Part shown: piece by piece, positions 1 through 64,000 of the stretch
Layout of the letters: each line of letters opens with the position of its first letter
How positions within the stretch are numbered: the stretch's first letter is position 1
Notes under the pieces: model-generated
What the model saw: only the letters and a program-made list of their open reading frames with translations
Databases searched by the model: none
What the model was told of the DNA's origin: nothing
DNA from: Ophelia neglecta
Lineage: Eukaryota
Direction: 5' to 3'
Assembly: GCA_965285935.1 (NCBI GenBank)
Contig: OZ260662.1
Span: forward strand, 30,938,001-31,002,000
Length of the DNA: 64,000 bases
Program-made: the position numbers and the translations under genes

Positions 1-47
1 TTCACTAACGATTTCTTTTATTTAGCAAGACATTAGGAAACACTCAC

Positions 48-3037
48 GGGGATGAGAGCCGACTTCTTTTTTATCTCCGGTCGAGAACAAATAGCCTTTA
101 GAGGGGGCAGAGGGATCCCCCGTAGCCAGAGCAGAAAAAATGGACGTCTGCAGGAAGCGCGTCAGTATTAAGATGATGAGCTAGTGACAAAATACAATAG
201 TCAGTATATTTATTTCCAGTAATATACAAACGGTACTTAGAATCAATAGAGATAAATAATATCATCTGTAGAAAATTATTCAGAGCTATCTAACTTTAGG
301 ATAAAAAGAGACTATTTTGCAAATTTAAGTTGCTAATCTCATATAGAATTGCCTTTTAAAGTGTAACCGGTTATGTTGTCATATTAGGCATCTACGTATC
401 CTTACTTTTTGTTATTTTATGGTTTACAGGGACAAATACTAAATAGAAACAGCACGCATAGTTCTTGATTTACTTAAATGTGCAAGTTTTACTTATAGGA
501 TGTTGTTAAGATTAATAATACATGAGGCAACCGACTTTTCGAATGACGATGTCGATCATGTCGGGAAAGAGCAGACGACCTACCTGTAAGAAGTACATGG
601 AGAGGACAAAGGCCCCGGCGTTCATCAGTATCTCGTCGCCGAAGTAATCCATGATGGCTTCCCGGCATCCCAGCTGGTGGAGAGTCAGATCCGTCAGGTA
701 GTTGTAGTTGTAGTGACGGCTATTAGTGTGAACTCTGTGATGTATACAGGGCCTTTGGGCCTTGGGGTTACAGCAGCTGAATGGCACGGAGTCAGCGTGG
801 AAGGTGAGTCCTTCTATACCCTCGTATACTGCTTTGCTGAGATGACAGAAGAATATAACAGATTGACACAGGGCAGAACGCGCGACATATAATTGTGATC
901 ATTGTCTTGCATAATATATTTTACTGTTGACCCAACGTATGTGTAATTGAACAGTGGCATATCAACTAGGTTATAAACTTATATGAACACCATGTTTGTG
1001 CTTCGTGGTTAAAAGTTTACAAAAACGTTGGTGAGATGTAAATATAAGGGGTTTAATCAAACATATCAGAAAAGCGAAACATGATAAATATTGCCTTCCT
1101 GTGGGAGCAATGTGAGCTATATTGGCCTTCAACAAAGGATATTTTCCACGGCCTAACGTTCTCAAATAATATCACTTTATTTGTACTGTATTAGCCGTAA
1201 GCCACTGATATTGCACATATTTGAAATTGAAATTAGAGGTGGTAATATTTACTGCATGACCCATCAGTGGCGTCAGGTATCTTGTTTGACAATCAAAATA
1301 CAAGAAACTTTTACCTAGAGTTAATTATACGTTATTAATATTGCAGTGCCATATGATAGGCCTATCAATTGCGTAGAAACACAGTCTGTGATTTGTCGGC
1401 AAATGGACTTGAAATGCCAATATTAGGCTATAAAACAAGGTCATGCGTTTTCATATTATTTGCGTACGTTGTGTGGGAGAAAATGGGATAACATTGATGG
1501 TCAGACATTCATGTTTTTATATTCATTTCAAACTTATAACATTAAAAGTGGGGCTTTAGGTCCGAATGAGAAAATTTCAGCTAAAAAAAGAATGAGAAAT
1601 GGGATCCATTTTTCCGAAACAACGAGCAATAGAACTGCTATCGGGGCAATATGTGCGGTAATATCAGGATTTTACAGGAATGTATGAGCGGCGGTAGACC
1701 AATCACAGAATCTCATCATTTATGAACTGCAGTAACGTTGGAATTCACCTTAAATCGGCGTTATCCTCTGCATCAATGAAGTTATCTGGAACCCAAGGAA
1801 CATGAAACCAGTTTTGATAGCGGTCATTGCCACAGCATGAATACTTTATCTGCAGACGATCTATTTCCTCCTTGATGTGAGAGGTACCTGTGTTAAACGA
1901 TATATTTATTAATTTACAGTAAAAAGGTAATGCTGTCCGTTTCGATAGGGATCTTCTAAAGGGAGACCATGAAGTAGCATGGGAATAGGAATATGATAGA
2001 GTTAGAATTAACATGATAGACAAGCTGGCCTAGCTGGCCATTTAAAAAATATCATCTTGATAACTTTTTGGTCAATTCTGAATAGGGAAATTATGTACAA
2101 AAATAAATTGACTTAGAAAGACCAAGCGACCCTGTTCTCAATCAAAACGGTGGCGGCATGAAACAACCATATAGAAACCTGCAATGTCGCTTTTACACAC
2201 CTAAAGTTATGAATATCAGTCATCCTACTTTTGTTTGAAGTTATTCAGTGGCCAAATTGTAAGTATGCTTAGAGCTTGTTATTTTTTGGTCCCATGAACG
2301 ACTGCAGTAGTTCTAAAACCAAATTTTACGGGACCTGTTGACGTAGGGTTTAAGCTATTAAAGTGGACTCATAGTATAAATATCTTAAAACAAAGTAGGC
2401 TAAAGGGCCAATTTATTCATAAAGGGAGGAATATATGAATTTGGGATAATAGCATTATATTGGTAATGGACAACAGCTAAATACGCGAACACATGTGAGA
2501 TATAGGATTAAGTTTTTTTGTTGTTGATATTTTTAAGGTGCCCAAATGACAAAGAAAACTAGATTTGGTTATCGTAAATATCGAAATTAACCTACCATTA
2601 CTTCTTTCACCGTATTTCTTCATAGCCGTTGTCAGTCCTCCTCGAAAGGAGTTGCGTAGATGGGTGATGTGGGTGAAGCAAAACACCCCGCAAGCCAGTA
2701 CACAAATGCTGACACATAGCGACAGGATCAAGTGTCCCAACAGGAACTGCTTGCATTGGCTCCGCTTGGCGGGGTCGCTGACAAAGAAGAGTAGTATACC
2801 TCCCAGAGAACTGACGACTGCCGAGATAAGTCCGACAGAAATCAGCAGGTATGGCATGCTGTTGCCATCGTAATCCTTCACCAGACTGGTGTATTCTTGC
2901 ACCGACAATTTCACGTGGGCGCCAATACCAGTCAATCCTAGTGAGGTTAGAATATATAACCAGTTGATGAATGCCAGAACAATTGAAAACTTAGACCGGG
3001 CGGTCTCGGTGAATTGAATAGCAGCTATATCTGTCAT
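48..3037 (-). CDS. PRPH2: Peripherin-2/RDS/ROM1-family tetraspanin, 3' end beyond the window. Exons 3037-2596, 1887-1749, 836-584, 180-48
   Basis: Four GT-AG exons join in frame (phases 1, 2, 0, 1). Three TM helices lie in exon 1. EC2 contains IDRLQIKYSCCGNDRYQNWFHVPW and VPFSCCNPKAQRPCIH...NSRHYNY...LGCREA, resembling peripherin [24 protein letters not shown] and VPFSCCNPSSPRPCI...NSAHYSY...GCRAA. The post-TM4 segment RFLQTS...SKGYL resembles peripherin RYLQTS...SQGWL. An alternative exon-1 donor at 2611 has the same phase. The symbol denotes family-level similarity only. Confidence 0.88.
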
Positions 3038-3161
3038 TTTCGACGGCGGGTATTACACTTAACTATAATCTCATCGCCCATCAATGTCGCCACCTACTCC
3101 AACAAACTTCTCTGTCGTAATTGTCAAGATAGTGACGTAATAGATAAAATCAGCGTAATAA

Positions 3162-3169
3162 TGACGTCA
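3162..3169. promoter_or_regulatory. CRE-like palindrome TGACGTCA upstream of the tetraspanin ATG
   Basis: Perfect CRE 125 bp upstream of the ATG. A variant TGACGTAA is at 3133-3140 and another perfect CRE at 4151-4158. Motif match only. Confidence 0.3.
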
Positions 3170-3339
3170 CGTCTGAAGCACTTTGGGATAAGAGCCAAAA
3201 GCAATATAGTCATTGGACCGAGGCCAGATTTTGTCAATTTTGCAGGCACCTCGAGATCTGAAGACAAATACATTTTTGCACCAGTTGATAGCTGGGGACG
3301 CTTTCTGAATGAACATACATTTTGTCTTCTTGATTGTCT

Positions 3340-3353
3340 GTTACCATGGTAAC
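3340..3353. promoter_or_regulatory. RFX X-box GTTACCATGGTAAC
   Basis: Perfect 14-bp palindrome matching the X-box consensus GTTNCCATGGNAAC, about 300 bp upstream of the peripherin-like ATG. Confidence 0.65.
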
Positions 3354-3478
3354 CACTTCTAAACAAAATTCAGTGCAATTGCCAAAAAAGTGTTATGTTT
3401 ATGTATATGTTTACGAGGATCAAAATTCCATAATGTGCACCCCAGCTGGTGCTAAAAAAAACAATTGGATTTGGTCAG

Positions 3479-3492
3479 GTTGCCATGGTTAC
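3479..3492. promoter_or_regulatory. Second RFX X-box GTTGCCATGGTTAC
   Basis: Near-consensus X-box 139 bp from the first. Confidence 0.55.
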
Positions 3493-6422
3493 GGATTCAT
3501 TTGTTATTAAAAGTGATATTTTATAGTTCGATTTTGGGACTTCCTTGGATTTCTTAAAGTGTCCAATTACAAAATGATCTAATTGAATAAATATATCAAT
3601 GTTACCTGGTCAAGGACATATTATTAAAATAAAACAAAAATGAGAAGATAAAAAGGTACTTTCAAACCATACAACCTCGCTGAGGATTTTAATCATTTTC
3701 TCTTTAAGTATGTGCACAGAAGTGTTTTGTCCACGTTATGACTTTGTCGGTGACAGCCTGTGCCCTTACGCACAGTCACATTAAAATCGTTTTCTGCCCT
3801 AAGACAGTATTGAGGAAAAGTATAGGACAAGTGTTGAACCATTCATTTTATTTGTAAATGAGACTTCTGCGAAATGGCAAAATAAAACGGTCACTGTCTT
3901 CGGGCTACCGATGCTACGTATTTTTCCTTTATGTCTGCTCTTCATTTTTTATCTTTTATTAGGACCGATATTTCCTATAGAGGTCACCGGGTATTTTGTC
4001 GATGAAATGATGGCAGAGCCAACTAAAAGTTCGATCCCCCAAAATCTAGTGCCTTTATATCATATATGATTGGATATAAGAATGATAAGATCGACACAGG
4101 ATCGATGCAGGTTGCAGGTCAGAAAGGAGCATTTCGCGCCAATTAATTTATGACGTCACAGTATAAACGTCGTCATGCAATAGAAGATACCGCATTATTT
4201 GCAGAAGTCTATGTCTGAAATGACTATCTTCCTGGAAGTGTGTAACATTACTTTCAATAAAAAATGTGAAAATATTTTTATTGTAAATTCTGGAGGGATC
4301 TAGCTGAAAAGTGCTCTCTGAATTTTGAGCGACTTAAATTGATGAGAAATTGATCCGAAATAAAGTAAACTACCCTTCGGTCGGATTTATACATTTGAGC
4401 ATAGAACTAAAGATAAACCTAAAGTCATTTTTTACAAAACAATAGATGAAATTCGATTATTACCCTGTGTTTTATCTGTTTTTCAATACCAAGTATAGGT
4501 ATAAAGGAGACAATGTTTGTCTTACTAGGAGTTACCATATCCTTTTATAAAGTGTACAGCAACATAACATAGTCAGGGGTTGCTAAAGCCATGATGTTGT
4601 CAATACACCTAAAGGGGTATTTAAGCGAAGTAGTATTTGCTCAGGCCTTATTGTAATACAAGGATTACGCACGATTCTGTCACATCTTCACACTGTGATG
4701 AATTCTTCCAATTTCTTGAATTATTCTTCGGCAAGAAACAACTTTGCGGGGGGGGGGGGTAATTTCGGGATCGGCCGGCCTTTTTAATTGTCCCTTAAAC
4801 GGAAATTTAAAGCTTAATTTTTCGCGAGTCGGGATTTTACATTTGTCTGTGATTCGAGACCAAGCAATTTCATTATCTGTGGAACCTGGGTATGTTTTGT
4901 TTAATTTTCCGTTATAAGGGAATCACTATTACAACGTACCGAGGTGCGGAAAATAGCCTAATCTTTATGACATAAAAAATGCCGATTTTTGGTGTCCGCG
5001 TTTCTGGATTAATCTATATTTTGCAAACTGTGAAAGGGTCCTAATCTTCCCTCAATTTTACCCAGACGGCATAACATATTAAACTGGAAATATGCCAGCC
5101 ATTCGCAAGAGGATCAGCCGCTTTTTCAGTTGCAGTCTGGCAAACCACTGCTCACTCTTTCAATACTGCGACCGTTTGGTACTACCATAGCATAAAAGAC
5201 GTTGTCATTACAAATTGAGTTCTTATTCTGGCGAAAAATGGGGTACGTCGTAAATAAAATATTTATTTTTGCCACTTTCAGTCAGGCACAAAGTACCACT
5301 TTAATATATCAGGCAAATTATAATCCTGATTTCAGTAATATTTGTACTGCGGATTATGGACAGATCCCTACTTCAAATCTGCCAAATTTGTTTGAAACGT
5401 TAGGTACTCGTACAATGAAAGATGTGTAGTTCTGGAATAAGCTCCAAATCTATTAAAAATTGAAACATAATGCATAAATATGACTCATCCGAGCCCCAGC
5501 TTATAATAAGTTTGTCAAGTAACTGCATGACCTAAACACAAAAGCTAAGCCGTAACAAAGAGTTATAATGCAATCAGTTACAATTGTATTTTCCTCGGTG
5601 TAAGCGACTACTTTGCAATATTTTGGATATAAAATATTTGATACGTTTTTTTAAAGATCTTTGTATACAAATTTTTCACTGTAGGGAAAATTGAAATCAC
5701 CCTGATCGTGACCGACATGAAAGCAAGATGGTGTATAATTATTCGGAAAACATAGATTTTTATCGCACGGTTTTTTGTATGTTTCGATTTTAAATGTAAT
5801 TTAATGTTCATTTTTCATATAAATTGTACCTGTAATTCGCGAAACCATGAAGATTCATATGTGTGTTTGTTTTACCTGGAGGCAGCATACATTTCGTCGT
5901 CGGAGCATTTAGGGCCGACGGAGGGGCTGACCGGTGAATGTGCGATCTGTCGGCCCGGGATATACATGTGATATTTTGGCTTAATTTTATGACTTGTCTA
6001 TTAAGTTGAGCAAATAAAATAATGCCTAATCACGCTACCGATGCTATCCCAGCTTCAAGGTGTGTTACAATGGCCTCTTGTTTACACCACGGCTTTGCTA
6101 TACACCAAACAAACCCAAGTTGTCAGGTGAGCCACCGCAGAAAGATGATCCTGTAAATGTCGGAATGAATTGTAGGTGCGCCAACGGGTTCTAGGGTAAC
6201 ATAGGTGAAGGATGGCGAACCAGGCTCGTGGCAAAATAATAGTACCAACAAGGGATATTGAGCGTCAGGGTGTTTTTCCCTAAATGCTAATTTGCCAAGG
6301 AATACCTGGTTTCTTCCCCCTACAGAAATGTGTCTCCCCCCACAGCACCCCCCACCCCCACCCCAATTTTTTTTCATTTTCTTAAAAGCCACTCCGCTCG
6401 TGCCAACTCGTTCCGCTCGTCT

Positions 6423-6438
6423 CCCCCCCCCCCCCCCC

Positions 6439-6469
<31 letters not shown>
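6423..6469. repeat. poly(C) plus (TA)n microsatellite
   Basis: Directly visible. Confidence 0.9.
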
Positions 6470-6828
6470 CATTAATTCACTTGCGAACAGCTTTCTAGTA
6501 TGCTTATAATTTGTGATTTACAAACGTTATTAACATTTTATACACAATAGACGATTTAGGTTCATTGCTTATTTAATTCTGAAAATTATTCTTATGAATA
6601 AACAAATATCGAATACTGTAGTGGAGTTGCCACAGCATAATTCAATAGTTTTGTACTTTTTTATAATACATTTAATTTTTTTAGTTTTTATTGCTATATA
6701 TATGTACAGATGCAGGTAATCGAGACTTTCCAGTGATATAATTATTAATATTAGTTAGACAGGAAACCTGGGTCTTATAGGTCTAATACAAATAAGGACA
6801 AAAACTAAATATCCCGAGTGAAACTTGA

Positions 6829-6881
6829 GTTTCACGTTCATATTTCATATTTCTTTGAAATATGAAATATGAACCTGAAAC
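6829..6881. repeat. 25-bp inverted repeat (hairpin) with 3-nt loop
   Basis: GTTTCACGTTCATATTTCATATTTC-ttt-GAAATATGAAATATGAACCTGAAAC, one mismatch. Confidence 0.85.
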
Positions 6882-7170
6882 GTAAGCAACTGATACTTAT
6901 CTCACGATTAAAAAAAACTGAATAGAAATATTACACAAAAAGTTTTATCAGGATAGAGATTGGGTTGGGGATGTAGCACAAGGACCACATAGCACAATGG
7001 ATAGAGTCGCCGATATAGCTGGGCTAGGTGGTGGTACCGCAATGGGTGACAGATAAAGTGTTGAGGATAGTGATGTGCAATGAACATTGTAGTCAGTACA
7101 TGTAATGAGTGAGAAATTGCCAGTGACAGAACTAAGTTTGATCATCAACCGAAAACTACATGGCTGCTGA

Positions 7171-7364
7171 GTTTCACACCTAATAATGAACACTGGTTCA
7201 TGGTCACACAACATAAAAACATCTTCATATAATAATTGGATAACAATTAACACCTATTACGGTTCAGCAGGCAATGATGCAAAACATCAGTACCGGTGTG
7301 AGTAGTTTGATTTCACACCTTTGTGCCTGTAGTAATTTAATATTACCCATGTGCTTTCACACCT
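7171..7364 (+). promoter_or_regulatory. T-box site cluster upstream of array gene copy 1 (repeated with variants in every unit)
   Basis: TCACACCT at 7174, 7313 and 7357, TAACACCT at 7248, and GGTGTGA at 7295 (perfect AGGTGTGA in copies 2, 6, 7, 9). Interspersed TTTGAT motifs and a perfect TCF site ATCAAAG at 7599. CCAAT and TATA-like motifs lie between the cluster and the ATG. Confidence 0.55.
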
Positions 7365-7670
7365 TATCAGGCGTTGTGAGTGCCAAGACACATGAGTTGA
7401 GTGCTGTCCAATCACTGTAAGTGTTAAATACACTCCACTCAACTTATGCCTGATGGCTGGTGATACTAACACATATCTCGGTATATTAGGCTAGGAGTTA
7501 GAGAACTCCTTAGATCTGATCTTGAGCTAACCCACACTACAACCACACTACCACCATAAAGAGACAGAGAGAGAGAGAGAACCTGACTGCCTGAATTCAT
7601 CAAAGAGCTGTATATCTTTACATTTTTGCCTATCCCTGCAGAATTTCTAGATCATCATCATCCATTCACT

Positions 7671-8782
7671 ATGGACAAAGTTGTTCTTGGTCAGGAGACC
7701 TTTGCCCGCCAGAAAAAGAGAACCCCACAGGTGAACATTGTTGTATTATCAGACATAATTTTTACATAAATGTTCATAAGATTACTTAGCATATACTAAT
7801 TGTCATTTTATTCCAATATTTTCTCAATGAACGGGTAACCGAATAAACCTGTTAATATACTTTCTCATACAGAGTTAGTGGTGAGCTTCAAAGTTTGGCG
7901 ATACTCTCCTTAATTTTATTTCATTTTCATAATTTTTAATGATTACAATATTTTTTAAATTTATGATTAAATGTTGCATTTTAAAATCAAAACAAATATT
8001 CTCACACACCGTTTGTCTATTCTCAGGTTCTTTGGAGAAGGATTGGAACTTCTGTTTACCCTTGCCCTGCTGAGTGCCTGGAGAATTCCACTCATTCGGA
8101 CAACAGCATAGAGTTGTCTTCCGACTTCTACGACAGACTTCCGGACATCAGTCTAGAGATGAGCAGTGTTCACCGTGTTTGCCATAACATCACACGATGC
8201 TCGGATGACACCAGACTCTCGGACTATTCATCCCACATCAGGTTCAGTGGGAGTACCTACAGCAAGATACAGAGTCCCCAAACTTCCACCAGAACGGACC
8301 TCAGCCAGACCCCACCCAGTGCCTGTTGGTCGTCCATCCTGACATCTGGTGACTCCTGGGAGTACTGCCTACCCGAGGTGCCCCACAACAGCCCCGATGT
8401 CAGTCTAGAGTCCAGGATGACCCTGGTCCGCCCTGCTTGTCACACACGGTCATCTCTAGGCCCAAGGCCCCAGTGTGATGGACAAGAGTCAGAAGAACAC
8501 TCCCCGCCAAATGAGAGTTTCGACGGTGTGGACCCCCTAGACTCCGAGGAGGATCTTGGACTTTCGCTTCTGACTGCCTCATTGACCTCTACCCACACCC
8601 GGCTGCACACCACCGCTGACTCCGATGCCACCTTCTTCATGCATGCGCCTTTATCCCGGAAGGCAGTCACCAAGCAGGAAGCCCATAGTAAAAGGAAAAG
8701 GATTCTTACCAAGCTGAAGAAGTTTAAGCAGCACTTCAACAGTGTTGCTGGGGGCCAGATGCACACGTTAGCTGTCCTCTAG
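7671..8782 (+). CDS. Unknown-family array gene, copy 1 (exons 7671-7730, 8027-8782; 271 aa)
   Basis: MDKVVLGQETFARQKKRTPQ, then gtgaac...ttctcag, then VLWRRIGTSVYPCPAECLE in frame with ORF 8114-8782. Ends KRKRILTKLKKFKQHFNSVAGGQMHTLAVL. Confidence 0.8.
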
Positions 8783-9379
8783 GATGGAAAATAAGTGACA
8801 TGAATACCTGGAAAAACATGCCTGTGATAGAGACTGCTACAGCAAACATGCCCTTTAAACATTCCATGCAAACAGTGTTGGGGAAAGAGAACTTTAAAGA
8901 ATCTAGCATATGTTCTTTATTTATTTTTATTTTTTAATGTTACATTTGATATTTTAAATATTGGAGCCACGGAGGTGCCTATTATGGTTATATTTATGCA
9001 ATTGATAAGCCACCAATGCCTTTTAAGTCTACAAGACCTATTAGGAGCCTAACAAGTCAATGGATTGCTTCGTTTATTAATAAGTACTTTCCATTTATAT
9101 CATAATCATCCTGTTAGTCATTATGTAAATATGTAAATACGTTGAAAGACGTAAATAAATCATACTGTTATTAAACATGCTGAATTTCTTTTAAAGTCAA
9201 TGAAAAATTGGTTACAAAGTAAGTTTAAGTGCCGCGAGTTTCAATTTACTGAGAAGATATATTTCCTAATACGAGATTCAGTGGTTTGATATACGAAAAA
9301 TATAAAATCACACGATTTACCATAAGGCCACTCTGCACAACCTAAGTTGAAAAAGTGAGGTCAACAAGGTCTGCATTTT

Positions 9380-9381
<2 letters not shown>

Positions 9382-9457
<76 letters not shown>
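9382..9457. repeat. (TA)n microsatellite at the LINE 3' tail
   Basis: Directly visible, abutting the LINE 3' end. Confidence 0.9.
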
Positions 9458-12400
9458 GTCTTTATTTCCTCCTTGTCAGGAGCGTACTCCTAAGAGATAC
9501 ATAATAATAAACTAGTGCTGATAATTATAAAGAATATAAGTTACATCAGTAAGTCAAAATAATATTAACAATTGCAATAGATAATAGGTTCTTATAGGCA
9601 TAGTAGTTATATCTTGCAAAATAATTTACCTATTGTAGCAAAATACTTTACAATTTTCACAATCTCGAAAGTGCCTGCCTAAATTTTTCCAAATAATAAT
9701 ATTCCATTTCATAAAACGTTAATGGGTTTCTTCTGTGAAGGAACACTTGATAAATATCCTAAGATGTGTAGCACGAATTGTTCATCATCAAGAGTACATA
9801 AATAAACCTCGGTGTTAACTGGGAGAGTACAAATGGCAATGTCCCAGAAAACTTCCCTCTCCCCGCAATATTGTTCACACTGGCATAGTTTGTGAGTAAG
9901 AAGGTCCTAAAACTTAGAGTTACAAATATGGCATACTCCAATATCTCCACTTGGAATAGTATACAGTCTTGCAAAATCATAGGCTTGCCTGGCCATATCG
10001 GGTGCTGTCCGTAAATACTGCCAGACCTTGGAAGGAGACAGGATGTTTACTCCCTGTAAGTATGTCTCTTGGAGCTTTCTCAACCTAGACAGACTGTGGT
10101 CACACAACAATCCATCATGATTACTCTTAGCGCATTCAACAGACGCAACTGCGTTTGCAATTAAATTTGACCATTCACGTTTGTTAGGACATGTTCCTTG
10201 CTCAAGGTATTCTGTTATATACTGATAAAGGTCATACTTATGTAGCAAGTTTACACAATCTGAAACAAACCCGGACTGGACATGACCCGACGGCTGGAGC
10301 TTAAATGACCACAGACGTCTGAGAAATACCGCCTTGGCCACGCACTCAACAGGTAACTCACACAGTCTGCCCTTGAAATGTAGCTTTCGTGTGTCAATGT
10401 GCGCCATGGTCGAACACCATCCCAACATCCCGAAGGCTACGTCCGCCCTAGTCGCCTTGTGAAAACTCTGAATCATTTTAGCACAACACCGGTGGGCCGT
10501 TTCCAACTTACTTGCCCCTTCCTTTGTGAGCGAGTTCCATAGTTCACATCCATAGAGAGCGGAAGTTCTCACAGAAGATTTAAAGATTTTGGTCATAGTT
10601 ATTGGGGTTGCCCCCAACCGCATGTGACTGGCCATCAGACACCTGGACTTTGCACAGGCACGACGAACCTGCTCTCTGAGATTAAATTTGTCGTTTAATA
10701 ACACACCGACGTGGACCTCCTCTGAAACAACAGGAATCACCTCTTTATCCAAAGTAACACTGCCATTGGCACTTCGGCGACACACTTTATTTATTTCCAA
10801 AAACCATCACCCTAGATTTACTTGAGTTAAAAATTGTCCGCCACCTACAGGAATACTTCCAGGCGGTGTCGATCATTTTTGGAGTTGCCTTGGGCTACTT
10901 GCTAGGAGGACTATATCGTCCGCCTGAGTGGGACACCCAATATACGTGTCCCCCAGTGAAAGCCCTGATCCGGAAGTCTCCAGTTCTCTCAATATTGGGT
11001 CTATATAAGCTAAAAATTTCCATGGGCCCTAAACCGATCCTTGCATAACAGATTGTAACATCGGAAATGCTCTAGATTTCGCTCCGTCCACAAGTACTCT
11101 GCATGTCCTTCCTGTGTCAGAATTAAGCATCAGCTGCCACATTCTGCCTCTTATCCCCAACTCACGTAGACAAACAAATAGGCCCACATGCCAGACTGAG
11201 TCAAATGCTGAGGCTGAATCCAGCATACACATATACACTCTAGACCCTCCCTCTACATGGTGACGTATGCCTTATTGGATAATAAAGGAAACCATTAAAC
11301 TGTCTCGTTTCACCTGGCAGGCATTTTGCAAAGAATGAGAGAAATCTGGTTTGTACAGGCAGGCCCACTTCCTAAATCGCCCTAGTGTCAGTCTTTCACA
11401 CACCTTGAAAATTACTGGCGAGAGGGTCACACCCTTGTAATTCTTTCTGCTATCTTCGTGTTTCTTTGTCCCTTTGAAAATCGTCACCACCAATCCTAGC
11501 TTTATTAATTTTTGGGCACATAACTAAGTTTTATATATCAAGTTGAATAGCTATGTAAGTTTTAGCGTTAACAGGGCTCCTCCGTACTTAATGTGCTCAT
11601 TTTGAATGCTGTCAATACCGGGGACTTCCTTAGCTCGAGCAAACGCACAACCTCCATCACCTCGGCCGGGTTAATGGGTGCACCCATAATCTGATCTTGT
11701 TCTGTATGGGTCATCTCCTTTAGCTCACGGAAAACCTTCTCCATACATGCCTGGTGCTTGGTGTCAAAATACGAGTTGTCTAAAGGTTGATACATACGCT
11801 CAAAATGAGCGTGCCAAGCATTTAAAATGGCTCCTGGTTCCCTTAGTATTGTGTTGCCTACTTTCAATTCCGTCTTGGGTTGTGACTGTTTTTTATTCCT
11901 CTTAACCATACAGAAAAGTTTTTTTTCTGGTCGGTTTCTGCAGCTACCTCGATATCTTTTTTCGATTTCACTTTGAAGACCTCTCTCACACTGGCGCCTC
12001 AGACACCTGAACTTGCGCTTTTCAATTTTGTAATTTAAGTACGAAGGGTGTTCATTGCCCCTTGGCTTTCCCTCTCTCTCCCACTTTTCTCTGGCCACCC
12101 TCATTTTATTGTGTAGCTCAGAAAGCCCACTCCCTCGCCATTAAGGCGTCTTTGCACTGTTAAATTTTGAGGTAGGCACTGTACTTTCAGACCCACGGCT
12201 TAGTATGTCTAGCAAACGTTTATATTGAGTATCTAATTAGCAATTAGTGGTGATATCGTCACAGTCAGCAAGATCGCAGAGTCACGTGTTGTTCGTAGGT
12301 TCTCGATAGTTCTAATTTGGAGAGCCTGTCCCATGCATACCATTCTCCAGCGAATGATGATTGTTTAATTTGGAATGGCTTTGTATAAATGAATCCAGCA

Positions 12401-13011
12401 CTGGATTATGGTCACTACAGTGAGGGCCGCCTCTGTCAACACCTGCCTTGCGTTCAATAAACGAAAACGTTCGCAAACATCACAAACGTTTCGCGAAATT
12501 CCGTAACTGAACGGTTCGTTTGCCGAAAACGTTCGCAACCGATCGCAAACGTATTTGAAGGTGGTGCGCCAAGAAAACCAAAATGGCGGACGGGTGAGCA
12601 CATGTTCTGTTATCTTGTGGGCGGGGCCTAGTAGCAAACGTTCGCGATTCGTTCAATAAAGAGATGTGTATCGGAAACTGTGATAGGCCAACGTTTTTTT
12701 ATTGAACGTAAGGCTGGCATGACAACACAGTATCTAATTTTGACTTTTTTATTAGAATGTGGTCAATCAGACTCCTAAACTCGCCATGTGTTCCCTGATC
12801 AAAATAATAGCCTGGTCCTAAACACTTGTCAATAACCAACAAAGAGCAGAAATCGTTTCTGAGCGAGAACTGATTCAGGTGATAATCGCGAGCATTGTTA
12901 GGTCTAATAGTACAGCGATCTCCGTCTAACTGAGCATTACAATCTCCCATTAAAATCAGTTCACCAATGCTCACACATTTTAGGGCTAGTGTTTCTAGCT
13001 CTTGAAGGATG
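9457..13011 (-). mobile_element. 5'-truncated, frameshifted non-LTR retrotransposon (APE-RT ORF2; L2/CR1/RTE-X-like)
   Basis: APE C-terminal half (ELILMGDCNAQL, SLIDHIL), RT motifs (MLDSASAFDSVWHVGLF, SVMQGS, CPTQADDIVLL), LYGCELW and a C-terminal CHIC zinc-finger-like segment. The 3' end has AATAAA plus a simple-repeat tail. Confidence 0.9.
12446..12713. mobile_element. 268-bp MITE with 15-bp TIRs and 3-bp TSD (CTG)
   Basis: TIRs CCTTGCGTTCAATAA and TTATTGAACGTAAGG. CTG is duplicated at 12443-12445 and 12714-12716. The empty site ACACCTGGCATG is present in the paralogous LINE at about 46979-46990. Confidence 0.9.
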
Positions 13012-13720
13012 TCACACCATTTACCATAAGGCCACTCTGCACAACCTCGTTGAAAATGTGAGGTCAACAAGGTCTGCATATTGGATATAAATCGGAACTT
13101 ATATTGGCGCCATGGAAGATCCAAGATACGATCTCACAAATATAGATTTATTCATTGAAATCACTACATATAATTAGTGAGAAATTGCCAGTGACAGAAC
13201 TTAGTTTGATCATCACCCAAAAGACTTCATGGCTGCTGAGCTTTACACCTTTTGATGAACACTGGTCAAAAATAAACACTTATTAGGGCACAGCAGGCAA
13301 TGATGCAAATCACCGTTACAGGTGTGAGTAGTTTGATTTCACACCTTTGTGCCTGTAGTTTCTTAATGTAACCCATATGCTTTCACACCTTATCAGGCGC
13401 TGTGAGTGCCAAGAAACAAGAGTTGAGTGGCGTCCAATCACTGTAAGTGTTAAATACAATCCACTCAGCTTATGTCTGATTGCTGGTGAGACTAACACAT
13501 ATCTCGGTATAATAGGCTTGGACTTCGAGAAATCCTTAGATCTGATTTTGAGCTAACACACACTACACCACACTACAACCAAATAGAGAGATACTGAGAG
13601 AGATACTGAGGGAGAGAGAGAGTAAGAGAGGACCTGCCTGCCTGACTTCATCAAAGAGCTGTATATCTTTACATTTTGCATTTCCCTGTAGTACTTCTAA
13701 ATCATCATCATCCATTCACT

Positions 13721-14816
13721 ATGGACAGAGTTGTAGTTGATCAGGAGGCCCGCCAGAACAAGAGAACCCTAAAGGTGAATATTGTTATATTATCAGACAT
13801 ACTTATTTCATTAATATTGATAAGATTACTTAGCATATACTAATTGGCATTTTTTTTATTCCAATATTTTCTCAATAAACAGAAACCGAATAATCCTTAT
13901 TAATATACCTTCTCATACAGAGTTATCAGTGATCGGCGAGCTTTAATATTTGGCAATAACGTTACTCTCCTTAATATTTTTTTTTTAATTTTTGATAATT
14001 TTTTTTCAATATTTTTTAAATTTATGATTATATGTTGTATTTCAAAATGTATACAAATATTCTCACACACCGTTTGTCTATTCTCAGGTTCTTTGGAGAA
14101 GGATTGGAACTTCTGTTTACCCTTGCCCTGCTGAGTGCCTGGAGACTTCCACTCATTTGGACCACAGCATAGAGTTGTCTTCCGACTTCTACGACAGACA
14201 CCCGGAGACCAGTCAGGAGATGAGCAGTGTTCACCGTGTTTGTCATAACAACACACGATGCTCGGATGACACCGGACTCTCGGACTATTCATCCCACAGC
14301 AGGTTCAGTGGGAGTACCTGCAGCAAGTTACAGAGTCCCCAAACTTCCACTAGAACGGACCTCAGCCAGACCCCACCCAGTGTCTGTTGGTCGTCCACCC
14401 GGACATCTAGTGACTCCAGGGAGTACTGCCTACCCGAGGTGCCCCACAACAGCCCTGATGTCAGCCTAGAGTACAGAGAGCGGTCATCTCTAGGCCCTAG
14501 GCCCCAGTGTGATGGACAAGAGTCAGAAGAACCCTCCCGGCTAACTGAGAGCTTCGACGCCATGGATCCCCTGGACTCCGAGGAGGATCCTGGCCTTTCC
14601 CTTCTCACTGCCTCATTGACCTCTTCTCACAACCGGCTGCACACCACCGCTGACTCCGATGCCACATTCTTCATGCATGCGCCTTTATCCCGGAAGGCAG
14701 TCACCAAGAAGGAAGCCCATACCAAGAGAAAAAAGATTCTTACCAAGCTGAAGAAGTTTAAGCAGCATCTCAACAGTGTTGCTGCCGACCAGATGCACAC
14801 GTTAGCTGTCCTCTAG
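13721..14816 (+). CDS. Array gene copy 2 (exons 13721-13774, 14088-14816; 260 aa)
   Basis: Same splice sites as copy 1, open frame, C-terminus MHTLAVL. Confidence 0.8.
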
Positions 14817-15145
14817 GATGGAAAATAAGTGACATGAATACCTGCAAAACATGTCAGTGATATAGACTGTTAGAGCAAGCATGCCCTGTAAACACTCCAT
14901 GCTAACAGTGTTAGGGAAAGAGACCTTTAAAGAATTCTTTTTTATTGATTGCTTCATTAATGTTACCTTTGATATTTGAAATATCGGAGCGACGGAGGTG
15001 CCTGTAATGGTTATATTTATACATTTTATAAGCCACCTATGCCTTTTAAGTCTACAAGACCTTTTAGGAGCTAACAAGTTAATTGATTGCTCCATTCATT
15101 AATAAGTGCGTTTCATTTATATCATAGTCATCCTGTTAGTCATTA

Positions 15146-15181
15146 TGTAAATATGTAAATATGTTGAAAGTTGTAAATAAA
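15146..15181 (+). promoter_or_regulatory. Three Pumilio-type elements (TGTAAATA) and AATAAA in the 3' UTR of copy 2
   Basis: TGTAAATA at 15146, 15154 and 15172, AATAAA at 15176. At least two elements are present in every copy that retains the UTR (e.g. 9124-9139). Confidence 0.5.
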
Positions 15182-15329
15182 TCATACTGCTATTAAACAT
15201 GCTGTTTTTCATTTAACGTCAATTTAAAATTGGTTACAAAGTAAGTTTACGTGCCGAGTTACAATTAACTGGGAGTGTATACTTCTTTATACGAGATTAA
15301 GTGGTTTAATACACGTACAATATCAAATC

Positions 15330-17060
15330 ACACAATTTACATAGTGGTCATTCTGCACAACTGATGCTCAAAAAATGAGGGCAACAAGGTGTGCATATTG
15401 GATGTAAAACGGGATTTATATTGGCGCCAGGGAAGATCCAAGATGCGATCTCAAAAATTTAGATTTATCCTCAGTTTTTCAGGTTTGTATTTACAAATTC
15501 CGCAAATAGAAGGAAGTTCAGCCTTTAGACAGGTTTGACACCATAGACGACAGCATGTATAGGTTCACAGATTTCTATTAGATAAAAAATCAATTGTCCA
15601 TCGGTTTATAATAGCCAAAAATAGTTTATTTCCATTTTTCCTTGTTTCTCGGAATATTTCTACAAAAAAGTTGTCCTGCAGAAAATAGTTTACCTCGTTA
15701 GATTACATGTTTTTGTGGAAGTTAATTGTATTTTTCTATTTTCTTTTGACCTTTTAGCCATTACTGACTCCCATTGTCCGCCCTCCCAATCACTGGGCAC
15801 GATGATCAACTCTGTTGGCGGTTCATCCCTTCGTGGGCTGGTGGGCCATTCATTGTCAATGGGATTGTGTAGGTCTACATGACGGGCGTCTTGGTGACCA
15901 TCATACAGTGGTCTTTGGACATGGTGGCTTTTGAATTTTGTCCCGTCCGTTATTGTCGCGGTCGACCGAAATACGCCATCTGTTAGTATGGTAGTAGCTG
16001 CTTGGGCTTTTCCACTATTTGTTCATGTGCAGAATGTTGATATTTTTTTAATAGTTCCATTTGTATGTTGGTAGCTATCGCCGATCAATTTGAGTAATGT
16101 TTTGTTTTCATCCTCGAGGGTTTTTATTTTCTGCTGCATCTTCCTTGACTCATTTTCAAAGTTCATTCTCAAAGCTTCAAGTCTGTCATTTGTTTGTTGT
16201 TATTCTGTAACGGTGGTTCCGATAAATTCGATAAGGCGGATGGACAGGTCTAAAGCTGCTTTACCTGTTAGCCCTTTGATATCTTTGTTGCTCATTAGAT
16301 TAGTTTGTTCATCTTTTCACTGAGTGAAGAATGATCTTGGGAACTAATTTTCATTTCTGTCACTTACATGAATAGTTCGACCACATATTCAACCAGTACA
16401 TCTATTTTCCTGCGCTCTTTTGGAATTTTTATTTAATCTTTTGTATATTGAGGACTTTACAGATTTTTTCGAATTGTTCAATGGCTTCCTTTGCCAGAGT
16501 GTTTCATGTATCCCGCATAACCTCTTCGTCAAAGTCTTGTTTTATTTCCGCCATTACACCCATTTAGAGGAATTCTCTAGTTTTTTGCTTTATTCTAGCT
16601 TCTATGCCGGGTATTTCCACGGAAAATAAAGTTCGTCTGCTCCTTTTGAGAGTCCCGGATATTTCGGGATATTTCTGTGATCATTTCGATGCCAGAATAG
16701 TACGGTAGATGCATTTTGTCGTCCGCTTTTGGGTGCTAGACTCCTCAGTTGTACTGCTTCTGGATCCTCGGGGGGCCTGGGCACTTTCACACCTTTTTGG
16801 TTGACAGGTCCAGCCGCGATTTAACAGTAATCAACCTAGTTTAAATAACTTTTCAGTGTGCGATAAAGTGGTATTAGAATATTTTTTCAGGTAGAAACTT
16901 CAGATAAACCTATGTGCAATAATCCTTCAAGGATGGCAAGAGGTCTCCGTGTTCGTGTACCTTCTGTCGGATTCCGTGTGGGTGGACCTGCTGCATCTCA
17001 GGGATTTAACAGTAGATTTTCTCACAGAGCCGCTGTGGATACACGTATCACCAAGTCAAC
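15330..17060 (-). pseudogene. Decayed coding remnant in the spacer, resembling a LINE 5' UTR/ORF1. Paralogues at about 25990-27710, 29925-30940, 32581-33930, 36160-37890, 40100-41835
   Basis: Stop- and frameshift-ridden minus-strand translation with QDFDEEVMRDT-NTLAK...RKIDVLVEYVVELF, a coiled coil DRLEALRMNFENESRKMQQKIKTLEDENKTLLKLI and GQWESVMAKRSK. This order resembles CR1/L2-type ORF1. Assignment is by resemblance only. Confidence 0.45.
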
Positions 17061-18391
17061 GCGTAACTCTGAAAAGTGATGGATATTGAACATTGAAGTT
17101 ACTACATGTAATGAGTGAGAAATTGCCAGTGACAGAACTTAGTTTGATCATCACCCAAAAGACTTCATGGCTGCTGAGTTTCACACCTTTTGATGAACAC
17201 TGGTCAACAATTTAACACCTATTACGGCTATGCAGGCAATGATGCAAAACACCGTTACTAGGGTGAGTAGTTTGATTTCACATCTTTGTACCTGTAGTTA
17301 CTTAATATGCCTATATGCTTTCACACCTCATCATGCGTTGTTAGAGCCAGGAAACAAGAGTTGAGTGGTGTCCAATAACTGTAAGTGCTAAATACAATCC
17401 ACTCAACTTATGTCTGATGACTGGTGAGACTAACACATACCTCGGTATAATAGGCTAGGAGTTGGAGAAATCCTTAGATCTGATTTTGAGCTTACCCACA
17501 CTACACCACAATACAACCAGAAAGAGAGATACTGAGAGAGATACTGAGAGAGAGAGTAAGAGAGGACCTGCCTGCCTGACTTCATCTAAGAGCTGTATAT
17601 CTCTACATTTTGCATTTCCTTGTAGTTCTTCTAAATCATCATCATCATCCATTCACTATGGACAGAGTTGTACTTGGTCAGGAGGCCTTTGACCGCCAGA
17701 ACAAGAGAACCCCAAAGGTGAATATTGTTATATTATCAGACATACTTATTACATAAATATTAATAAGATTACTTAGCATATACTAATTGCCATTTTTTAT
17801 TCCAATATTTTCTCAATAAACAGAAACCGAATAATCCTTATTCATATACCTTCTCATACAGAGTTATCAGTGAGTGGTGAGCTTCAATATTTGGCGATAA
17901 CGTTACTCTCCTTTATATCTTTTGTTAATTTTGGATAATTTCAATATTATTTAAATTTATGATTATATGTTGTATTTCAAAATGTAAACAAATATTCTCA
18001 CACACCGTTTGTCTATTCTCAGGTTCTTTGGAGAAGGATTGGAACTTCTGTTTACCCTTGCCCTGCTGAGTGCCTGGAGACTTCCACTCATTCGGATCAC
18101 AGCATAGAGTTGTCTTCCGACTTCTACGACAGACTTCCGGACATCAGTCTAGAGATGAGCAGTGTTCACCGTGTTTATCATAACAACACACGATGCTTAG
18201 ATGACACCGGACTCTCGGTCTCCTCATCCCACGGCAGCTTCAGTAGGACTACCTGCAGCAAGCTTCAGAGTCCTCAAACTTCCACTAAAACGGACCTCAG
18301 CCAGACCCCACCCAGTGTCTGTTGGTCGTCCATCCGGACATCCGGTGACTCCTGGGAGCACTGCCTACCCGAGGTGCCCCCCAACAGCCCT

Positions 18392-18634
18392 TGTTCCGGC
18401 GAAAGTTTAACACTAAACAAGAAATGTCACGACTAATGTTACCTCTATATTTCTAAGTTTATTTCCTGCTCATAATCATCCATGGCAAACAAAACAAGTA
18501 CCAAACTCAACCTGAAGGCCTTGACCTTCTTCCATTCAATAACAAGTTGCAGCACACCTGGTGGTCACTGACTGAACTTAAAGCTAAAAGTGTCCTACTA
18601 CTTAAACTAGGCAATTTAACCAGTCTGCACAACA
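18392..18634 (-). repeat. 3' LTR of the BEL/Pao element
   Basis: TGTTCCGGCG...GCACAACA, identical by eye to 24864-25106. Adjacent polypurine tract AGAAAGGGGAGGA on the minus strand at 18635-18647. Confidence 0.95.
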
Positions 18635-18888
18635 TCCTCCCCTTTCTGATATGAAATATCAACTAAATTTAACTAAAAGTTCATAATACTTATGCATGTC
18701 CGCATAGCTTCTAATGGAAATAAGATATTCCAAATCGAACTGTCTGTGTATCCAACTGAACTTTACGATATAAATTATATGTTTTACTGAATGATATCTT
18801 CGAAAAGGCGTCATATTGATTATCCTGTGAGCAGATTCTCGTAAATCTTTAAGATGAAATTATTGACTAAATTTAATGTATCTGCTTG

Positions 18889-21800
18889 TTACTCATCACG
18901 GCCTTGTTCCAATGGGCATAGCTTCGCTATGGGACGACGAAGAATAGTTTGTCCAACCTTGATATCAGCTGTTCGAACATGGCCGTCACGACCTGGGAAA
19001 GTTCTGATTACTCTACCCAGGGGCCATTTGCCTCTAGGGGTGTCCGGCATAAGGACTAGTACTACTTCCCCTACATGAATGTCATCACGCGTTTGGCTCC
19101 ATTTTTTACGTGTGTTCAGTCCAGGAAGCCATTCACGTAGCCATCTGTTCCAAAATTGTCGCGTTAGTTCCTGAATACGTCGCCATCGCTTCCGGGGACT
19201 GAAGTCAGTGCTGTCAACTGACTCGGGAGCAAATTCTCCTCCTATTTGCCCATGGAGGAAATGGTTGGGCGTCAATGGTACATAGTCATCACAGTTCGCA
19301 CTTTGGTAAGTGAGAGGCCGAGAATTGATTAAGCCTTCAGCACCTACGATGGCAGTCAACAGTTCCTCATCTGTTACATCAGCATCTCCAAGGATAGCTT
19401 TTATTGCCCGCTTAGCTGCTTTGATCATTATTTCGTGAGCACCATTAATGTGTGGTGCTCCAGGGGGGTTGAAATGCCACTGCACTCCGCGATTGGCTGT
19501 TGATTCCTGTATCTTATTTTGATCAAGTGCAGCGACAAGTTCACGTAACTCTCTGTCCGCCCCTATGAAGTTAGTTCCATTATCCGAGACCATGTCCCTC
19601 GGTAGGCCTCTACGAGAAACCATGCGGAAAAAGGAATTCAAAAACGAATCCGTGTCTAAGCGGTAGGCTAGTTCCAGATGCACTGCTCTGGTTTGCAAAC
19701 ATGTAAATAAACATAAATATCTCTTTTCACGGATTCTTCCTCGGCGTTGCCTTGTAATAAAAGGACCAGCGAAATCGACTGCAGTTTGAGTGAATGCCCG
19801 AAGTGACATACGCGTTCGAAGTTCATCAAGTGGTGCCATCACTTGGCTGGCAGGAGATGCTTTCCTCAACTTACATCTCATACACTGTCTCTCCCATCCT
19901 CTTATTGCCTCTCTAGCGGAGACAATCCAAAAGCACCTGGAGAGGTGTGAAAGCACCTGATTTGTCCCACCATGCTGACACTGTTCATGTGCCTCCTTAA
20001 CGATCAATGTGGTGACGTGGTGTCGACGTGGCAAAATAACTGGGTATCTTGTTTCCCACGACATGCATTCGGCGAAGCACAATCGACCATCACATCGTAG
20101 AATGCCCTCCTCATCCAACATTGGTTTCAGAGGTCTGAGCTGTGAGTTGCTGGGTAACTGCTGACCGGCTCGCAATTTACGAATGTCTTCTCCAAATTGC
20201 TCCTGCTGAGCTATTTTGATGAAGTGTCTTTGAGAATCAGCAAGCTCTGCTGGCTGAATTGGCCCTGTTCTACGGAGTGGCTCTGGCAAGCGACAATTGT
20301 CTACAAATCTCATCACTCTGGCCATCAACCTGGTCAATTTGACCCAGTTAGAGAAACGTGAGGGGTCTAGTTTGTCACACATGGCTGGTTCTGTAGATGT
20401 TACAAGAGCAACATCTTTGTCTGGTGCTCCTGTACTTACAGTACAATCGAGCTCTCTGTACTGTTTTCTGAGTTCTTTGTCCTGGTTTGATTTGGTCAAT
20501 ATAGGAGTTTCTGGCCAGCCTGCAGTATCTGTATGCAGAAATTTAGGACCGTTCCACCATTTATCCTCGTCTATAAGGCTAGATAAGGAGAGTCCACGAG
20601 TAAGCATATCTGCCGGATTCTCATCTGTCGGCACGTACCTCCACTGAGAGGGTTCAGTAGAAGCTTGAATGTCACCAACACGATTAGCTACGAATGGCTT
20701 AAATTTGCGACTGTTTCCCCTGATCCAATAAAGGACGTCCATGCTATCTGACCAAAATTGACAGTCAGATTTCGAAATGTTCAGAGCTTTTGCCACAGGT
20801 TCCAACATTTTGAGTCCTACGATAGCTGCCATAAGTTCAAGTCTAGGTATGCTCACGGCATTCAGAGGTGCAACACGTGACTTTGCACTGACTAACCTAC
20901 AAGTGACTGTCCCATCCGTATATTGGTGTCTGGTATATGCAGCTCCTCCATAAGCCATCTCTGATGCATCTACGAAAAAATGGAGAGCTACATTGTCCAG
21001 TTCTTTCCTGATTTTGAGACAGCGAGGAATAGTGATATGTGCCAAGTCCTCCAATTCGCTGAACCATTTTTGTGCTCTTTTCGCCAGTTCTACATCAGGA
21101 GTTTCATCCCAGGCCAAACCAGCAGCCCAAATATCCTGCAGTAGTATCCTTGCCTGGACAGTGAATGGGACTAGGAAACCCAATGGATCGAATAAAGTGG
21201 CTATCTTATTCAGGAAGCTTCGCTTTGTAATTTCATATTCACTGTCCGGGGGATTAACAGAGAAATGGAATGTGTCGCTCTCTGGAATCCAAAGCACACC
21301 CAATGTTTTTATGCATGGCACTGGATCTTTGTCCAAATTTACAGCACTAATGCAATCTGCAGATGGAATGTTCTGTAGTACCGTTGGAGAATTTGATATC
21401 CACTTCCGAGCATGCATACCTGCGGATGCCCACAAGCCTGATAACTGCTTGTAGAGTTCAATCGCCGTATCCTCATCAGCTACAGAGTCGAGGCTATCAT
21501 CCATGTAGGTTCCCTGCAAGACAGTCTCTGCTGCTAGTGGATATTCTGCCTGATGCTGTCTGGCATGAAACTGAGATATGAATTGTGCCATAAACGGAGA
21601 TGAACCCATGCCGAATACTACTCTCGAAAATTCGTAGACATCTGGTGGCTTACTTTGATCTAAGTCCCGCCATAAAAATCTATGAAATGGCCGGTCTTCG
21701 GATTTCAAACGTATTTGTAGGTACATTTCAGCCACGTCGCTTGTTAGAGCAATGGATTCTCGACGGAATCGTAGGAGAACAGCTACTAGATCATTCTGCA

Positions 21801-24726
21801 GTTTCGGTCCTTCATTGACAACATCATTGACTGATATACCATCACATTTGGCGGCCGCATCGAATACTATGCGCACCTTTGTCGTACTCTTGTCAGGCCG
21901 TAATACAGGAAAATGTGGCAGATACCAAAGTTCATTGGGTTCCTGTTCCTGTGGCGCCACCTGTCGAATGTACCCCTTGTCTAGGTAACTTTGCAATACA
22001 TTTCGGTATGCCTGACTTAGTTCTGGATGTCTGAGCAATCTTTTTTCTGTATTGCTCAGTCTTTGCAATGCCACTTCGTAATTGTTTGGCAATGCAGGCC
22101 TGTCCTTCTTCCATGGTATACCAACACTGTAATGTCCATCATTGTACTGTAAAGTTTCTGTAACAATTTCATTGGCATATTTTTCATCTGGCTTTATCAA
22201 TTTCCCAATGGTTTGTGGCTCTTCAATGTCCCAAAATTTACGAACAAGCTGATCGAGTTCCATAGTATCATTCTGAAAGAATGTAAAGTTAGTGTGAGGT
22301 TGTCCAGAACTGCCCTGCATATTGCCAATGCAAGTCCATCCTAATGGCGTCAGTCTGGCAATTGGTTCTCCAGATTCACCTTTAATTTCACGCAGAGAAC
22401 AATGCAGATCACTCTGGTCTATCCCAATTAGAATGTCTACTATTGGCCGGTGTCCTGCCTGCGGAAATTTGATGCCAGCTAGATGTTTCCATCTGTCTTG
22501 CTGCTGTTTCCAATTTACAACCTGCATGTTGCCTGTGACACGCTTTGTGGAATAAGCAGTGATCGGCTTAACAACTTTGCCATCTATGCTCTGGATCTGA
22601 AAGTCAACTGCTTCACTTTCTATTCTGGCGGTGTTGTTGTTCAGAACATTTACGGTTAAGTCCTGAGGTCTTCCCACAAGGCCTAGCTGAGCCACGACAT
22701 CTTCATTTATAAATGTTCTGGTGCTAGCATCGTCAAGTAACGCATTCACTACCACATTCCTATTGCCACTGACTAGGCGTACTGCCACTGTTCGTAAAGC
22801 AATAAACTCTGAACCACTCGAACTGAGAGTAGTAGTATGAGTATGATCTACTGAATCTGCTTGCTTTTCCCTTGGAGGTTCCGCACCATGTGTTTGAGGA
22901 GTTGGTGAATTCTCGGTGACTGGCTCGAATGTTTTCCCTGTTATTGGGGTTTCGGGTGCTTTTTCCGTTCTCTTGGCATGCAAAAGTCTATTGTGATTGG
23001 ACTTGCAGCCATCAATCCCACATGTGCGACTTCTTTGGCATTGATCACCACGGTGTGAGTTGGACAAACAACGGAAACAAAGCTTGAGCAATTTTGCTTT
23101 TTCCCAACGCTGATCGTTGTTCAAGTTTTTGAATTCTTCACAAGCCCAAACTGCATGTTTTGCATGGCATATGACACAGTTTCTGTTGTATGTTTTATTT
23201 TCTGATTGTACTTGCTGTGTCATAAATGTTCTTGCTGATTGGCCTTTTTTCGGACCGTCTTTTAAAATGCCCTTGACGGTTTCTACGGCAGTGCTGAGAA
23301 ATTCTGATTCTTGGTTCACAAATGCTCTTAAAGTTTCGACAGTTTCTGAGAAATTGTGCTCGAAAATCCAGCGATTGTATTTAGACAGAAGGTTTTCATT
23401 CAATTTTCTCTGCAATGAAACATACAGAGCTCCCCCTCCGAGCTCCCCTTCTTGACCAACTTCATACATATTGACTACCAATACGTCAAGGAGTTCTGCG
23501 AATTTTTCTAAGTCCTGGGCACTATTTTCCCTAATTTGTTTGAAATTGTCCAATTCCTCTAACCTAAGCACCATCTGTCGCCTTTTACCACCATACTTTC
23601 TCTCAAGGCGGTCTGTGGCAATATTGTAGGCAGCTGCCGAATGTCCTAAACTTTCAATAACTTTCAAAGCTTCTCCCTCCAGTGAGTCCCGTAAACGTAA
23701 AAGTTTGTATTCTGGTGGTACACTGGTTCTGTCCACACATGCAATGAATGCAGCTTTCCATGCCTCATAATTCTTCTTTTCTCCTTTGAATTTTGGGATA
23801 GGCACTCGTGTGAGTAGTCTCATTGAGTCAAATTGGTGTGACTGCGGCGAAAGCGAAGGGTTACAGCTTGGCTGTGCGTAAAACAAAGATCCATGTTGTT
23901 GTGGTGACATAACGGATGGTTGTGGCGGAAATCCACTCTCCTGTGGTGGAGTAATCTGGGCTGGATATGCCGGTGTAACTGGCTGCTGAGGGGTAAACGG
24001 CTGTCTATCTGGTATCGAAGATATTTGAGCGGATTCATATGGGTAGGGCGTAGATGCGACAGCATGAAGGAATGACGGTGCAGGTCTTGTGGCAGCATGG
24101 TAATAGGTGGACGGATTTGACGTAACGTACCTCTGAGGGGCCGGAGATCGGGACGAATATGACGAATATACCCCTGGGGTACCGAAAATTCCACCATTCC
24201 CTGCCATAGTACCTGGCTTGTCATCCTGATTATCAGCATCAGCATCTGCCAGTTTGACATTAGTATTATCATGATTTGTAGTTTCTGGTCTTGTGTCATC
24301 TTCAGATTTAATTTGTGTGGATGACTTCACCTTGAGACTAGAAATTGTCTCCTCTAAATCTTTAGACAGTTTATTGATTTTGGCTTCTGTTTTTGTAATT
24401 TCATTTTCAAGGCTGGGGGCTTTAGGACCTCTCAAAATGTGTCTCTGAACATCATTTTCAGCTTTTGAAAAGGCTTGTTCAATGGCTGATATCTCCACTT
24501 CCAGAGCGGCCATTTTGTCAACTTCACTATACACAGAATACATTTGACCTAGTTCCTCAAAAGCCAGTATCACATCCTGTAAGGCAGCTGACAGCTGACC
24601 AAAAATTGCCCTGATTTGTGATTTTGTTGACAAGCCATCATCTAATGAAGTGTATAATGTGTTCTTTACCTTCTCAAAGACAGCCTTTGCTTTCAGTTTC
24701 CTTGTTCTGAGTCCTAAAGAAGCCAT
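18889..24726 (-). CDS. BEL/Pao Gag-Pol polyprotein (about 1945 aa from the first ATG)
   Basis: Gag segment PKFKGEKKNYEAWK, three Cys/His knuckles (CVICHAKHAVWAC, CFRCLSNSHRGDQC, CGIDGCKSNHNRLLH), protease ALLDDAS, RT YLPHFPV...YMDD, RNase H FVDASEMAYG, and integrase HHCC plus VDFAGP/SDNGTNF. Order is PR-RT-RH-IN, with no stops. Confidence 0.97.
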   Translation of the reverse strand: MASLGLRTRKLKAKAVFEKVKNTLYTSLDDGLSTKSQIRAIFGQLSAALQDVILAFEELGQMYSVYSEVDKMAALEVEISAIEQAFSKAENDVQRHILRGPKAPSLENEITKTEAKINKLSKDLEETISSLKVKSSTQIKSEDDTRPETTNHDNTNVKLADADADNQDDKPGTMAGNGGIFGTPGVYSSYSSRSPAPQRYVTSNPSTYYHAATRPAPSFLHAVASTPYPYESAQISSIPDRQPFTPQQPVTPAYPAQITPPQESGFPPQPSVMSPQQHGSLFYAQPSCNPSLSPQSHQFDSMRLLTRVPIPKFKGEKKNYEAWKAAFIACVDRTSVPPEYKLLRLRDSLEGEALKVIESLGHSAAAYNIATDRLERKYGGKRRQMVLRLEELDNFKQIRENSAQDLEKFAELLDVLVVNMYEVGQEGELGGGALYVSLQRKLNENLLSKYNRWIFEHNFSETVETLRAFVNQESEFLSTAVETVKGILKDGPKKGQSARTFMTQQVQSENKTYNRNCVICHAKHAVWACEEFKNLNNDQRWEKAKLLKLCFRCLSNSHRGDQCQRSRTCGIDGCKSNHNRLLHAKRTEKAPETPITGKTFEPVTENSPTPQTHGAEPPREKQADSVDHTHTTTLSSSGSEFIALRTVAVRLVSGNRNVVVNALLDDASTRTFINEDVVAQLGLVGRPQDLTVNVLNNNTARIESEAVDFQIQSIDGKVVKPITAYSTKRVTGNMQVVNWKQQQDRWKHLAGIKFPQAGHRPIVDILIGIDQSDLHCSLREIKGESGEPIARLTPLGWTCIGNMQGSSGQPHTNFTFFQNDTMELDQLVRKFWDIEEPQTIGKLIKPDEKYANEIVTETLQYNDGHYSVGIPWKKDRPALPNNYEVALQRLSNTEKRLLRHPELSQAYRNVLQSYLDKGYIRQVAPQEQEPNELWYLPHFPVLRPDKSTTKVRIVFDAAAKCDGISVNDVVNEGPKLQNDLVAVLLRFRRESIALTSDVAEMYLQIRLKSEDRPFHRFLWRDLDQSKPPDVYEFSRVVFGMGSSPFMAQFISQFHARQHQAEYPLAAETVLQGTYMDDSLDSVADEDTAIELYKQLSGLWASAGMHARKWISNSPTVLQNIPSADCISAVNLDKDPVPCIKTLGVLWIPESDTFHFSVNPPDSEYEITKRSFLNKIATLFDPLGFLVPFTVQARILLQDIWAAGLAWDETPDVELAKRAQKWFSELEDLAHITIPRCLKIRKELDNVALHFFVDASEMAYGGAAYTRHQYTDGTVTCRLVSAKSRVAPLNAVSIPRLELMAAIVGLKMLEPVAKALNISKSDCQFWSDSMDVLYWIRGNSRKFKPFVANRVGDIQASTEPSQWRYVPTDENPADMLTRGLSLSSLIDEDKWWNGPKFLHTDTAGWPETPILTKSNQDKELRKQYRELDCTVSTGAPDKDVALVTSTEPAMCDKLDPSRFSNWVKLTRLMARVMRFVDNCRLPEPLRRTGPIQPAELADSQRHFIKIAQQEQFGEDIRKLRAGQQLPSNSQLRPLKPMLDEEGILRCDGRLCFAECMSWETRYPVILPRRHHVTTLIVKEAHEQCQHGGTNQVLSHLSRCFWIVSAREAIRGWERQCMRCKLRKASPASQVMAPLDELRTRMSLRAFTQTAVDFAGPFITRQRRGRIREKRYLCLFTCLQTRAVHLELAYRLDTDSFLNSFFRMVSRRGLPRDMVSDNGTNFIGADRELRELVAALDQNKIQESTANRGVQWHFNPPGAPHINGAHEIMIKAAKRAIKAILGDADVTDEELLTAIVGAEGLINSRPLTYQSANCDDYVPLTPNHFLHGQIGGEFAPESVDSTDFSPRKRWRRIQELTRQFWNRWLREWLPGLNTRKKWSQTRDDIHVGEVVLVLMPDTPRGKWPLGRVIRTFPGRDGHVRTADIKVGQTILRRPIAKLCPLEQGRDE

Positions 24727-24848
24727 TTTCCTAATGGAAATTTCCACAGTTAAAGCAGCCTCAACACAATGTAGACAGAAAATACTTGATCACAAAGTTC
24801 CTCCAAATTCCACCACAAAATCCATGAAACACAACAATAACCACGTTG

Positions 24849-24859
24849 CTCTGCTACCA
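24849..24859 (-). other. Primer binding site TGGTAGCAGAG (initiator tRNA-Met)
   Basis: Complementary to the 3' end CTCTGCTACCA of animal tRNA-iMet, 4 nt inside the 5' LTR. Confidence 0.8.
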
Positions 24860-24863
24860 GCAA

Positions 24864-25106
24864 TGTTCCGGCGAAAGTTTAACACTAAACAAGAAATGTC
24901 ACGACTAATGTTACCTCTATATTTCTAAGTTTATTTCCTGCTCATAATCATCCATGGCAAACAAAACAAGTACCAAACTCAACCTGAAGGCCTTGACCTT
25001 CTTCCATTCAATAACAAGTTGCAGCACACCTGGTGGTCACTGACTGAACTTAAAGCTAAAAGTGTCCTACTACTTAAACTAGGCAATTTAACCAGTCTGC
25101 ACAACA
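24864..25106 (-). repeat. 5' LTR of the BEL/Pao element
   Basis: 243 bp, identical by eye to 18392-18634, adjacent to the PBS. Confidence 0.95.
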
Positions 25107-28100
25107 GCCCTGATGTCAGCCTAGAGTTCAGAGAGCGGTCATCTCTAGGCCCTAGGCCCCAGTGTGATGGACAAGAGTCAGAAGAACACTCCCGGGCAAG
25201 TGAGAGCTTCGACGCCATGGACCCCCTGGACTCCGAGGAGGATCCTGACCTTTCCCTTCTCACTGCCTCATGGACCTCTTCTCACACCCGGCTGCACACC
25301 ACCGCTGACTCCGATGCCACCTTCTTTATGCATGCGCCTTTATTCCGGAAGGCAGTCACCAAGAAAGAAGCCCATAACAAGAGAAAAAAGATTCTTTCCA
25401 AGCTGAAGAAGTTTAAGCAGCATCTCAACAGTGTTGCTGGGGGCAAGATGCACACGTTAGCTGTCCTCTAGGATGGAAAATGATCCTGTAAAAACATGCC
25501 TGTGGTAGAGACTGCTACAGCAAACATGCCCTGAAAACATTCCATGCAAACAGTGTTAGGGAAAGAGAACTTTAAAGAATCTAGCATTTATTTTTAAATG
25601 ATTGCTTTTTTAATGTTACCCTTGATATTTTAAATATTTGAGCCACCGAGGTGCCTGTTTTGGTTATATTTATGCATTTGATAAGCCACCAATGTCTTTT
25701 AAGTCAACAAGACCTATTAGGAGCCTAACAAATCAATTGATTGCTCCATTTATTAATAAGTGAGTTTCATCTATATCATAGTCATCATGTTAGTTATTAT
25801 GTAAATATGTAAATATGTTGAAAATTGTAAATAAATCATAGGCCTCCTGTTATTAAACATGCTGTTTTTCATTAATTATCAATTTAAAATTGATTATAAA
25901 GTAAATTTCAGTGCTGAGAGCTACAACTTGCGGAGAATATATATTTCTTAATACGAAATTCAGTGGTTTAATATACGATAAATATCAAATCACACAATTT
26001 ACCATAAGGCCACTGTGCAGAACTTGTTGAACAATGAGGGCAACAAGGTCTGCATATTGGATGTAAAACGGGACTTATATTGGCGCCAGGGAAAATCCAA
26101 AATACGATCTCGCAAATTTAGATTTATCCTCGGATTTTCAAGTTTTTATCCAAACTGCGCACATAGAAGGGTTCAGTCTTTAGACAGGCTTTACGCCATA
26201 GACGACAGCATGTATAGGTTCACAGATTTTTAACAGGAAAATCGATTGTACATCGGTTTAAAATAGTCGAAAATAGTTTATTTCGATTTTTCCTTGTTTC
26301 TCGGAATATTTCTACAAAAAAGTTGTCCTGCAGAAAATAGTTTACCTCGTTAGATTACATGTTTTTGTGGAAGTTAATTGTATTTTTCTATTTTCTTTTG
26401 ACCTTTTAGCCATTACTGACTCCCATTGTCCGCCCTCCCGTTCACTGGGCACGATGATCAACTCTGTTGGCGGTTCATCCCTTCGTGGGCTGGTGGGCCA
26501 TTCATTGTCAATGGGATTGTGTAGGTCTACATGACGGGCGTCTTGGTGACCATCATACAGTGGTCTTTGAACATGGTGGCTTTTGAATTTTGTCCCGTCC
26601 GTTATTGTCGCGGTCGACCGAAATACGCCATCTGTTAGAATGGTAGTAGCTGCTTGGGCTTTTCCACTATTTGTCCATGTGCAGAATGTTGATATTTTTT
26701 TAATAGTTCCATTTGTATGTTGGTAGCTATCGCCGATCAATTTGACTAATGTTTTGTTTTAAGCCTCGAGGGTTTTTATTTTCTGCTGCATCTTCCTTGA
26801 CTCATTTTCAAAGTTCATTCTCAAAGCTTCAAGTCTGTCATTTGTTTGTTGTTATTCTGTAACGGTGGTTCCGATAAATTCGATAAGGCGGATGAACAGG
26901 TCTAAAGCTGCTTTACCTGTTAGCCCTTTGATATCTTTGTTGCTCATTAGATTAGTTTGTTCATCTTTTCACTGAGTGAAGAATGATCTTGGGAACTAAT
27001 TTTCATTTCTCTCACTTACATGAATAGTTCGACCACATATTCAACCAGTACATCTATTTTCCTGCGCTCTTTTGGAATTTTTATTTAATCTTTTGTATAT
27101 TGAGGGCTTTACAGATTTTTTCGAATTGTTCAATGGCTTCCTTTGCCAGAGTGTTTCATGTATCCCGCATAACCTCTTCGTCAAAGTATTGTTTTATTTC
27201 CGCGATTACTCCCTTTCAGAGGAATTCTCTGGTTTTTGCTTTATTCTACCTTCTATGCTGGGTATTTCCACGGAGAATACAGTTTGTCCGCTCTCTTGAG
27301 AGTCCAGGATATTTCGGGATATTTCTGTGATTATTTCGATGCCACAATAGTACGGTAGATGCATTTTGTCGTCCGCTTTTGGGTGCTAGACTCATCAGTT
27401 GTACTGCTTCTGGATCCTCGGCGGCCCTGGGCGCTTTCACACCTTTTTGGTTGACTGGTCCAGCCGCGGTTTTACAGTAATCAACCCAGTATAAATAACT
27501 TTTCAGTGTGCGATAAAATGGTATTAGAATATTTTTCCGGTAGAAACTTCAGATAAACCTGTGTGCGATCATCCTTCAAGGATGGCAAGAGGTCTCCGTG
27601 TTCCGTGTACCTTCTGTCGGGTTCCGTGTGGGTGGACCTGCTGCATCTCAGGGATTTAACAGTAGATTTTCTCACAGTGCCGCTGTGGATACACGTATCA
27701 CCAAGTCAACGCGTAACTCTGAAAAGTGATGGATATTGAACATTGAAGTCACTACATGTAATGAGTGAGAAATTGCCAGTGTCAGAACTTAATTTGATCA
27801 TCACCCAAAAGACTTCATGGCTGCTGAGTTTCACACCTTTTGATGAACACTGGTCAACAATTTTAACACCTATTACGGCTATGCAGGCAATGATGAAAAA
27901 CACCGTTACTAGTGTGAGTAGTTTGATTTCACATCTTTGAGCCTATAGGTACTTAATATGCCTATATGCTTTCACACCTCATCATGCGTTGTTAGAGCCA
28001 GGAAACAAGAGTTGAGTGGTGTCCAATAACTGTAAGTGCTAAATACAATCCACTCAACTTATGTCTGATGACTGGTGAGACTAACACATACCTCGGTATA

Positions 28101-28310
28101 ATAGGCTAGGAGTTGGAGAAATCCTTAGATCTGATATTGAGCTAACCCACACTACACCACAATATAACCAAAGAGAGAGATACTGAGAGAGATACTGAGA
28201 GAGAGAGAGTAAGAGAGGACCTGCCTGCCTGACTTCATCTAAGAGCTGTATATCTCTACATTTTGCATTTCCTTGAAGTTCTTCTAAATCATCATCATCA
28301 TCCATTCACT

Positions 28311-29403
28311 ATGGACAGAGTTGTACTTGGTCAGGAGGCCTTTGACTGCCAGAACAAGAGAACCCCAAAGGTGAATATTTTTATATTATCAGACATACTT
28401 ATTACATAAATATTAATAAGATTACTTAGCATATACTAATTGCCATTTTTTTTATTCCAATATTTTCTCAATAAACAGAAACCGAATAATCCTTATTCAT
28501 ATACCTTCTCATACAGAGTTATCAGTGAGTGGTGAGCTTCAATATTTGGCGATAACGTTACTCTCCTTTATTTCTTTTTTTAATTTTTGATAATTTCAAT
28601 ATTTTTTAAATTTATGATTATATGTTGTATTTCAAAATGTAAACAAATATTCTCACACACCGTTTGTCTATTCTCAGGTTCTTTGGAGAAGGATTGGAAC
28701 TTCTGTTTACCCTTGCCCTACTGAGTGCTTGGAGACTTCCACTCATTCGGATCACAGCATAGAGTTGTCTTCCGACTTCTACGACAGACTTCCGGACATC
28801 AGTCTAGAGATGAGCAGTGTTCACCGTGTTTGCCATAACAACACACGATGCTCAGATGACACCGGACTCTCGGTCTCCTCATCCCACGGCAGCTTCAGTA
28901 GGACTACCTGCAGCAAGCTTCAGAGTCCTCAAACTTCCACTAAAACGGACCTCAGCCAGACCCCACCCAGTGTCTGTTGGTCGTCCATCCGGACATCTGG
29001 TGACTTCTGGGAGCACTGCATACCCGAGGTGCGCCACAACAGCCCTGATGTCAGCCTAGAGTTCAGAGAGCGGTCATCTCTAGGCCCTAGGCCCCAGTGT
29101 GATGGACAAGAGTCAGAAGAACACTCCCGGGCAAGTGAGAGCTTCGACGCCATGGACCCCCTGGATTCCGAGGATCCTGGCCTTTCCCTTCTCACTGCCT
29201 CGTGGACCTCTTCTCACACCCGGCTACACACCACCGCTGACTCCGATGCCACCTTCTTCATGCATGCGCCTTTATTCCGGAAGGCAGTCACCCAGAAAGA
29301 AGCCCATAACAAGAGAAAAAAGATTCTTTCCAAGCTGAAGAAGTTTAAGCAGCATCTCAACAGTGTTGCTGGGGGCAAGATGCACACGTTAGCTGTCCTC
29401 TAG
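28311..29403 (+). CDS. Array gene copy 4 (exons 28311-28370, 28678-29403; 261 aa)
   Basis: Splice sites conserved, open frame, 3-bp deletion (DSEDP). Confidence 0.8.
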
Positions 29404-31542
29404 GATGGAAAATGATTACCTGTAAAAACATGCCTGTGGTAGAGACTGCTACAGCTAACATGCCCTGAAAACATTCCATGCAAACAGTGTCAGGGAAAGA
29501 GAACTTTAAAGAATCTAGCATTTATTTTTAAATGATTGCTTTTTTAATGTTATCCTTGATATTTTGAATATTTGAGCCACCGAGGTGCCTGTTATGATTA
29601 TATTTATGCATTTGATAAGCCACCAATGTCTTTTAAGTCTACAAGACCTATTAGGAGCCTAACAAATCAATTGATTGCTCCATTTATTAATAAGTGAGTT
29701 TCATCTATATCATAGTCATCATGTTAGTTATTATGTAAATATGTAAATATGTTGAAAATTGTAAATAAATCATAGGCCTCCTGTTATTAAACATGCTGTT
29801 TTTCATTAATTATCAATTTAAAATTGGTTATAAAGTAAATTTCAGTGCTGAGAGCTACAACTTGCGGAGAATATATATTTCTTAATACGAAATTCAGTGG
29901 TTTAATATACGATAAATATCAAATCACACAATTTACCATAAGGCCACTGTGCAGAACTTGTTGAACAATGAGGGCAACAAGGTCTGCATATTGGATGTAA
30001 AACGGGACTTATATTGGCGCCAGGGAAAATCAAAAATACGATCTCACAAATTTAGATTTATCCTCGGATTTTCGAGTTTTTATCCAAACTGCGCACATAG
30101 AAGGGTTCAGTCTTTAGACAGGCTTTACGCCATAGACGACAGCATGTATAGGTTCACAGATTTTTAACAGGAAAATCGATTGTCCATCGGTTTAAAATAG
30201 TCGAAAATAGTTTATTTCGATTTTTCCTTGTTTCTCGGAATATTTCAACAAAAAAGTTGTTCTGCAGAAAATAGTTGACCGTGTTAGATTTCATGTTTTT
30301 GTGGAACTTAATTGTCTTTTCTATTTTCTTTTGACCTTTTAGCCATTACTGACTCCCATTGTCCGCCCTCCCGTTCACTGGGCACGATGATTAACTCTGT
30401 TGGCGGTTCATCCCTTCGTGGGCTGGTGGGCCATTCAGTGTCAATGGGTATGGGTAGGTCTACAAGATGACGGGTGTCTTGGGGACCATCATACAGTGGT
30501 CTTTTGATATGGTGGCTTTTGAATTTTGTCCCGTCCGTTATTGTCGCGGTCGACCGAAATACGCCGTCTGTTAGTATGGTAGTAGCTGCATTTTGTCGTC
30601 CGCTTTTGGGTGCTAGACTCATCAGTTGTACTGCTTCTGGATGCTCGGCGGGCCTGGGCGCTTTCACACCTTTTTGGTTGACTGGTCCAGCCGCGGTTTT
30701 ACAGTAATCAACCCAGTTTAAATAACTTTTCAGTGTGCGATAAAATGGTATTAGAATATTTTTCCGGTAGAAACTTCAGATAAACCTGTGTGCGATCATC
30801 CTTCAAGGATGCCAAGAGGTCTCCGTGTTCCGTGTACCTTCTGTCGGGTTCCGTGTGGGTGGACCTGCTGCATCTCAGGGATTTAACAGTAGATTTTCTC
30901 ACAGTGCCGCTGTGGATACACGTATCACCAAGTCAACGCGTAACTCTGAAAAGTGATGGATATTGAACATTGAAGTCACTACATGTAATGAGTGAGAAAT
31001 TGCCAGTGACAGAACTTAGTTTGATCATCACCCAAAAGACTTCATGGCTGCTGAGTTTCACACCTTTTGATGAACACTGGTCAACAATTTTAACACCTAT
31101 TACGGCTATGCAGGCAATGATGCAAAACACCGTTACTAGTGTGAGTAGTTTGATTTCACATCTTTGAGCCTATAGTTACTTAATATGCCTATATGCTTTC
31201 ACACCTCATCATGCGTTGTTAGAGCCAGGAAACAAGAGTTGAGTGGTGTCCAATAACTGTAAGTGCTAAATACAATCCACTCAACTTATGTCTGATGACT
31301 GGTGAGACTAACACATACCTCGGTATAATAGGCTAGGAGTTGGAGAAATCCTTAGATCTGATTTTGAGCTAACCCACACTACACCACAATACAACCAAAG
31401 AGAGAGATACTGAGAGAGATACTGAGAGAGATACTGAGAGAGAAAGAGTAAGAGAGGACCTGCCTGCCTGACTTCATCTTCATATCTCTACATTTTGCAT
31501 TTCCTTGTAGTTCTTCTAAATCATCATCATCATCCATTCACT

Positions 31543-32616
31543 ATGGACAGAGTTGTACTTGATCAGGAGGCCTTTGACCGCCAGAACAAGAGAACCCCAA
31601 AGGTGAATATTTTTATATTATCAGACATACTTATTGCATAAATATTAATAAGATTACTTAGCATATACTAATTGCCATTTTTTTATTCCAATATATTCTC
31701 AATAAACAGAAACCGAATAATCCTTATTCATATACCTTCTCATACAGAGTTATCAGTGGTTGGTGAGCTTCAATATTTGGCGATAACGTTACTGTCCTTA
31801 ATATTTTTTTTTAATTTTTGATAATTTCAATATTTTTTAAATTTATGATTATATGTTGTATTTCAAAATGTAAACAAATATTCTCACACACCGTTTGTCT
31901 ATTCTCAGGTTCTTTGGAAAAGGATTGGAACTTCTGTTTACCCTTGCCCTACTGAGTGCTTGGAGACTTCCACTCATTCGGATCACAGCATAGAGTTGTA
32001 TTCCGACTTCTACGACAGACTTCCGGACATCAGTCTAGAGATGAGCAGTGTTCACCGTGTTTGTCATAACAACACACGATGCTCAGATGACACCGGACTC
32101 TCGGTCTCCTCATCCCACGGCAGCTTCAGTAGGACTACCTGCAGCAAGCTTCAGAGTCCTCAAACTTCCACTAAAACGGACCTCAGCCAGACCCCACCCA
32201 GTGTCTGTTGGTCGTCAACCCGGACATCTAGTGACTCCAGGGAGTACTGCCTACCCGAGGTGCCCCACAACAGCCCTGATGTCAGCCTAGAGTACAGAGA
32301 GCGGTCATCTCTAGGCCCTAGGCCCCAGTGTGATGGACAAGAGTCAGAAGAACCCTGCCGGCTAACTGAGAGCTTCGACGCCATGGATCCCCTGGACTCC
32401 GAGGAGGATCCTGGCCTTTCCCTTCTCACTGCCTCATGGACCTCTTCTCACACCCGGCTGCACACCACCGCTGACTCCGATGTCACATTCTTCATGCATG
32501 CGCCTTTATCCCGGAAGGCAGTCACCAAGAAGGAAGCCCATAACAAGAGAAAAAAGATTCTTACCAAGCTGAAGAAGTTTTGTGGAAGTTTATTGTATTT
32601 TTCTATTTTTTTTTGA
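31543..32616 (+). CDS. Array gene copy 5 with altered C-terminus (exons 31543-31602, 31909-32616; 255 aa), possibly a pseudogene
   Basis: A deletion at about 32580 replaces KQHLNSVAAGQMHTLAVL with CGSLLYFSIFF and removes the 3' UTR. Confidence 0.65.
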
Positions 32617-34525
32617 CCTTTTAGCCATTACTGTCTCCCATTGTCCGCCCTCCCGTTCACTGGGCGCGATGATCAACTCTGTTGGCGGTTAATCCCTTCG
32701 AGGGCTGGTGGGCCATTCATTGTCAATGGGATTGTGTAGGTCTACATGACGGGCGTCTTGGTGACCATCATACAGTGGTCTTTGGACATGGTGGCTTTTG
32801 AATTTTGTCCCGTCCGTTATTGTCGCGGTCGACCGAAATACGCCATCTGTTAGTATGGTAGTAGCTGCTTGGGCTTTTCAACTGTTTGTTCATGTGCAGA
32901 ATATTGATATTTTTTTAATAGTTCCATTTGTATGTTGGTAGCTATCGCCGATCAATTTGAGTAATGTTTTGTTTTCATCCTCGAGGGTTTTATTTTCTGC
33001 TGCATCTTCCTTGACTGATTTTCAAATTTCATTCTCAAAGCTTCAAGTCTGTCATTTGTTTGTTATTATTCTGTAACGGTGGATCCGATAAATTCGATAA
33101 GGCGGATGGACAGGCCTAAAGCTGCTTTACCTGTTAGCCCTTTGATATCTTTGTTGCTCATTAGATTAGTTTGTTCATCTTTTCACTGAGTGAAGAATAA
33201 TCTTGGGAACTAATTTTTATTTCTGACACTTACATGAATAGTTCGACCACATATTCAACCAGTACATCTATTTTCCTGCTCTCTTTTGGAATTTTTATTT
33301 AATCTTTTGTATATTGAGGGCTTTACAGATTTTTTCGAATTGTTCAATGGCTTCCTTTGCCAGAGTGTTTCATGTATCCCGCATAACCTCTTCGTCAAAG
33401 TCTTGTTTTATTTCCGCGATTACACCCATTTAGAGGAATTCTCTAGTTTTTTGCTTTATTCTAGCTTCTATGCCGGGTATTTCCACGGAAAATATAGTTC
33501 GTCTGCTCCTTATGAGAGTCCCAGATATTTCGGGATATTTCTGTGATCATTTCGATGCCAGAATAGTACGGTAGATGCATTTTGTCGTCCGCTTTTGGGT
33601 GCTAGACTCCTCAGTTGTACTGCTTCTGGATCCTCGGCGGGCCTGGGCGCTTTCACACCTTTTTGGTTGACAGGTCCAGCCGCGGTTTTACAGCAATCAA
33701 CCTAGTTTAAATATCTTTTCAGTGTGCGATAAAGTGGTATTAGAATATTTTTTCCGGTAGAAACTTCAGATAAACCTATGTGCGATCATCCTTCAAGGAT
33801 GGCAAGAGGTCTCCGTGTTCCGTGTACCTTCTGTCGGGTTCCGTGTGGGTGGACCTGCTGCATCTCAGGGATTTAACAGTAGATTTTCTCACAGAGCCGC
33901 TGTGGATACACGTATCACCAAGTCAACGCGTAACTCTGAAAAGTGATGTGTATTGAACATTGAAGTCACTACATGTAATGAGTGAGAAATTGCCAGTGAC
34001 AGAACTTAGTTTGATCATCACCCAAAAGACTTCATGGCTGCTGAGTTTCACACCTTTTGATGAACACTGGTCAAAAATAAACACTTATTAGGGCACAGCA
34101 GGCAATGATGCAAAACACCGTTACAGGTGTGAGTAGTTTGATTTCACACCTTTGTGCCTGTAGTTTCTTAATGTAACCCATATGCTTTCACACCTTATCA
34201 GGCGCTGTGAGTGCCAAGAAACAAGAGTTGAGTGGCGTCCAATCACTGTAAGTGTTAAATACAATCCACTCAGCTTATGTCTGATTGCTGGTGAGACTAA
34301 CACATAAATCGGTATAATAGGCTTGGACTTCGAGAAATCCTTAGATCTGATTTTGAGCTAACACACATTACACCACACTACAACCAAATAGAGAGATACT
34401 GAGAGAGATACTGAGGGAGAGAGAGAGTAAGAGAGGACCTGCCTGCCTGACTTCATCAAAGAGCTGTATATCTTTACATTATGCATTTCCCTGTAGTACT
34501 TCTAAATCATCATCATCCATTCACT

Positions 34526-35648
34526 ATGGACAGAGTTGTAGTTGGTCAGGAGGCCCGCCAGAACAAGAGAACCCCAAAGGTGAATATTGTTATATTATCA
34601 GGCATACTTATTTCATTAATATTGATAAGATTACTTAGCATATACTAATTGGCATTTTTTTTATTCCAATATTTTCTCAATAAACAGAAACCGAATAATC
34701 CTTATTAATATACATTCTCATACAGAGTTATCAGTGAGTGGCGAGCTTTAATATTTGGCAATAACGTTACTCTCCTTAATATTTTTTTTTTAATTTTTGA
34801 TAATTTTTTTTCAATATTTTTTAAATTTATGATTATATGTTGTATTTCAAAATGTATACAAATATTCTCACACACCGTTTGTCTATTCTCAGGTTCTTTG
34901 GAGAAGGATTGGAACTTCTGTTTACCCTTGCCCTGCTGAGTGCCTGGAGACTTCCACTCATTTGGACCACAGCATAGAGTTGTCTTCTGACTTCTACGAC
35001 AGACACCCGGAGACCAGTCTGGAGATGAGCAGTGTTCACCGTGTTTGTCATAACAACACACGATGCTCGGATGACACCGGACTCTCGGACTATTCATCCC
35101 ACAGCAGGTTCAGTGGGAGTACCTGCAGCAAGTTACAGAGTCCCCAAACTTCCACCAGAACGGACCTCAGCCAGACCCCACCCAGTGCCTGTTGGTCGTC
35201 CATCCTGACATCTGGTGACAACTGGGAGTACTGCCTACCAGTGGTGCCCCAGAATAGCCCTGATGTCAGTCTAGAGTCCAGGATGACCCTGGTCCGCCCT
35301 GCTTGTCACACACGGTCATCTCTAGGCCCAAGGCCCCAGTGTGATGGACAAGAGTCAGAAGAACCCTCCCGGCTAACTGAGAGCTTCGACGCCATGGACC
35401 CCCTGGACTCCGAGGAGGATCCTGGCCTTTCCCTTCTCACTGCCTCATGGACCTCTTCTCACACCCGGCTGCACACCACCGCTGACTCCGATGCCACATT
35501 CTTCATGCATGCGCCTTTATCCCGGAAGGCAGTCACCAAGAAGGAAGCCCATAACAAGAGAAAAAAGATTCTTACCAAGCTGAAGAAGTTTAAGCAGCAT
35601 CTCAACAGTGTTGCTGCCGGCCAGATGCACACGTTAGCTGTCCTCTAG
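34526..35648 (+). CDS. Array gene copy 6 (exons 34526-34579, 34893-35648; 269 aa)
   Basis: Splice sites conserved, open frame. Confidence 0.8.
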
Positions 35649-38492
35649 GATGGAAAATAAGTGACATGAATACCTGCAAAACATGTCAGTGATATAGACT
35701 GTTAGAGCAAGCATGCCCCGTAAACACTCCATGCTAACAGTGTTAGGGAAAGAGACCTTTAAAGAATTCTTTTTATTGATTGCTTCATTAATGTTACCTT
35801 TGATATTTGAAATATTGGAGCGACGGAGGTGCCTGTTATGGTTATATTTATACATTTTATAAGCCACCTATGCCTTTTAAGTCTACAAGACCTTTAGGAG
35901 CTAACAAGTTAATTGATTGCTCCATTCATTAATAAGTGCGTTTCATTTATATCATAGTCATCCTGTTAGTCATTATGTAAATATGTAAATATGTTGAAAG
36001 TTGTAAATAAATCATACTGCTATTAAACATGCTGTTTTTCATTTAACGTAAATTTAAAATTGGTTACAAAGTAAGTTTACGTGCCGAGTTACAATTAACT
36101 GGGAGTGTATACTTCTTTATACGAGATTAAGTGGTTTAATACACGTACAATATCAAATCACACAATTTACCTAGTGGTCATTCTGCACAACTGATGCTCA
36201 AAAAATGAGGGCAACAAGGTGTGCATATTGGATGTAAAACGGGATTGGTATTGGCGCCAGGGAAGATCCAAGATGCGATCTCAAAAATTTAGATTTATCC
36301 CCAGGTTTTCAGGTTTGTATTCCCAAATTCCGCACATAGAAGGAAGTTCAGCCTTTAGACAGGTTTTACACCATAGACGACAGCATGTATAGGTTCACAG
36401 ATTTCTATTAGATAAGAAATCGATTGTCCGTCAGTTTATAATAGCCAGAAATAGTTTATTTCGATTTTTCCTTGTTTCTCGGTATATTTCTACAAAAAGT
36501 TGTCCTGCAGAAAATAGTTTACCTCGTTAGATTACATGTTTTTGTGGAAGTTTATTGTATTATTCTATTTTTTTTTGACCTTTTAGCCATTACTGACTCC
36601 CATTGTCCGCCCTCCCGTTCACTGGGCGCGATGATCAACTCTGTTGGCGGTTCATCCCTTCGAGGGCTGGTGGGCCATTCATTGTCAATGGGATTGTGTA
36701 GGTCTACATGACGGGCGTCTTGGTGACCATCATACAGTGGTCTTTGGACATGGTGGCTTTTGAATTTTGTCCCGTCCGTTATTGTCGCGGTTGTCCGAAA
36801 TACGCCATCTGTTAGTATGGTAGTAGCTGCTTGGGCTTTTCCACTGTTTGTTCATGTGCAGAATATTGATATTTTTTTAATAGTTCCATTTGTATGTTGG
36901 TAGCTATCGCCGATCAATTTGAGTAATCTTTTGTTTTCATCCTCGAGGGTTTTATTTTCTGCTGCATCTTCCTTGACTGATTTTCAAATTTCATTCTCAA
37001 AGCTTCAAGTCTGTCATTTGTTTGTTGTTATTCTGTAACGGTGGTTCCGATAAATTCGATAAGGCGGATGGACAGGTCTAAAGCTGCTTTACCTGTTAGC
37101 CCTTTGATATCTTTGTTGCTCATTAGATTAGTTTGTTCATCTTTTCACTGAGTGAAGAATAATCTTGGGAACTAATTTTTATTTCTGACACTTACATGAA
37201 TAGTTCGACCACATATTCAACCAGTACATCTATTTTCCTGCGCTCTTTTGGAATTTTTATTTAATCTTTTGTATATTGAGGGCTTTACAGATTTTTTCGA
37301 ATTGTTCAATGGCTTCCTTTGCCAGAGTGTTTCATGTATCCCGCATAACCTCTTCGTCAAAGTCTTGTTTTATTTCCGCGATTACACCCATTTAGAGGAA
37401 TTCTCTAGTTTTTTGCTTTATTCTAGCTTCTATGCCGGGTATTTCCACGGAAAATATAGTTCGTCTGCTCCTTTTGAGAGTCCCAGATATTTCGGGATAT
37501 TTCTGTGATCATTTCGATGCCAGAATAGTACGGTAGATGCATTTTGTCGTCCGCTTTTGGGTGCTAGACTCCTCAGTTGTACTGCTTCTGGATCCTCGGC
37601 GGGCCTGGGCGCTTTCACACCTTTTTGGTTGACAGGTCCAGCCGCGGTTTTACAGTAATCAACCTAGTTTAAATAACTTTTCAGTGTGCGATAAAGTGGT
37701 ATTAGAATATTTTTTTCCGGTAGAAACTTCAGATAAACCTATGTGCGATCATCCTTCAAGGATGGCAAGAGGTCTCCGTGTTCCGTGTACCTTCTGTCGG
37801 GTTCCGTGTGGGTGGACCTGCTGCATCTCAGGGATTTAACAGTAGATTTTCTCACAGAGCCGCTGTGGATACACGTATCACCAAGTCAACGCGTAACTCT
37901 GAAAAGTGATGTGTATTGAACATTGAAGTCACTACATGTAATGAGTGAGAAATTGCCAGTGACAGAACTTAGTTTGATCATCACCCAAAAGACTTCATGG
38001 CTGCTGAGTTTCACACCTTTTGATGAACACTGGTCAAAAATAAACACTTATTAGGGCACAGCAGGCAATGATGCAAAACACCGTTACAGGTGTGAGTAGT
38101 TTGATTTCACACCTTTGTGCCTGTAGTTTCTTAATGTAACCCATATGCTTTCACACCTTATCAGGCGCTGTGAGTGCCAAGAAACAAGAGTTGAGTGGCG
38201 TCCAATCACTGTAAGTGTTAAATACAATCCACTCAGCTTATGTCTGATTGCTGGTGAGACTAACACATATCTCGGTATAATAGGCTTGGACTTCGAGAAA
38301 TCCTTAGATCTGATTTTGAGCTAACACACACTACACCACACTACAACCAAATAGAGAGATACTGAGAGAGATACTGAGGGAGAGAGAGAGAGAGTAAGAG
38401 AGGACCTGCCTGCCTGACTTCATCAAAGAGCTGTATATCTTTACATTATGCATTTCCCTGTAGTACTTCTAAATCATCATCATCCATTCACT

Positions 38493-39588
38493 ATGGACAG
38501 AGTTGTAGTTGGTCAGGAGGCCCGCCTGAACAAGAGAACCCCAAAGGTGAATATTGTTATATTATCAGACATACTTATTTCATTAATATTGATAAGATTA
38601 CTTAGCATATACTAATTGGCATTTTTTTTATTCCAATATTTTCTCAATAAACAGAAACCGAATAATCCTTATTAATATACATTCTCATACAGAGTTATCA
38701 GTGAGTGGCGAGCTTTAATATTTGGCAATAACGTTACTCTCCTTAATATTTTTTTTTTAATTTTTGATAATTTTTTTTCAATATTTTTTAAATTTATGAT
38801 TATATGTTGTATTTCAAAATGTATACAAATATTCTCACACACCGTTTGTCTATTCTCAGGTTCTTTGGAGAAGGATTGGAACTTCTGTTTACCCTTGCCC
38901 TGCTGAGTGCCTGGAGACTTCCACTCATTTGGACCACAGCATAGAGTTGTCTTCCGACTTCTACGACAGACACCCGGAGACCAGTCTGGAGATGAGCAGT
39001 GTTCACCGTGTTTGTCATAACAACACACGATGCTCGGATGACACCGGACTCTCGGACTATTTATCCCACAGCAGGTTCAGTGGGAGTACCTGCAGCAAGT
39101 TACAGAGTCCCCAAACTTCCACTAGAACGGACCTCAGCCAGACCCCACCCAGTGTCTGTTGGTCGTCCACCCGGACATCTAGTGACTCCAGGGAGTACTG
39201 CCTACCCGAGGTGCCCCACAACAGCCCTGATGTCAGCCTAGAGTACAAACAGCGGTCATCTCTAGGCCCTAGGCCCCAGTGTGATGGACAAGAGTCAGAA
39301 GAACACTCCCGGCTAACTGATAGCTTCGACGCCATGGATCCCCTGGACTCCGAGGAGGATCCTGGCCTTTCCCTTCTCACTGCCTCATGGACCTATTCTC
39401 ACACCCGGCTGCACACCACCGCTGACTCCGATGCCACATTCTTCATGCATGCGCCTTTATCCCGGAAAACAGTCACCAAGAAGGAAGCCCATAACAAGAG
39501 AAAAAAGATTCTTACCAAGCTGAAGAAGTTTAAGCAGCATCTCAACAGTGTTGCTGCCGGCCAGATGCACACGTTAGCTGTCCTCTAG
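38493..39588 (+). CDS. Array gene copy 7 (exons 38493-38546, 38860-39588; 260 aa)
   Basis: Splice sites conserved, open frame. Confidence 0.8.
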
Positions 39589-42430
39589 GATGGAAAATAA
39601 GTGACATGAATATCTGCAAAACGTGTCAGTGATATAGACTGTTAGAGCAAGCATGCCCCGTAAACACTCCATGCTAACAGTGTTAGGAGAAGAGACCTTT
39701 AAAGAATTCTTTTTATTGATTGCTTCATTAATGTTACCTTTGATATTTGAAATATTGGAGCGACGGAGGTGCCTGTTATGGTTATATTTATACATTTTAT
39801 AAGCCACCTATGCCTTTTAAATCTACAAGACCTTTTAGGAGCTAACAAGTTAATTGATTGCTCCATTCATTAATAAGTGCGTTTCATTTATATCATAGTC
39901 ATCCTGTTAGTCATTATGTAAATATGTAAATATGTTGAAAGTTGTAAATAAATCATACTGCTATTAAACATGCTGTTTTTCATTTAACATCAATTTAAAA
40001 TTGGTTACAAGGTTAGTTTACGTGCCGAGTTACAATTAACTGGGAGTGTATACTTCTTTATACGAGATTAAGTGGTTTAATACACGTACAATATCAAATC
40101 ACACAATTTACCTAGTGGTCATTCTGCACAACTGATGCTCAAAAAATGAGGGCAACAAGGTGTGCATATTGGGTGTAAAACGGGATTTATATTGGCGCCA
40201 GGGAAGATCCAAGATGCGTTCTCAAAAATTTAGATTTATCCTCAGTTTTTCAGGTTTGTATTCCCAAATTCCGCACATAGAAGGAAGTTCAGCCTTTAGA
40301 CAGGTTTTACACCATGGACGACAGCATGTATAGGTTCACAGATTTCTATTAGATAAAAAATCGATTGTCCGTCGGTTTATAATAGCCAAAAATAGTTTAT
40401 TTCGATTTTTCCTTGTTTCTCGGAATATTTCTACAAAAAAGTTGTCCTGCAGAAAATAGTTTACCTCGTTAGATTACATGTTTTTGTGGAAGTTAATTGT
40501 ATTTTTCTATTTTCTTTTGACCTTTTAGCCATTACTGACTCCCATTGTCCGCCCTCCCGTTCACTGGGCACGATGATCAACTCTGTTGGCGGTTCATCTC
40601 TTCGTGGGCTGGTGGGCCATTCATTGTCAATGGGATTGTGTAGGTCTACATGACGGGCGTCTTGGTGACCATCATACAGTGGTCTTTGGACATGGTGGCT
40701 TTTGAATTTTGTCCCGTCCGTTATTGTCGCGGTCGACCGAAATACGCCATCTGTTAGTATGGTAGTAGCTGCTTGGGCTTTTCCAATATTTGTTCATGTG
40801 CAGAATGTTGATATTTTTTTAATAGTTCCATTTGTATGTTGGTAGCTATCGCCGATCAATTTGAGTAATGTTTTGTTTTCATCCTCTAGGGTTTTTATTT
40901 TCTGCTGCATCTTCTTTGACTCATTTTCAAAGTTCATTCTCAATGCTTCAAGTCTGTCATTTGTTTGTTGTTATTCTGTAACGGTGGTTCCGATAAATTC
41001 GATAAGGCGGATGGACAGGTCTAAAGCTACTTTACCTGTTAGCTCTTTAATATCTTTGTTGCTCATTAGATTAGTTTGTTCATCTTTTCACTGAGTGAAG
41101 ATTGATCTTGGGAACTAATTTTCATTTCTGACACATACATGAATAGTTCGACCACATATTCAACCAGTACATCTATTTTCCTGCGCTCTTTTGGAATTTT
41201 TATTTAATCTTTTGTATATTGAGGGCTTTACAGATTTTTTCGAATTGTTCAATGGCTTCCTTTGCCAGAGTGTTTCATGTATCCCGCATAACCTCTTTGT
41301 CAAAGTCTTGTTTTATTTCCGCGATAACACCCTTTTAGAGGAATTCTCTAGTTTTTAGCTTTATTTTACCTTCTATGCTGGGTCTTTCCACGGAGAATAC
41401 AGTTTGTCCGCTCTCTTGAGAGTCCAGGATATTTCGGGATATTTCTGTGATTATTTCGATGCCAGAATAGTACGGTAGATGCATTTTGTCGTCCGCTTTT
41501 GGGTGCTAGACTCCTCAGTTGTACTGCTTCTGGATGCTCGGCGGGCCTGGGCGCTTTCACACCTTTTTGGTTGACAGGTCTAGCCGCGGTTTTACAGTAA
41601 TCAACCCAGTTTAAATAACTTTTCAGTGTGCGATAAAATGGTATTAGAATTTTTTTTTCCGGTAGAAACTTCAGATAAACCTGTGTGCGATCATCCTTCA
41701 AGGATGCCAAGAGGTCTCCGTGTTCCGTGTACCTTCTGTCGGGTTCCGTGTGGGTGGACCTGCTGCATCTCAGGGATTTAACAGTAGATTTTCTCACAGA
41801 GCCGCTGTGGATACACGTATCACCAAGTCAACGCGTAACTCTGAAAAGTGATGGATATTGACCATTGAAGTTACTACATGCAATGAGTGAGAAATTGCCA
41901 GTGTCAGAACTTAGTTTGATCATCACCCAAAAGACTTCATGGCTGCTGAGTTTCACACCTTTTGATGAACACTGGTCAACAATTTTAACACCTATTACGG
42001 CTATGCAGGCAATGATGCAAAACACCGTTACTAGTGTGAGTAGTTTGATTTCACATCTTTGAGCCTGTAGTTATTTAATATGCCTATATGCTTTCACACC
42101 TTATGCGTTGTTAGAGCCAGGAAACAAGAGTTGAGTGGTGTCCAATAACTGTAAGTGCTAAATACAATCCACTCAACTTATGTCTGATGACTGGTGAGAC
42201 TAACACATACCTCGGTTTAATAGGCTAGGAGTTGGAGAAATCCTTAGATCTGATTTTGAGCTTACCCACACTACACCACACTACAACCAAAGAGAGAGAT
42301 ACTGAGAGAGATACTGAGGGAGAGAGAGAGAGTAAGAGAGGACCTGCCTGCCTGACTTCATCTAAGAGCTGTATATCTCTACATTTTGCATTTCCTTGTA
42401 GTTCTTCTAAATCATCATCATCCATTCACT

Positions 42431-43512
42431 ATGGACAGAGTTGTAGTTGGTCAGGAGGCACGCCAGAACAAGAGAACCCCAAAGGTGAATATTGTGGTAT
42501 TACCAGACATACTTATTACATAAATATTAATAAGATTACTTAGCATATACTAATTGGCATTTTTTTATTCCAATATTTTCTCAATTAACAGTAAACGAAT
42601 AAATCCTGTTAATATAACTTTTCATAAGGTGTTATCAGTGAGTGGTGAACTTCAATATTTGGCGATACTCTCCTTAATATTTTTTTTTGACTTTTTTTAT
42701 TATTTCAATATTTTTTAAATTATGATTATATGTTGCATTTTGAATTGTAAACACATTCTCACACACCTTTTGTCTATACTCAGGTTGTTTGGAGAAGGAT
42801 TGGAACTTCTGTTTACCCTTGCCCTGCTGAGTGCCTGGAGACGTCCACTCATTCGTATCACAGCATAGAGTTGTCTTCCGACTTCTACGACAGACACCCG
42901 GAGACCAGTCTGGAGATGAGCAGTGTTCACCGTGTTTGTCATAACAACACACGATGCCCGGATGACACCGGACTCTCGGACTCCTCATCCCACAGCAGCT
43001 TAAGGAGGACTACCTGCAGCAAGTTACAGAGTCCCCAAACTTCCACCAGAACGGACCTCAGCCAGACCCCACCCAGTGCCTGTTGGTCGTCCATCCTGAC
43101 ATCCGGTGACTCCTGGGAGCACTGCCTACCCGAGGTGCCCCACAACAGTCCTGATGTCAGACTAGAGTCCAGAGGACGGTCATCTCTAGGCCCTAGGCCC
43201 CAGTGTGATGGACAAGAGTCAGAAGAACACTTCCGGGCAAGTGAGAGCTTCGACGCCATGGACCCCGTGGACTCCGAGGAGGACCCTGGCCTTTCCCTTC
43301 TCACTGCCTCATGGACCTCTTCTCACACCCGGCTGCACACCACCGCTGACTCCGATGCCACCTTCTTCATGCATGCGCCTTTATCCCGGAAGGCAGTCAC
43401 CAAGAAGGAAGCCCATAACAAGAGGAAAAAGATTCTTTCCAAGCTAAAGAAGTTTAAGCAGCATCTCAACAGTGTTGCTGGGGGCCAGATGCACACGTTA
43501 GCTGTCCTCTAG
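42431..43512 (+). CDS. Array gene copy 8 (exons 42431-42484, 42784-43512; 260 aa)
   Basis: Splice sites conserved, open frame. Confidence 0.8.
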
Positions 43513-44025
43513 GATGGAAAATAAGTGACATGAATACCTGCAAAAACATGCCTGTGACAGAGACTGCTACAGCAAACATGCCCTTTAAACATTCCATGCA
43601 AACAGTGTTAGGGAAAGAGACCTTTTAAGAATCTAGCATATTTTTTTTATCGATTGTTTTTTTTAATGTTACCTTTGATATTTTAAATATTGGAGCCACG
43701 GAGGTGCCTATTATGGTTATTTTTATGCATCTGATAAGCCACCAATGCCTTTTAAGTCTACAAGACCTATTAGGAGCCTAACAAGTCAATGGATTGCTTC
43801 GTTTATTAATAAGTACTTTCCATTAATATCATAATCATCCTGTTAGTCATTATGTAAATATGTAAATACGTGTAAAGGTGTAAATAAATCATACTGTTAT
43901 TAAACATTCTGTTTTTCATTTAATGTCAATTAAAAATTGGTTACAAAGTAAGTTTCAGTGCCGCGAGTTTCAATTTACCGAGAAGATATATTTCCTAATA
44001 CGAGATTCAGTGGATTAATATACGA

Positions 44026-47000
44026 TATGTATGTCTTTATTTCCTCCTTGTCAGGAGCGTACTCCTAAGAGAAACATAATAATAAACCAGTGCTGATAAT
44101 TATAAAGAATATAAGTTACATCAGTAAGTCAAAATAATATTAACAATTGCAATATATAATAGATTCTTATAGGCATAGTAGTTATATCTTGCAAAATAAT
44201 TTACCTATTGTAGCAAAATACTTTACAATTTTCGCAATCTCGAAAGTGCCTGCCTAAATTTTTCCAAATAATAATATTCCATTTCATAAAACGTTAATGG
44301 GTTTCTTCTGTGAAGGAAGACACACTTGGTAAATATCCTAAGATGTGTAGCACGAATTGTTCATCATCAAGAGTACATAAATAAACCTCGGTGTTAACTG
44401 GGAGAGTACAAATGGCAATGTCCCAGAAAACTTCCCTCTCCCCGCAATATTGATCACACTGGCATAGTTTGTGAGTAAGAAGGTCATAAAACTTAGAGTT
44501 ACAAATATGGCATACTCCACTATCTCCACTTGGAATAGTATACAGTCTTGCAAAATCATAGGCTTGCCTGGCCATATCGGGTGCTGTCCGTAAATACTGC
44601 CAGACCTTGGAAGGAGACAGGATGTTTACTCCCTGTAAGTATGTCTCTTGGAGCTTTCTCAACCTAGACAGACTGTGGTCACACAATCCATCATGATTAC
44701 TCTTAGCGCATTCAACAGACGCAACTGCGTTTGCAATTAAATTTGACCATTCACGTTTGTTAGGACATGTTCCTTGCTCAAGGTATTCTGTTATATACTG
44801 ATAAAGGTCATACTTATGTAGCAAGTTTACACAATCTGGAACAAACCCGGACTGGACATGACCCGACGGCTGGAGCTTAAATGACCACAGACGTCTGAGA
44901 AATACCGCCTTGGCCACGCACTCAACAGTAACTCACACAGTCTGCCCATGAAACGTAGCTTTCGTGTGTCAATGTACGCCATGGTGGACCACCATCCCAA
45001 CATCCCCAAGGCCACGTCCGTCCTAGTCGCCTTGTGAAAACTCTGAATCATTTTAGCACAACACGGCTGGGCCGTTTCCAGCATACTTGCCCCTTCCTTT
45101 GTGAGCGAGTTCCATAGTTCACATCCATTGAGCGCGGAAGTTCTCACAGAAGATTTAAAGATTTTGGTCATAGTGACTGGCCATCAGACACCCTGGACTT
45201 TGCACAGGCACGACGAACCTGCTCTCTGAGATTAAATTTGTCGTTTAATAACACACAGACGTGGACCTCCTCTGAAACAACAGGAATCACCTCTTTATCC
45301 AAAGTAACACTGCCAGTGGCACTTCGGCGACACACTTTATTTCCAAAAACCATCACCCTAGATTTACTTGAGTTAAAAATTGTCCGCCACCTACTTGATA
45401 CTTCCAGGCGATGTCGATCATTTTTGGACTTGCCTCGGGCTACTTGCTAGGAGGACTATATCGTCCGCCTGAGTGGGACACCCAATATACATGTCCCCCA
45501 GTGAAAGCCCTGATCCGGAAGTCTCCAGTTCTCTCAATAATGATTCTATATAAGCTAAATATTTCCATGGGCCCTAAGCCGATCCTTGCATAACAGATTG
45601 TAACATCGGAAATGCTCTAGATTTCGCTCCGTCCACAATTACTCTGCATGTCCTTCCTGTGTATGAATTAAGCATCAGCTGCAACATTCTGCCTCTTATC
45701 CCCAACTCATGTAGACAAACAAATAGGCCCACATGCCAGACTGAGTCAAATGCTGTGGCTGAATCCAGCATACACATATATACTCTAGACCCTCCCTCTA
45801 CATGGTGACGTATGCCTTCTTGGATAATAAAGGAAACCATTAAACTGTCTCGTTTCACCTGGCAGGCATTTTGCAAAGAATGAGGGTAATCTGGTTTGTA
45901 CAGGCAGGCCCACTTCCTAAATCGTCCTAGTGTCAGTCTTTCCCACACATTGAAAATTACTGGCAAGAGGGTCACACCCCTGGGATTCTTTCTGCTATCT
46001 TCGTGTTTAGTTGTCCCTTTGAAAATCGTCACCACCAATCCTAGCTTTATTAATTTTTGGGCACATAACTAAGTTTTATATATCAAGTTGAATAGCTATG
46101 TACGTTTTAGCCTTAACAGGGCTCCTCCGTACTTAATGTGCTCATTTTGAATGCTGTCAATGCCGGAGACTTCCTTAGCTCGAGCAAACGCACAACCTCC
46201 GTCACCTCGGCCGGGTTAATGGGTGCACCCATAATCTGATCTTGTTCTGTATGGGTCATCTCCTTTAGCTCACGGAAAACCTTCTCCATACATGCCTGGT
46301 GCTTGGTGTTAAAATACGAGTTGTCTAAAGGTTGATACATACGCTCAAAATGAGCGTGCCAAGCATTTAAAATGGCTCCTGGTTCCCTTAGTATTGTGTT
46401 GCTTACTTTCAATTCCGTCATGGGTTGTGACTGTTTTTATTCCTCTTAACCATACAGAAAAGTTTTTTCTGGTCGGTTTCTGCAGCTACCTCGATATCTT
46501 TTTTCGATTTCACTTTGAAGACCTCTCTCACACTGGCGCCTCAGACACCTGAACTTGCGCTTTTCATTTTTGTAATTTAAGTACGAAGGGTGTGCATTAC
46601 CCCTTGGCTTTCCCTCTCTCTCCCACTTTTCTCTGGCCACCCTCATTTTATTGTGTAGCTCAGAAAGCCCACTCCCTCGCCATTAAGGCGTCTTTGCACT
46701 CTCAAATTTTGAGGTAGGCACTACTTTCAGACCCACGGCTTAGTATGTCAAGCAAAGGTTTATATTGAGTATCTAATTGGCAATTAGTGGTGATATCGTC
46801 ACAGTCAGCAAGATCGCAGAGTCACGTGTTGTTCGTAGGTTCTCGATAGTTCTAATTTGGAGAGCCTGTCCCATGCATACCATTCTCCAGCGAATGATGA
46901 TTGTTTAATTTGGAATGGCTTTGTATAAATGATTCCAGCACTGGATTATGGTCACTACAGTGAGGGCCGCCTCTGACAACACCTGGCATGACAACACAGT

Positions 47001-47280
47001 ATCTAATTTTGACTTTTTTAATAGAATGTGGTCAATCAGACTCCTAAACTCGCCACGTGTTCCCTGATCAAAATAATAGCCTGGTCCTAAACACTTGCCA
47101 ATAACCAACAAAGAGCAGAAATCTTTTCTGAGCGAGAACTGATTCAGGTGATAATCGCGAGCGTTGTTAGGTCTAATAGTACAGCGATCTCCGTCTAACT
47201 GAGCATTACAATCTCCCATTAAAATCAGTTCACCAATGCTCACACATTTTGCGGCTAGTGTTTCTAGCTCTTGAAGGATG
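44026..47280 (-). mobile_element. Second copy of the 5'-truncated LINE (without the MITE)
   Basis: Near-identical to 9457-13011, with the same truncation junction (GAAGGATG|TCACACCATTTACC) and shared disablements. Confidence 0.9.
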
Positions 47281-47988
47281 TCACACCATTTACCATAAGG
47301 CCACTCTGCACAACCTCGTTGAAAATGTGAGGTCATCAACGTCTGCATATTGGATATAAATCGGAACTTATATTGGCGCCATGGAAGATCCTAGATACGA
47401 TCTCACAAATATAGATTTATTCATTGAAATCACTACATTTAATTAGTGAGAAATTGCCAGTGACAGAACTTAGTTTGATCATCACTTCAAGACTTCATGG
47501 CTGCTGAGCTTCACACCTTTTGATGAACACTGGTCAAAAATAAACACTTATTAGGGCACAGCAGGCCATGATGCAAAACACCGTTACAGGTGTGAGTAGT
47601 TTGATTTCACACCTTTGTGCCTGTAGTTTCTTAATGTAACCCATATGCTTTCACACCTTATCAGGCGCTGTGAGTGCCAAGAAACAAGAGTTGAGTGGCG
47701 TCCAATCACTGTAAGTGTTAAATACAATCCACTCAACTTATGTCTGATTGCTGGTGAGACTAACACATATCTCGGTATAATAGGCTTGGACTTCGAGAAA
47801 TCCTTAGATCTGATTTTGAGCTAACCCACACTACACCACACTACAACCAAAGAGAGAGATACTGAGAGAGATACCGAGGGAGAGAGAGAGTAAGAGAGGA
47901 CCTGCCTGCCTGACTTCATCAAAGAGCTGTATATCTTTACATTTTGCATTTCCCTGTAGTACTTCTAAATAATCATCATCTATTCACT

Positions 47989-49111
47989 ATGGACAGAGTT
48001 GTAGTTGGTCAGGAGGCCCGCCAGAACAAGAGAACCCCAAAGGTGAATATTGTTATATTATCAGACATACTTATTTCATTAATATTGATAAGATTACTTA
48101 GCATATACTAATTGGCATTTTTTTAATTCCAATATTTTCTCAATAAACAGAAACCGAATAATCCTTATTAATATACCTTCTCATACAGAGTTATCAGTGA
48201 GTGGCGAGCTTTAATATTTGACAATAACGTTACTCTCCTTTATATTTTTGTTTTAATTTTTGATAATTTTTTTTTCAATATTTTTTAAATTTATGATTAT
48301 ATGTTGTATTTCAAAATGTTAACAAATATTCTCACACACCTTTGTCTATTCTCAGGTTCTTTGGAGAAGGATTGGAACTTCTGTTTACCCTTGCCATGCT
48401 GAGTGCCTGGAGACTTCCACTCATTTGGACCACAGCATAGAGTTGTCTTCCGACTTCTACGACAGACACCCGGAGACCAGTCTGGAGATGAGCAGTGTTC
48501 ACCGTGTTTGTCATAACAACACACGATGCTCGGATGAAACCGGACTCTCGGATTCCTCATCCCACAGCAGCTTCAGTAGGACTGCCTACAGCAAGCTTCA
48601 GAGTCCCCAAACTTCCACTAGAACGGAGCTTAGCCAGACCCCACCCAGTGTCTGTAGGTCGTCCATCCGGACATCTGGTGACTCCTGGGAGCACTGCCTA
48701 CCCGAGGTGCCCCACAACAGCCCTGATGTCAGTCTAGAGTCCAGGATGACCCTGGTCCGCCCTGCTTGTCACACACGGTCATCTCTAGGCCCTAGGCCCC
48801 AGTGTGATGGACAAGAGTCAGAAGAACACTCCCGGCTAACTGAGAGCTTCGACGCCATGGATCCCCTGGACTCCGAGGAGGATCCTGGCCTTTCCCTTCT
48901 CACTGCCTCATTGACCTCTTCTCACACCCGGCTGAACACCACCGCTGACTCCGATGCCACCTTCTTCATGCATGCGTTTTTATCCCGGAAGGCAGTCACC
49001 AAGAAGGAAGCCCATAACAAGAGGAAAAAGATTCTTTCCAAGTTAAAGAAGTTTAAGCAGCATCTCAACAGTGTTACTGCCGGCCAAATGCACACGTTAG
49101 CTGTCCTCTAG
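47989..49111 (+). CDS. Array gene copy 9 (exons 47989-48042, 48356-49111; 269 aa)
   Basis: Splice sites conserved, open frame. Confidence 0.8.
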
Positions 49112-49939
49112 GATGGAAAATAAGTGACATAGATACCTGCAAAAACATGCCTGTGATAGAGACTGCTACAGCAAACATGCCCCGTAAACATTCCATGTTA
49201 GGAAAAGAGACCTTTTAAGAATTCTTTTTATTGTTTGCTTTATTAATGTTACCTTTGATATTTGAAATATTGGAGCGACGGAGGTGCCTGTTATGGTTAT
49301 ATTTATGCATTTGATAAGCTACCAATGCTTTTAAATAAATTGCTCCATTTATTAATAAGTGCGTTTCATTTATATCATAGTCATCCTGTTAGTCATTATG
49401 TAAATATGTAAATATGTTGAAAGTTGTAAATAAATCATACTGCTATGGAACATGTCGTTTTTCATTTAATGTCAATTTAAAATTGGTTACAAATTAAGTT
49501 CCAGTGCCGAGTTACAATTTACCGAGAATGTTTACTTCGATTGTCCATCGGTTTAAAATAGTCGAACATTGTTTATTTCGATTTTGTCTTGTTTTTCGGA
49601 ATATTTCTACAAAAAAGTTTTCCTGCCGAAAATAGTTTACCTCGTTAGATATCATGTTTTTGTGGAAGTTAATTGTGTTTTTCTGTTTAACTGCAAAGGA
49701 GTGATACTCAAATATTAAAAACTTATTATTAATTTAACTCTTATTGTATTATGTTTTAATTGTGACAATAAGCAGTTATATATATATGCATTTTACTTCT
49801 ATGATAAATAGTGGGGTGCTTCCGGACGCCCTAAGTACTCCCGATATACAACGATAGTCATTAATCTAAATTTACTATTTACAAACCAAAATCACTCACT
49901 GGTACCAGCAATTTCGATAATATTGAACTGCCTAGTTTA

Positions 49940-51000
49940 CTATCTCCCTAAACAAACATTTTATTAGTATAGAATATAAACATTGTATGACTTCCAATCA
50001 AAAAATTCAACGTTATACGCATCACTCGAATGTCTTTGCCTTATTGCTAACGTTCTAGATAACGAATCCTATGTTTAGAATATCTACAACGATATGTCAA
50101 AAGCATTCAACATGTTAGAACATTCAATATTATTGCATACATTATTCTATTATGGCATTGGAGGGTATTGCAAATAAAAATCATCGAAAGCAGCTTACCC
50201 ATTTGCAAAAATGTAAAAACAATAAAACTATTACAGCCCATAAATGCACGGTGCTCCTACGGTCTATCTTAATACCAGAACCATAATCATAAAACAATAT
50301 TATTTCTGATGATACTAGAATTATGTTTACTCATAATTACAGTACATAGGCCTATCTCCATTCTCAAATGAACGTACAAATTGATGACGCATATAAGTTC
50401 CTGAAAGCTAACAAATTGTCCCATAGCATAAATAATACCAAACACACTATAGATCGTAGCCATAATAAAATTTTACCGCAAATAAAGCAGTTCTTCAAAT
50501 GTTAATCTTTGTCATCTGGTTGAAAAAAGTTCCTAACTTGGCAGTCAAACACAGAACTTACATGTTAGAAAAATTCAAAACTAGATGGCATCTAAAATTG
50601 TTTAAAACACTAATAGCCATGCAGTGAATTAGAATATATTTATTATGTTTCAATTATATCACAACTCACATATGGGCTTACGGTGTTCCTAAATAAAGGT
50701 AAGAAACTTAATTATGACAAGCTCTTTACTGTTCGAAAACGGTCCATGCCTATTATTGCTAACTCTTCCTGTATTTTCTGGACACTGCATCAAAATGTTG
50801 GGATAACTACACACATTAATGACTTTTGTATTTTATTAAATTATTTAAACTTTGTTGTAATGTTGTATCTAAAGATTACTCTGATATCTCATGGACTGTT
50901 TTACCGGTAATCGTGTTACTGACATACATGATACAAGGCATAGGCATCATATATCTCTAGAAACCATAAGGGTCAATGTAAAGAAACAACAACTTACAGT
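49940..51000 (+). mobile_element. Highly decayed CR1/L2-type reverse transcriptase remnant
   Basis: About 50080-50165 translates as IYNDMSKAFNMLEHSILLHTLFYYGIGG (cf. DLSKAFDTVDHSILLxKLxxYGIRG). A degraded xADDT-like motif (SDDT) is near 50305. Limits are approximate. Confidence 0.65.
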
Positions 51001-52791
51001 AAATAAAGTCAATGAAATAATAAAAACATTGCCGCCAAGATTAATTTTCACCCTCTGAGTCGATCATAGAGAAAACTTTATTGTTAAAAATGCTCAGAAA
51101 GAGCCAATGACTACATAAATGCATTCATGAACTGCATAGAAAGACCAGACACCGCATACGTGTAGCTATTGTCTATTATATAGGCACAATATCAGCACAA
51201 TATATTTCACAAAAAGCTGAAAAATTATCCATATTATGATACCTAACATTGTTCTCTATTATTATTTTTAAAATGACTCGTATTCAATTTTCAGACCGTC
51301 TTAAATCAAACGTTCATAGCAGTATTTGGCATCGAATTTTCCAATATCTTTTCTGCAGTTATAAAGAATGTAAATTTGGTACCATCGTTTAAACTGGTAA
51401 ATGATGGACAGTGCTTGACAATATCAGAATATTATGCTTTGCTTTGGTTTCCAAACTTCCATGAACTTACAAACCATGAATGCTTTTCATTTGTACTATA
51501 TTGTATGGTATGCATACTGTCTCATCGACTGGCAATTTCTTTTTAGAGTAACTTCCAGTTTCAATTTTGAGAAAATAGCTTCTATAGTTCCAGCCTTGTA
51601 AAACCTTTCTATGTTGTTCATCATGGACATCAGTTAATACATAGTTTTCATAATGTAGGTCACATTTAAATGTTACACATGTGCTGAGTTTCTTACTATT
51701 CCCAACGGTTTCTTAAATAAAATATAAGGCTGCTGCAAATTGACAATCATGTTTTTTTTTTTGCAATATTTTCCACATATTCAACCCACATATTATTGCG
51801 GAACCCCTGCAACGAGAGAGTTCTCTAGCATTCATAATATATTTGCAATACCGAAAGGAATTTATTACATCGAAAGCGATAGGATACATGCCATGTCCTC
51901 CTCGAATGAAGTTATTTGTAGTATGTTTGTGCACCCCGAGAATGAATCTTGCATTGCTAACCTGAGTTTTTTTTCCGGCTGGAAAGTATCCTAATTTGCC
52001 TAGTAATTAAGTAGGTTTCCCAAGTAATCATGCAATTTGAAAGAGTTAATTAGATCTAGAATTGACTCATGAAAGAAATATATTATCCACCACCCTGTTA
52101 CTGTTATATTGGTGGTACGTGAACTCATCCTTACAATCATCTAGTGACTTACCACTAAGCATCTTTTAACTACAGCCTGTACACGCATCTAGAAGTTAAT
52201 TTTCATAAAATTAACATTTTACTTTGCCAAATCCTTACTTGCTCTACCTTGTCACTAGCGGGTATCATACATTACATTATCCTGAGGCAATGGTATAAAG
52301 TATCTTAAGATTCAACTACATAGACCAATTGGTGTCCAGTGCGATTGTTAAAATCTCAGGTCAATGTGATTTTTCCATTGACCGAGAAGTGAGGGTTGTC
52401 GTGTTACAATTTTTTTAATTGTACATCTCCATCATTTGCATAAATCAAAAATGGCTGCCATAATATACATTATAATGCATGTCTGAGCATAACTCCACTC
52501 TTATTAAGCGATTTTTCCAATATTTACATTAATATCCTTTTATATTGTATGAAATAAAATTAAAATTAATTCAAAAAAAAATTAAATATCAATGTCGTCC
52601 TTTATATGGTCTTCTTACAAATATGACAAAATGTGTATAAATTCTCGCGATGGACACTATCATTATTTTGGCCATTCATGTCTGACTTAAATGTCTGCTA
52701 GGACGCAATCTTAATAAAGTTATTAGATTTTTGCAGAATTTACACACAATGCAAACCCCTGTTTATGCAACAGGTAGGTACTAATATTGGA

Positions 52792-55700
52792 CTATATATT
52801 ACTCTTGTTCGATCCACGGTACCGACGTTCCTTTATCAATGACAGTATGTCTAGCACGAATATCACGAAGAAAAGGCCCACTATGGTTATTAAGCAAGAT
52901 TTTCCGATCAGTCCGCTGTGTGCTGCTTCGGTAGGTGGAGAAACTATGACAACATCTGCACTGACCTCTGCAAAAAGACGGAACTGAGCTTGTTTTTTGT
53001 TCACAAGAGGAAAAACGAGATCATTCTAACATTATTCAATTGTTATCTTATTGGTGAATTCCTTAAACACCGAGATGGGCCGCACTGCAAAGATCATCAC
53101 CAAAGCACAGCATCGAGATATTTTTATCTAAACTAACGTTAGGCCTCTGCTAACAGGGGATATGCGTGAGTCAGTTTTCTCTCACCGCGCATGCGTGACC
53201 CAATAAGTCAATGGCTTCACTGCCAAAATCTAGGTAGGTGTAATAACTGCAGCTGAAAAAAAACACCACATGGAATCCTACATAGTGCGGTTAGTGCAGT
53301 CATAATGGACCGTGGATGTCATGTATTTTTTGAAGTTTAATTCCGAATAATTTTATTTGTTACATCTAAAAAAGTATAATTCCGCGTAATGTACTCTATA
53401 ATTTAATAAGACACAAAAAACATTGAAAATTGCTTGTACATATCCCCTATTGGCGAAGCAGCTTTATGTAGCTCAGCGGGTCACATAGATAGGTCTAGGC
53501 CTAGGCATATACTCAATTGAATAACTCTTACCATCAGTTTTTACACCGAGTTAACTTACAAAGGTTTGGGATAAATATAAATATGTATTTAGTAAATATG
53601 GAGAGCTATAGCAGTTATATTCAATATACGTGAATCCCAATACCGAAATCATAAGAGATACAATCATAGTTAACGAGACTTAAACATCTAAATTATCACA
53701 TTTTTAACTTGTATGATCACACCAACTAGTTGTTTACCATGACAGTTTGGAAGTGGAGGTGTCCATTGTCCTGTGGCTGAACATTCCACGGATTGCGATG
53801 TCCCTCTCAACATACCTGCCGAAGCTACACAGTAGACATTAACAACAGCTCCCGGGTATCGAGCAGTGCTGTTTACAGCTATATCGTCCCATACCGGAAT
53901 GAGCGGACATGATATTTCTTCAAGAAGAAATTAGTCATAATGCCAAAAATATCAAAGAGAAATTAGTCACAATGCCAAGAAAATTTTACATACGGCTAAT
54001 AAAAGAAAAAATTCAATTCAATAAATATACAAGCCTCAAAATCCTCAGAGCAATATATTAAGCGCAGGTTGTTTACAACCTTCAACATTAAAGCAGTACC
54101 TACTACTTCATAATAACGAAACAGGTACCAGTATAATTTTCTATGCAATCCACAAACACTTTATTAATTAATCAGAAATTGCTGCCCCTCTTTAAGTAGA
54201 TGCCCTTGATACAGAAATGCGCCAGGCTGATATACAACTTTACCTATACAGTCATGTAAGTTCGGGGACCAATGACCGTTAGAGCCACAAAGTATTTCTG
54301 CTGAAAAAATTCCCCGCGCAAACCACGTTCCCTCCACGCATGTGTGTCGTATTCTATCAGTGTAAAACCAACCACTGCCAGCATATCGACTTCTGGCATT
54401 CAATATTTCCGGCGGAGATGTACAATTTACTCCTAAAAATATCACAATTACACCAGCCAGTTTTACGGTTATTAGGTTAATAAATGTCAGGGTTTTTTTC
54501 GATTAACTGACAGGATAAGAATTCACACGATTATTACAAATCGGCTGTCTAGCGGAAGAGGGGGATGTAGAGGGGGGTGGGCGATGTAAGGTAGGGGGAG
54601 GGATAGATTCAAGGACAAGTGATTTTCCCAAGTCGCCCAATTATGGCGGTGATGAGGATAAGGGTAGTTCTAGAAATGGTACCAGGTGTTTCAAACATGA
54701 ATCAAGGCCTCCCGCATGATATATGATTGCAAAGAAACAAGTCACAAAAATACGGATAAGTATCACATATTGTACACGTACTATTAAAATAAGGCAACGT
54801 TGTTGTAAGTCGAATTAGTAATATGACACACACTAACAAAATTAAAGGAACGCGAGTTCAAATCCTATAAATCGGGTATAAGAAAGTGGAGTAAACACAT
54901 TGACATCTTACGTTCACACTGAGGCTTCTCGATAGACCAAACTGACGTTTTTAGACATGTTATTTCGGCTTTAGGTTGTCCGTTGATCTGGTAGCCTTTG
55001 TCACAGACAATAGTTATACCAGAACCAACATGATTTTCCACTGAACTTACAGTTCCGTTTGCGATTGATAATATTGAACAAGTTGAAACTGAAAAATATA
55101 TTCATTTGTCATTCACCGGAAGTTTAATGGACCCAGTTGGCATATGCTAGAGATGATAATATTATATGTTTCAAAATTAATTAATTATATCACTAAAACT
55201 GTCTTGTTATCAATACCTTATTAACTGACCTAAACATGCGTCGTGTGATATTTCCCAGGCCCCACTCACACAGGTGATCTCATGCATATGACTGTTTTTT
55301 GCAAACTCGTAGCCTTCTGCGCATGTGTACCGCACCACAACGCCGTCGAGGGCCTCGTCGGCGTCGGGAACGGCGTTCTGTATTCCCGGAACAGGCGGAC
55401 AACGACCTACTATTATGTGGGGGGAAAATGATTTGAACTTCCTGTGTAATTATGACGTGGTATAATTATAAAGAATGTATTCGGTCTACTATGACGTGGT
55501 ATGATTAAAGAAATATACATTCGGCCTTCTTAAGTATCAGTTCATGCAGCCGAGTACTATAGACAGGTTTTAACTCAGCCCACTTGAATAACTTAATTGG
55601 TAACTCAGGCTATAATTTTCAGAAGTTATGCGTACGGGAAACTGTATCAAACTGTGTGATTTTGAACTACAACACAACCAGTAAAACAAGACATGACATA

Positions 55701-58700
55701 ATGCTACTATACCATTACATGTGTACTTCCTGTCTCCCCAATATCCACCATAACCACAGCTCAGCGATATCCGCTGGAATCCATTTTCAAATCGAAGCCC
55801 AGAATCACACTCATATGTGACATTAGTACCATACGAGAAGTTTCCGTCCCACAGCGGAAGGTCCTGTATAAACTTCGTGGCCGAGGTTATGTCCGTGGGA
55901 GGTTGACAGGTAACCGCTGTTCAAAGAGTTTATACAGTTTACAAACACATCACACATTTTAATCAAGATAATTGTTTTCTTGGGTCTATTCCATTATACA
56001 ATACCTCCACAATAACAAAGTACATGTAACCAACTTGGAAAACCCAATATAAGGCTATGAAGAGCCTTATCAAACACTTTGTTGAATATATTTAAGGCTA
56101 GCCTGTTAAGTTGAAAAAAATTCCCAGCCCATATATGCGCCGAAATCAAATGTTAAGATTTTTCTTATAATTAATTTCTTATTGTGTGAACGGTGTATAG
56201 TCCCGCGATATAAACAGACCGTTTTATTATCTTGTATGCTATTGTTATCTAAACAAATCATTTTATTATCTTGTCTGGTAGTGTATTATGAACAAACCAT
56301 TTTGTTATCTTGTCTGGTAGTGTTATATAAACACACTGTTTTATTATCTTGTCCGGAAATGTAATATGAACAGACCGTTTTATCATCTTGCCTAGATATA
56401 TCATATAAACAGACAGTTATATTATAAATTCAGTATATTTTACTCAGAGTTCCTAGTTAAGGCCAACATATGTATCCGAGCAACTACATTTGTTAATTTC
56501 GATATCTTATTTGCAGACAAAAGCATATTTTAGACCAAAATGGAGACACAAAAGCAGAATATTTATCATTGTGGCCACTGTTACGGATACAGCTGTTTCA
56601 GAGAGTTTTCGGAGGCGCGGAGCCTTGGCAGATATATATATCTCGAAATTAGGGACAAACCAACAGACCTAAATAGCCCTCTCCCTATCTCTTGCCCTTA
56701 GTCTAAAATCTGCCTCGCTGACGACATTTTGCTTCGTGCCATACAGAAATATACATGATCTCCGCCTCCACATGCTCTCCCTGCCTCCGCTTCAATTTAT
56801 CAAACAAATAGTAATATGTATAATCTATATACAGCTTTTCCATTTGTAACAGAATGTCTTATGGACAAAACTATCATAAACCAATCATGTCGGGCTGTGG
56901 TGGTGTGAATGGTGTTGGAAGCATGTTTCCGCACAATAAACGTAATGATGGTTACTGTGGTAAATATCATTGTTAGAACCCTTTACCACAGACAGAACAC
57001 AAGAATGGTTTCACGCCGGTCGTGCTAGCGCTCCAGGGTTCGAGCGTTCTCGTTCTTAATTTGCGAACGTCAATGCTAAATATCAAGTAAGCTAACCACT
57101 AATGAAGTAGATATCAAGGGGATTTGTTCTGTTTGGTTTGCATTGTTCTTGACATAAAACTTTATTTGCAATGCTGTCATTATTTTACACCAACTTACTT
57201 TGAACAATTTTTTTGTAACTACCGTCGAAACAAGACTTTCAATGGCTTGTTCTAAAGTATATCGAAACGAACGACAAGTTCAAAGCAATATATCGACCGG
57301 AGCTGTTTTTATTGCTCTTTCATACGCAATACAATGTTTTAGAATATACGTGTGTAACACCATAAAATTTAAATTGTTTTTATCGTTAGGTAAGCCCGAA
57401 GAACCTTGAAGTTGGGTACGCTCGCTTGGTTCTAGCTGGGTTACCGTAGGAACCTGTGAACTTTCTGTTCATTTTTCCCGTGACTAGGGCTTCACTTTTT
57501 TATCTGTATTCGGGACATACAGCTTATTCTTGTGAAACGAAAAATCCAGATTTTAAATGTCCGTGCTAAGGATAAGCCTCTTTTTCATAAAGGTCACTGC
57601 GAACGACTGTATGAAGATCCCCTCCCTTATACGTGCTTTCACTGTCCCTTAGATAAATATTTGTCTTATAAGGTCTTTTCCGATCCATTTCTGACCTGAG
57701 AAGGCCTATTTTGAATTGAAAATGGCAGCGTCCCTAGCATCTTACCTTCACAATCCGGTATAGCAACAGACCAGTTTCCCGCCTCAGTACATGTAACGTT
57801 TAAGGTTCTGTCCCCGGAAGGAAAGCTATAACCCGGGTCGCATTCCACTACCACCGAGGTAGACTCGACAGCTAAAGCCGTGCTGAGCCTCGCTCGCCAC
57901 GGGGTGGGCAGATAAGGACACGTTTTCGCTGGAAAGAAGACATAAACCGTTCAAGAGGATAATATTCTGTCAGTTAAGAAACGTTTTTATGAACATTTAT
58001 AAGATTTTATCCGTCGTATAAATATATTCCCTTTTTGTTTGGTACACACATATCACCTTCACAATTCTCCACATCTTCCCATAGACCGAGAGGCCGGCAC
58101 ATGACCGTTAATTGAGAGCGTCCGTCAGGGAAATGGTATCCTCTTAAGCACTTAACGGTTGTATGGCCTCCAATCAGCGAATCGAACGACAAAATGATGG
58201 CGTTCTGAACAAGTGGAAGCGGGCCACACCTGACTGAATGTAGGTTTTAACTTTAACGTCTTTATTCAAATGTTTTTAACAGTAAGAGAACATTCTATCC
58301 TAAAACAACCAGGGTAGGGTGTATGTAATGGGATTTCATGGGAACAAGTTGGTCAACATTTTTGTTATACTTGATATTCAAACCTTAATTCGCGGCTTTT
58401 GGGAGGAATTGCAGTAAATTTACCAGAACAGTTAGTTGTCGGATAATGCCAGACTGATTTCATTCCGACATTGACACATTTCGCAGTGACCACCCCTCGG
58501 CCCTCGGCGAGCAAAGCACCGTCCGCACAGACTATCTGGTTGTACAGGCCAGGTTGTCTCTGCATGGGAGTGTCCGGAGTGGGACCTTCAAGGATCGATA
58601 GAGGTGGATGTTCGCACAGAATAGCTGAAATGGCAGATATGTAAACAGTCAGTACGGTTTTTTTGCTTTTTTTATGGTAAAAAGAAACAATTGTTGAGCG

Positions 58701-61700
58701 AAAAGACATACGGCACTCTTTTATCAGTCTGTTAACTGTGACCTCCTCGAGAGAAGGAGCGGAGAATAAATTGTTATGTGATTGTGAAAAGAGTAATATG
58801 TGTGCCCATGTAGAGCCACAGTTGGCTTTACAAAATCTATAAAAGGAATGTTGCCAACCCCGATGGTGCAACTCAACATGGCAGGCTACGTAGTCCCAAA
58901 ATTGTGCCCCGCGTATTAATAAATCCTCCATTTTCCGAAAGTTTCCCCCAAAACACATTCTTTTGTCAGTTTTTACTAAAACCTTGCTCCAAAAAACTGA
59001 GAAGCTATGTTATGCTTTAAAATTGTGTTAACTGACGCTGAAAGAGATTACCATTTTCGGCATTTTTGAGACTCCCTTTCTTATTACAAGTCACGTTAAG
59101 TTGCACCACTGGGAGTTGGTTTTTCAACTAACGCTGGCAGTTCCCGATTTTGTTCAGATTCCATTCTCCCTGAAGACATACGACAGAACGCACTTTCCCG
59201 CTATTCGGAAACGCATATCCCTCTACACACGTGTAGATGATCACGGAGCCAGAGAAGCGTCCTCCGAAAACTACACGTCGGGTGGAAAAGCCAACTTGAG
59301 GAGGTGGACTGCACTCTTTCCCTGGACGACCTTTGTGAGAGAAAAACAAAAACACACAGATCCCCGAAACTGTTTTACACATTCTCGGCCAGCAAAACAT
59401 AAATTGCTGAGAATAAAAAAAACAGACGTTCCGGGTCCTTTATATATACCTTGCTTTATGGTCAAGTTCAGAAGTTAAAGTTCAGGAAAAAAATCTCCTG
59501 CCGGAACAAGATCTGCAGCCGCAAGAGTTCCTCGTATTTAAGTGTAATATTAAATAAAGTTAAAACACATTATAGCGTGATCTTAATCGATTCATAAACA
59601 CAAGAACTGCAGGCTTGATTGCCTGACATTAAGTTGGCTAACATAATCATCGCCCTGCGTCCTAGGGGTACAGACGCAGCGACTAGCAATTTTACACAGA
59701 AATCCAGACAGGCTTTGGATCTCCTTTTAATCAGACGACATTGAAATGGGTGTAGCCGTGTACTATGTTACATATACAGGATTAACACGTTACCCCATTC
59801 TGTACTTTTACACCCCAAATTTATTTTGTAATTTGTTAAAGGTGTTTGGGACATACAAATTATTACAATTTATTGGGTCCTGTTACAAATACCCTTTACA
59901 AAGTGCACCTTGATGGTTCGCTCCCAGATCGAGCCGCCAAACTTAACAATCATGTAAGAGCTGGTTATTTGGCGTCTTAATTAGCCAACACAACCAATTT
60001 TATGCAGCCAAAAGGGGTTAAATGTCGCTTATCGATGACAAATCCAATACATGATTAAGTTTGCCTATCTAAATATGAATGTCTATTAAGCTAATTAAAA
60101 GTGTATTTACAAATCCACTTACCTGAATCATCCCAATTGGTTTGTTGAGTAGTAGAACTGTGTTGTACAGAGTATGATGTCGTTATCAATGATGTAGTTA
60201 ATATATCTGGTATTGACGTAGTTATCGTCATATCTGGTACTGATGTTGTGATCGTCGATGTAGATACTGTCATATCTGGTACTGATGATGTGATCGTCGA
60301 TGTAGATACTGTCGTTTTTGGTACTGATATGATTAACTTCGATGTAGGTACTGTCGTAGCTGGTACTGGTGTGGTTATCGTCGACTTAAATACTTTAGTA
60401 TCTTTTTCTTGTGTGGTTACGGTTGATGTCGGTACTGTCGTATCTGGTACTGATGTTATTATCCTTGATGTAGGTACTGTCGTATCTGGTACTGATGTGG
60501 TTATTGCTGATGTAGGTACTGTCGTATCTGCTACTGATGTGGTTATTGCTGATGTAGGTACTGTCGTATCTGCTACTGATGTGGTTATTGTTGATGTAGG
60601 TACTGTCGTATCTGGTACTGATGTGGTTACCGTTGATGTAGGTACTATCGTACCTGCTACTGATGTGGTTATCCATGCGGTAGGTACTGTCGTATCTGGT
60701 CCTGATGTTGTCATCGTTGATGGAGGTTCTGTCGTATATGGAACAGATGTGGTAATCGTACATACAAATATCCATGATGTAGGTATTCGTACATACAGAT
60801 ATTGTCGTATCGGATGCGGATGTAGTTATCGTCGATGTAGCAAAAAAACAGTGTACGTGTATATAATAAAGTGACCATAGGCATGTATCTTTATAATACC
60901 CCCCTGTAATAGGAAAGCATTCAAATTACAAAAGTCATTATTAAACAATATTTCATATTTCATGTTTACCATAGCCTACCTTGACACGTTTCCAGGCCGG
61001 ACAAATAGGTTGTCCAAGACTCAGAGCAAGGACAATAAATGCGTTTGACAGTAGAGGTGTCTTTAAACATCTTTCCAGCGTCGCATTGATAGATTACAAA
61101 CCCCATAGTTATATCAATCATTTTGGTAGAACCGGCCACATGCGGAGCTGCAGCGCACTGCGTCATCGTACTTGCTGCAAGATTTCAACAAGGTTCTTTT
61201 GATTGTATCTTAACTGTTGCATGATATTTGATTGAACTTTTGCGCGAATGGAAAAAAATTCCAATTAATAAATTGAACCGCTGCTCTATATGTTTCTTAC
61301 AATTCGTGCCAAAGGTGTGGTTATCATTACTAAAAAATCAGAGTAAAATAGGCCCTAAATGGACATGGCAAAAACACAACGCTCGGGCCAAAGGATATAT
61401 ACGTAAAAACGTACAGTGTTAGTGCGTACTTACTTTTCGGCTTTTCGCAAAGGGCAAAATTATTATCCGTGCAGTATTTGGTATCTAACCCATCATCATC
61501 AGATTCATTATCAACGCTGTAGTCATATCGTAAACAGTTGTCTTCGAAAATATTTTCCGGCTCATCCTCCAGCTCGTAGCCTCCTCCAAAGTCAACGATG
61601 GCGCCATCTGCGTAGACCCATTGTGAGGTGCCAGGGGCAATCTGACGGTAGCGAGCGCCGACCCAAAGATCGTTATTTCCATGCCTCAAGATGAATAAGG

Positions 61701-63113
61701 TTTAAAATGAATATTGTACTTACTTAAATGCAAATTTGGCGAGGCTGTTAGGGAGCACTGTCGGTATTTAATGATATTTTTAATAGACATTTACTTGTGC
61801 CTTTAGACATGTACCCTTCTTACATGCTGGCTAGTTTTGTGTTTCCTAATAAAAGATTGTTTATCGTGTAAATTGAATGCTCAACATGCGCGTATATATG
61901 AATATGTCGGCTGGTCACCAGTCTGTATGCCGGAGTACTCTTCTTAGTTTGCGAACACAGTACTGTGACGGAGAAGCTAGTTAACATTTCCTCGTGCATA
62001 CATGTATGCGGGCCGCTATATGGACCGGGCTATGATCCATGTTGGAAAGATTCGGGTGGGATTGTGTCGGTCAGTCAGCGAATAAGATCACACCTATACG
62101 ACCCACCCAGCCAATGACAGTGAATAAGAGTAACTGCGCCATCTCGCAGACACCAGCGTTGAGCGCTGAAGCGCGTGCCATTTCTTTGAAGGCACAGCCA
62201 CGACGAGAGAACCGCGGGACGCATTTTGTGTTATCGTTCTTGTTAATCCTAGACTGGAAGGTTATTTGGGCAAACTTCCACAATAGACGAAAAATATATT
62301 CATGTTGAAGCCTATATATATATATGGGTCAATAAAGGAGTCATGAAAAAGGTCCTTTATAATTTATTTAATGAGAACTTATGCACACATATATATTCCT
62401 GCATGTGGGCAAAAAAGACAAATTTCCCCCTATAATGATTCAATTGCATTTCTATTCCTGAGAGAATCATTAATTCATGCCACTATACCGAGGGAATGCC
62501 ATTCGGAGCACAGCTGAAAATGGGATGCCAATTGGTACCCGTGTCCCACTGGTCCAGCTCTCCTACACCACATGGGCCACCGCCATGGGGAAACACCCTA
62601 ATGTGAGTATACGTAGGCCTATAGAGTAATATAAATTGACTCCTAAATAGGCCCGTGTTTATGACTACAAGAAAGTCCGATAAAAATGCTTGCATTTGCC
62701 AGAAAGTAAGTCGGGAGATGTATCCGCACATTCCGACAAGGCCTATACAGATAGAGTGCCACCCTACCCCCCATCACCCATCCAACCCCGCGAAACTCCC
62801 AACCCCAATCCCCACTAAATCACATCCCCGGGACAGACACCACCAATGCAGGAATTAGCCGCTGATAGGTTAATATGTAGTGTAGGGAATAGGAAAGTAC
62901 TTACAATGTTTTGCACATGTTTAAGTCTGCAGAGCTTGTTATGGAGGCTAGGTTTCCCCCATTAACCGCACATTCTGTCGCAGTGGCATCATAGATGACA
63001 GAGTTAGAAGTTGTCCAGAAGTCAAAACATTGCGTGTGCCGCTCTTCATATTTATGAAATAAAGAGTATAGTTCTATATATCGTTGCAAAAATTCGTTGG
63101 CCGTCGTATTTAA
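52792..63113 (-). CDS. Selectin-like single-pass membrane protein: C-type lectin, CCP, Thr-rich mucin, 9 CCP, TM (5' end not defined)
   Basis: Exons: CTL 63113-62905 and 61684-61434; CCP 61174-60980; mucin about 60728-60123; CCPs 59330-59133, 58624-58424, 58233-58057, 57928-57746, 55916-55713, 55406-55230, 55088-54912, 54432-54244, 53917-53738; TM/tail 52967-52792. Each CCP is a phase-1/1 exon with four spaced Cys and a Trp before the last Cys. The CTL has GGNLASITS, LWVG, WVYADG and FALCEK. Confidence 0.85.
53142..53463. mobile_element. Possible degenerate MITE in the last intron of the CCP gene
   Basis: Imperfect TIRs GCTAACAGGGGATATG (53149-53164) and CATATCCCCTATTGGC (53439-53454), 14/16 match. 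TTA flanks both sides. Confidence 0.4.
56211..56416. repeat. Intronic minisatellite, 39-bp unit, about 5 copies
   Basis: AAACAGACCGTTTTATTATCTTGT... recurs at about 56212, 56251, 56290, 56329, 56368 and 56407. Confidence 0.8.
60190..60840 (-). repeat. 42-bp coding tandem repeat (14 aa, TTSVPDTTVPTSAI), mucin-like
   Basis: Repeats are visible in the DNA and in ORF 60091-60714. The exon ends at a GTAAGT donor (60122). Confidence 0.9.
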
Positions 63114-64000
63114 CTATTTAATTAGAAACAATAAGTACATTAAACTTCACAAATAGGTAATAAGTGTATAGGCCCAATACACTATAGATCACTTCATCCC
63201 CAGTATGGTATCACAAAATGGTGTCTTTTATATAATATGACAATTACAAGTCTTTAATTGAAGGTTGTGTGGGACGGTACAATTCTCCTTTCACAGTTTG
63301 AAAAAAGGTACATCCCGAATAACGCACATTGACTGGCTGGGTGCTTCGCATCATAAGGAATAAGATATTCTATCCCTACTCTCAGGCACCCGTCAGTGCG
63401 AAAACCTGTGTGGTCGTGCTGAGAAATATAGTGGTGTCGTGCTTTCATAATTTATTGCAGCGGGTTACCGGTAAGTTACCGCGCGTTTTCTACATCAACA
63501 TTCGAACGGCTCCGCAAATATGGTTCAACAGGCTATGTGTTTATGGACTAATTTGGCGCTTAACTACCCATGGTACCAAATATATATTACACATTTAAAG
63601 CACAACCTCACGATATCTTTTAGCACGACCTCACAGGTTGTCACATTGACCAGTGGCATAAACCGATGCATGACGGCGATCACAATGAATTGAAATATTC
63701 AATCCACCTAGTCACGGAAATATAAACAAAACACCCCAGGTCACTGTAAATGAAAATTGGCCACGAAGTTAGAATGGACAAATAAATGTTTGAAATCCAG
63801 GAACACGATGAGTAAAGAAAACCGATCTCGAAAATCGCAAATATCTATATCTAACTGCGAAGACTGATCATCCAATTATCAGACTTTACATTTATTGGTA
63901 TTAAAAGTTACCATGTGTATCTCATATAGGCCTAGGCCTACTAAACATTGAATACAAACCCATACAAGTAGCTTGTTTTACCTATTCGTTGCCTTGCCTC

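What the first reader, a model, noticed from the sequence alone, without database searches (positions are those of the whole stretch)
7068..49686. Nine-copy tandem array of an orphan two-exon gene (main candidate for an undescribed system)
Seen: nine same-strand copies, each with a short ATG exon missed by the ORF track (MD[RK]VV[LV][GD]QE...KRT[PL][KQ]), an intron of about 300 bp and a long exon. The product has a conserved VLWRRIGTSVYPCP block, a Ser/Thr/Asp/Glu-rich, probably disordered middle, HTTADSDATFFMHAPL, a basic amphipathic helix KRKKILTKLKKFKQHLN and a conserved C-terminus MHTLAVL. I recognise no domain. Coding indels among the intact copies are multiples of three (6, 27 and 3 bp) and I saw no premature stops, while neighbouring TE-derived sequence is full of stops and frameshifts. 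That contrast argues for selection on the protein. Inference: a compact gene, high dosage, T-box/TCF motifs upstream and Pumilio elements downstream fit a lineage-specific, transiently and strongly expressed early embryonic regulator.
Basis: partly seen in the sequence, partly recalled or inferred. Interest (0 to 1): 0.85.

Follow-up and report, generated by a model that had tools for sequence, protein, structure and literature searches.

The report
Tandem array of orphan disordered-protein genes
Nine head-to-tail copies of a real but undescribed two-exon gene for a floppy, probably nuclear protein lie on a marine invertebrate chromosome, each behind a cluster of T-box binding sites; relatives exist in a few other organisms, but expression and function are untested.

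Summary
The array is real. Nine same-strand copies of a 3.95-kb unit fill 7069-49688. Each has a 54/60-nt ATG exon, a GT..AG intron of about 300 bp in phase 0, and a roughly 750-nt second exon. Seven copies are intact. Copy 3 is split by a BEL/Pao LTR element with identical LTRs. Copy 5 lost its C-terminus and 3'UTR through a roughly 950-bp deletion.

The gene is not an orphan in the strict sense. The genome has a 67%-identical paralogue on C7 and a 35%-identical one on C9. Three metagenome-derived eukaryotic contigs or proteins carry relatives. The first exon (M-[DE]-R-[VI]-V-[LI]-G) and the intron position recur in two of the distant relatives.

No Pfam, PDB or atlas match was found. AlphaFold2 predicts disorder apart from one C-terminal helix. 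dN/dS is about 0.5, and dS matches intron divergence.

Promoters carry 2-4 exact T-box half-sites plus a CCAAT and a TATA box. Exact T-box sites also occur upstream of the C9 gene and of the foreign homologue. The TCF claim is not supported. UGUAAAUA clusters precede the poly(A) signal.

One invariant block fits the tankyrase-binding motif; this is a lead, and the one complex prediction gave no verdict. No RNA data exist, so embryonic expression remains untested.

The parts
7069..49688 (+). Whole tandem array: nine units of about 3.95 kb (gene of about 2.3 kb plus a spacer of about 1.65 kb), interrupted by transposon insertions
   Evidence: Self-BLAST; whole-genome search
7671..8782 (+). Copy 1, intact and the most diverged (edge copy): exon 1 at 7671-7730, intron 7731-8026, exon 2 at 8027-8782
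13721..14816 (+). Copy 2, intact: exon 1 at 13721-13774, exon 2 at 14088-14816
17658..25471 (+). Copy 3, disrupted: exon 1 at 17658-17717; exon 2 at 18023-18391 and about 25110-25471, split by an LTR element
18392..25109 (-). BEL/Pao LTR retrotransposon inside copy 3: identical 246-nt LTRs (18392-18637 and 24864-25109) and an open 1952-aa gag-pol frame (18889-24747)
28311..29403 (+). Copy 4, intact: exon 1 at 28311-28370, exon 2 at 28678-29403
31543..32616 (+). Copy 5, C-terminally damaged: exon 1 at 31543-31602, exon 2 at 31909-32616. A deletion of about 950 bp at about 32580 removes the last ~18 codons, the UGUAAAUA cluster and the poly(A) signal
34526..35648 (+). Copy 6, intact (reference copy): exon 1 at 34526-34579, exon 2 at 34893-35648
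38493..39588 (+). Copy 7, intact: exon 1 at 38493-38546, exon 2 at 38860-39588
42431..43512 (+). Copy 8, intact: exon 1 at 42431-42484, exon 2 at 42784-43512
47989..49111 (+). Copy 9, intact: exon 1 at 47989-48042, exon 2 at 48356-49111
34048..34322 (+). Promoter of copy 6, the same layout in every copy: T-box half-sites at 34048(+), 34125(-), 34144(+) and 34188(+), CCAAT box at 34237, TATA-like GGTATAATAGGC at 34311
35976..36011 (+). 3'UTR end of copy 6: three UGUAAAUA elements (35976, 35984, 36002), the last overlapping AATAAA at 36006. The same arrangement is present in 8 of 9 copies
35331..35354 (+). Codons for RPQCDGQE (exon-2 residues 147-154), the invariant block that fits the tankyrase-binding-motif rules
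9450..13012 (-). LINE-like element (reverse-transcriptase fragments with stops) between copies 1 and 2
44025..47280 (-). Second copy of the same LINE-like element between copies 8 and 9 (97.5% identical over the aligned part)

Best explanation
This is a tandemly amplified branch of a taxon-restricted, undescribed gene family. Each gene makes a protein of about 270 aa that is intrinsically disordered apart from one basic amphipathic C-terminal helix. Its KRKK stretch looks like a nuclear localisation signal by eye (not tested), so it is probably nuclear. The protein probably works through short linear motifs, not a fold. These motifs are the conserved N-terminus M-[DE]-R-[VI]-V-[LI]-G, an R-x-x-[C/P]-x-G-x-[E/S] block, the invariant DSDATFFM block, the helix, and the C-terminal TLA[VI][LV]. 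Transcription starts from a TATA/CCAAT promoter that is most likely driven directly by a T-box factor, through 2-4 exact half-sites 340-500 bp upstream of the ATG. A UGUAAAUA cluster next to the poly(A) signal suggests control of the mRNA by Pumilio or CFIm. Amplification to seven working copies, homogenised by unequal exchange or gene conversion, raises dosage for a T-box-dependent burst of expression. Shown: the anatomy, family membership, constraint and motif clusters. Inferred: T-box control, nuclear adaptor function and the dosage rationale.
For: Copies of the gene occur only in this array plus two paralogues. The promoter is found only in the array and the C7 paralogue, so it is not a dispersed repeat. 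Exon 1 followed by GTAAAT is conserved in the 35%-identical C9 paralogue (L016:5085-5144) and in the foreign contig L013 (1785-1847), with exon 2 starting at the equivalent place. Homologues were found: P0001/L013 (E=4e-5 with a single sequence), L018/P0002 and P0003. dN/dS is about 0.5 and dN is below the intron and 3'UTR rate. All coding indels are multiples of three. AlphaFold2 gives mean pLDDT 45.7, with the only element being helix 216-240 at pLDDT 70-90. T-box half-sites number 34 against 2.2 expected. They are kept in the C7 paralogue promoter together with the CCAAT and TATA boxes. Exact sites lie at -265 (C9) and -307 (L013). The genome encodes at least 8 T-box loci. UGUAAAUA clusters occur in the 3'UTRs of the array, C7 and C9 genes.
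Against: There is no RNA evidence at all, so splicing, expression stage and level are unproven. Constraint is only moderate (dN/dS 0.5) and the third-position excess is weak (32/39/52 variable sites). Two of the nine copies are already broken. The nine promoters are copies of one ancestor, so their T-box sites count as one event. The independent support is one exact site in each of two distant promoters (roughly p=0.03 each). UGUA elements next to AAUAAA are also ordinary CFIm sites. No partner protein is shown.
Confidence: 0.6

Rival explanations
1. The conserved R-x-x-[C/P]-x-G-x-[E/S] block is a true tankyrase-binding motif. The family would then be tankyrase substrates or adaptors, poly(ADP-ribosyl)ated and turned over, or bringing tankyrase to a partner held by the C-terminal module. 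This is a refinement of the best explanation, not an alternative to it.
For: The array and C7 genes have RPQCDGQE, C9 has RPQCIGQE and L013/P0001 has RPPCIGAE. Each fits the published rules at every position: R1 and G6 essential; G/P/A/C at position 4; D>E with I allowed at position 5; no P at position 7; D/E at position 8 (PMC6082341; alignments). P0002 and P0003 keep RGQPSGAS followed by [ED]SE. The block lies in predicted disorder. The genome has a canonical tankyrase with its ARC clusters in one 685-aa exon (L024).
Against: This is a short degenerate motif that I picked out after trying many motif classes by eye. Position 5 is S in one lineage, and MAFFT does not align that block. No binding evidence exists; the single complex prediction gave no verdict (see Tried and rejected).
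Confidence: 0.25
2. The array is an evolutionarily young, largely neutral amplification. The copies are drifting duplicates of the C7/C9-type gene that are not individually needed, and the array is on its way to decay.
For: Two of nine copies are broken by a very recent LTR insertion and a deletion. dN/dS is only 0.5, and some near-identical pairs have a ratio above 1 on tiny counts (c2-c7). Codon-position bias is weak. No RNA evidence exists.
Against: Seven copies keep a 250-codon frame, both splice sites, the ATG exon, the promoter boxes and the poly(A) region at 7-17% nucleotide divergence. All indels are in frame. dN is significantly below dS, both between old copies and against the C7 paralogue.
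Confidence: 0.12
3. It is a fast-evolving germline or reproductive gene family (maternal mRNA regulated by Pumilio), amplified through genetic conflict or dosage demands in gametes, and not a zygotic T-box target.
For: Two or three UGUAAAUA elements are conserved in the 3'UTRs of the array, C7 and C9 genes. The protein evolves fast and is disordered, and tandem amplification with gene conversion is typical of such genes.
Against: UGUA next to AAUAAA is also the generic CFIm context. The foreign homologue L013 has no such element. The T-box cluster is the stronger and more widely conserved signal.
Confidence: 0.12
4. It is a transposon-borne or transposon-captured accessory ORF, or a very diverged member of a known family such as a Ripply-type T-box cofactor.
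For: The spacer of the unit contains dispersed repeat fragments, and LINE and LTR elements lie within the array. T-box-driven small disordered proteins such as Ripply exist (own knowledge).
Against: The gene and its promoter occur only in the array and at two single-copy paralogues, with no terminal repeats. There are no transposon domains. No WRPW or FPVQ motif is conserved: WRRI occurs only in the array and C7 branch. Pfam, PDB and atlas searches found nothing.
Confidence: 0.04

Closest known systems
Tandem multi-copy early regulatory genes (sea urchin pmar1 cluster, mouse Zscan4/Dux/Obox, Xenopus Bix/Mix T-box targets); named from my own knowledge, not tested here
   Same: A compact gene is repeated head to tail with its own promoter. 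The promoter is packed with sites for one developmental transcription factor, and the copies are homogenised by exchange.
   Different: Those genes encode DNA-binding proteins (homeodomain, zinc finger) and their expression is documented. This protein has no recognisable domain, is predicted to be disordered, and its expression is unknown.
Ripply family (small T-box-regulated cofactors of T-box proteins)
   Same: Both are small, largely disordered proteins built from short conserved motifs. The gene sits behind T-box sites, so a feedback role is conceivable.
   Different: Neither defining motif is conserved. WRPW is absent: WRRI occurs in the array branch only, and the kin have SVWTAG or SLWTTG. 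There is no FPVQ or Ripply homology block. There is no sequence similarity.
Tankyrase-binding-motif proteins (AXIN, 3BP2, TRF1 and others)
   Same: An 8-residue block in a disordered region obeys the R-x-x-[G/P/A/C]-[D/E/I]-G-[not P]-[D/E] rules and is kept in distant homologues.
   Different: This is a motif-level resemblance only. There is no homology to any known binder and binding is untested.
Lineage-specific tandem gene expansions noted elsewhere in this same genome by the scan (BTB-Kelch, SUEL-CUB-sushi, PAN-discoidin and mini-mucin arrays)
   Same: The genomic habit is the same: tandem arrays of taxon-restricted genes without RNA support.
   Different: Those encode domain-bearing, mostly surface or secreted proteins. 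This one is an intracellular-looking disordered protein with a distinctive T-box promoter.

Membership tests
Any Pfam / PDB / ESM-Atlas family | Significant profile or sequence match | tested here: not met
   In Pfam the best hit is CPG4 at E=0.11, below the cut-off, and the paralogues and homologues have no real hit. PDB profile searches gave 0 hits at E<=10. Atlas scores of 0.76-0.84 are within the noise range. The 1.84-billion-protein HMMER scan found only one unnamed relative.
Ripply | WRPW Groucho-binding motif | tested here: not met
   The array has VLWRRIG, C9 has TSVWTAG and L013 has TSLWTTG. WRPW is absent everywhere.
Ripply | C-terminal Ripply homology (FPVQ) block | tested here: not met
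   The C-terminal conserved block is DSDATFFM..P followed by a basic helix and TLAVL. There is no FPVQ.
Tankyrase-binding-motif proteins | Octapeptide with R at position 1, G at 6, a small residue at 4, D/E (or I/V/Q/Y/C) at 5, no P at 7 and preferably D/E at 8 | tested here: met
   RPQCDGQE, RPQCIGQE and RPPCIGAE fit fully, and RGQPSGAS fits at positions 1, 4, 6 and 7. The rules come from PMC6082341.
Tankyrase-binding-motif proteins | Physical binding to a tankyrase ARC | tested here: inconclusive
   One complex prediction with the genome's own ARC4 returned 'no answer', which is evidence neither for nor against. A binding assay is needed.
Direct T-box target genes | Clustered T-box half-sites (TCACACCT) in the proximal promoter | tested here: met
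   There are 2-4 exact sites per promoter in the 620 bp upstream of the ATG, where 0.03 per kb is expected. They are also present in the C7, C9 and L013 promoters.
Direct T-box target genes | Occupancy by, and dependence on, a T-box factor | not testable with these tools
   No ChIP, reporter or expression data are available. The genome has at least 8 T-box loci.
Pumilio-regulated mRNAs | UGUANAUA elements in the 3'UTR | tested here: met
   There are 2-3 elements per 3'UTR in 8 of 9 copies and in the C7 and C9 genes, but none in L013. This is ambiguous, because the same sequence fits CFIm UGUA elements next to the poly(A) signal.
Transposon accessory ORF | Dispersed copies with terminal repeats or transposon domains | tested here: not met
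   There are 12 protein matches in the genome, all in the array plus two single loci. The promoter is unique to the array and C7. No transposon domains were found.
Protein-coding gene under selection | dN/dS below 1, in-frame indels and a conserved intron position | tested here: met
   pN/pS is 0.44-0.64 with p of 1e-2 to 1e-4 in 5 of 6 comparisons. Indels are 3, 6 and 27 bp. Exon 1 and the splice donor are conserved in C9 and L013.

The most novel reading that the evidence does not exclude
The family is an undescribed, probably spiralian- or annelid-restricted class of T-box-driven signalling adaptors. Its disordered body presents a tankyrase-binding motif, and its invariant DSDATFFM-helix-TLAVL module holds a second partner. 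The nine-copy array would give a burst of this adaptor at a T-box-dependent step of early development, as a functional analogue of feedback regulators such as Ripply or of Wnt-pathway tankyrase clients.
Probability: 0.12. Interest if true: 0.7.

Novelty: new member of a known kind. Interest (0 to 1): 0.45.

Why it matters
Taxon-restricted, disordered proteins are the least understood part of invertebrate gene sets. This one has unusually clear handles for experiments:
- a clean two-exon model;
- a promoter whose only obvious input is a T-box factor, a feature that recurs in a distant paralogue and in another organism;
- an invariant C-terminal module;
- a motif that fits tankyrase recognition.

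If the gene is expressed as predicted, it would be a tractable direct T-box target and a test case for why some regulators are amplified in tandem. If it is not expressed, it is one more lineage-specific expansion in a genome that has many.

Tried and rejected
- **Homology searches.** Pfam, PDB-sequence and ESM-Atlas searches of exon 2, the paralogues and the family profiles found nothing usable. The Atlas lead 'ARHGEF33' at 0.84 is within the noise range.
- **Word-indexed protein searches.** The single-sequence search found nothing. The profile searches found only P0001, P0002 and P0003, all unnamed.
- **RNA evidence.** No RNA run holds the locus. The three holders of kind '?' are DNA contigs from one sample. 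They cover the spacers, and the only joint they show is one tandem-period joint, which is not a splice joint.
- **Complex prediction.** Own-genome tankyrase ARC4 against residues 130-174 of copy 6 gave no verdict (score 0.14 against a mark of 0.34, controls not run). I do not use this for or against binding.
- **Finding tankyrase.** The first two PARP loci I looked at proved to be PARP1 and PARP2.
- **Synteny.** The NAPRT exon next to the foreign homologue L013 is not within 10 kb either side of the C9 paralogue.
- **TCF sites.** They are at background density.
- **Motif classes checked by eye and rejected.** PIP box, FFAT, LIR, beta-TrCP degron (no G), GoLoco, WH2, eh1 (invariant Pro at position 6), PKI-type pseudosubstrate (basic residues not conserved), RVxF/SILK, and class I PDZ ligand.
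- **Literature.** A full-text search for DSDATFF or ADSDATF gave no paper.
- Exons were searched apart, by reference.


Full report
**Where and what**

The window is G000:C2:30938001-31002000 of a 762-Mb invertebrate genome. Other agents of the scan call it probably an annelid or marine worm. I did not test that.

**Observation**

Stop-to-stop frames on the + strand show the long exon nine times. Self-BLAST shows that the gene part (7069-9386 in copy 1) recurs at 13153, 17075, 27725, 30952, 33942, 37905, 41847 and 47422.

- The full repeat unit is about 3.95 kb, with 33942-37905 as reference.
- Copies 2, 6 and 7 are about 97% identical over the whole unit.
- Edge copy 1 is only 83-85% identical to the others. 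This is the pattern expected from homogenisation by unequal exchange.

Every copy has an ATG exon of 60 or 54 nt (MD[KR]VV[LV][GD]QE..KRT[PL][KQ]) followed by GTGAA. Every copy also has the acceptor ..tctattctcag|GTT in phase 0. Introns are 296-313 bp. A six-frame search of the whole genome finds all array copies inside this window.

**State of the copies**

- Seven copies are intact.
- Copy 3 is split at 18392 by a BEL/Pao element. The element has a Pao peptidase, reverse transcriptase and integrase, an open 1952-aa frame and identical 246-nt LTRs, so the insertion is very recent.
- Copy 5 carries a deletion of about 950 bp that replaces the last ~18 codons and removes the 3'UTR.
- LINE-like reverse-transcriptase remnants lie between copies 1/2 and 8/9.
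- Part of the spacer is a dispersed repeat. The promoter is found only in the array and at one paralogue.

**Is it a gene?**

- Coding indels are 6, 27 and 3 bp.
- Within the array, mean dN is 0.055 and mean dS is 0.110 (ratio 0.50).
- Against the C7 paralogue, dN is 0.18-0.20 and dS is 0.31-0.40.
- Intron divergence (0.099) and 3'UTR divergence (0.108) equal dS.
- pN/pS is 0.44-0.64, with Fisher p from 1e-2 to 1e-4 in five of six comparisons.
- Constraint is moderate. The third-position excess is weak, at 32/39/52 variable sites.

The strongest support comes from relatives.

- A paralogue on C7 (67% identity) has the same exon 1, intron and promoter.
- A paralogue on C9 (35% identity) and the metagenome contig L013 (protein P0001, the only hit among 1.84 billion representatives, E=4e-5) each have a short upstream exon: MERVVLGQESSCRQDKTASK|GTAAAT and MERIVIGGECTGQRLPATSSK|GTAAAT. 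In both, exon 2 starts at the equivalent S-x-W-x-x-G position.
- A further lineage (L018 = P0002, and P0003) shares the C-terminal module.

Blocks invariant or nearly so across the lineages are S-[IVL]-[ED]-L-S-x-x-x-Y-D, L-P-x-P-x-N-[ST]-P, L-G-x-R-P-x-C-x-G-x-E, T-T-[AV]-D-S-D-A-T-F-F-M-x-x-P-L, a basic stretch K-x-K-x-I...K-F, and a TLA[VI][LV] carboxy-terminus.

As required, the exons were searched separately by reference. The joined protein was not built or searched.

**What the protein looks like**

- There is no Pfam, PDB or Atlas relative.
- AlphaFold2 on the ten-row alignment gives mean pLDDT 45.7. The only element is helix 216-240, at pLDDT 70-90.
- Composition is Ser/Thr/Leu/Pro/Asp-rich.
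- By eye I see no signal peptide or membrane segment; this was not tested with a predictor.
- The helix has a 4-3-4-3 hydrophobic seam (I226, L230, F233, L/F237, V240). It is preceded by KRKK, which looks like a nuclear localisation signal by eye (inference).

The L-G-x-R-P-x-C-x-G-x-E block fits the published tankyrase-binding rules at every position in three lineages: RPQCDGQE, RPQCIGQE and RPPCIGAE. In the fourth lineage, RGQPSGAS fits at the two essential positions, 1 and 6, and also at positions 4 and 7. The genome has a canonical tankyrase (L024). This is a lead only. The one complex prediction allowed gave no verdict.

**Regulatory anatomy**

- TCACACCT occurs 34 times in the window against 2.2 expected, and 32 of the 34 lie in the array.
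- Each promoter has 2-4 exact sites between -340 and -500. These are followed by an invariant CCAAT box and a TATA-like GGTATAATAGGC about 215 nt before the ATG.
- Because the nine promoters are copies, they count as one ancestral cluster.
- Independent support: the C7 promoter keeps two exact sites and two one-mismatch sites.
- The C9 promoter has an exact site at -265 amid several near-sites. L013, from another organism, has one at -307, about 150 nt upstream of a TATA box.
- L018 has CCAAT, then a near-site (TTCCACACCT), then TATAAAG.
- The genome encodes at least 8 T-box loci, none of them linked to the array.
There is only one ATCAAAG, in the 5'UTR of five copies, which is background density.
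- In the 3'UTRs, 2-3 UGUAAAUA elements lie within 35 nt of the AATAAA. This holds in eight copies, in C7 and in C9, but not in L013. They fit Pumilio elements, but they fit CFIm UGUA elements equally well.

**Expression**

Nothing can be said. No RNA run holds the locus. The three holders are short-read DNA contigs from one sample (the runs carry the coded ids X1-X3). They cover the introns and spacers and show only a tandem-period joint.

**Verdict**

This is a real, selectively maintained, undescribed family with a T-box-type promoter. It is not strictly an orphan, it has no TCF cluster, and the embryonic role is untested.

In kind, it is a lineage-specific tandem expansion, of which this genome has many. 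What sets it apart is the conserved promoter logic and the motif-built disordered protein.

Noticed in passing
window 18392-25109: BEL/Pao LTR retrotransposon with 100% identical 246-nt LTRs and an uninterrupted 1952-aa gag-pol frame, inserted in exon 2 of copy 3. It looks like a very recent insertion.
   Followed up: partly
window 9450-13012 and 44025-47280: Two copies of one LINE-like element (reverse-transcriptase fragments with stops). They are 97.5% identical and sit at the same position of the spacer after copies 1 and 8, although those two gene copies are only about 85% identical. This points to a higher-order duplication or to conversion within the array.
   Followed up: partly
window 2477-3037 (- strand): A 186-aa open frame with a sub-threshold tetraspanin match (E=2.6e-7, 31.0 bits against a cut-off of 32.1). 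It is probably an exon of a neighbouring tetraspanin gene to the left of the array.
   Followed up: no
window 60213-60759: A 42-bp tandem repeat of 13 copies, 81% matching, open on both strands. On the + strand it reads as VVSGTDVVIVDVGT-like repeats within a 241-aa frame at 60149-60871. It is possibly a repetitive coding exon.
   Followed up: no
window 56208-56425: A 39/78-bp tandem repeat of 5.6 or 2.8 copies, AT-rich.
   Followed up: no
window 36530-37025 (spacer of the unit): A stretch of about 370-490 bp within the spacer has copies at 79-85% identity on C1, C7, C8 and C12. It is a small dispersed repeat carried along with each unit.
   Followed up: partly
L024 (G000:C2:62103000-62112999): The genome's tankyrase gene. 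Most of the ankyrin repeat clusters lie in one 685-aa open frame (6394-8448) and SAM plus PARP lie in a 339-aa frame (8718-9734). That is unusually few introns for this gene.
   Followed up: partly
L013 2047-3330: The foreign homologue P0001 carries an internal expansion of about 8 repeats of an FTLGKY(Y/P)TSEDD-like unit between the R-P-P-C-I-G block and the DSDATFFM block. The disordered linker is therefore free to vary in length.
   Followed up: no
window 39822 -> 35916 (run X2): One DNA contig joins 39822 back to 35916, a step of 3907 bp, which is one repeat period. This is the tandem junction, or a copy-number variant, seen in short-read data from what is probably the source sample.
   Followed up: no

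Follow-up and report, generated by a model that had tools for sequence, protein, structure and literature searches.

T-box target promoters described in other animals

The closest described counterparts of the locus analysed here are T-box target promoters of Xenopus and Ciona. In Xenopus, most Xbra binding lies within 400 bp of a start site, the Xbra v1 oligonucleotide is a high-affinity one (Kd about 14 nM), and Xbra, Eomes and VegT share sites (PMC3791401). In Ciona, the presence of several Brachyury sites goes with early onset (PMC3812116). For TBX1, no in vitro binding to an isolated half-site was seen, indicating that not every T-box factor reads such sites, and the same source provides the consensus AGGTG(T/C)(G/T)A, which is the form relied on in this work (PMC4010391). 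As for Wnt input, the consensus of the TCF/LEF response element is CCTTTGAT(G/C) (PMC8651982). Expression of tbx2/3 at cleavage and gastrula stages has been reported in two annelids (PMC12550047), and no direct T-box target promoter in annelids was found in the literature searched, a limited library. Homotypic clusters of T-box sites are an established arrangement. What appears to be new in the locus described below is the target, an unnamed gene family that would share T-box input across promoters too different to be aligned.

A nine-copy tandem array in Ophelia neglecta

The window, that is, the whole 64-kb stretch analysed (G000:C2:30938001-31002000, in a genome of 762 Mb), contains nine tandem copies of a unit, which by self-comparison start near 7.1, 13.2, 17.1, 27.8, 31.0, 34.0, 37.9, 41.9 and 47.4 kb. 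Matches to the erythrocruorin linker pass the Pfam cut-off, which fits an annelid, as does the occurrence of a member of the gene family in Ridgeia piscesae. In each unit, an upstream block of about 370 bp is followed by a TATA-like box, a leader and a coding exon of 54-60 bp, which a GT..AG intron of about 300 bp separates from a second exon (Table 1). Around the predicted start, the imperfect TATA-like box, a conserved ATG, the GT..AG intron and an AATAAA were observed, all of them sequence features; the transcription start would be placed by the TATA-like box, and, from where it lies, the upstream block can be taken as a likely proximal promoter. The brevity of the gene, its single small intron and its TATA-like box would be in keeping with early, burst-like expression.

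Frames are open in seven of the nine copies (260-271 residues in the six that were translated; the frame of copy 8 was checked separately), and dN/dS is 0.40-0.61 in eight of nine copy pairs, the outlier being the pair formed by copies 2 and 7 (3.7, from 12 versus 1 changes). On the grounds of the open frames, of dN/dS and of the family of 130 described below, the array gene is judged to be under constraint. The element that breaks exon 2 of copy 3 is of the BEL/Pao type, with an open frame of 1966 residues, a 5-bp target duplication and two identical 243-bp repeats, and its insertion is judged to be recent. Copy 8 joins a type-B promoter (the types are described below) to an exon 1 with the deletion of type A and to a 3' end like that of copy 1, a mosaic structure that points to unequal crossover or conversion. 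The 3-kb segments found after copies 1 and 8 (9444-12445 and 44018-46985), which contain decayed open frames on the minus strand, are 96% identical, suggesting that the whole block of copy, segment and copy was duplicated. In three sequencing runs, coverage of intron and promoter was DNA-like, and these runs derive from one sample, possibly the source of the assembly itself, so they are not independent.

Other features of the window include an open frame with a weak tetraspanin-family match under the cut-off, next to the array (2477-3052, minus strand); an A+T-rich inverted repeat upstream of copy 1 (6828-6882), whose hairpin matches are weak and far under Rfam gathering scores, the Rfam search having returned nothing close to them; and a 42-bp unit repeated thirteen times (60203-60759), with open frames on both strands and no Pfam match.

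Table 1. Features of the array, in coordinates of the window; those of the promoter and gene refer to copy 1
Feature	Position	Strand	Remarks
Conserved upstream block, likely proximal promoter	7108..7481	+	Common to nine copies and the dispersed C7 paralog (alignment)
Half-site 1, TTTCACACCT	7172..7181	+	308 bp before TATA-like box; exact in 8/9 copies, TTACACCT in copy 2
Half-site 2, TAACACCT	7248..7255	+	Present in copies 1, 3, 4, 5, 8; lost in 2, 6, 7, 9
Half-site 3, reverse	7294..7301	-	CGGTGTGA in copy 1 (one mismatch); AGGTGTGA, exact, in 2, 6, 7, 9; degraded in 3, 4, 5, 8
TTTGAT hexamer between sites 3 and 4	7306..7311	+	Context AGTTTGATT; without the C of the TCF core; absent from C7; not counted as TCF site
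Half-site 4	7310..7322 (core 7313-7320)	+	12/13 letters as in Xbra v1 oligonucleotide; one mismatch in copies 3, 4, 5, 8
Half-site 5	7354..7366 (core 7357-7364)	+	125 bp before TATA-like box; exact in 9/9 copies; 12/13 letters as in Xbra v1
TATA-like box, imperfect	7482..7489	+	TATATTAG in copy 1, TATAATAG in seven copies, TTTAATAG in copy 8; aligns with TATATAAG in C7
ATCAAAG, sole good TCF-type match (8/9 letters)	7599..7605	-	Inferred 5' leader; copies 1, 2, 6, 7, 9 only; absent from C7 and C9
Coding exon 1, predicted	7671..7730	+	20 codons; first residues recur in C7 and C9 paralogs
Intron, predicted	7731..8026	+	Phase-0 GT..AG
Coding exon 2	8027..8782	+	251 residues, mostly disordered; family C-terminal motif (SD..F, basic helix, TLAVL end)
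AATAAA, candidate polyadenylation signal	9154..9159	+	Like distance in most copies
Copy 2	13176..14816	+	Promoter type A, open frame
Copy 3	17114..25471	+	Promoter type B; exon 2 broken by LTR element at 18392-25106
Copy 4	27764..29403	+	Promoter type B, open frame
Copy 5	30991..32616	+	Promoter type B; 3' end lost, without TLAVL end
Copy 6	33981..35648	+	Promoter type A, open frame
Copy 7	37944..39588	+	Promoter type A, open frame
Copy 8	41886..43512	+	Promoter type B, open frame; probably recombinant
Copy 9	47445..49111	+	Promoter type A, open frame

A cluster of T-box half-sites before the TATA-like box

A preliminary description of this DNA had reported a dense cluster of T-box motifs upstream of the first gene, amplified with every copy, and both observations were borne out. 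In the 350 bp that precede the TATA-like box of copy 1 there are three exact TCACACCT (at 7174, 7313 and 7357, each in the TTTCACACCT context) and one TAACACCT, besides the reverse site. The background was a sample of 200 kb drawn from 20 evenly distributed positions in the genome, which is not a set of real promoters. It contains 4 instances of exact TCACACCT (1 per 50 kb) and none of the 10-mer TTTCACACCT, and the published consensus (PMC4010391) occurs 24 times (1 per 8.3 kb), compared with 4 in the 350 bp of copy 1. Three exact sites or four consensus sites were found in none of the 560 background tiles (350 bp each), and dinucleotide shuffling of the copy-1 promoter, repeated 1000 times, never reached three exact sites or the observed consensus count. 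The forms scored were the exact motif, AGGTG(T/C)(G/T)A, TNACACCT, one mismatch, TVWCACCH, TTNACAC, TCACAC and TNACAC. Each of the nine copies has 3-4 matches to the published consensus, and the cluster was amplified passively, since the duplicated unit carries promoter and gene together. Abutting half-sites, as in the Brachyury palindrome or the TBX1 tandem-repeat element, were not found in copy 1: the nearest pair, sites 3 and 4, is inverted with 11 bp between, and the others are at least 44 bp apart. As the nine copies count as a single observation in evolutionary terms and the motif was spotted post hoc, the enrichment in the array alone proves little on function.

Recurrence of the sites in distant members of the family

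Four further paralogs of the array gene were found in the genome, on C7, C9, C1 and C5. The upstream DNA of the C7 paralog can be aligned with that of the array, and its T-box columns are 83% identical (29/35, versus 201/304 elsewhere; p = 0.03, and 0.05 or 0.03 when copy 6 or copy 4 is used), compared with 66% for the rest of the block and 71% for the intron, so that the non-motif part of the promoter is no better kept than the intron. The TTTGAT columns are identical at 6/12 positions. The two proximal sites of C7 read TTACACCT, outside the strict consensus, and an internal duplication inflates two C7 sites as well as the TCACAC count of C5. Two other words of the block, kept in the C7 paralog and not found in L041 or L042 (two homologous loci introduced below), are GTGAGAA at its 5' edge (window 7108-7116), which we take to be CSL/Su(H)-like, and CACTCAA near the TATA-like box (window 7370-7442), presumably NK2-like; both may be regarded as candidate co-inputs.

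A stronger ground than the enrichment came from relatives in which the upstream DNA aligns neither with the array nor between relatives, pairwise scores being within the shuffle range. These were five: the paralogs on C9, C5 and C1, and the homologous loci L041 and L042, from one metagenome record set (a first metagenome scan for relatives had found none). The T-box motif was fixed beforehand from the published report (PMC4010391). With TATA anchors that for C5, C1, L041 and L042 were picked by eye while the sequence was visible (that of C1 being weak), and over a range of 500 bp set after the sites had been seen, all five relatives carry at least one published-consensus site before the TATA-like box. 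Their counts were 2, 1, 1, 1 and 3, that is, 8 sites in 2176 bp against 0.26 expected from the background and 0.36 from shuffling, a number reached in 0/1000 shuffles; here L041 and L042 were scored against the Ophelia genome background and their own shuffles. At least one such site was found in 7 of 177 TATA-anchored background stretches, and the 500 bp downstream of the TATA-like boxes had none in 7/7 cases. Within 350 bp, four of the five relatives retain sites (5 versus 0.19 expected; C1 has 0), and widening to 1000 bp adds none. Taken singly, several relatives are weak, the count being matched in 65/500 shuffles for C5, 33/500 for C1 and 20/500 for L041. A same-strand site lies 125, 124, 127, 115 and 112 bp before the TATA-like box in copy 1, C7, C9, L041 and L042, respectively; this band of 112-127 bp, also set after the sites were seen, is occupied in three of the five unalignable relatives and empty in C5 and C1.

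An unbiased k-mer count over copy 1, C9 and C5 placed TCACAC first (15 versus 0.75 expected). The same count gave CACTCA, an NK2-like word, 8 times versus 0.41, and for the CACTCA/NK2-like words the pooled shuffles gave 49/1000 and 306/1000, so it is a lead only, as is TGACA, which is high in C7 and C9 only. The word TTAGCA, found by eye in L041, L042 and C1, occurs six times in L041 1-204, L042 1-472 and L005 4476-4975 (2/1000 shuffles) and is absent from the array; it is likewise a lead only, and such words resemble Xbra motif v2 (PMC3791401).

The enrichment in the array and, above all, the recurrence in five unalignable promoters suggest that a T-box factor likely switches the gene family on directly. 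The motif might also be functional and have a different reader, for instance a zinc-finger factor or a core-promoter factor that recognises a CACAC/CACC core, or it might mark a promoter class. This alternative would accommodate the parallel enrichment of the related words TCACA and CACTCA, the fixed distance from site to TATA and the presence of CAGGTG, an E-box that we take to be of the Snail/Zeb type, in the type-A reverse site. Core-promoter factors, too, typically sit at a constant distance from TATA. The reading is nevertheless unlikely: the sites stand on both strands, spread over 450 bp, and their variation (TC, TA or TT at position 2, TATCACCT, a 5' T run and a fixed CACC) follows the TVWCACCH and AGGTG(T/C)(G/T)A forms given in the published sources.

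The question of a TCF/beta-catenin input

The preliminary description had also proposed that the T-box sites are interleaved with TCF motifs, that ATCAAAG lies near the ATG, and that the array is a direct target of both T-box factors and beta-catenin. The ATCAAAG is indeed there, 117 bp downstream of the TATA-like box. The interleaving was not upheld: within 7171-7605, copy 1 has a single TTTGAT upstream of the TATA-like box (at 7306), with another just outside, at 7137, both of them without the C of CTTTG. The contexts of the upstream hexamers are AGTTTGATC and AGTTTGATT, plus CTTTTGATG in copies 2-9. When TTTGAT, CTTTGAT, CTTTGWW and CCTTTGATS were scored, CTTTGAT was found 0 times in the 360 bp upstream in nine of nine copies, and CTTTGWW in one of nine, copy 1 having 0.

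A joint endomesoderm module that needs both the T-box and the beta-catenin/TCF input would draw on the 8/9-letter match in the leader of five copies, on the hexamers of the array (two TTTGAT in copy 1, a number reached by 34/500 shuffles, and three in copies 2-9, versus 0.4 expected, two of them adjoining T-box sites) and on two CTTTGWW in the C1 paralog (43/500 shuffles). Against it, TTTGAT is absent from the upstream regions of C7, C9, C5, C1 and L041, with one in L042; pooled over the relatives, TTTGAT is found once versus 2.5 expected and CTTTGWW 4 times versus 2.1 by shuffle (146/1000). Since CTTTGAT occurs once per 4.9 kb of background, one in about 560 bp is unremarkable. Co-input from TCF was rejected as a candidate, given that the four motif forms are not enriched beyond the array's own hexamers and that the leader site is missing in four of nine copies, in C7 and in C9. 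As judged from these motifs, TCF input is no part of the conserved design, and a module requiring both inputs is quite improbable. Of the proposed double target, then, the T-box half found support, through enrichment and recurrence in the unalignable relatives, and the TCF half did not, its motifs being at background level upstream of copy 1 and in the relatives.

Test of a possible repeat origin of the cluster

The possibility raised together with the preliminary description, that the motifs come from a decayed tandem repeat or a transposable element, was tested on the sequence. The promoter block has 10 matches in the genome, namely the nine copies and the C7 paralog, in a search that passes over very common words, and its contig depth is about that of the coding exon, far under that of the high-copy repeat at 6987-7073. 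The Tandem Repeats Finder (TRF) called no tandem array at 7108-7481, and in the self-similarity of the block the T-box motif instances are alike over 10-14 bp only. A motif array derived from a transposon or a tandem repeat was consequently rejected, there being no dispersed high-copy matches beyond the gene family and no internal repeat unit. Repeats do occur nearby. The very high-copy short repeat at 6987-7073, directly upstream of the copy 1 block, has tRNA-like loose ends and is probably a SINE fragment. The spacers before copies 3-8 (16450-17090 and like places) hold a dispersed repeat with 70-81% matches on C1, C2, C9 and C12, and an extra TTTCACACCT, about 660 bp before the TATA-like box in copies 3-8, sits in it as a possibly repeat-donated site. 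That chance or repeat-derived words were simply carried along by tandem duplication, as this extra site, the single observation that nine copies represent and the choice of the motif after it was seen might suggest, is largely refuted by the confinement of the block to the gene family, the lack of an internal unit and the recurrence of a motif fixed beforehand in 5/5 unalignable relatives, and is a very improbable reading.

Two promoter types within the array

The promoters of the array fall into type A (copies 2, 6, 7 and 9) and type B (copies 3, 4, 5 and 8), which are about 98-99% alike within a type and 89-92% between types, the promoter of copy 1 being 86-89% identical to both. The types represent paralogous variants located on the same contig; in DNA runs from one sample, which may be that of the assembly, contigs of A, B and copy 1 were all seen. 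The same split had been noticed earlier from the letters, and was confirmed at the reverse site and at ATCAAAG; the earlier account had missed that type B keeps the TAACACCT that type A lost. Sites have turned over in both, A having lost site 2 and B having weakened sites 3 and 4, with strict counts of 4 in A (3 in copy 2) versus 3 in B. Of 345 columns, 26 distinguish the types, and 5 of these are among the 40 motif columns (Fisher p = 0.20). Divergence targeted to the motifs was therefore discarded, as the differences are not enriched there, and the copy-specific output suggested in the preliminary description found no support in these numbers. The two types are most likely the product of paralogous drift with site turnover. 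A different output of the types is possible, because site number affects onset in Ciona (PMC3812116).

The encoded protein and its family

The array is predicted to encode an intracellular protein that is mostly disordered. In the structure model, which is of low confidence (mean pLDDT 57.8), two helices stand out from an otherwise disordered chain, a short one at 202-205 and a basic one at 219-240. Pfam gave no match over the cut-off in 2 + 25 proteins, the best PDB match had an E of 2.5, the Atlas yielded no usable hit for the array protein, and a word-based homolog search returned none for the single protein and 2 and 6 for alignments. A profile built from five paralogs collected 130 representatives at E up to 0.001. 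These share an SD...F motif near the end (127/130), a TLAVL-like end (106/130) and an RP.C.G-like middle motif (74/130). A tree made by a quick method is mostly unresolved (75 C-terminal residues; 112 rows, consisting of the 106 hits of 130 with a standard end and 6 sequences from the Ophelia genome). Of 30 clusters looked up, 28 had no name, and the only organism-named member in them is KAK2171184.1 of Ridgeia piscesae (cluster of P0067, E 4e-7), which belongs to the same C-terminal-motif family and, compared as a protein alone, is an uncharacterised hypothetical protein. The family motifs were not found in four supplementary files of PMC7441323, nor together with 'annelid' in the full-text literature, and no description of the family was found there.

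How the promoter might work, and which factor might read it

The cluster of four to five half-sites is probably a proximal promoter through which a T-box factor would directly activate a short, two-exon gene. In such a mechanism, several T-box monomers would bind the half-sites and activate from the nearby TATA-like box, one site would be held about 112-127 bp from it, and the sites together would drive strong, early transcription. The array would multiply the whole unit and hence the dose, and the protein may act through its conserved C-terminal motif on some partner, as the conservation of that motif suggests.

The genome has eight T-box loci, including a Brachyury-like one on C7 and Tbx2/3-like and Tbx21/Eomes-like ones on C12. 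At G000:C5:82.50-82.77 Mb there are three near-identical, clustered T-box genes (L031, L035 and L036), which by their translated exons represent a recent triplication. That the activator would be either Brachyury or an Eomes/Tbr1-class factor is favoured with a confidence only slightly above even, since all T-box proteins read near-identical sites. As Xbra, Eomes and VegT act on shared sites (PMC3791401), sequence cannot name the factor here, and Tbx2/3 could equally bind the sites of the array.

A broader scenario may be drawn from these elements, and as a whole it is doubtful. An old family of disordered proteins, annelid or perhaps more widely spiralian, would form a T-box battery, whose sites, at a near-fixed distance from TATA, were kept as the promoters diverged past alignment. 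Brachyury or Eomes would trigger the battery in the first wave of zygotic or gastrula expression, and the C-terminal motif would make the protein a dose-sensitive feedback regulator with a Ripply-like role. The nine-copy array would then have raised and re-tuned the dose, with its two promoter types differing in timing. Ripply has its role in chordates, and the comparison in terms of feedback is an analogy, the array family having no homology to Ripply.

Should the preferred reading of direct T-box activation be correct, T-box input would be the first functional clue for a 130-member family without annotation. The 370-bp promoter, with near-optimal sites, may serve as a ready reporter of T-box activity for spiral-cleaving embryos. 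Natural variants present in the array (4 versus 3 strict sites, with different ones lost) would allow tests of whether site number sets timing, as it is reported to do in Ciona (PMC3812116).

Comparison with the known systems

Compared with the TCF/LEF element (PMC8651982), the array presents one 8/9 match in the leader of five of nine copies and none upstream; the match is not kept in paralogs and is not enriched. The likeness to the Xenopus targets of Xbra, Eomes and VegT (PMC3791401) lies in two array sites that share 12 of 13 letters with v1. For the array gene, no homology to ripply, mesp or tbx6 was found (no Pfam match), and its sites are known from sequence. With respect to the notochord Brachyury CRMs of Ciona (PMC3812116), the array sites are predicted ones, nearer to the optimal consensus, and the target belongs to an unnamed family and has been amplified in tandem. 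Both systems nonetheless gather, over a short distance, several half-sites that are non-palindromic and have a TNNCAC core, and in both of them single sites turn over between lineages.
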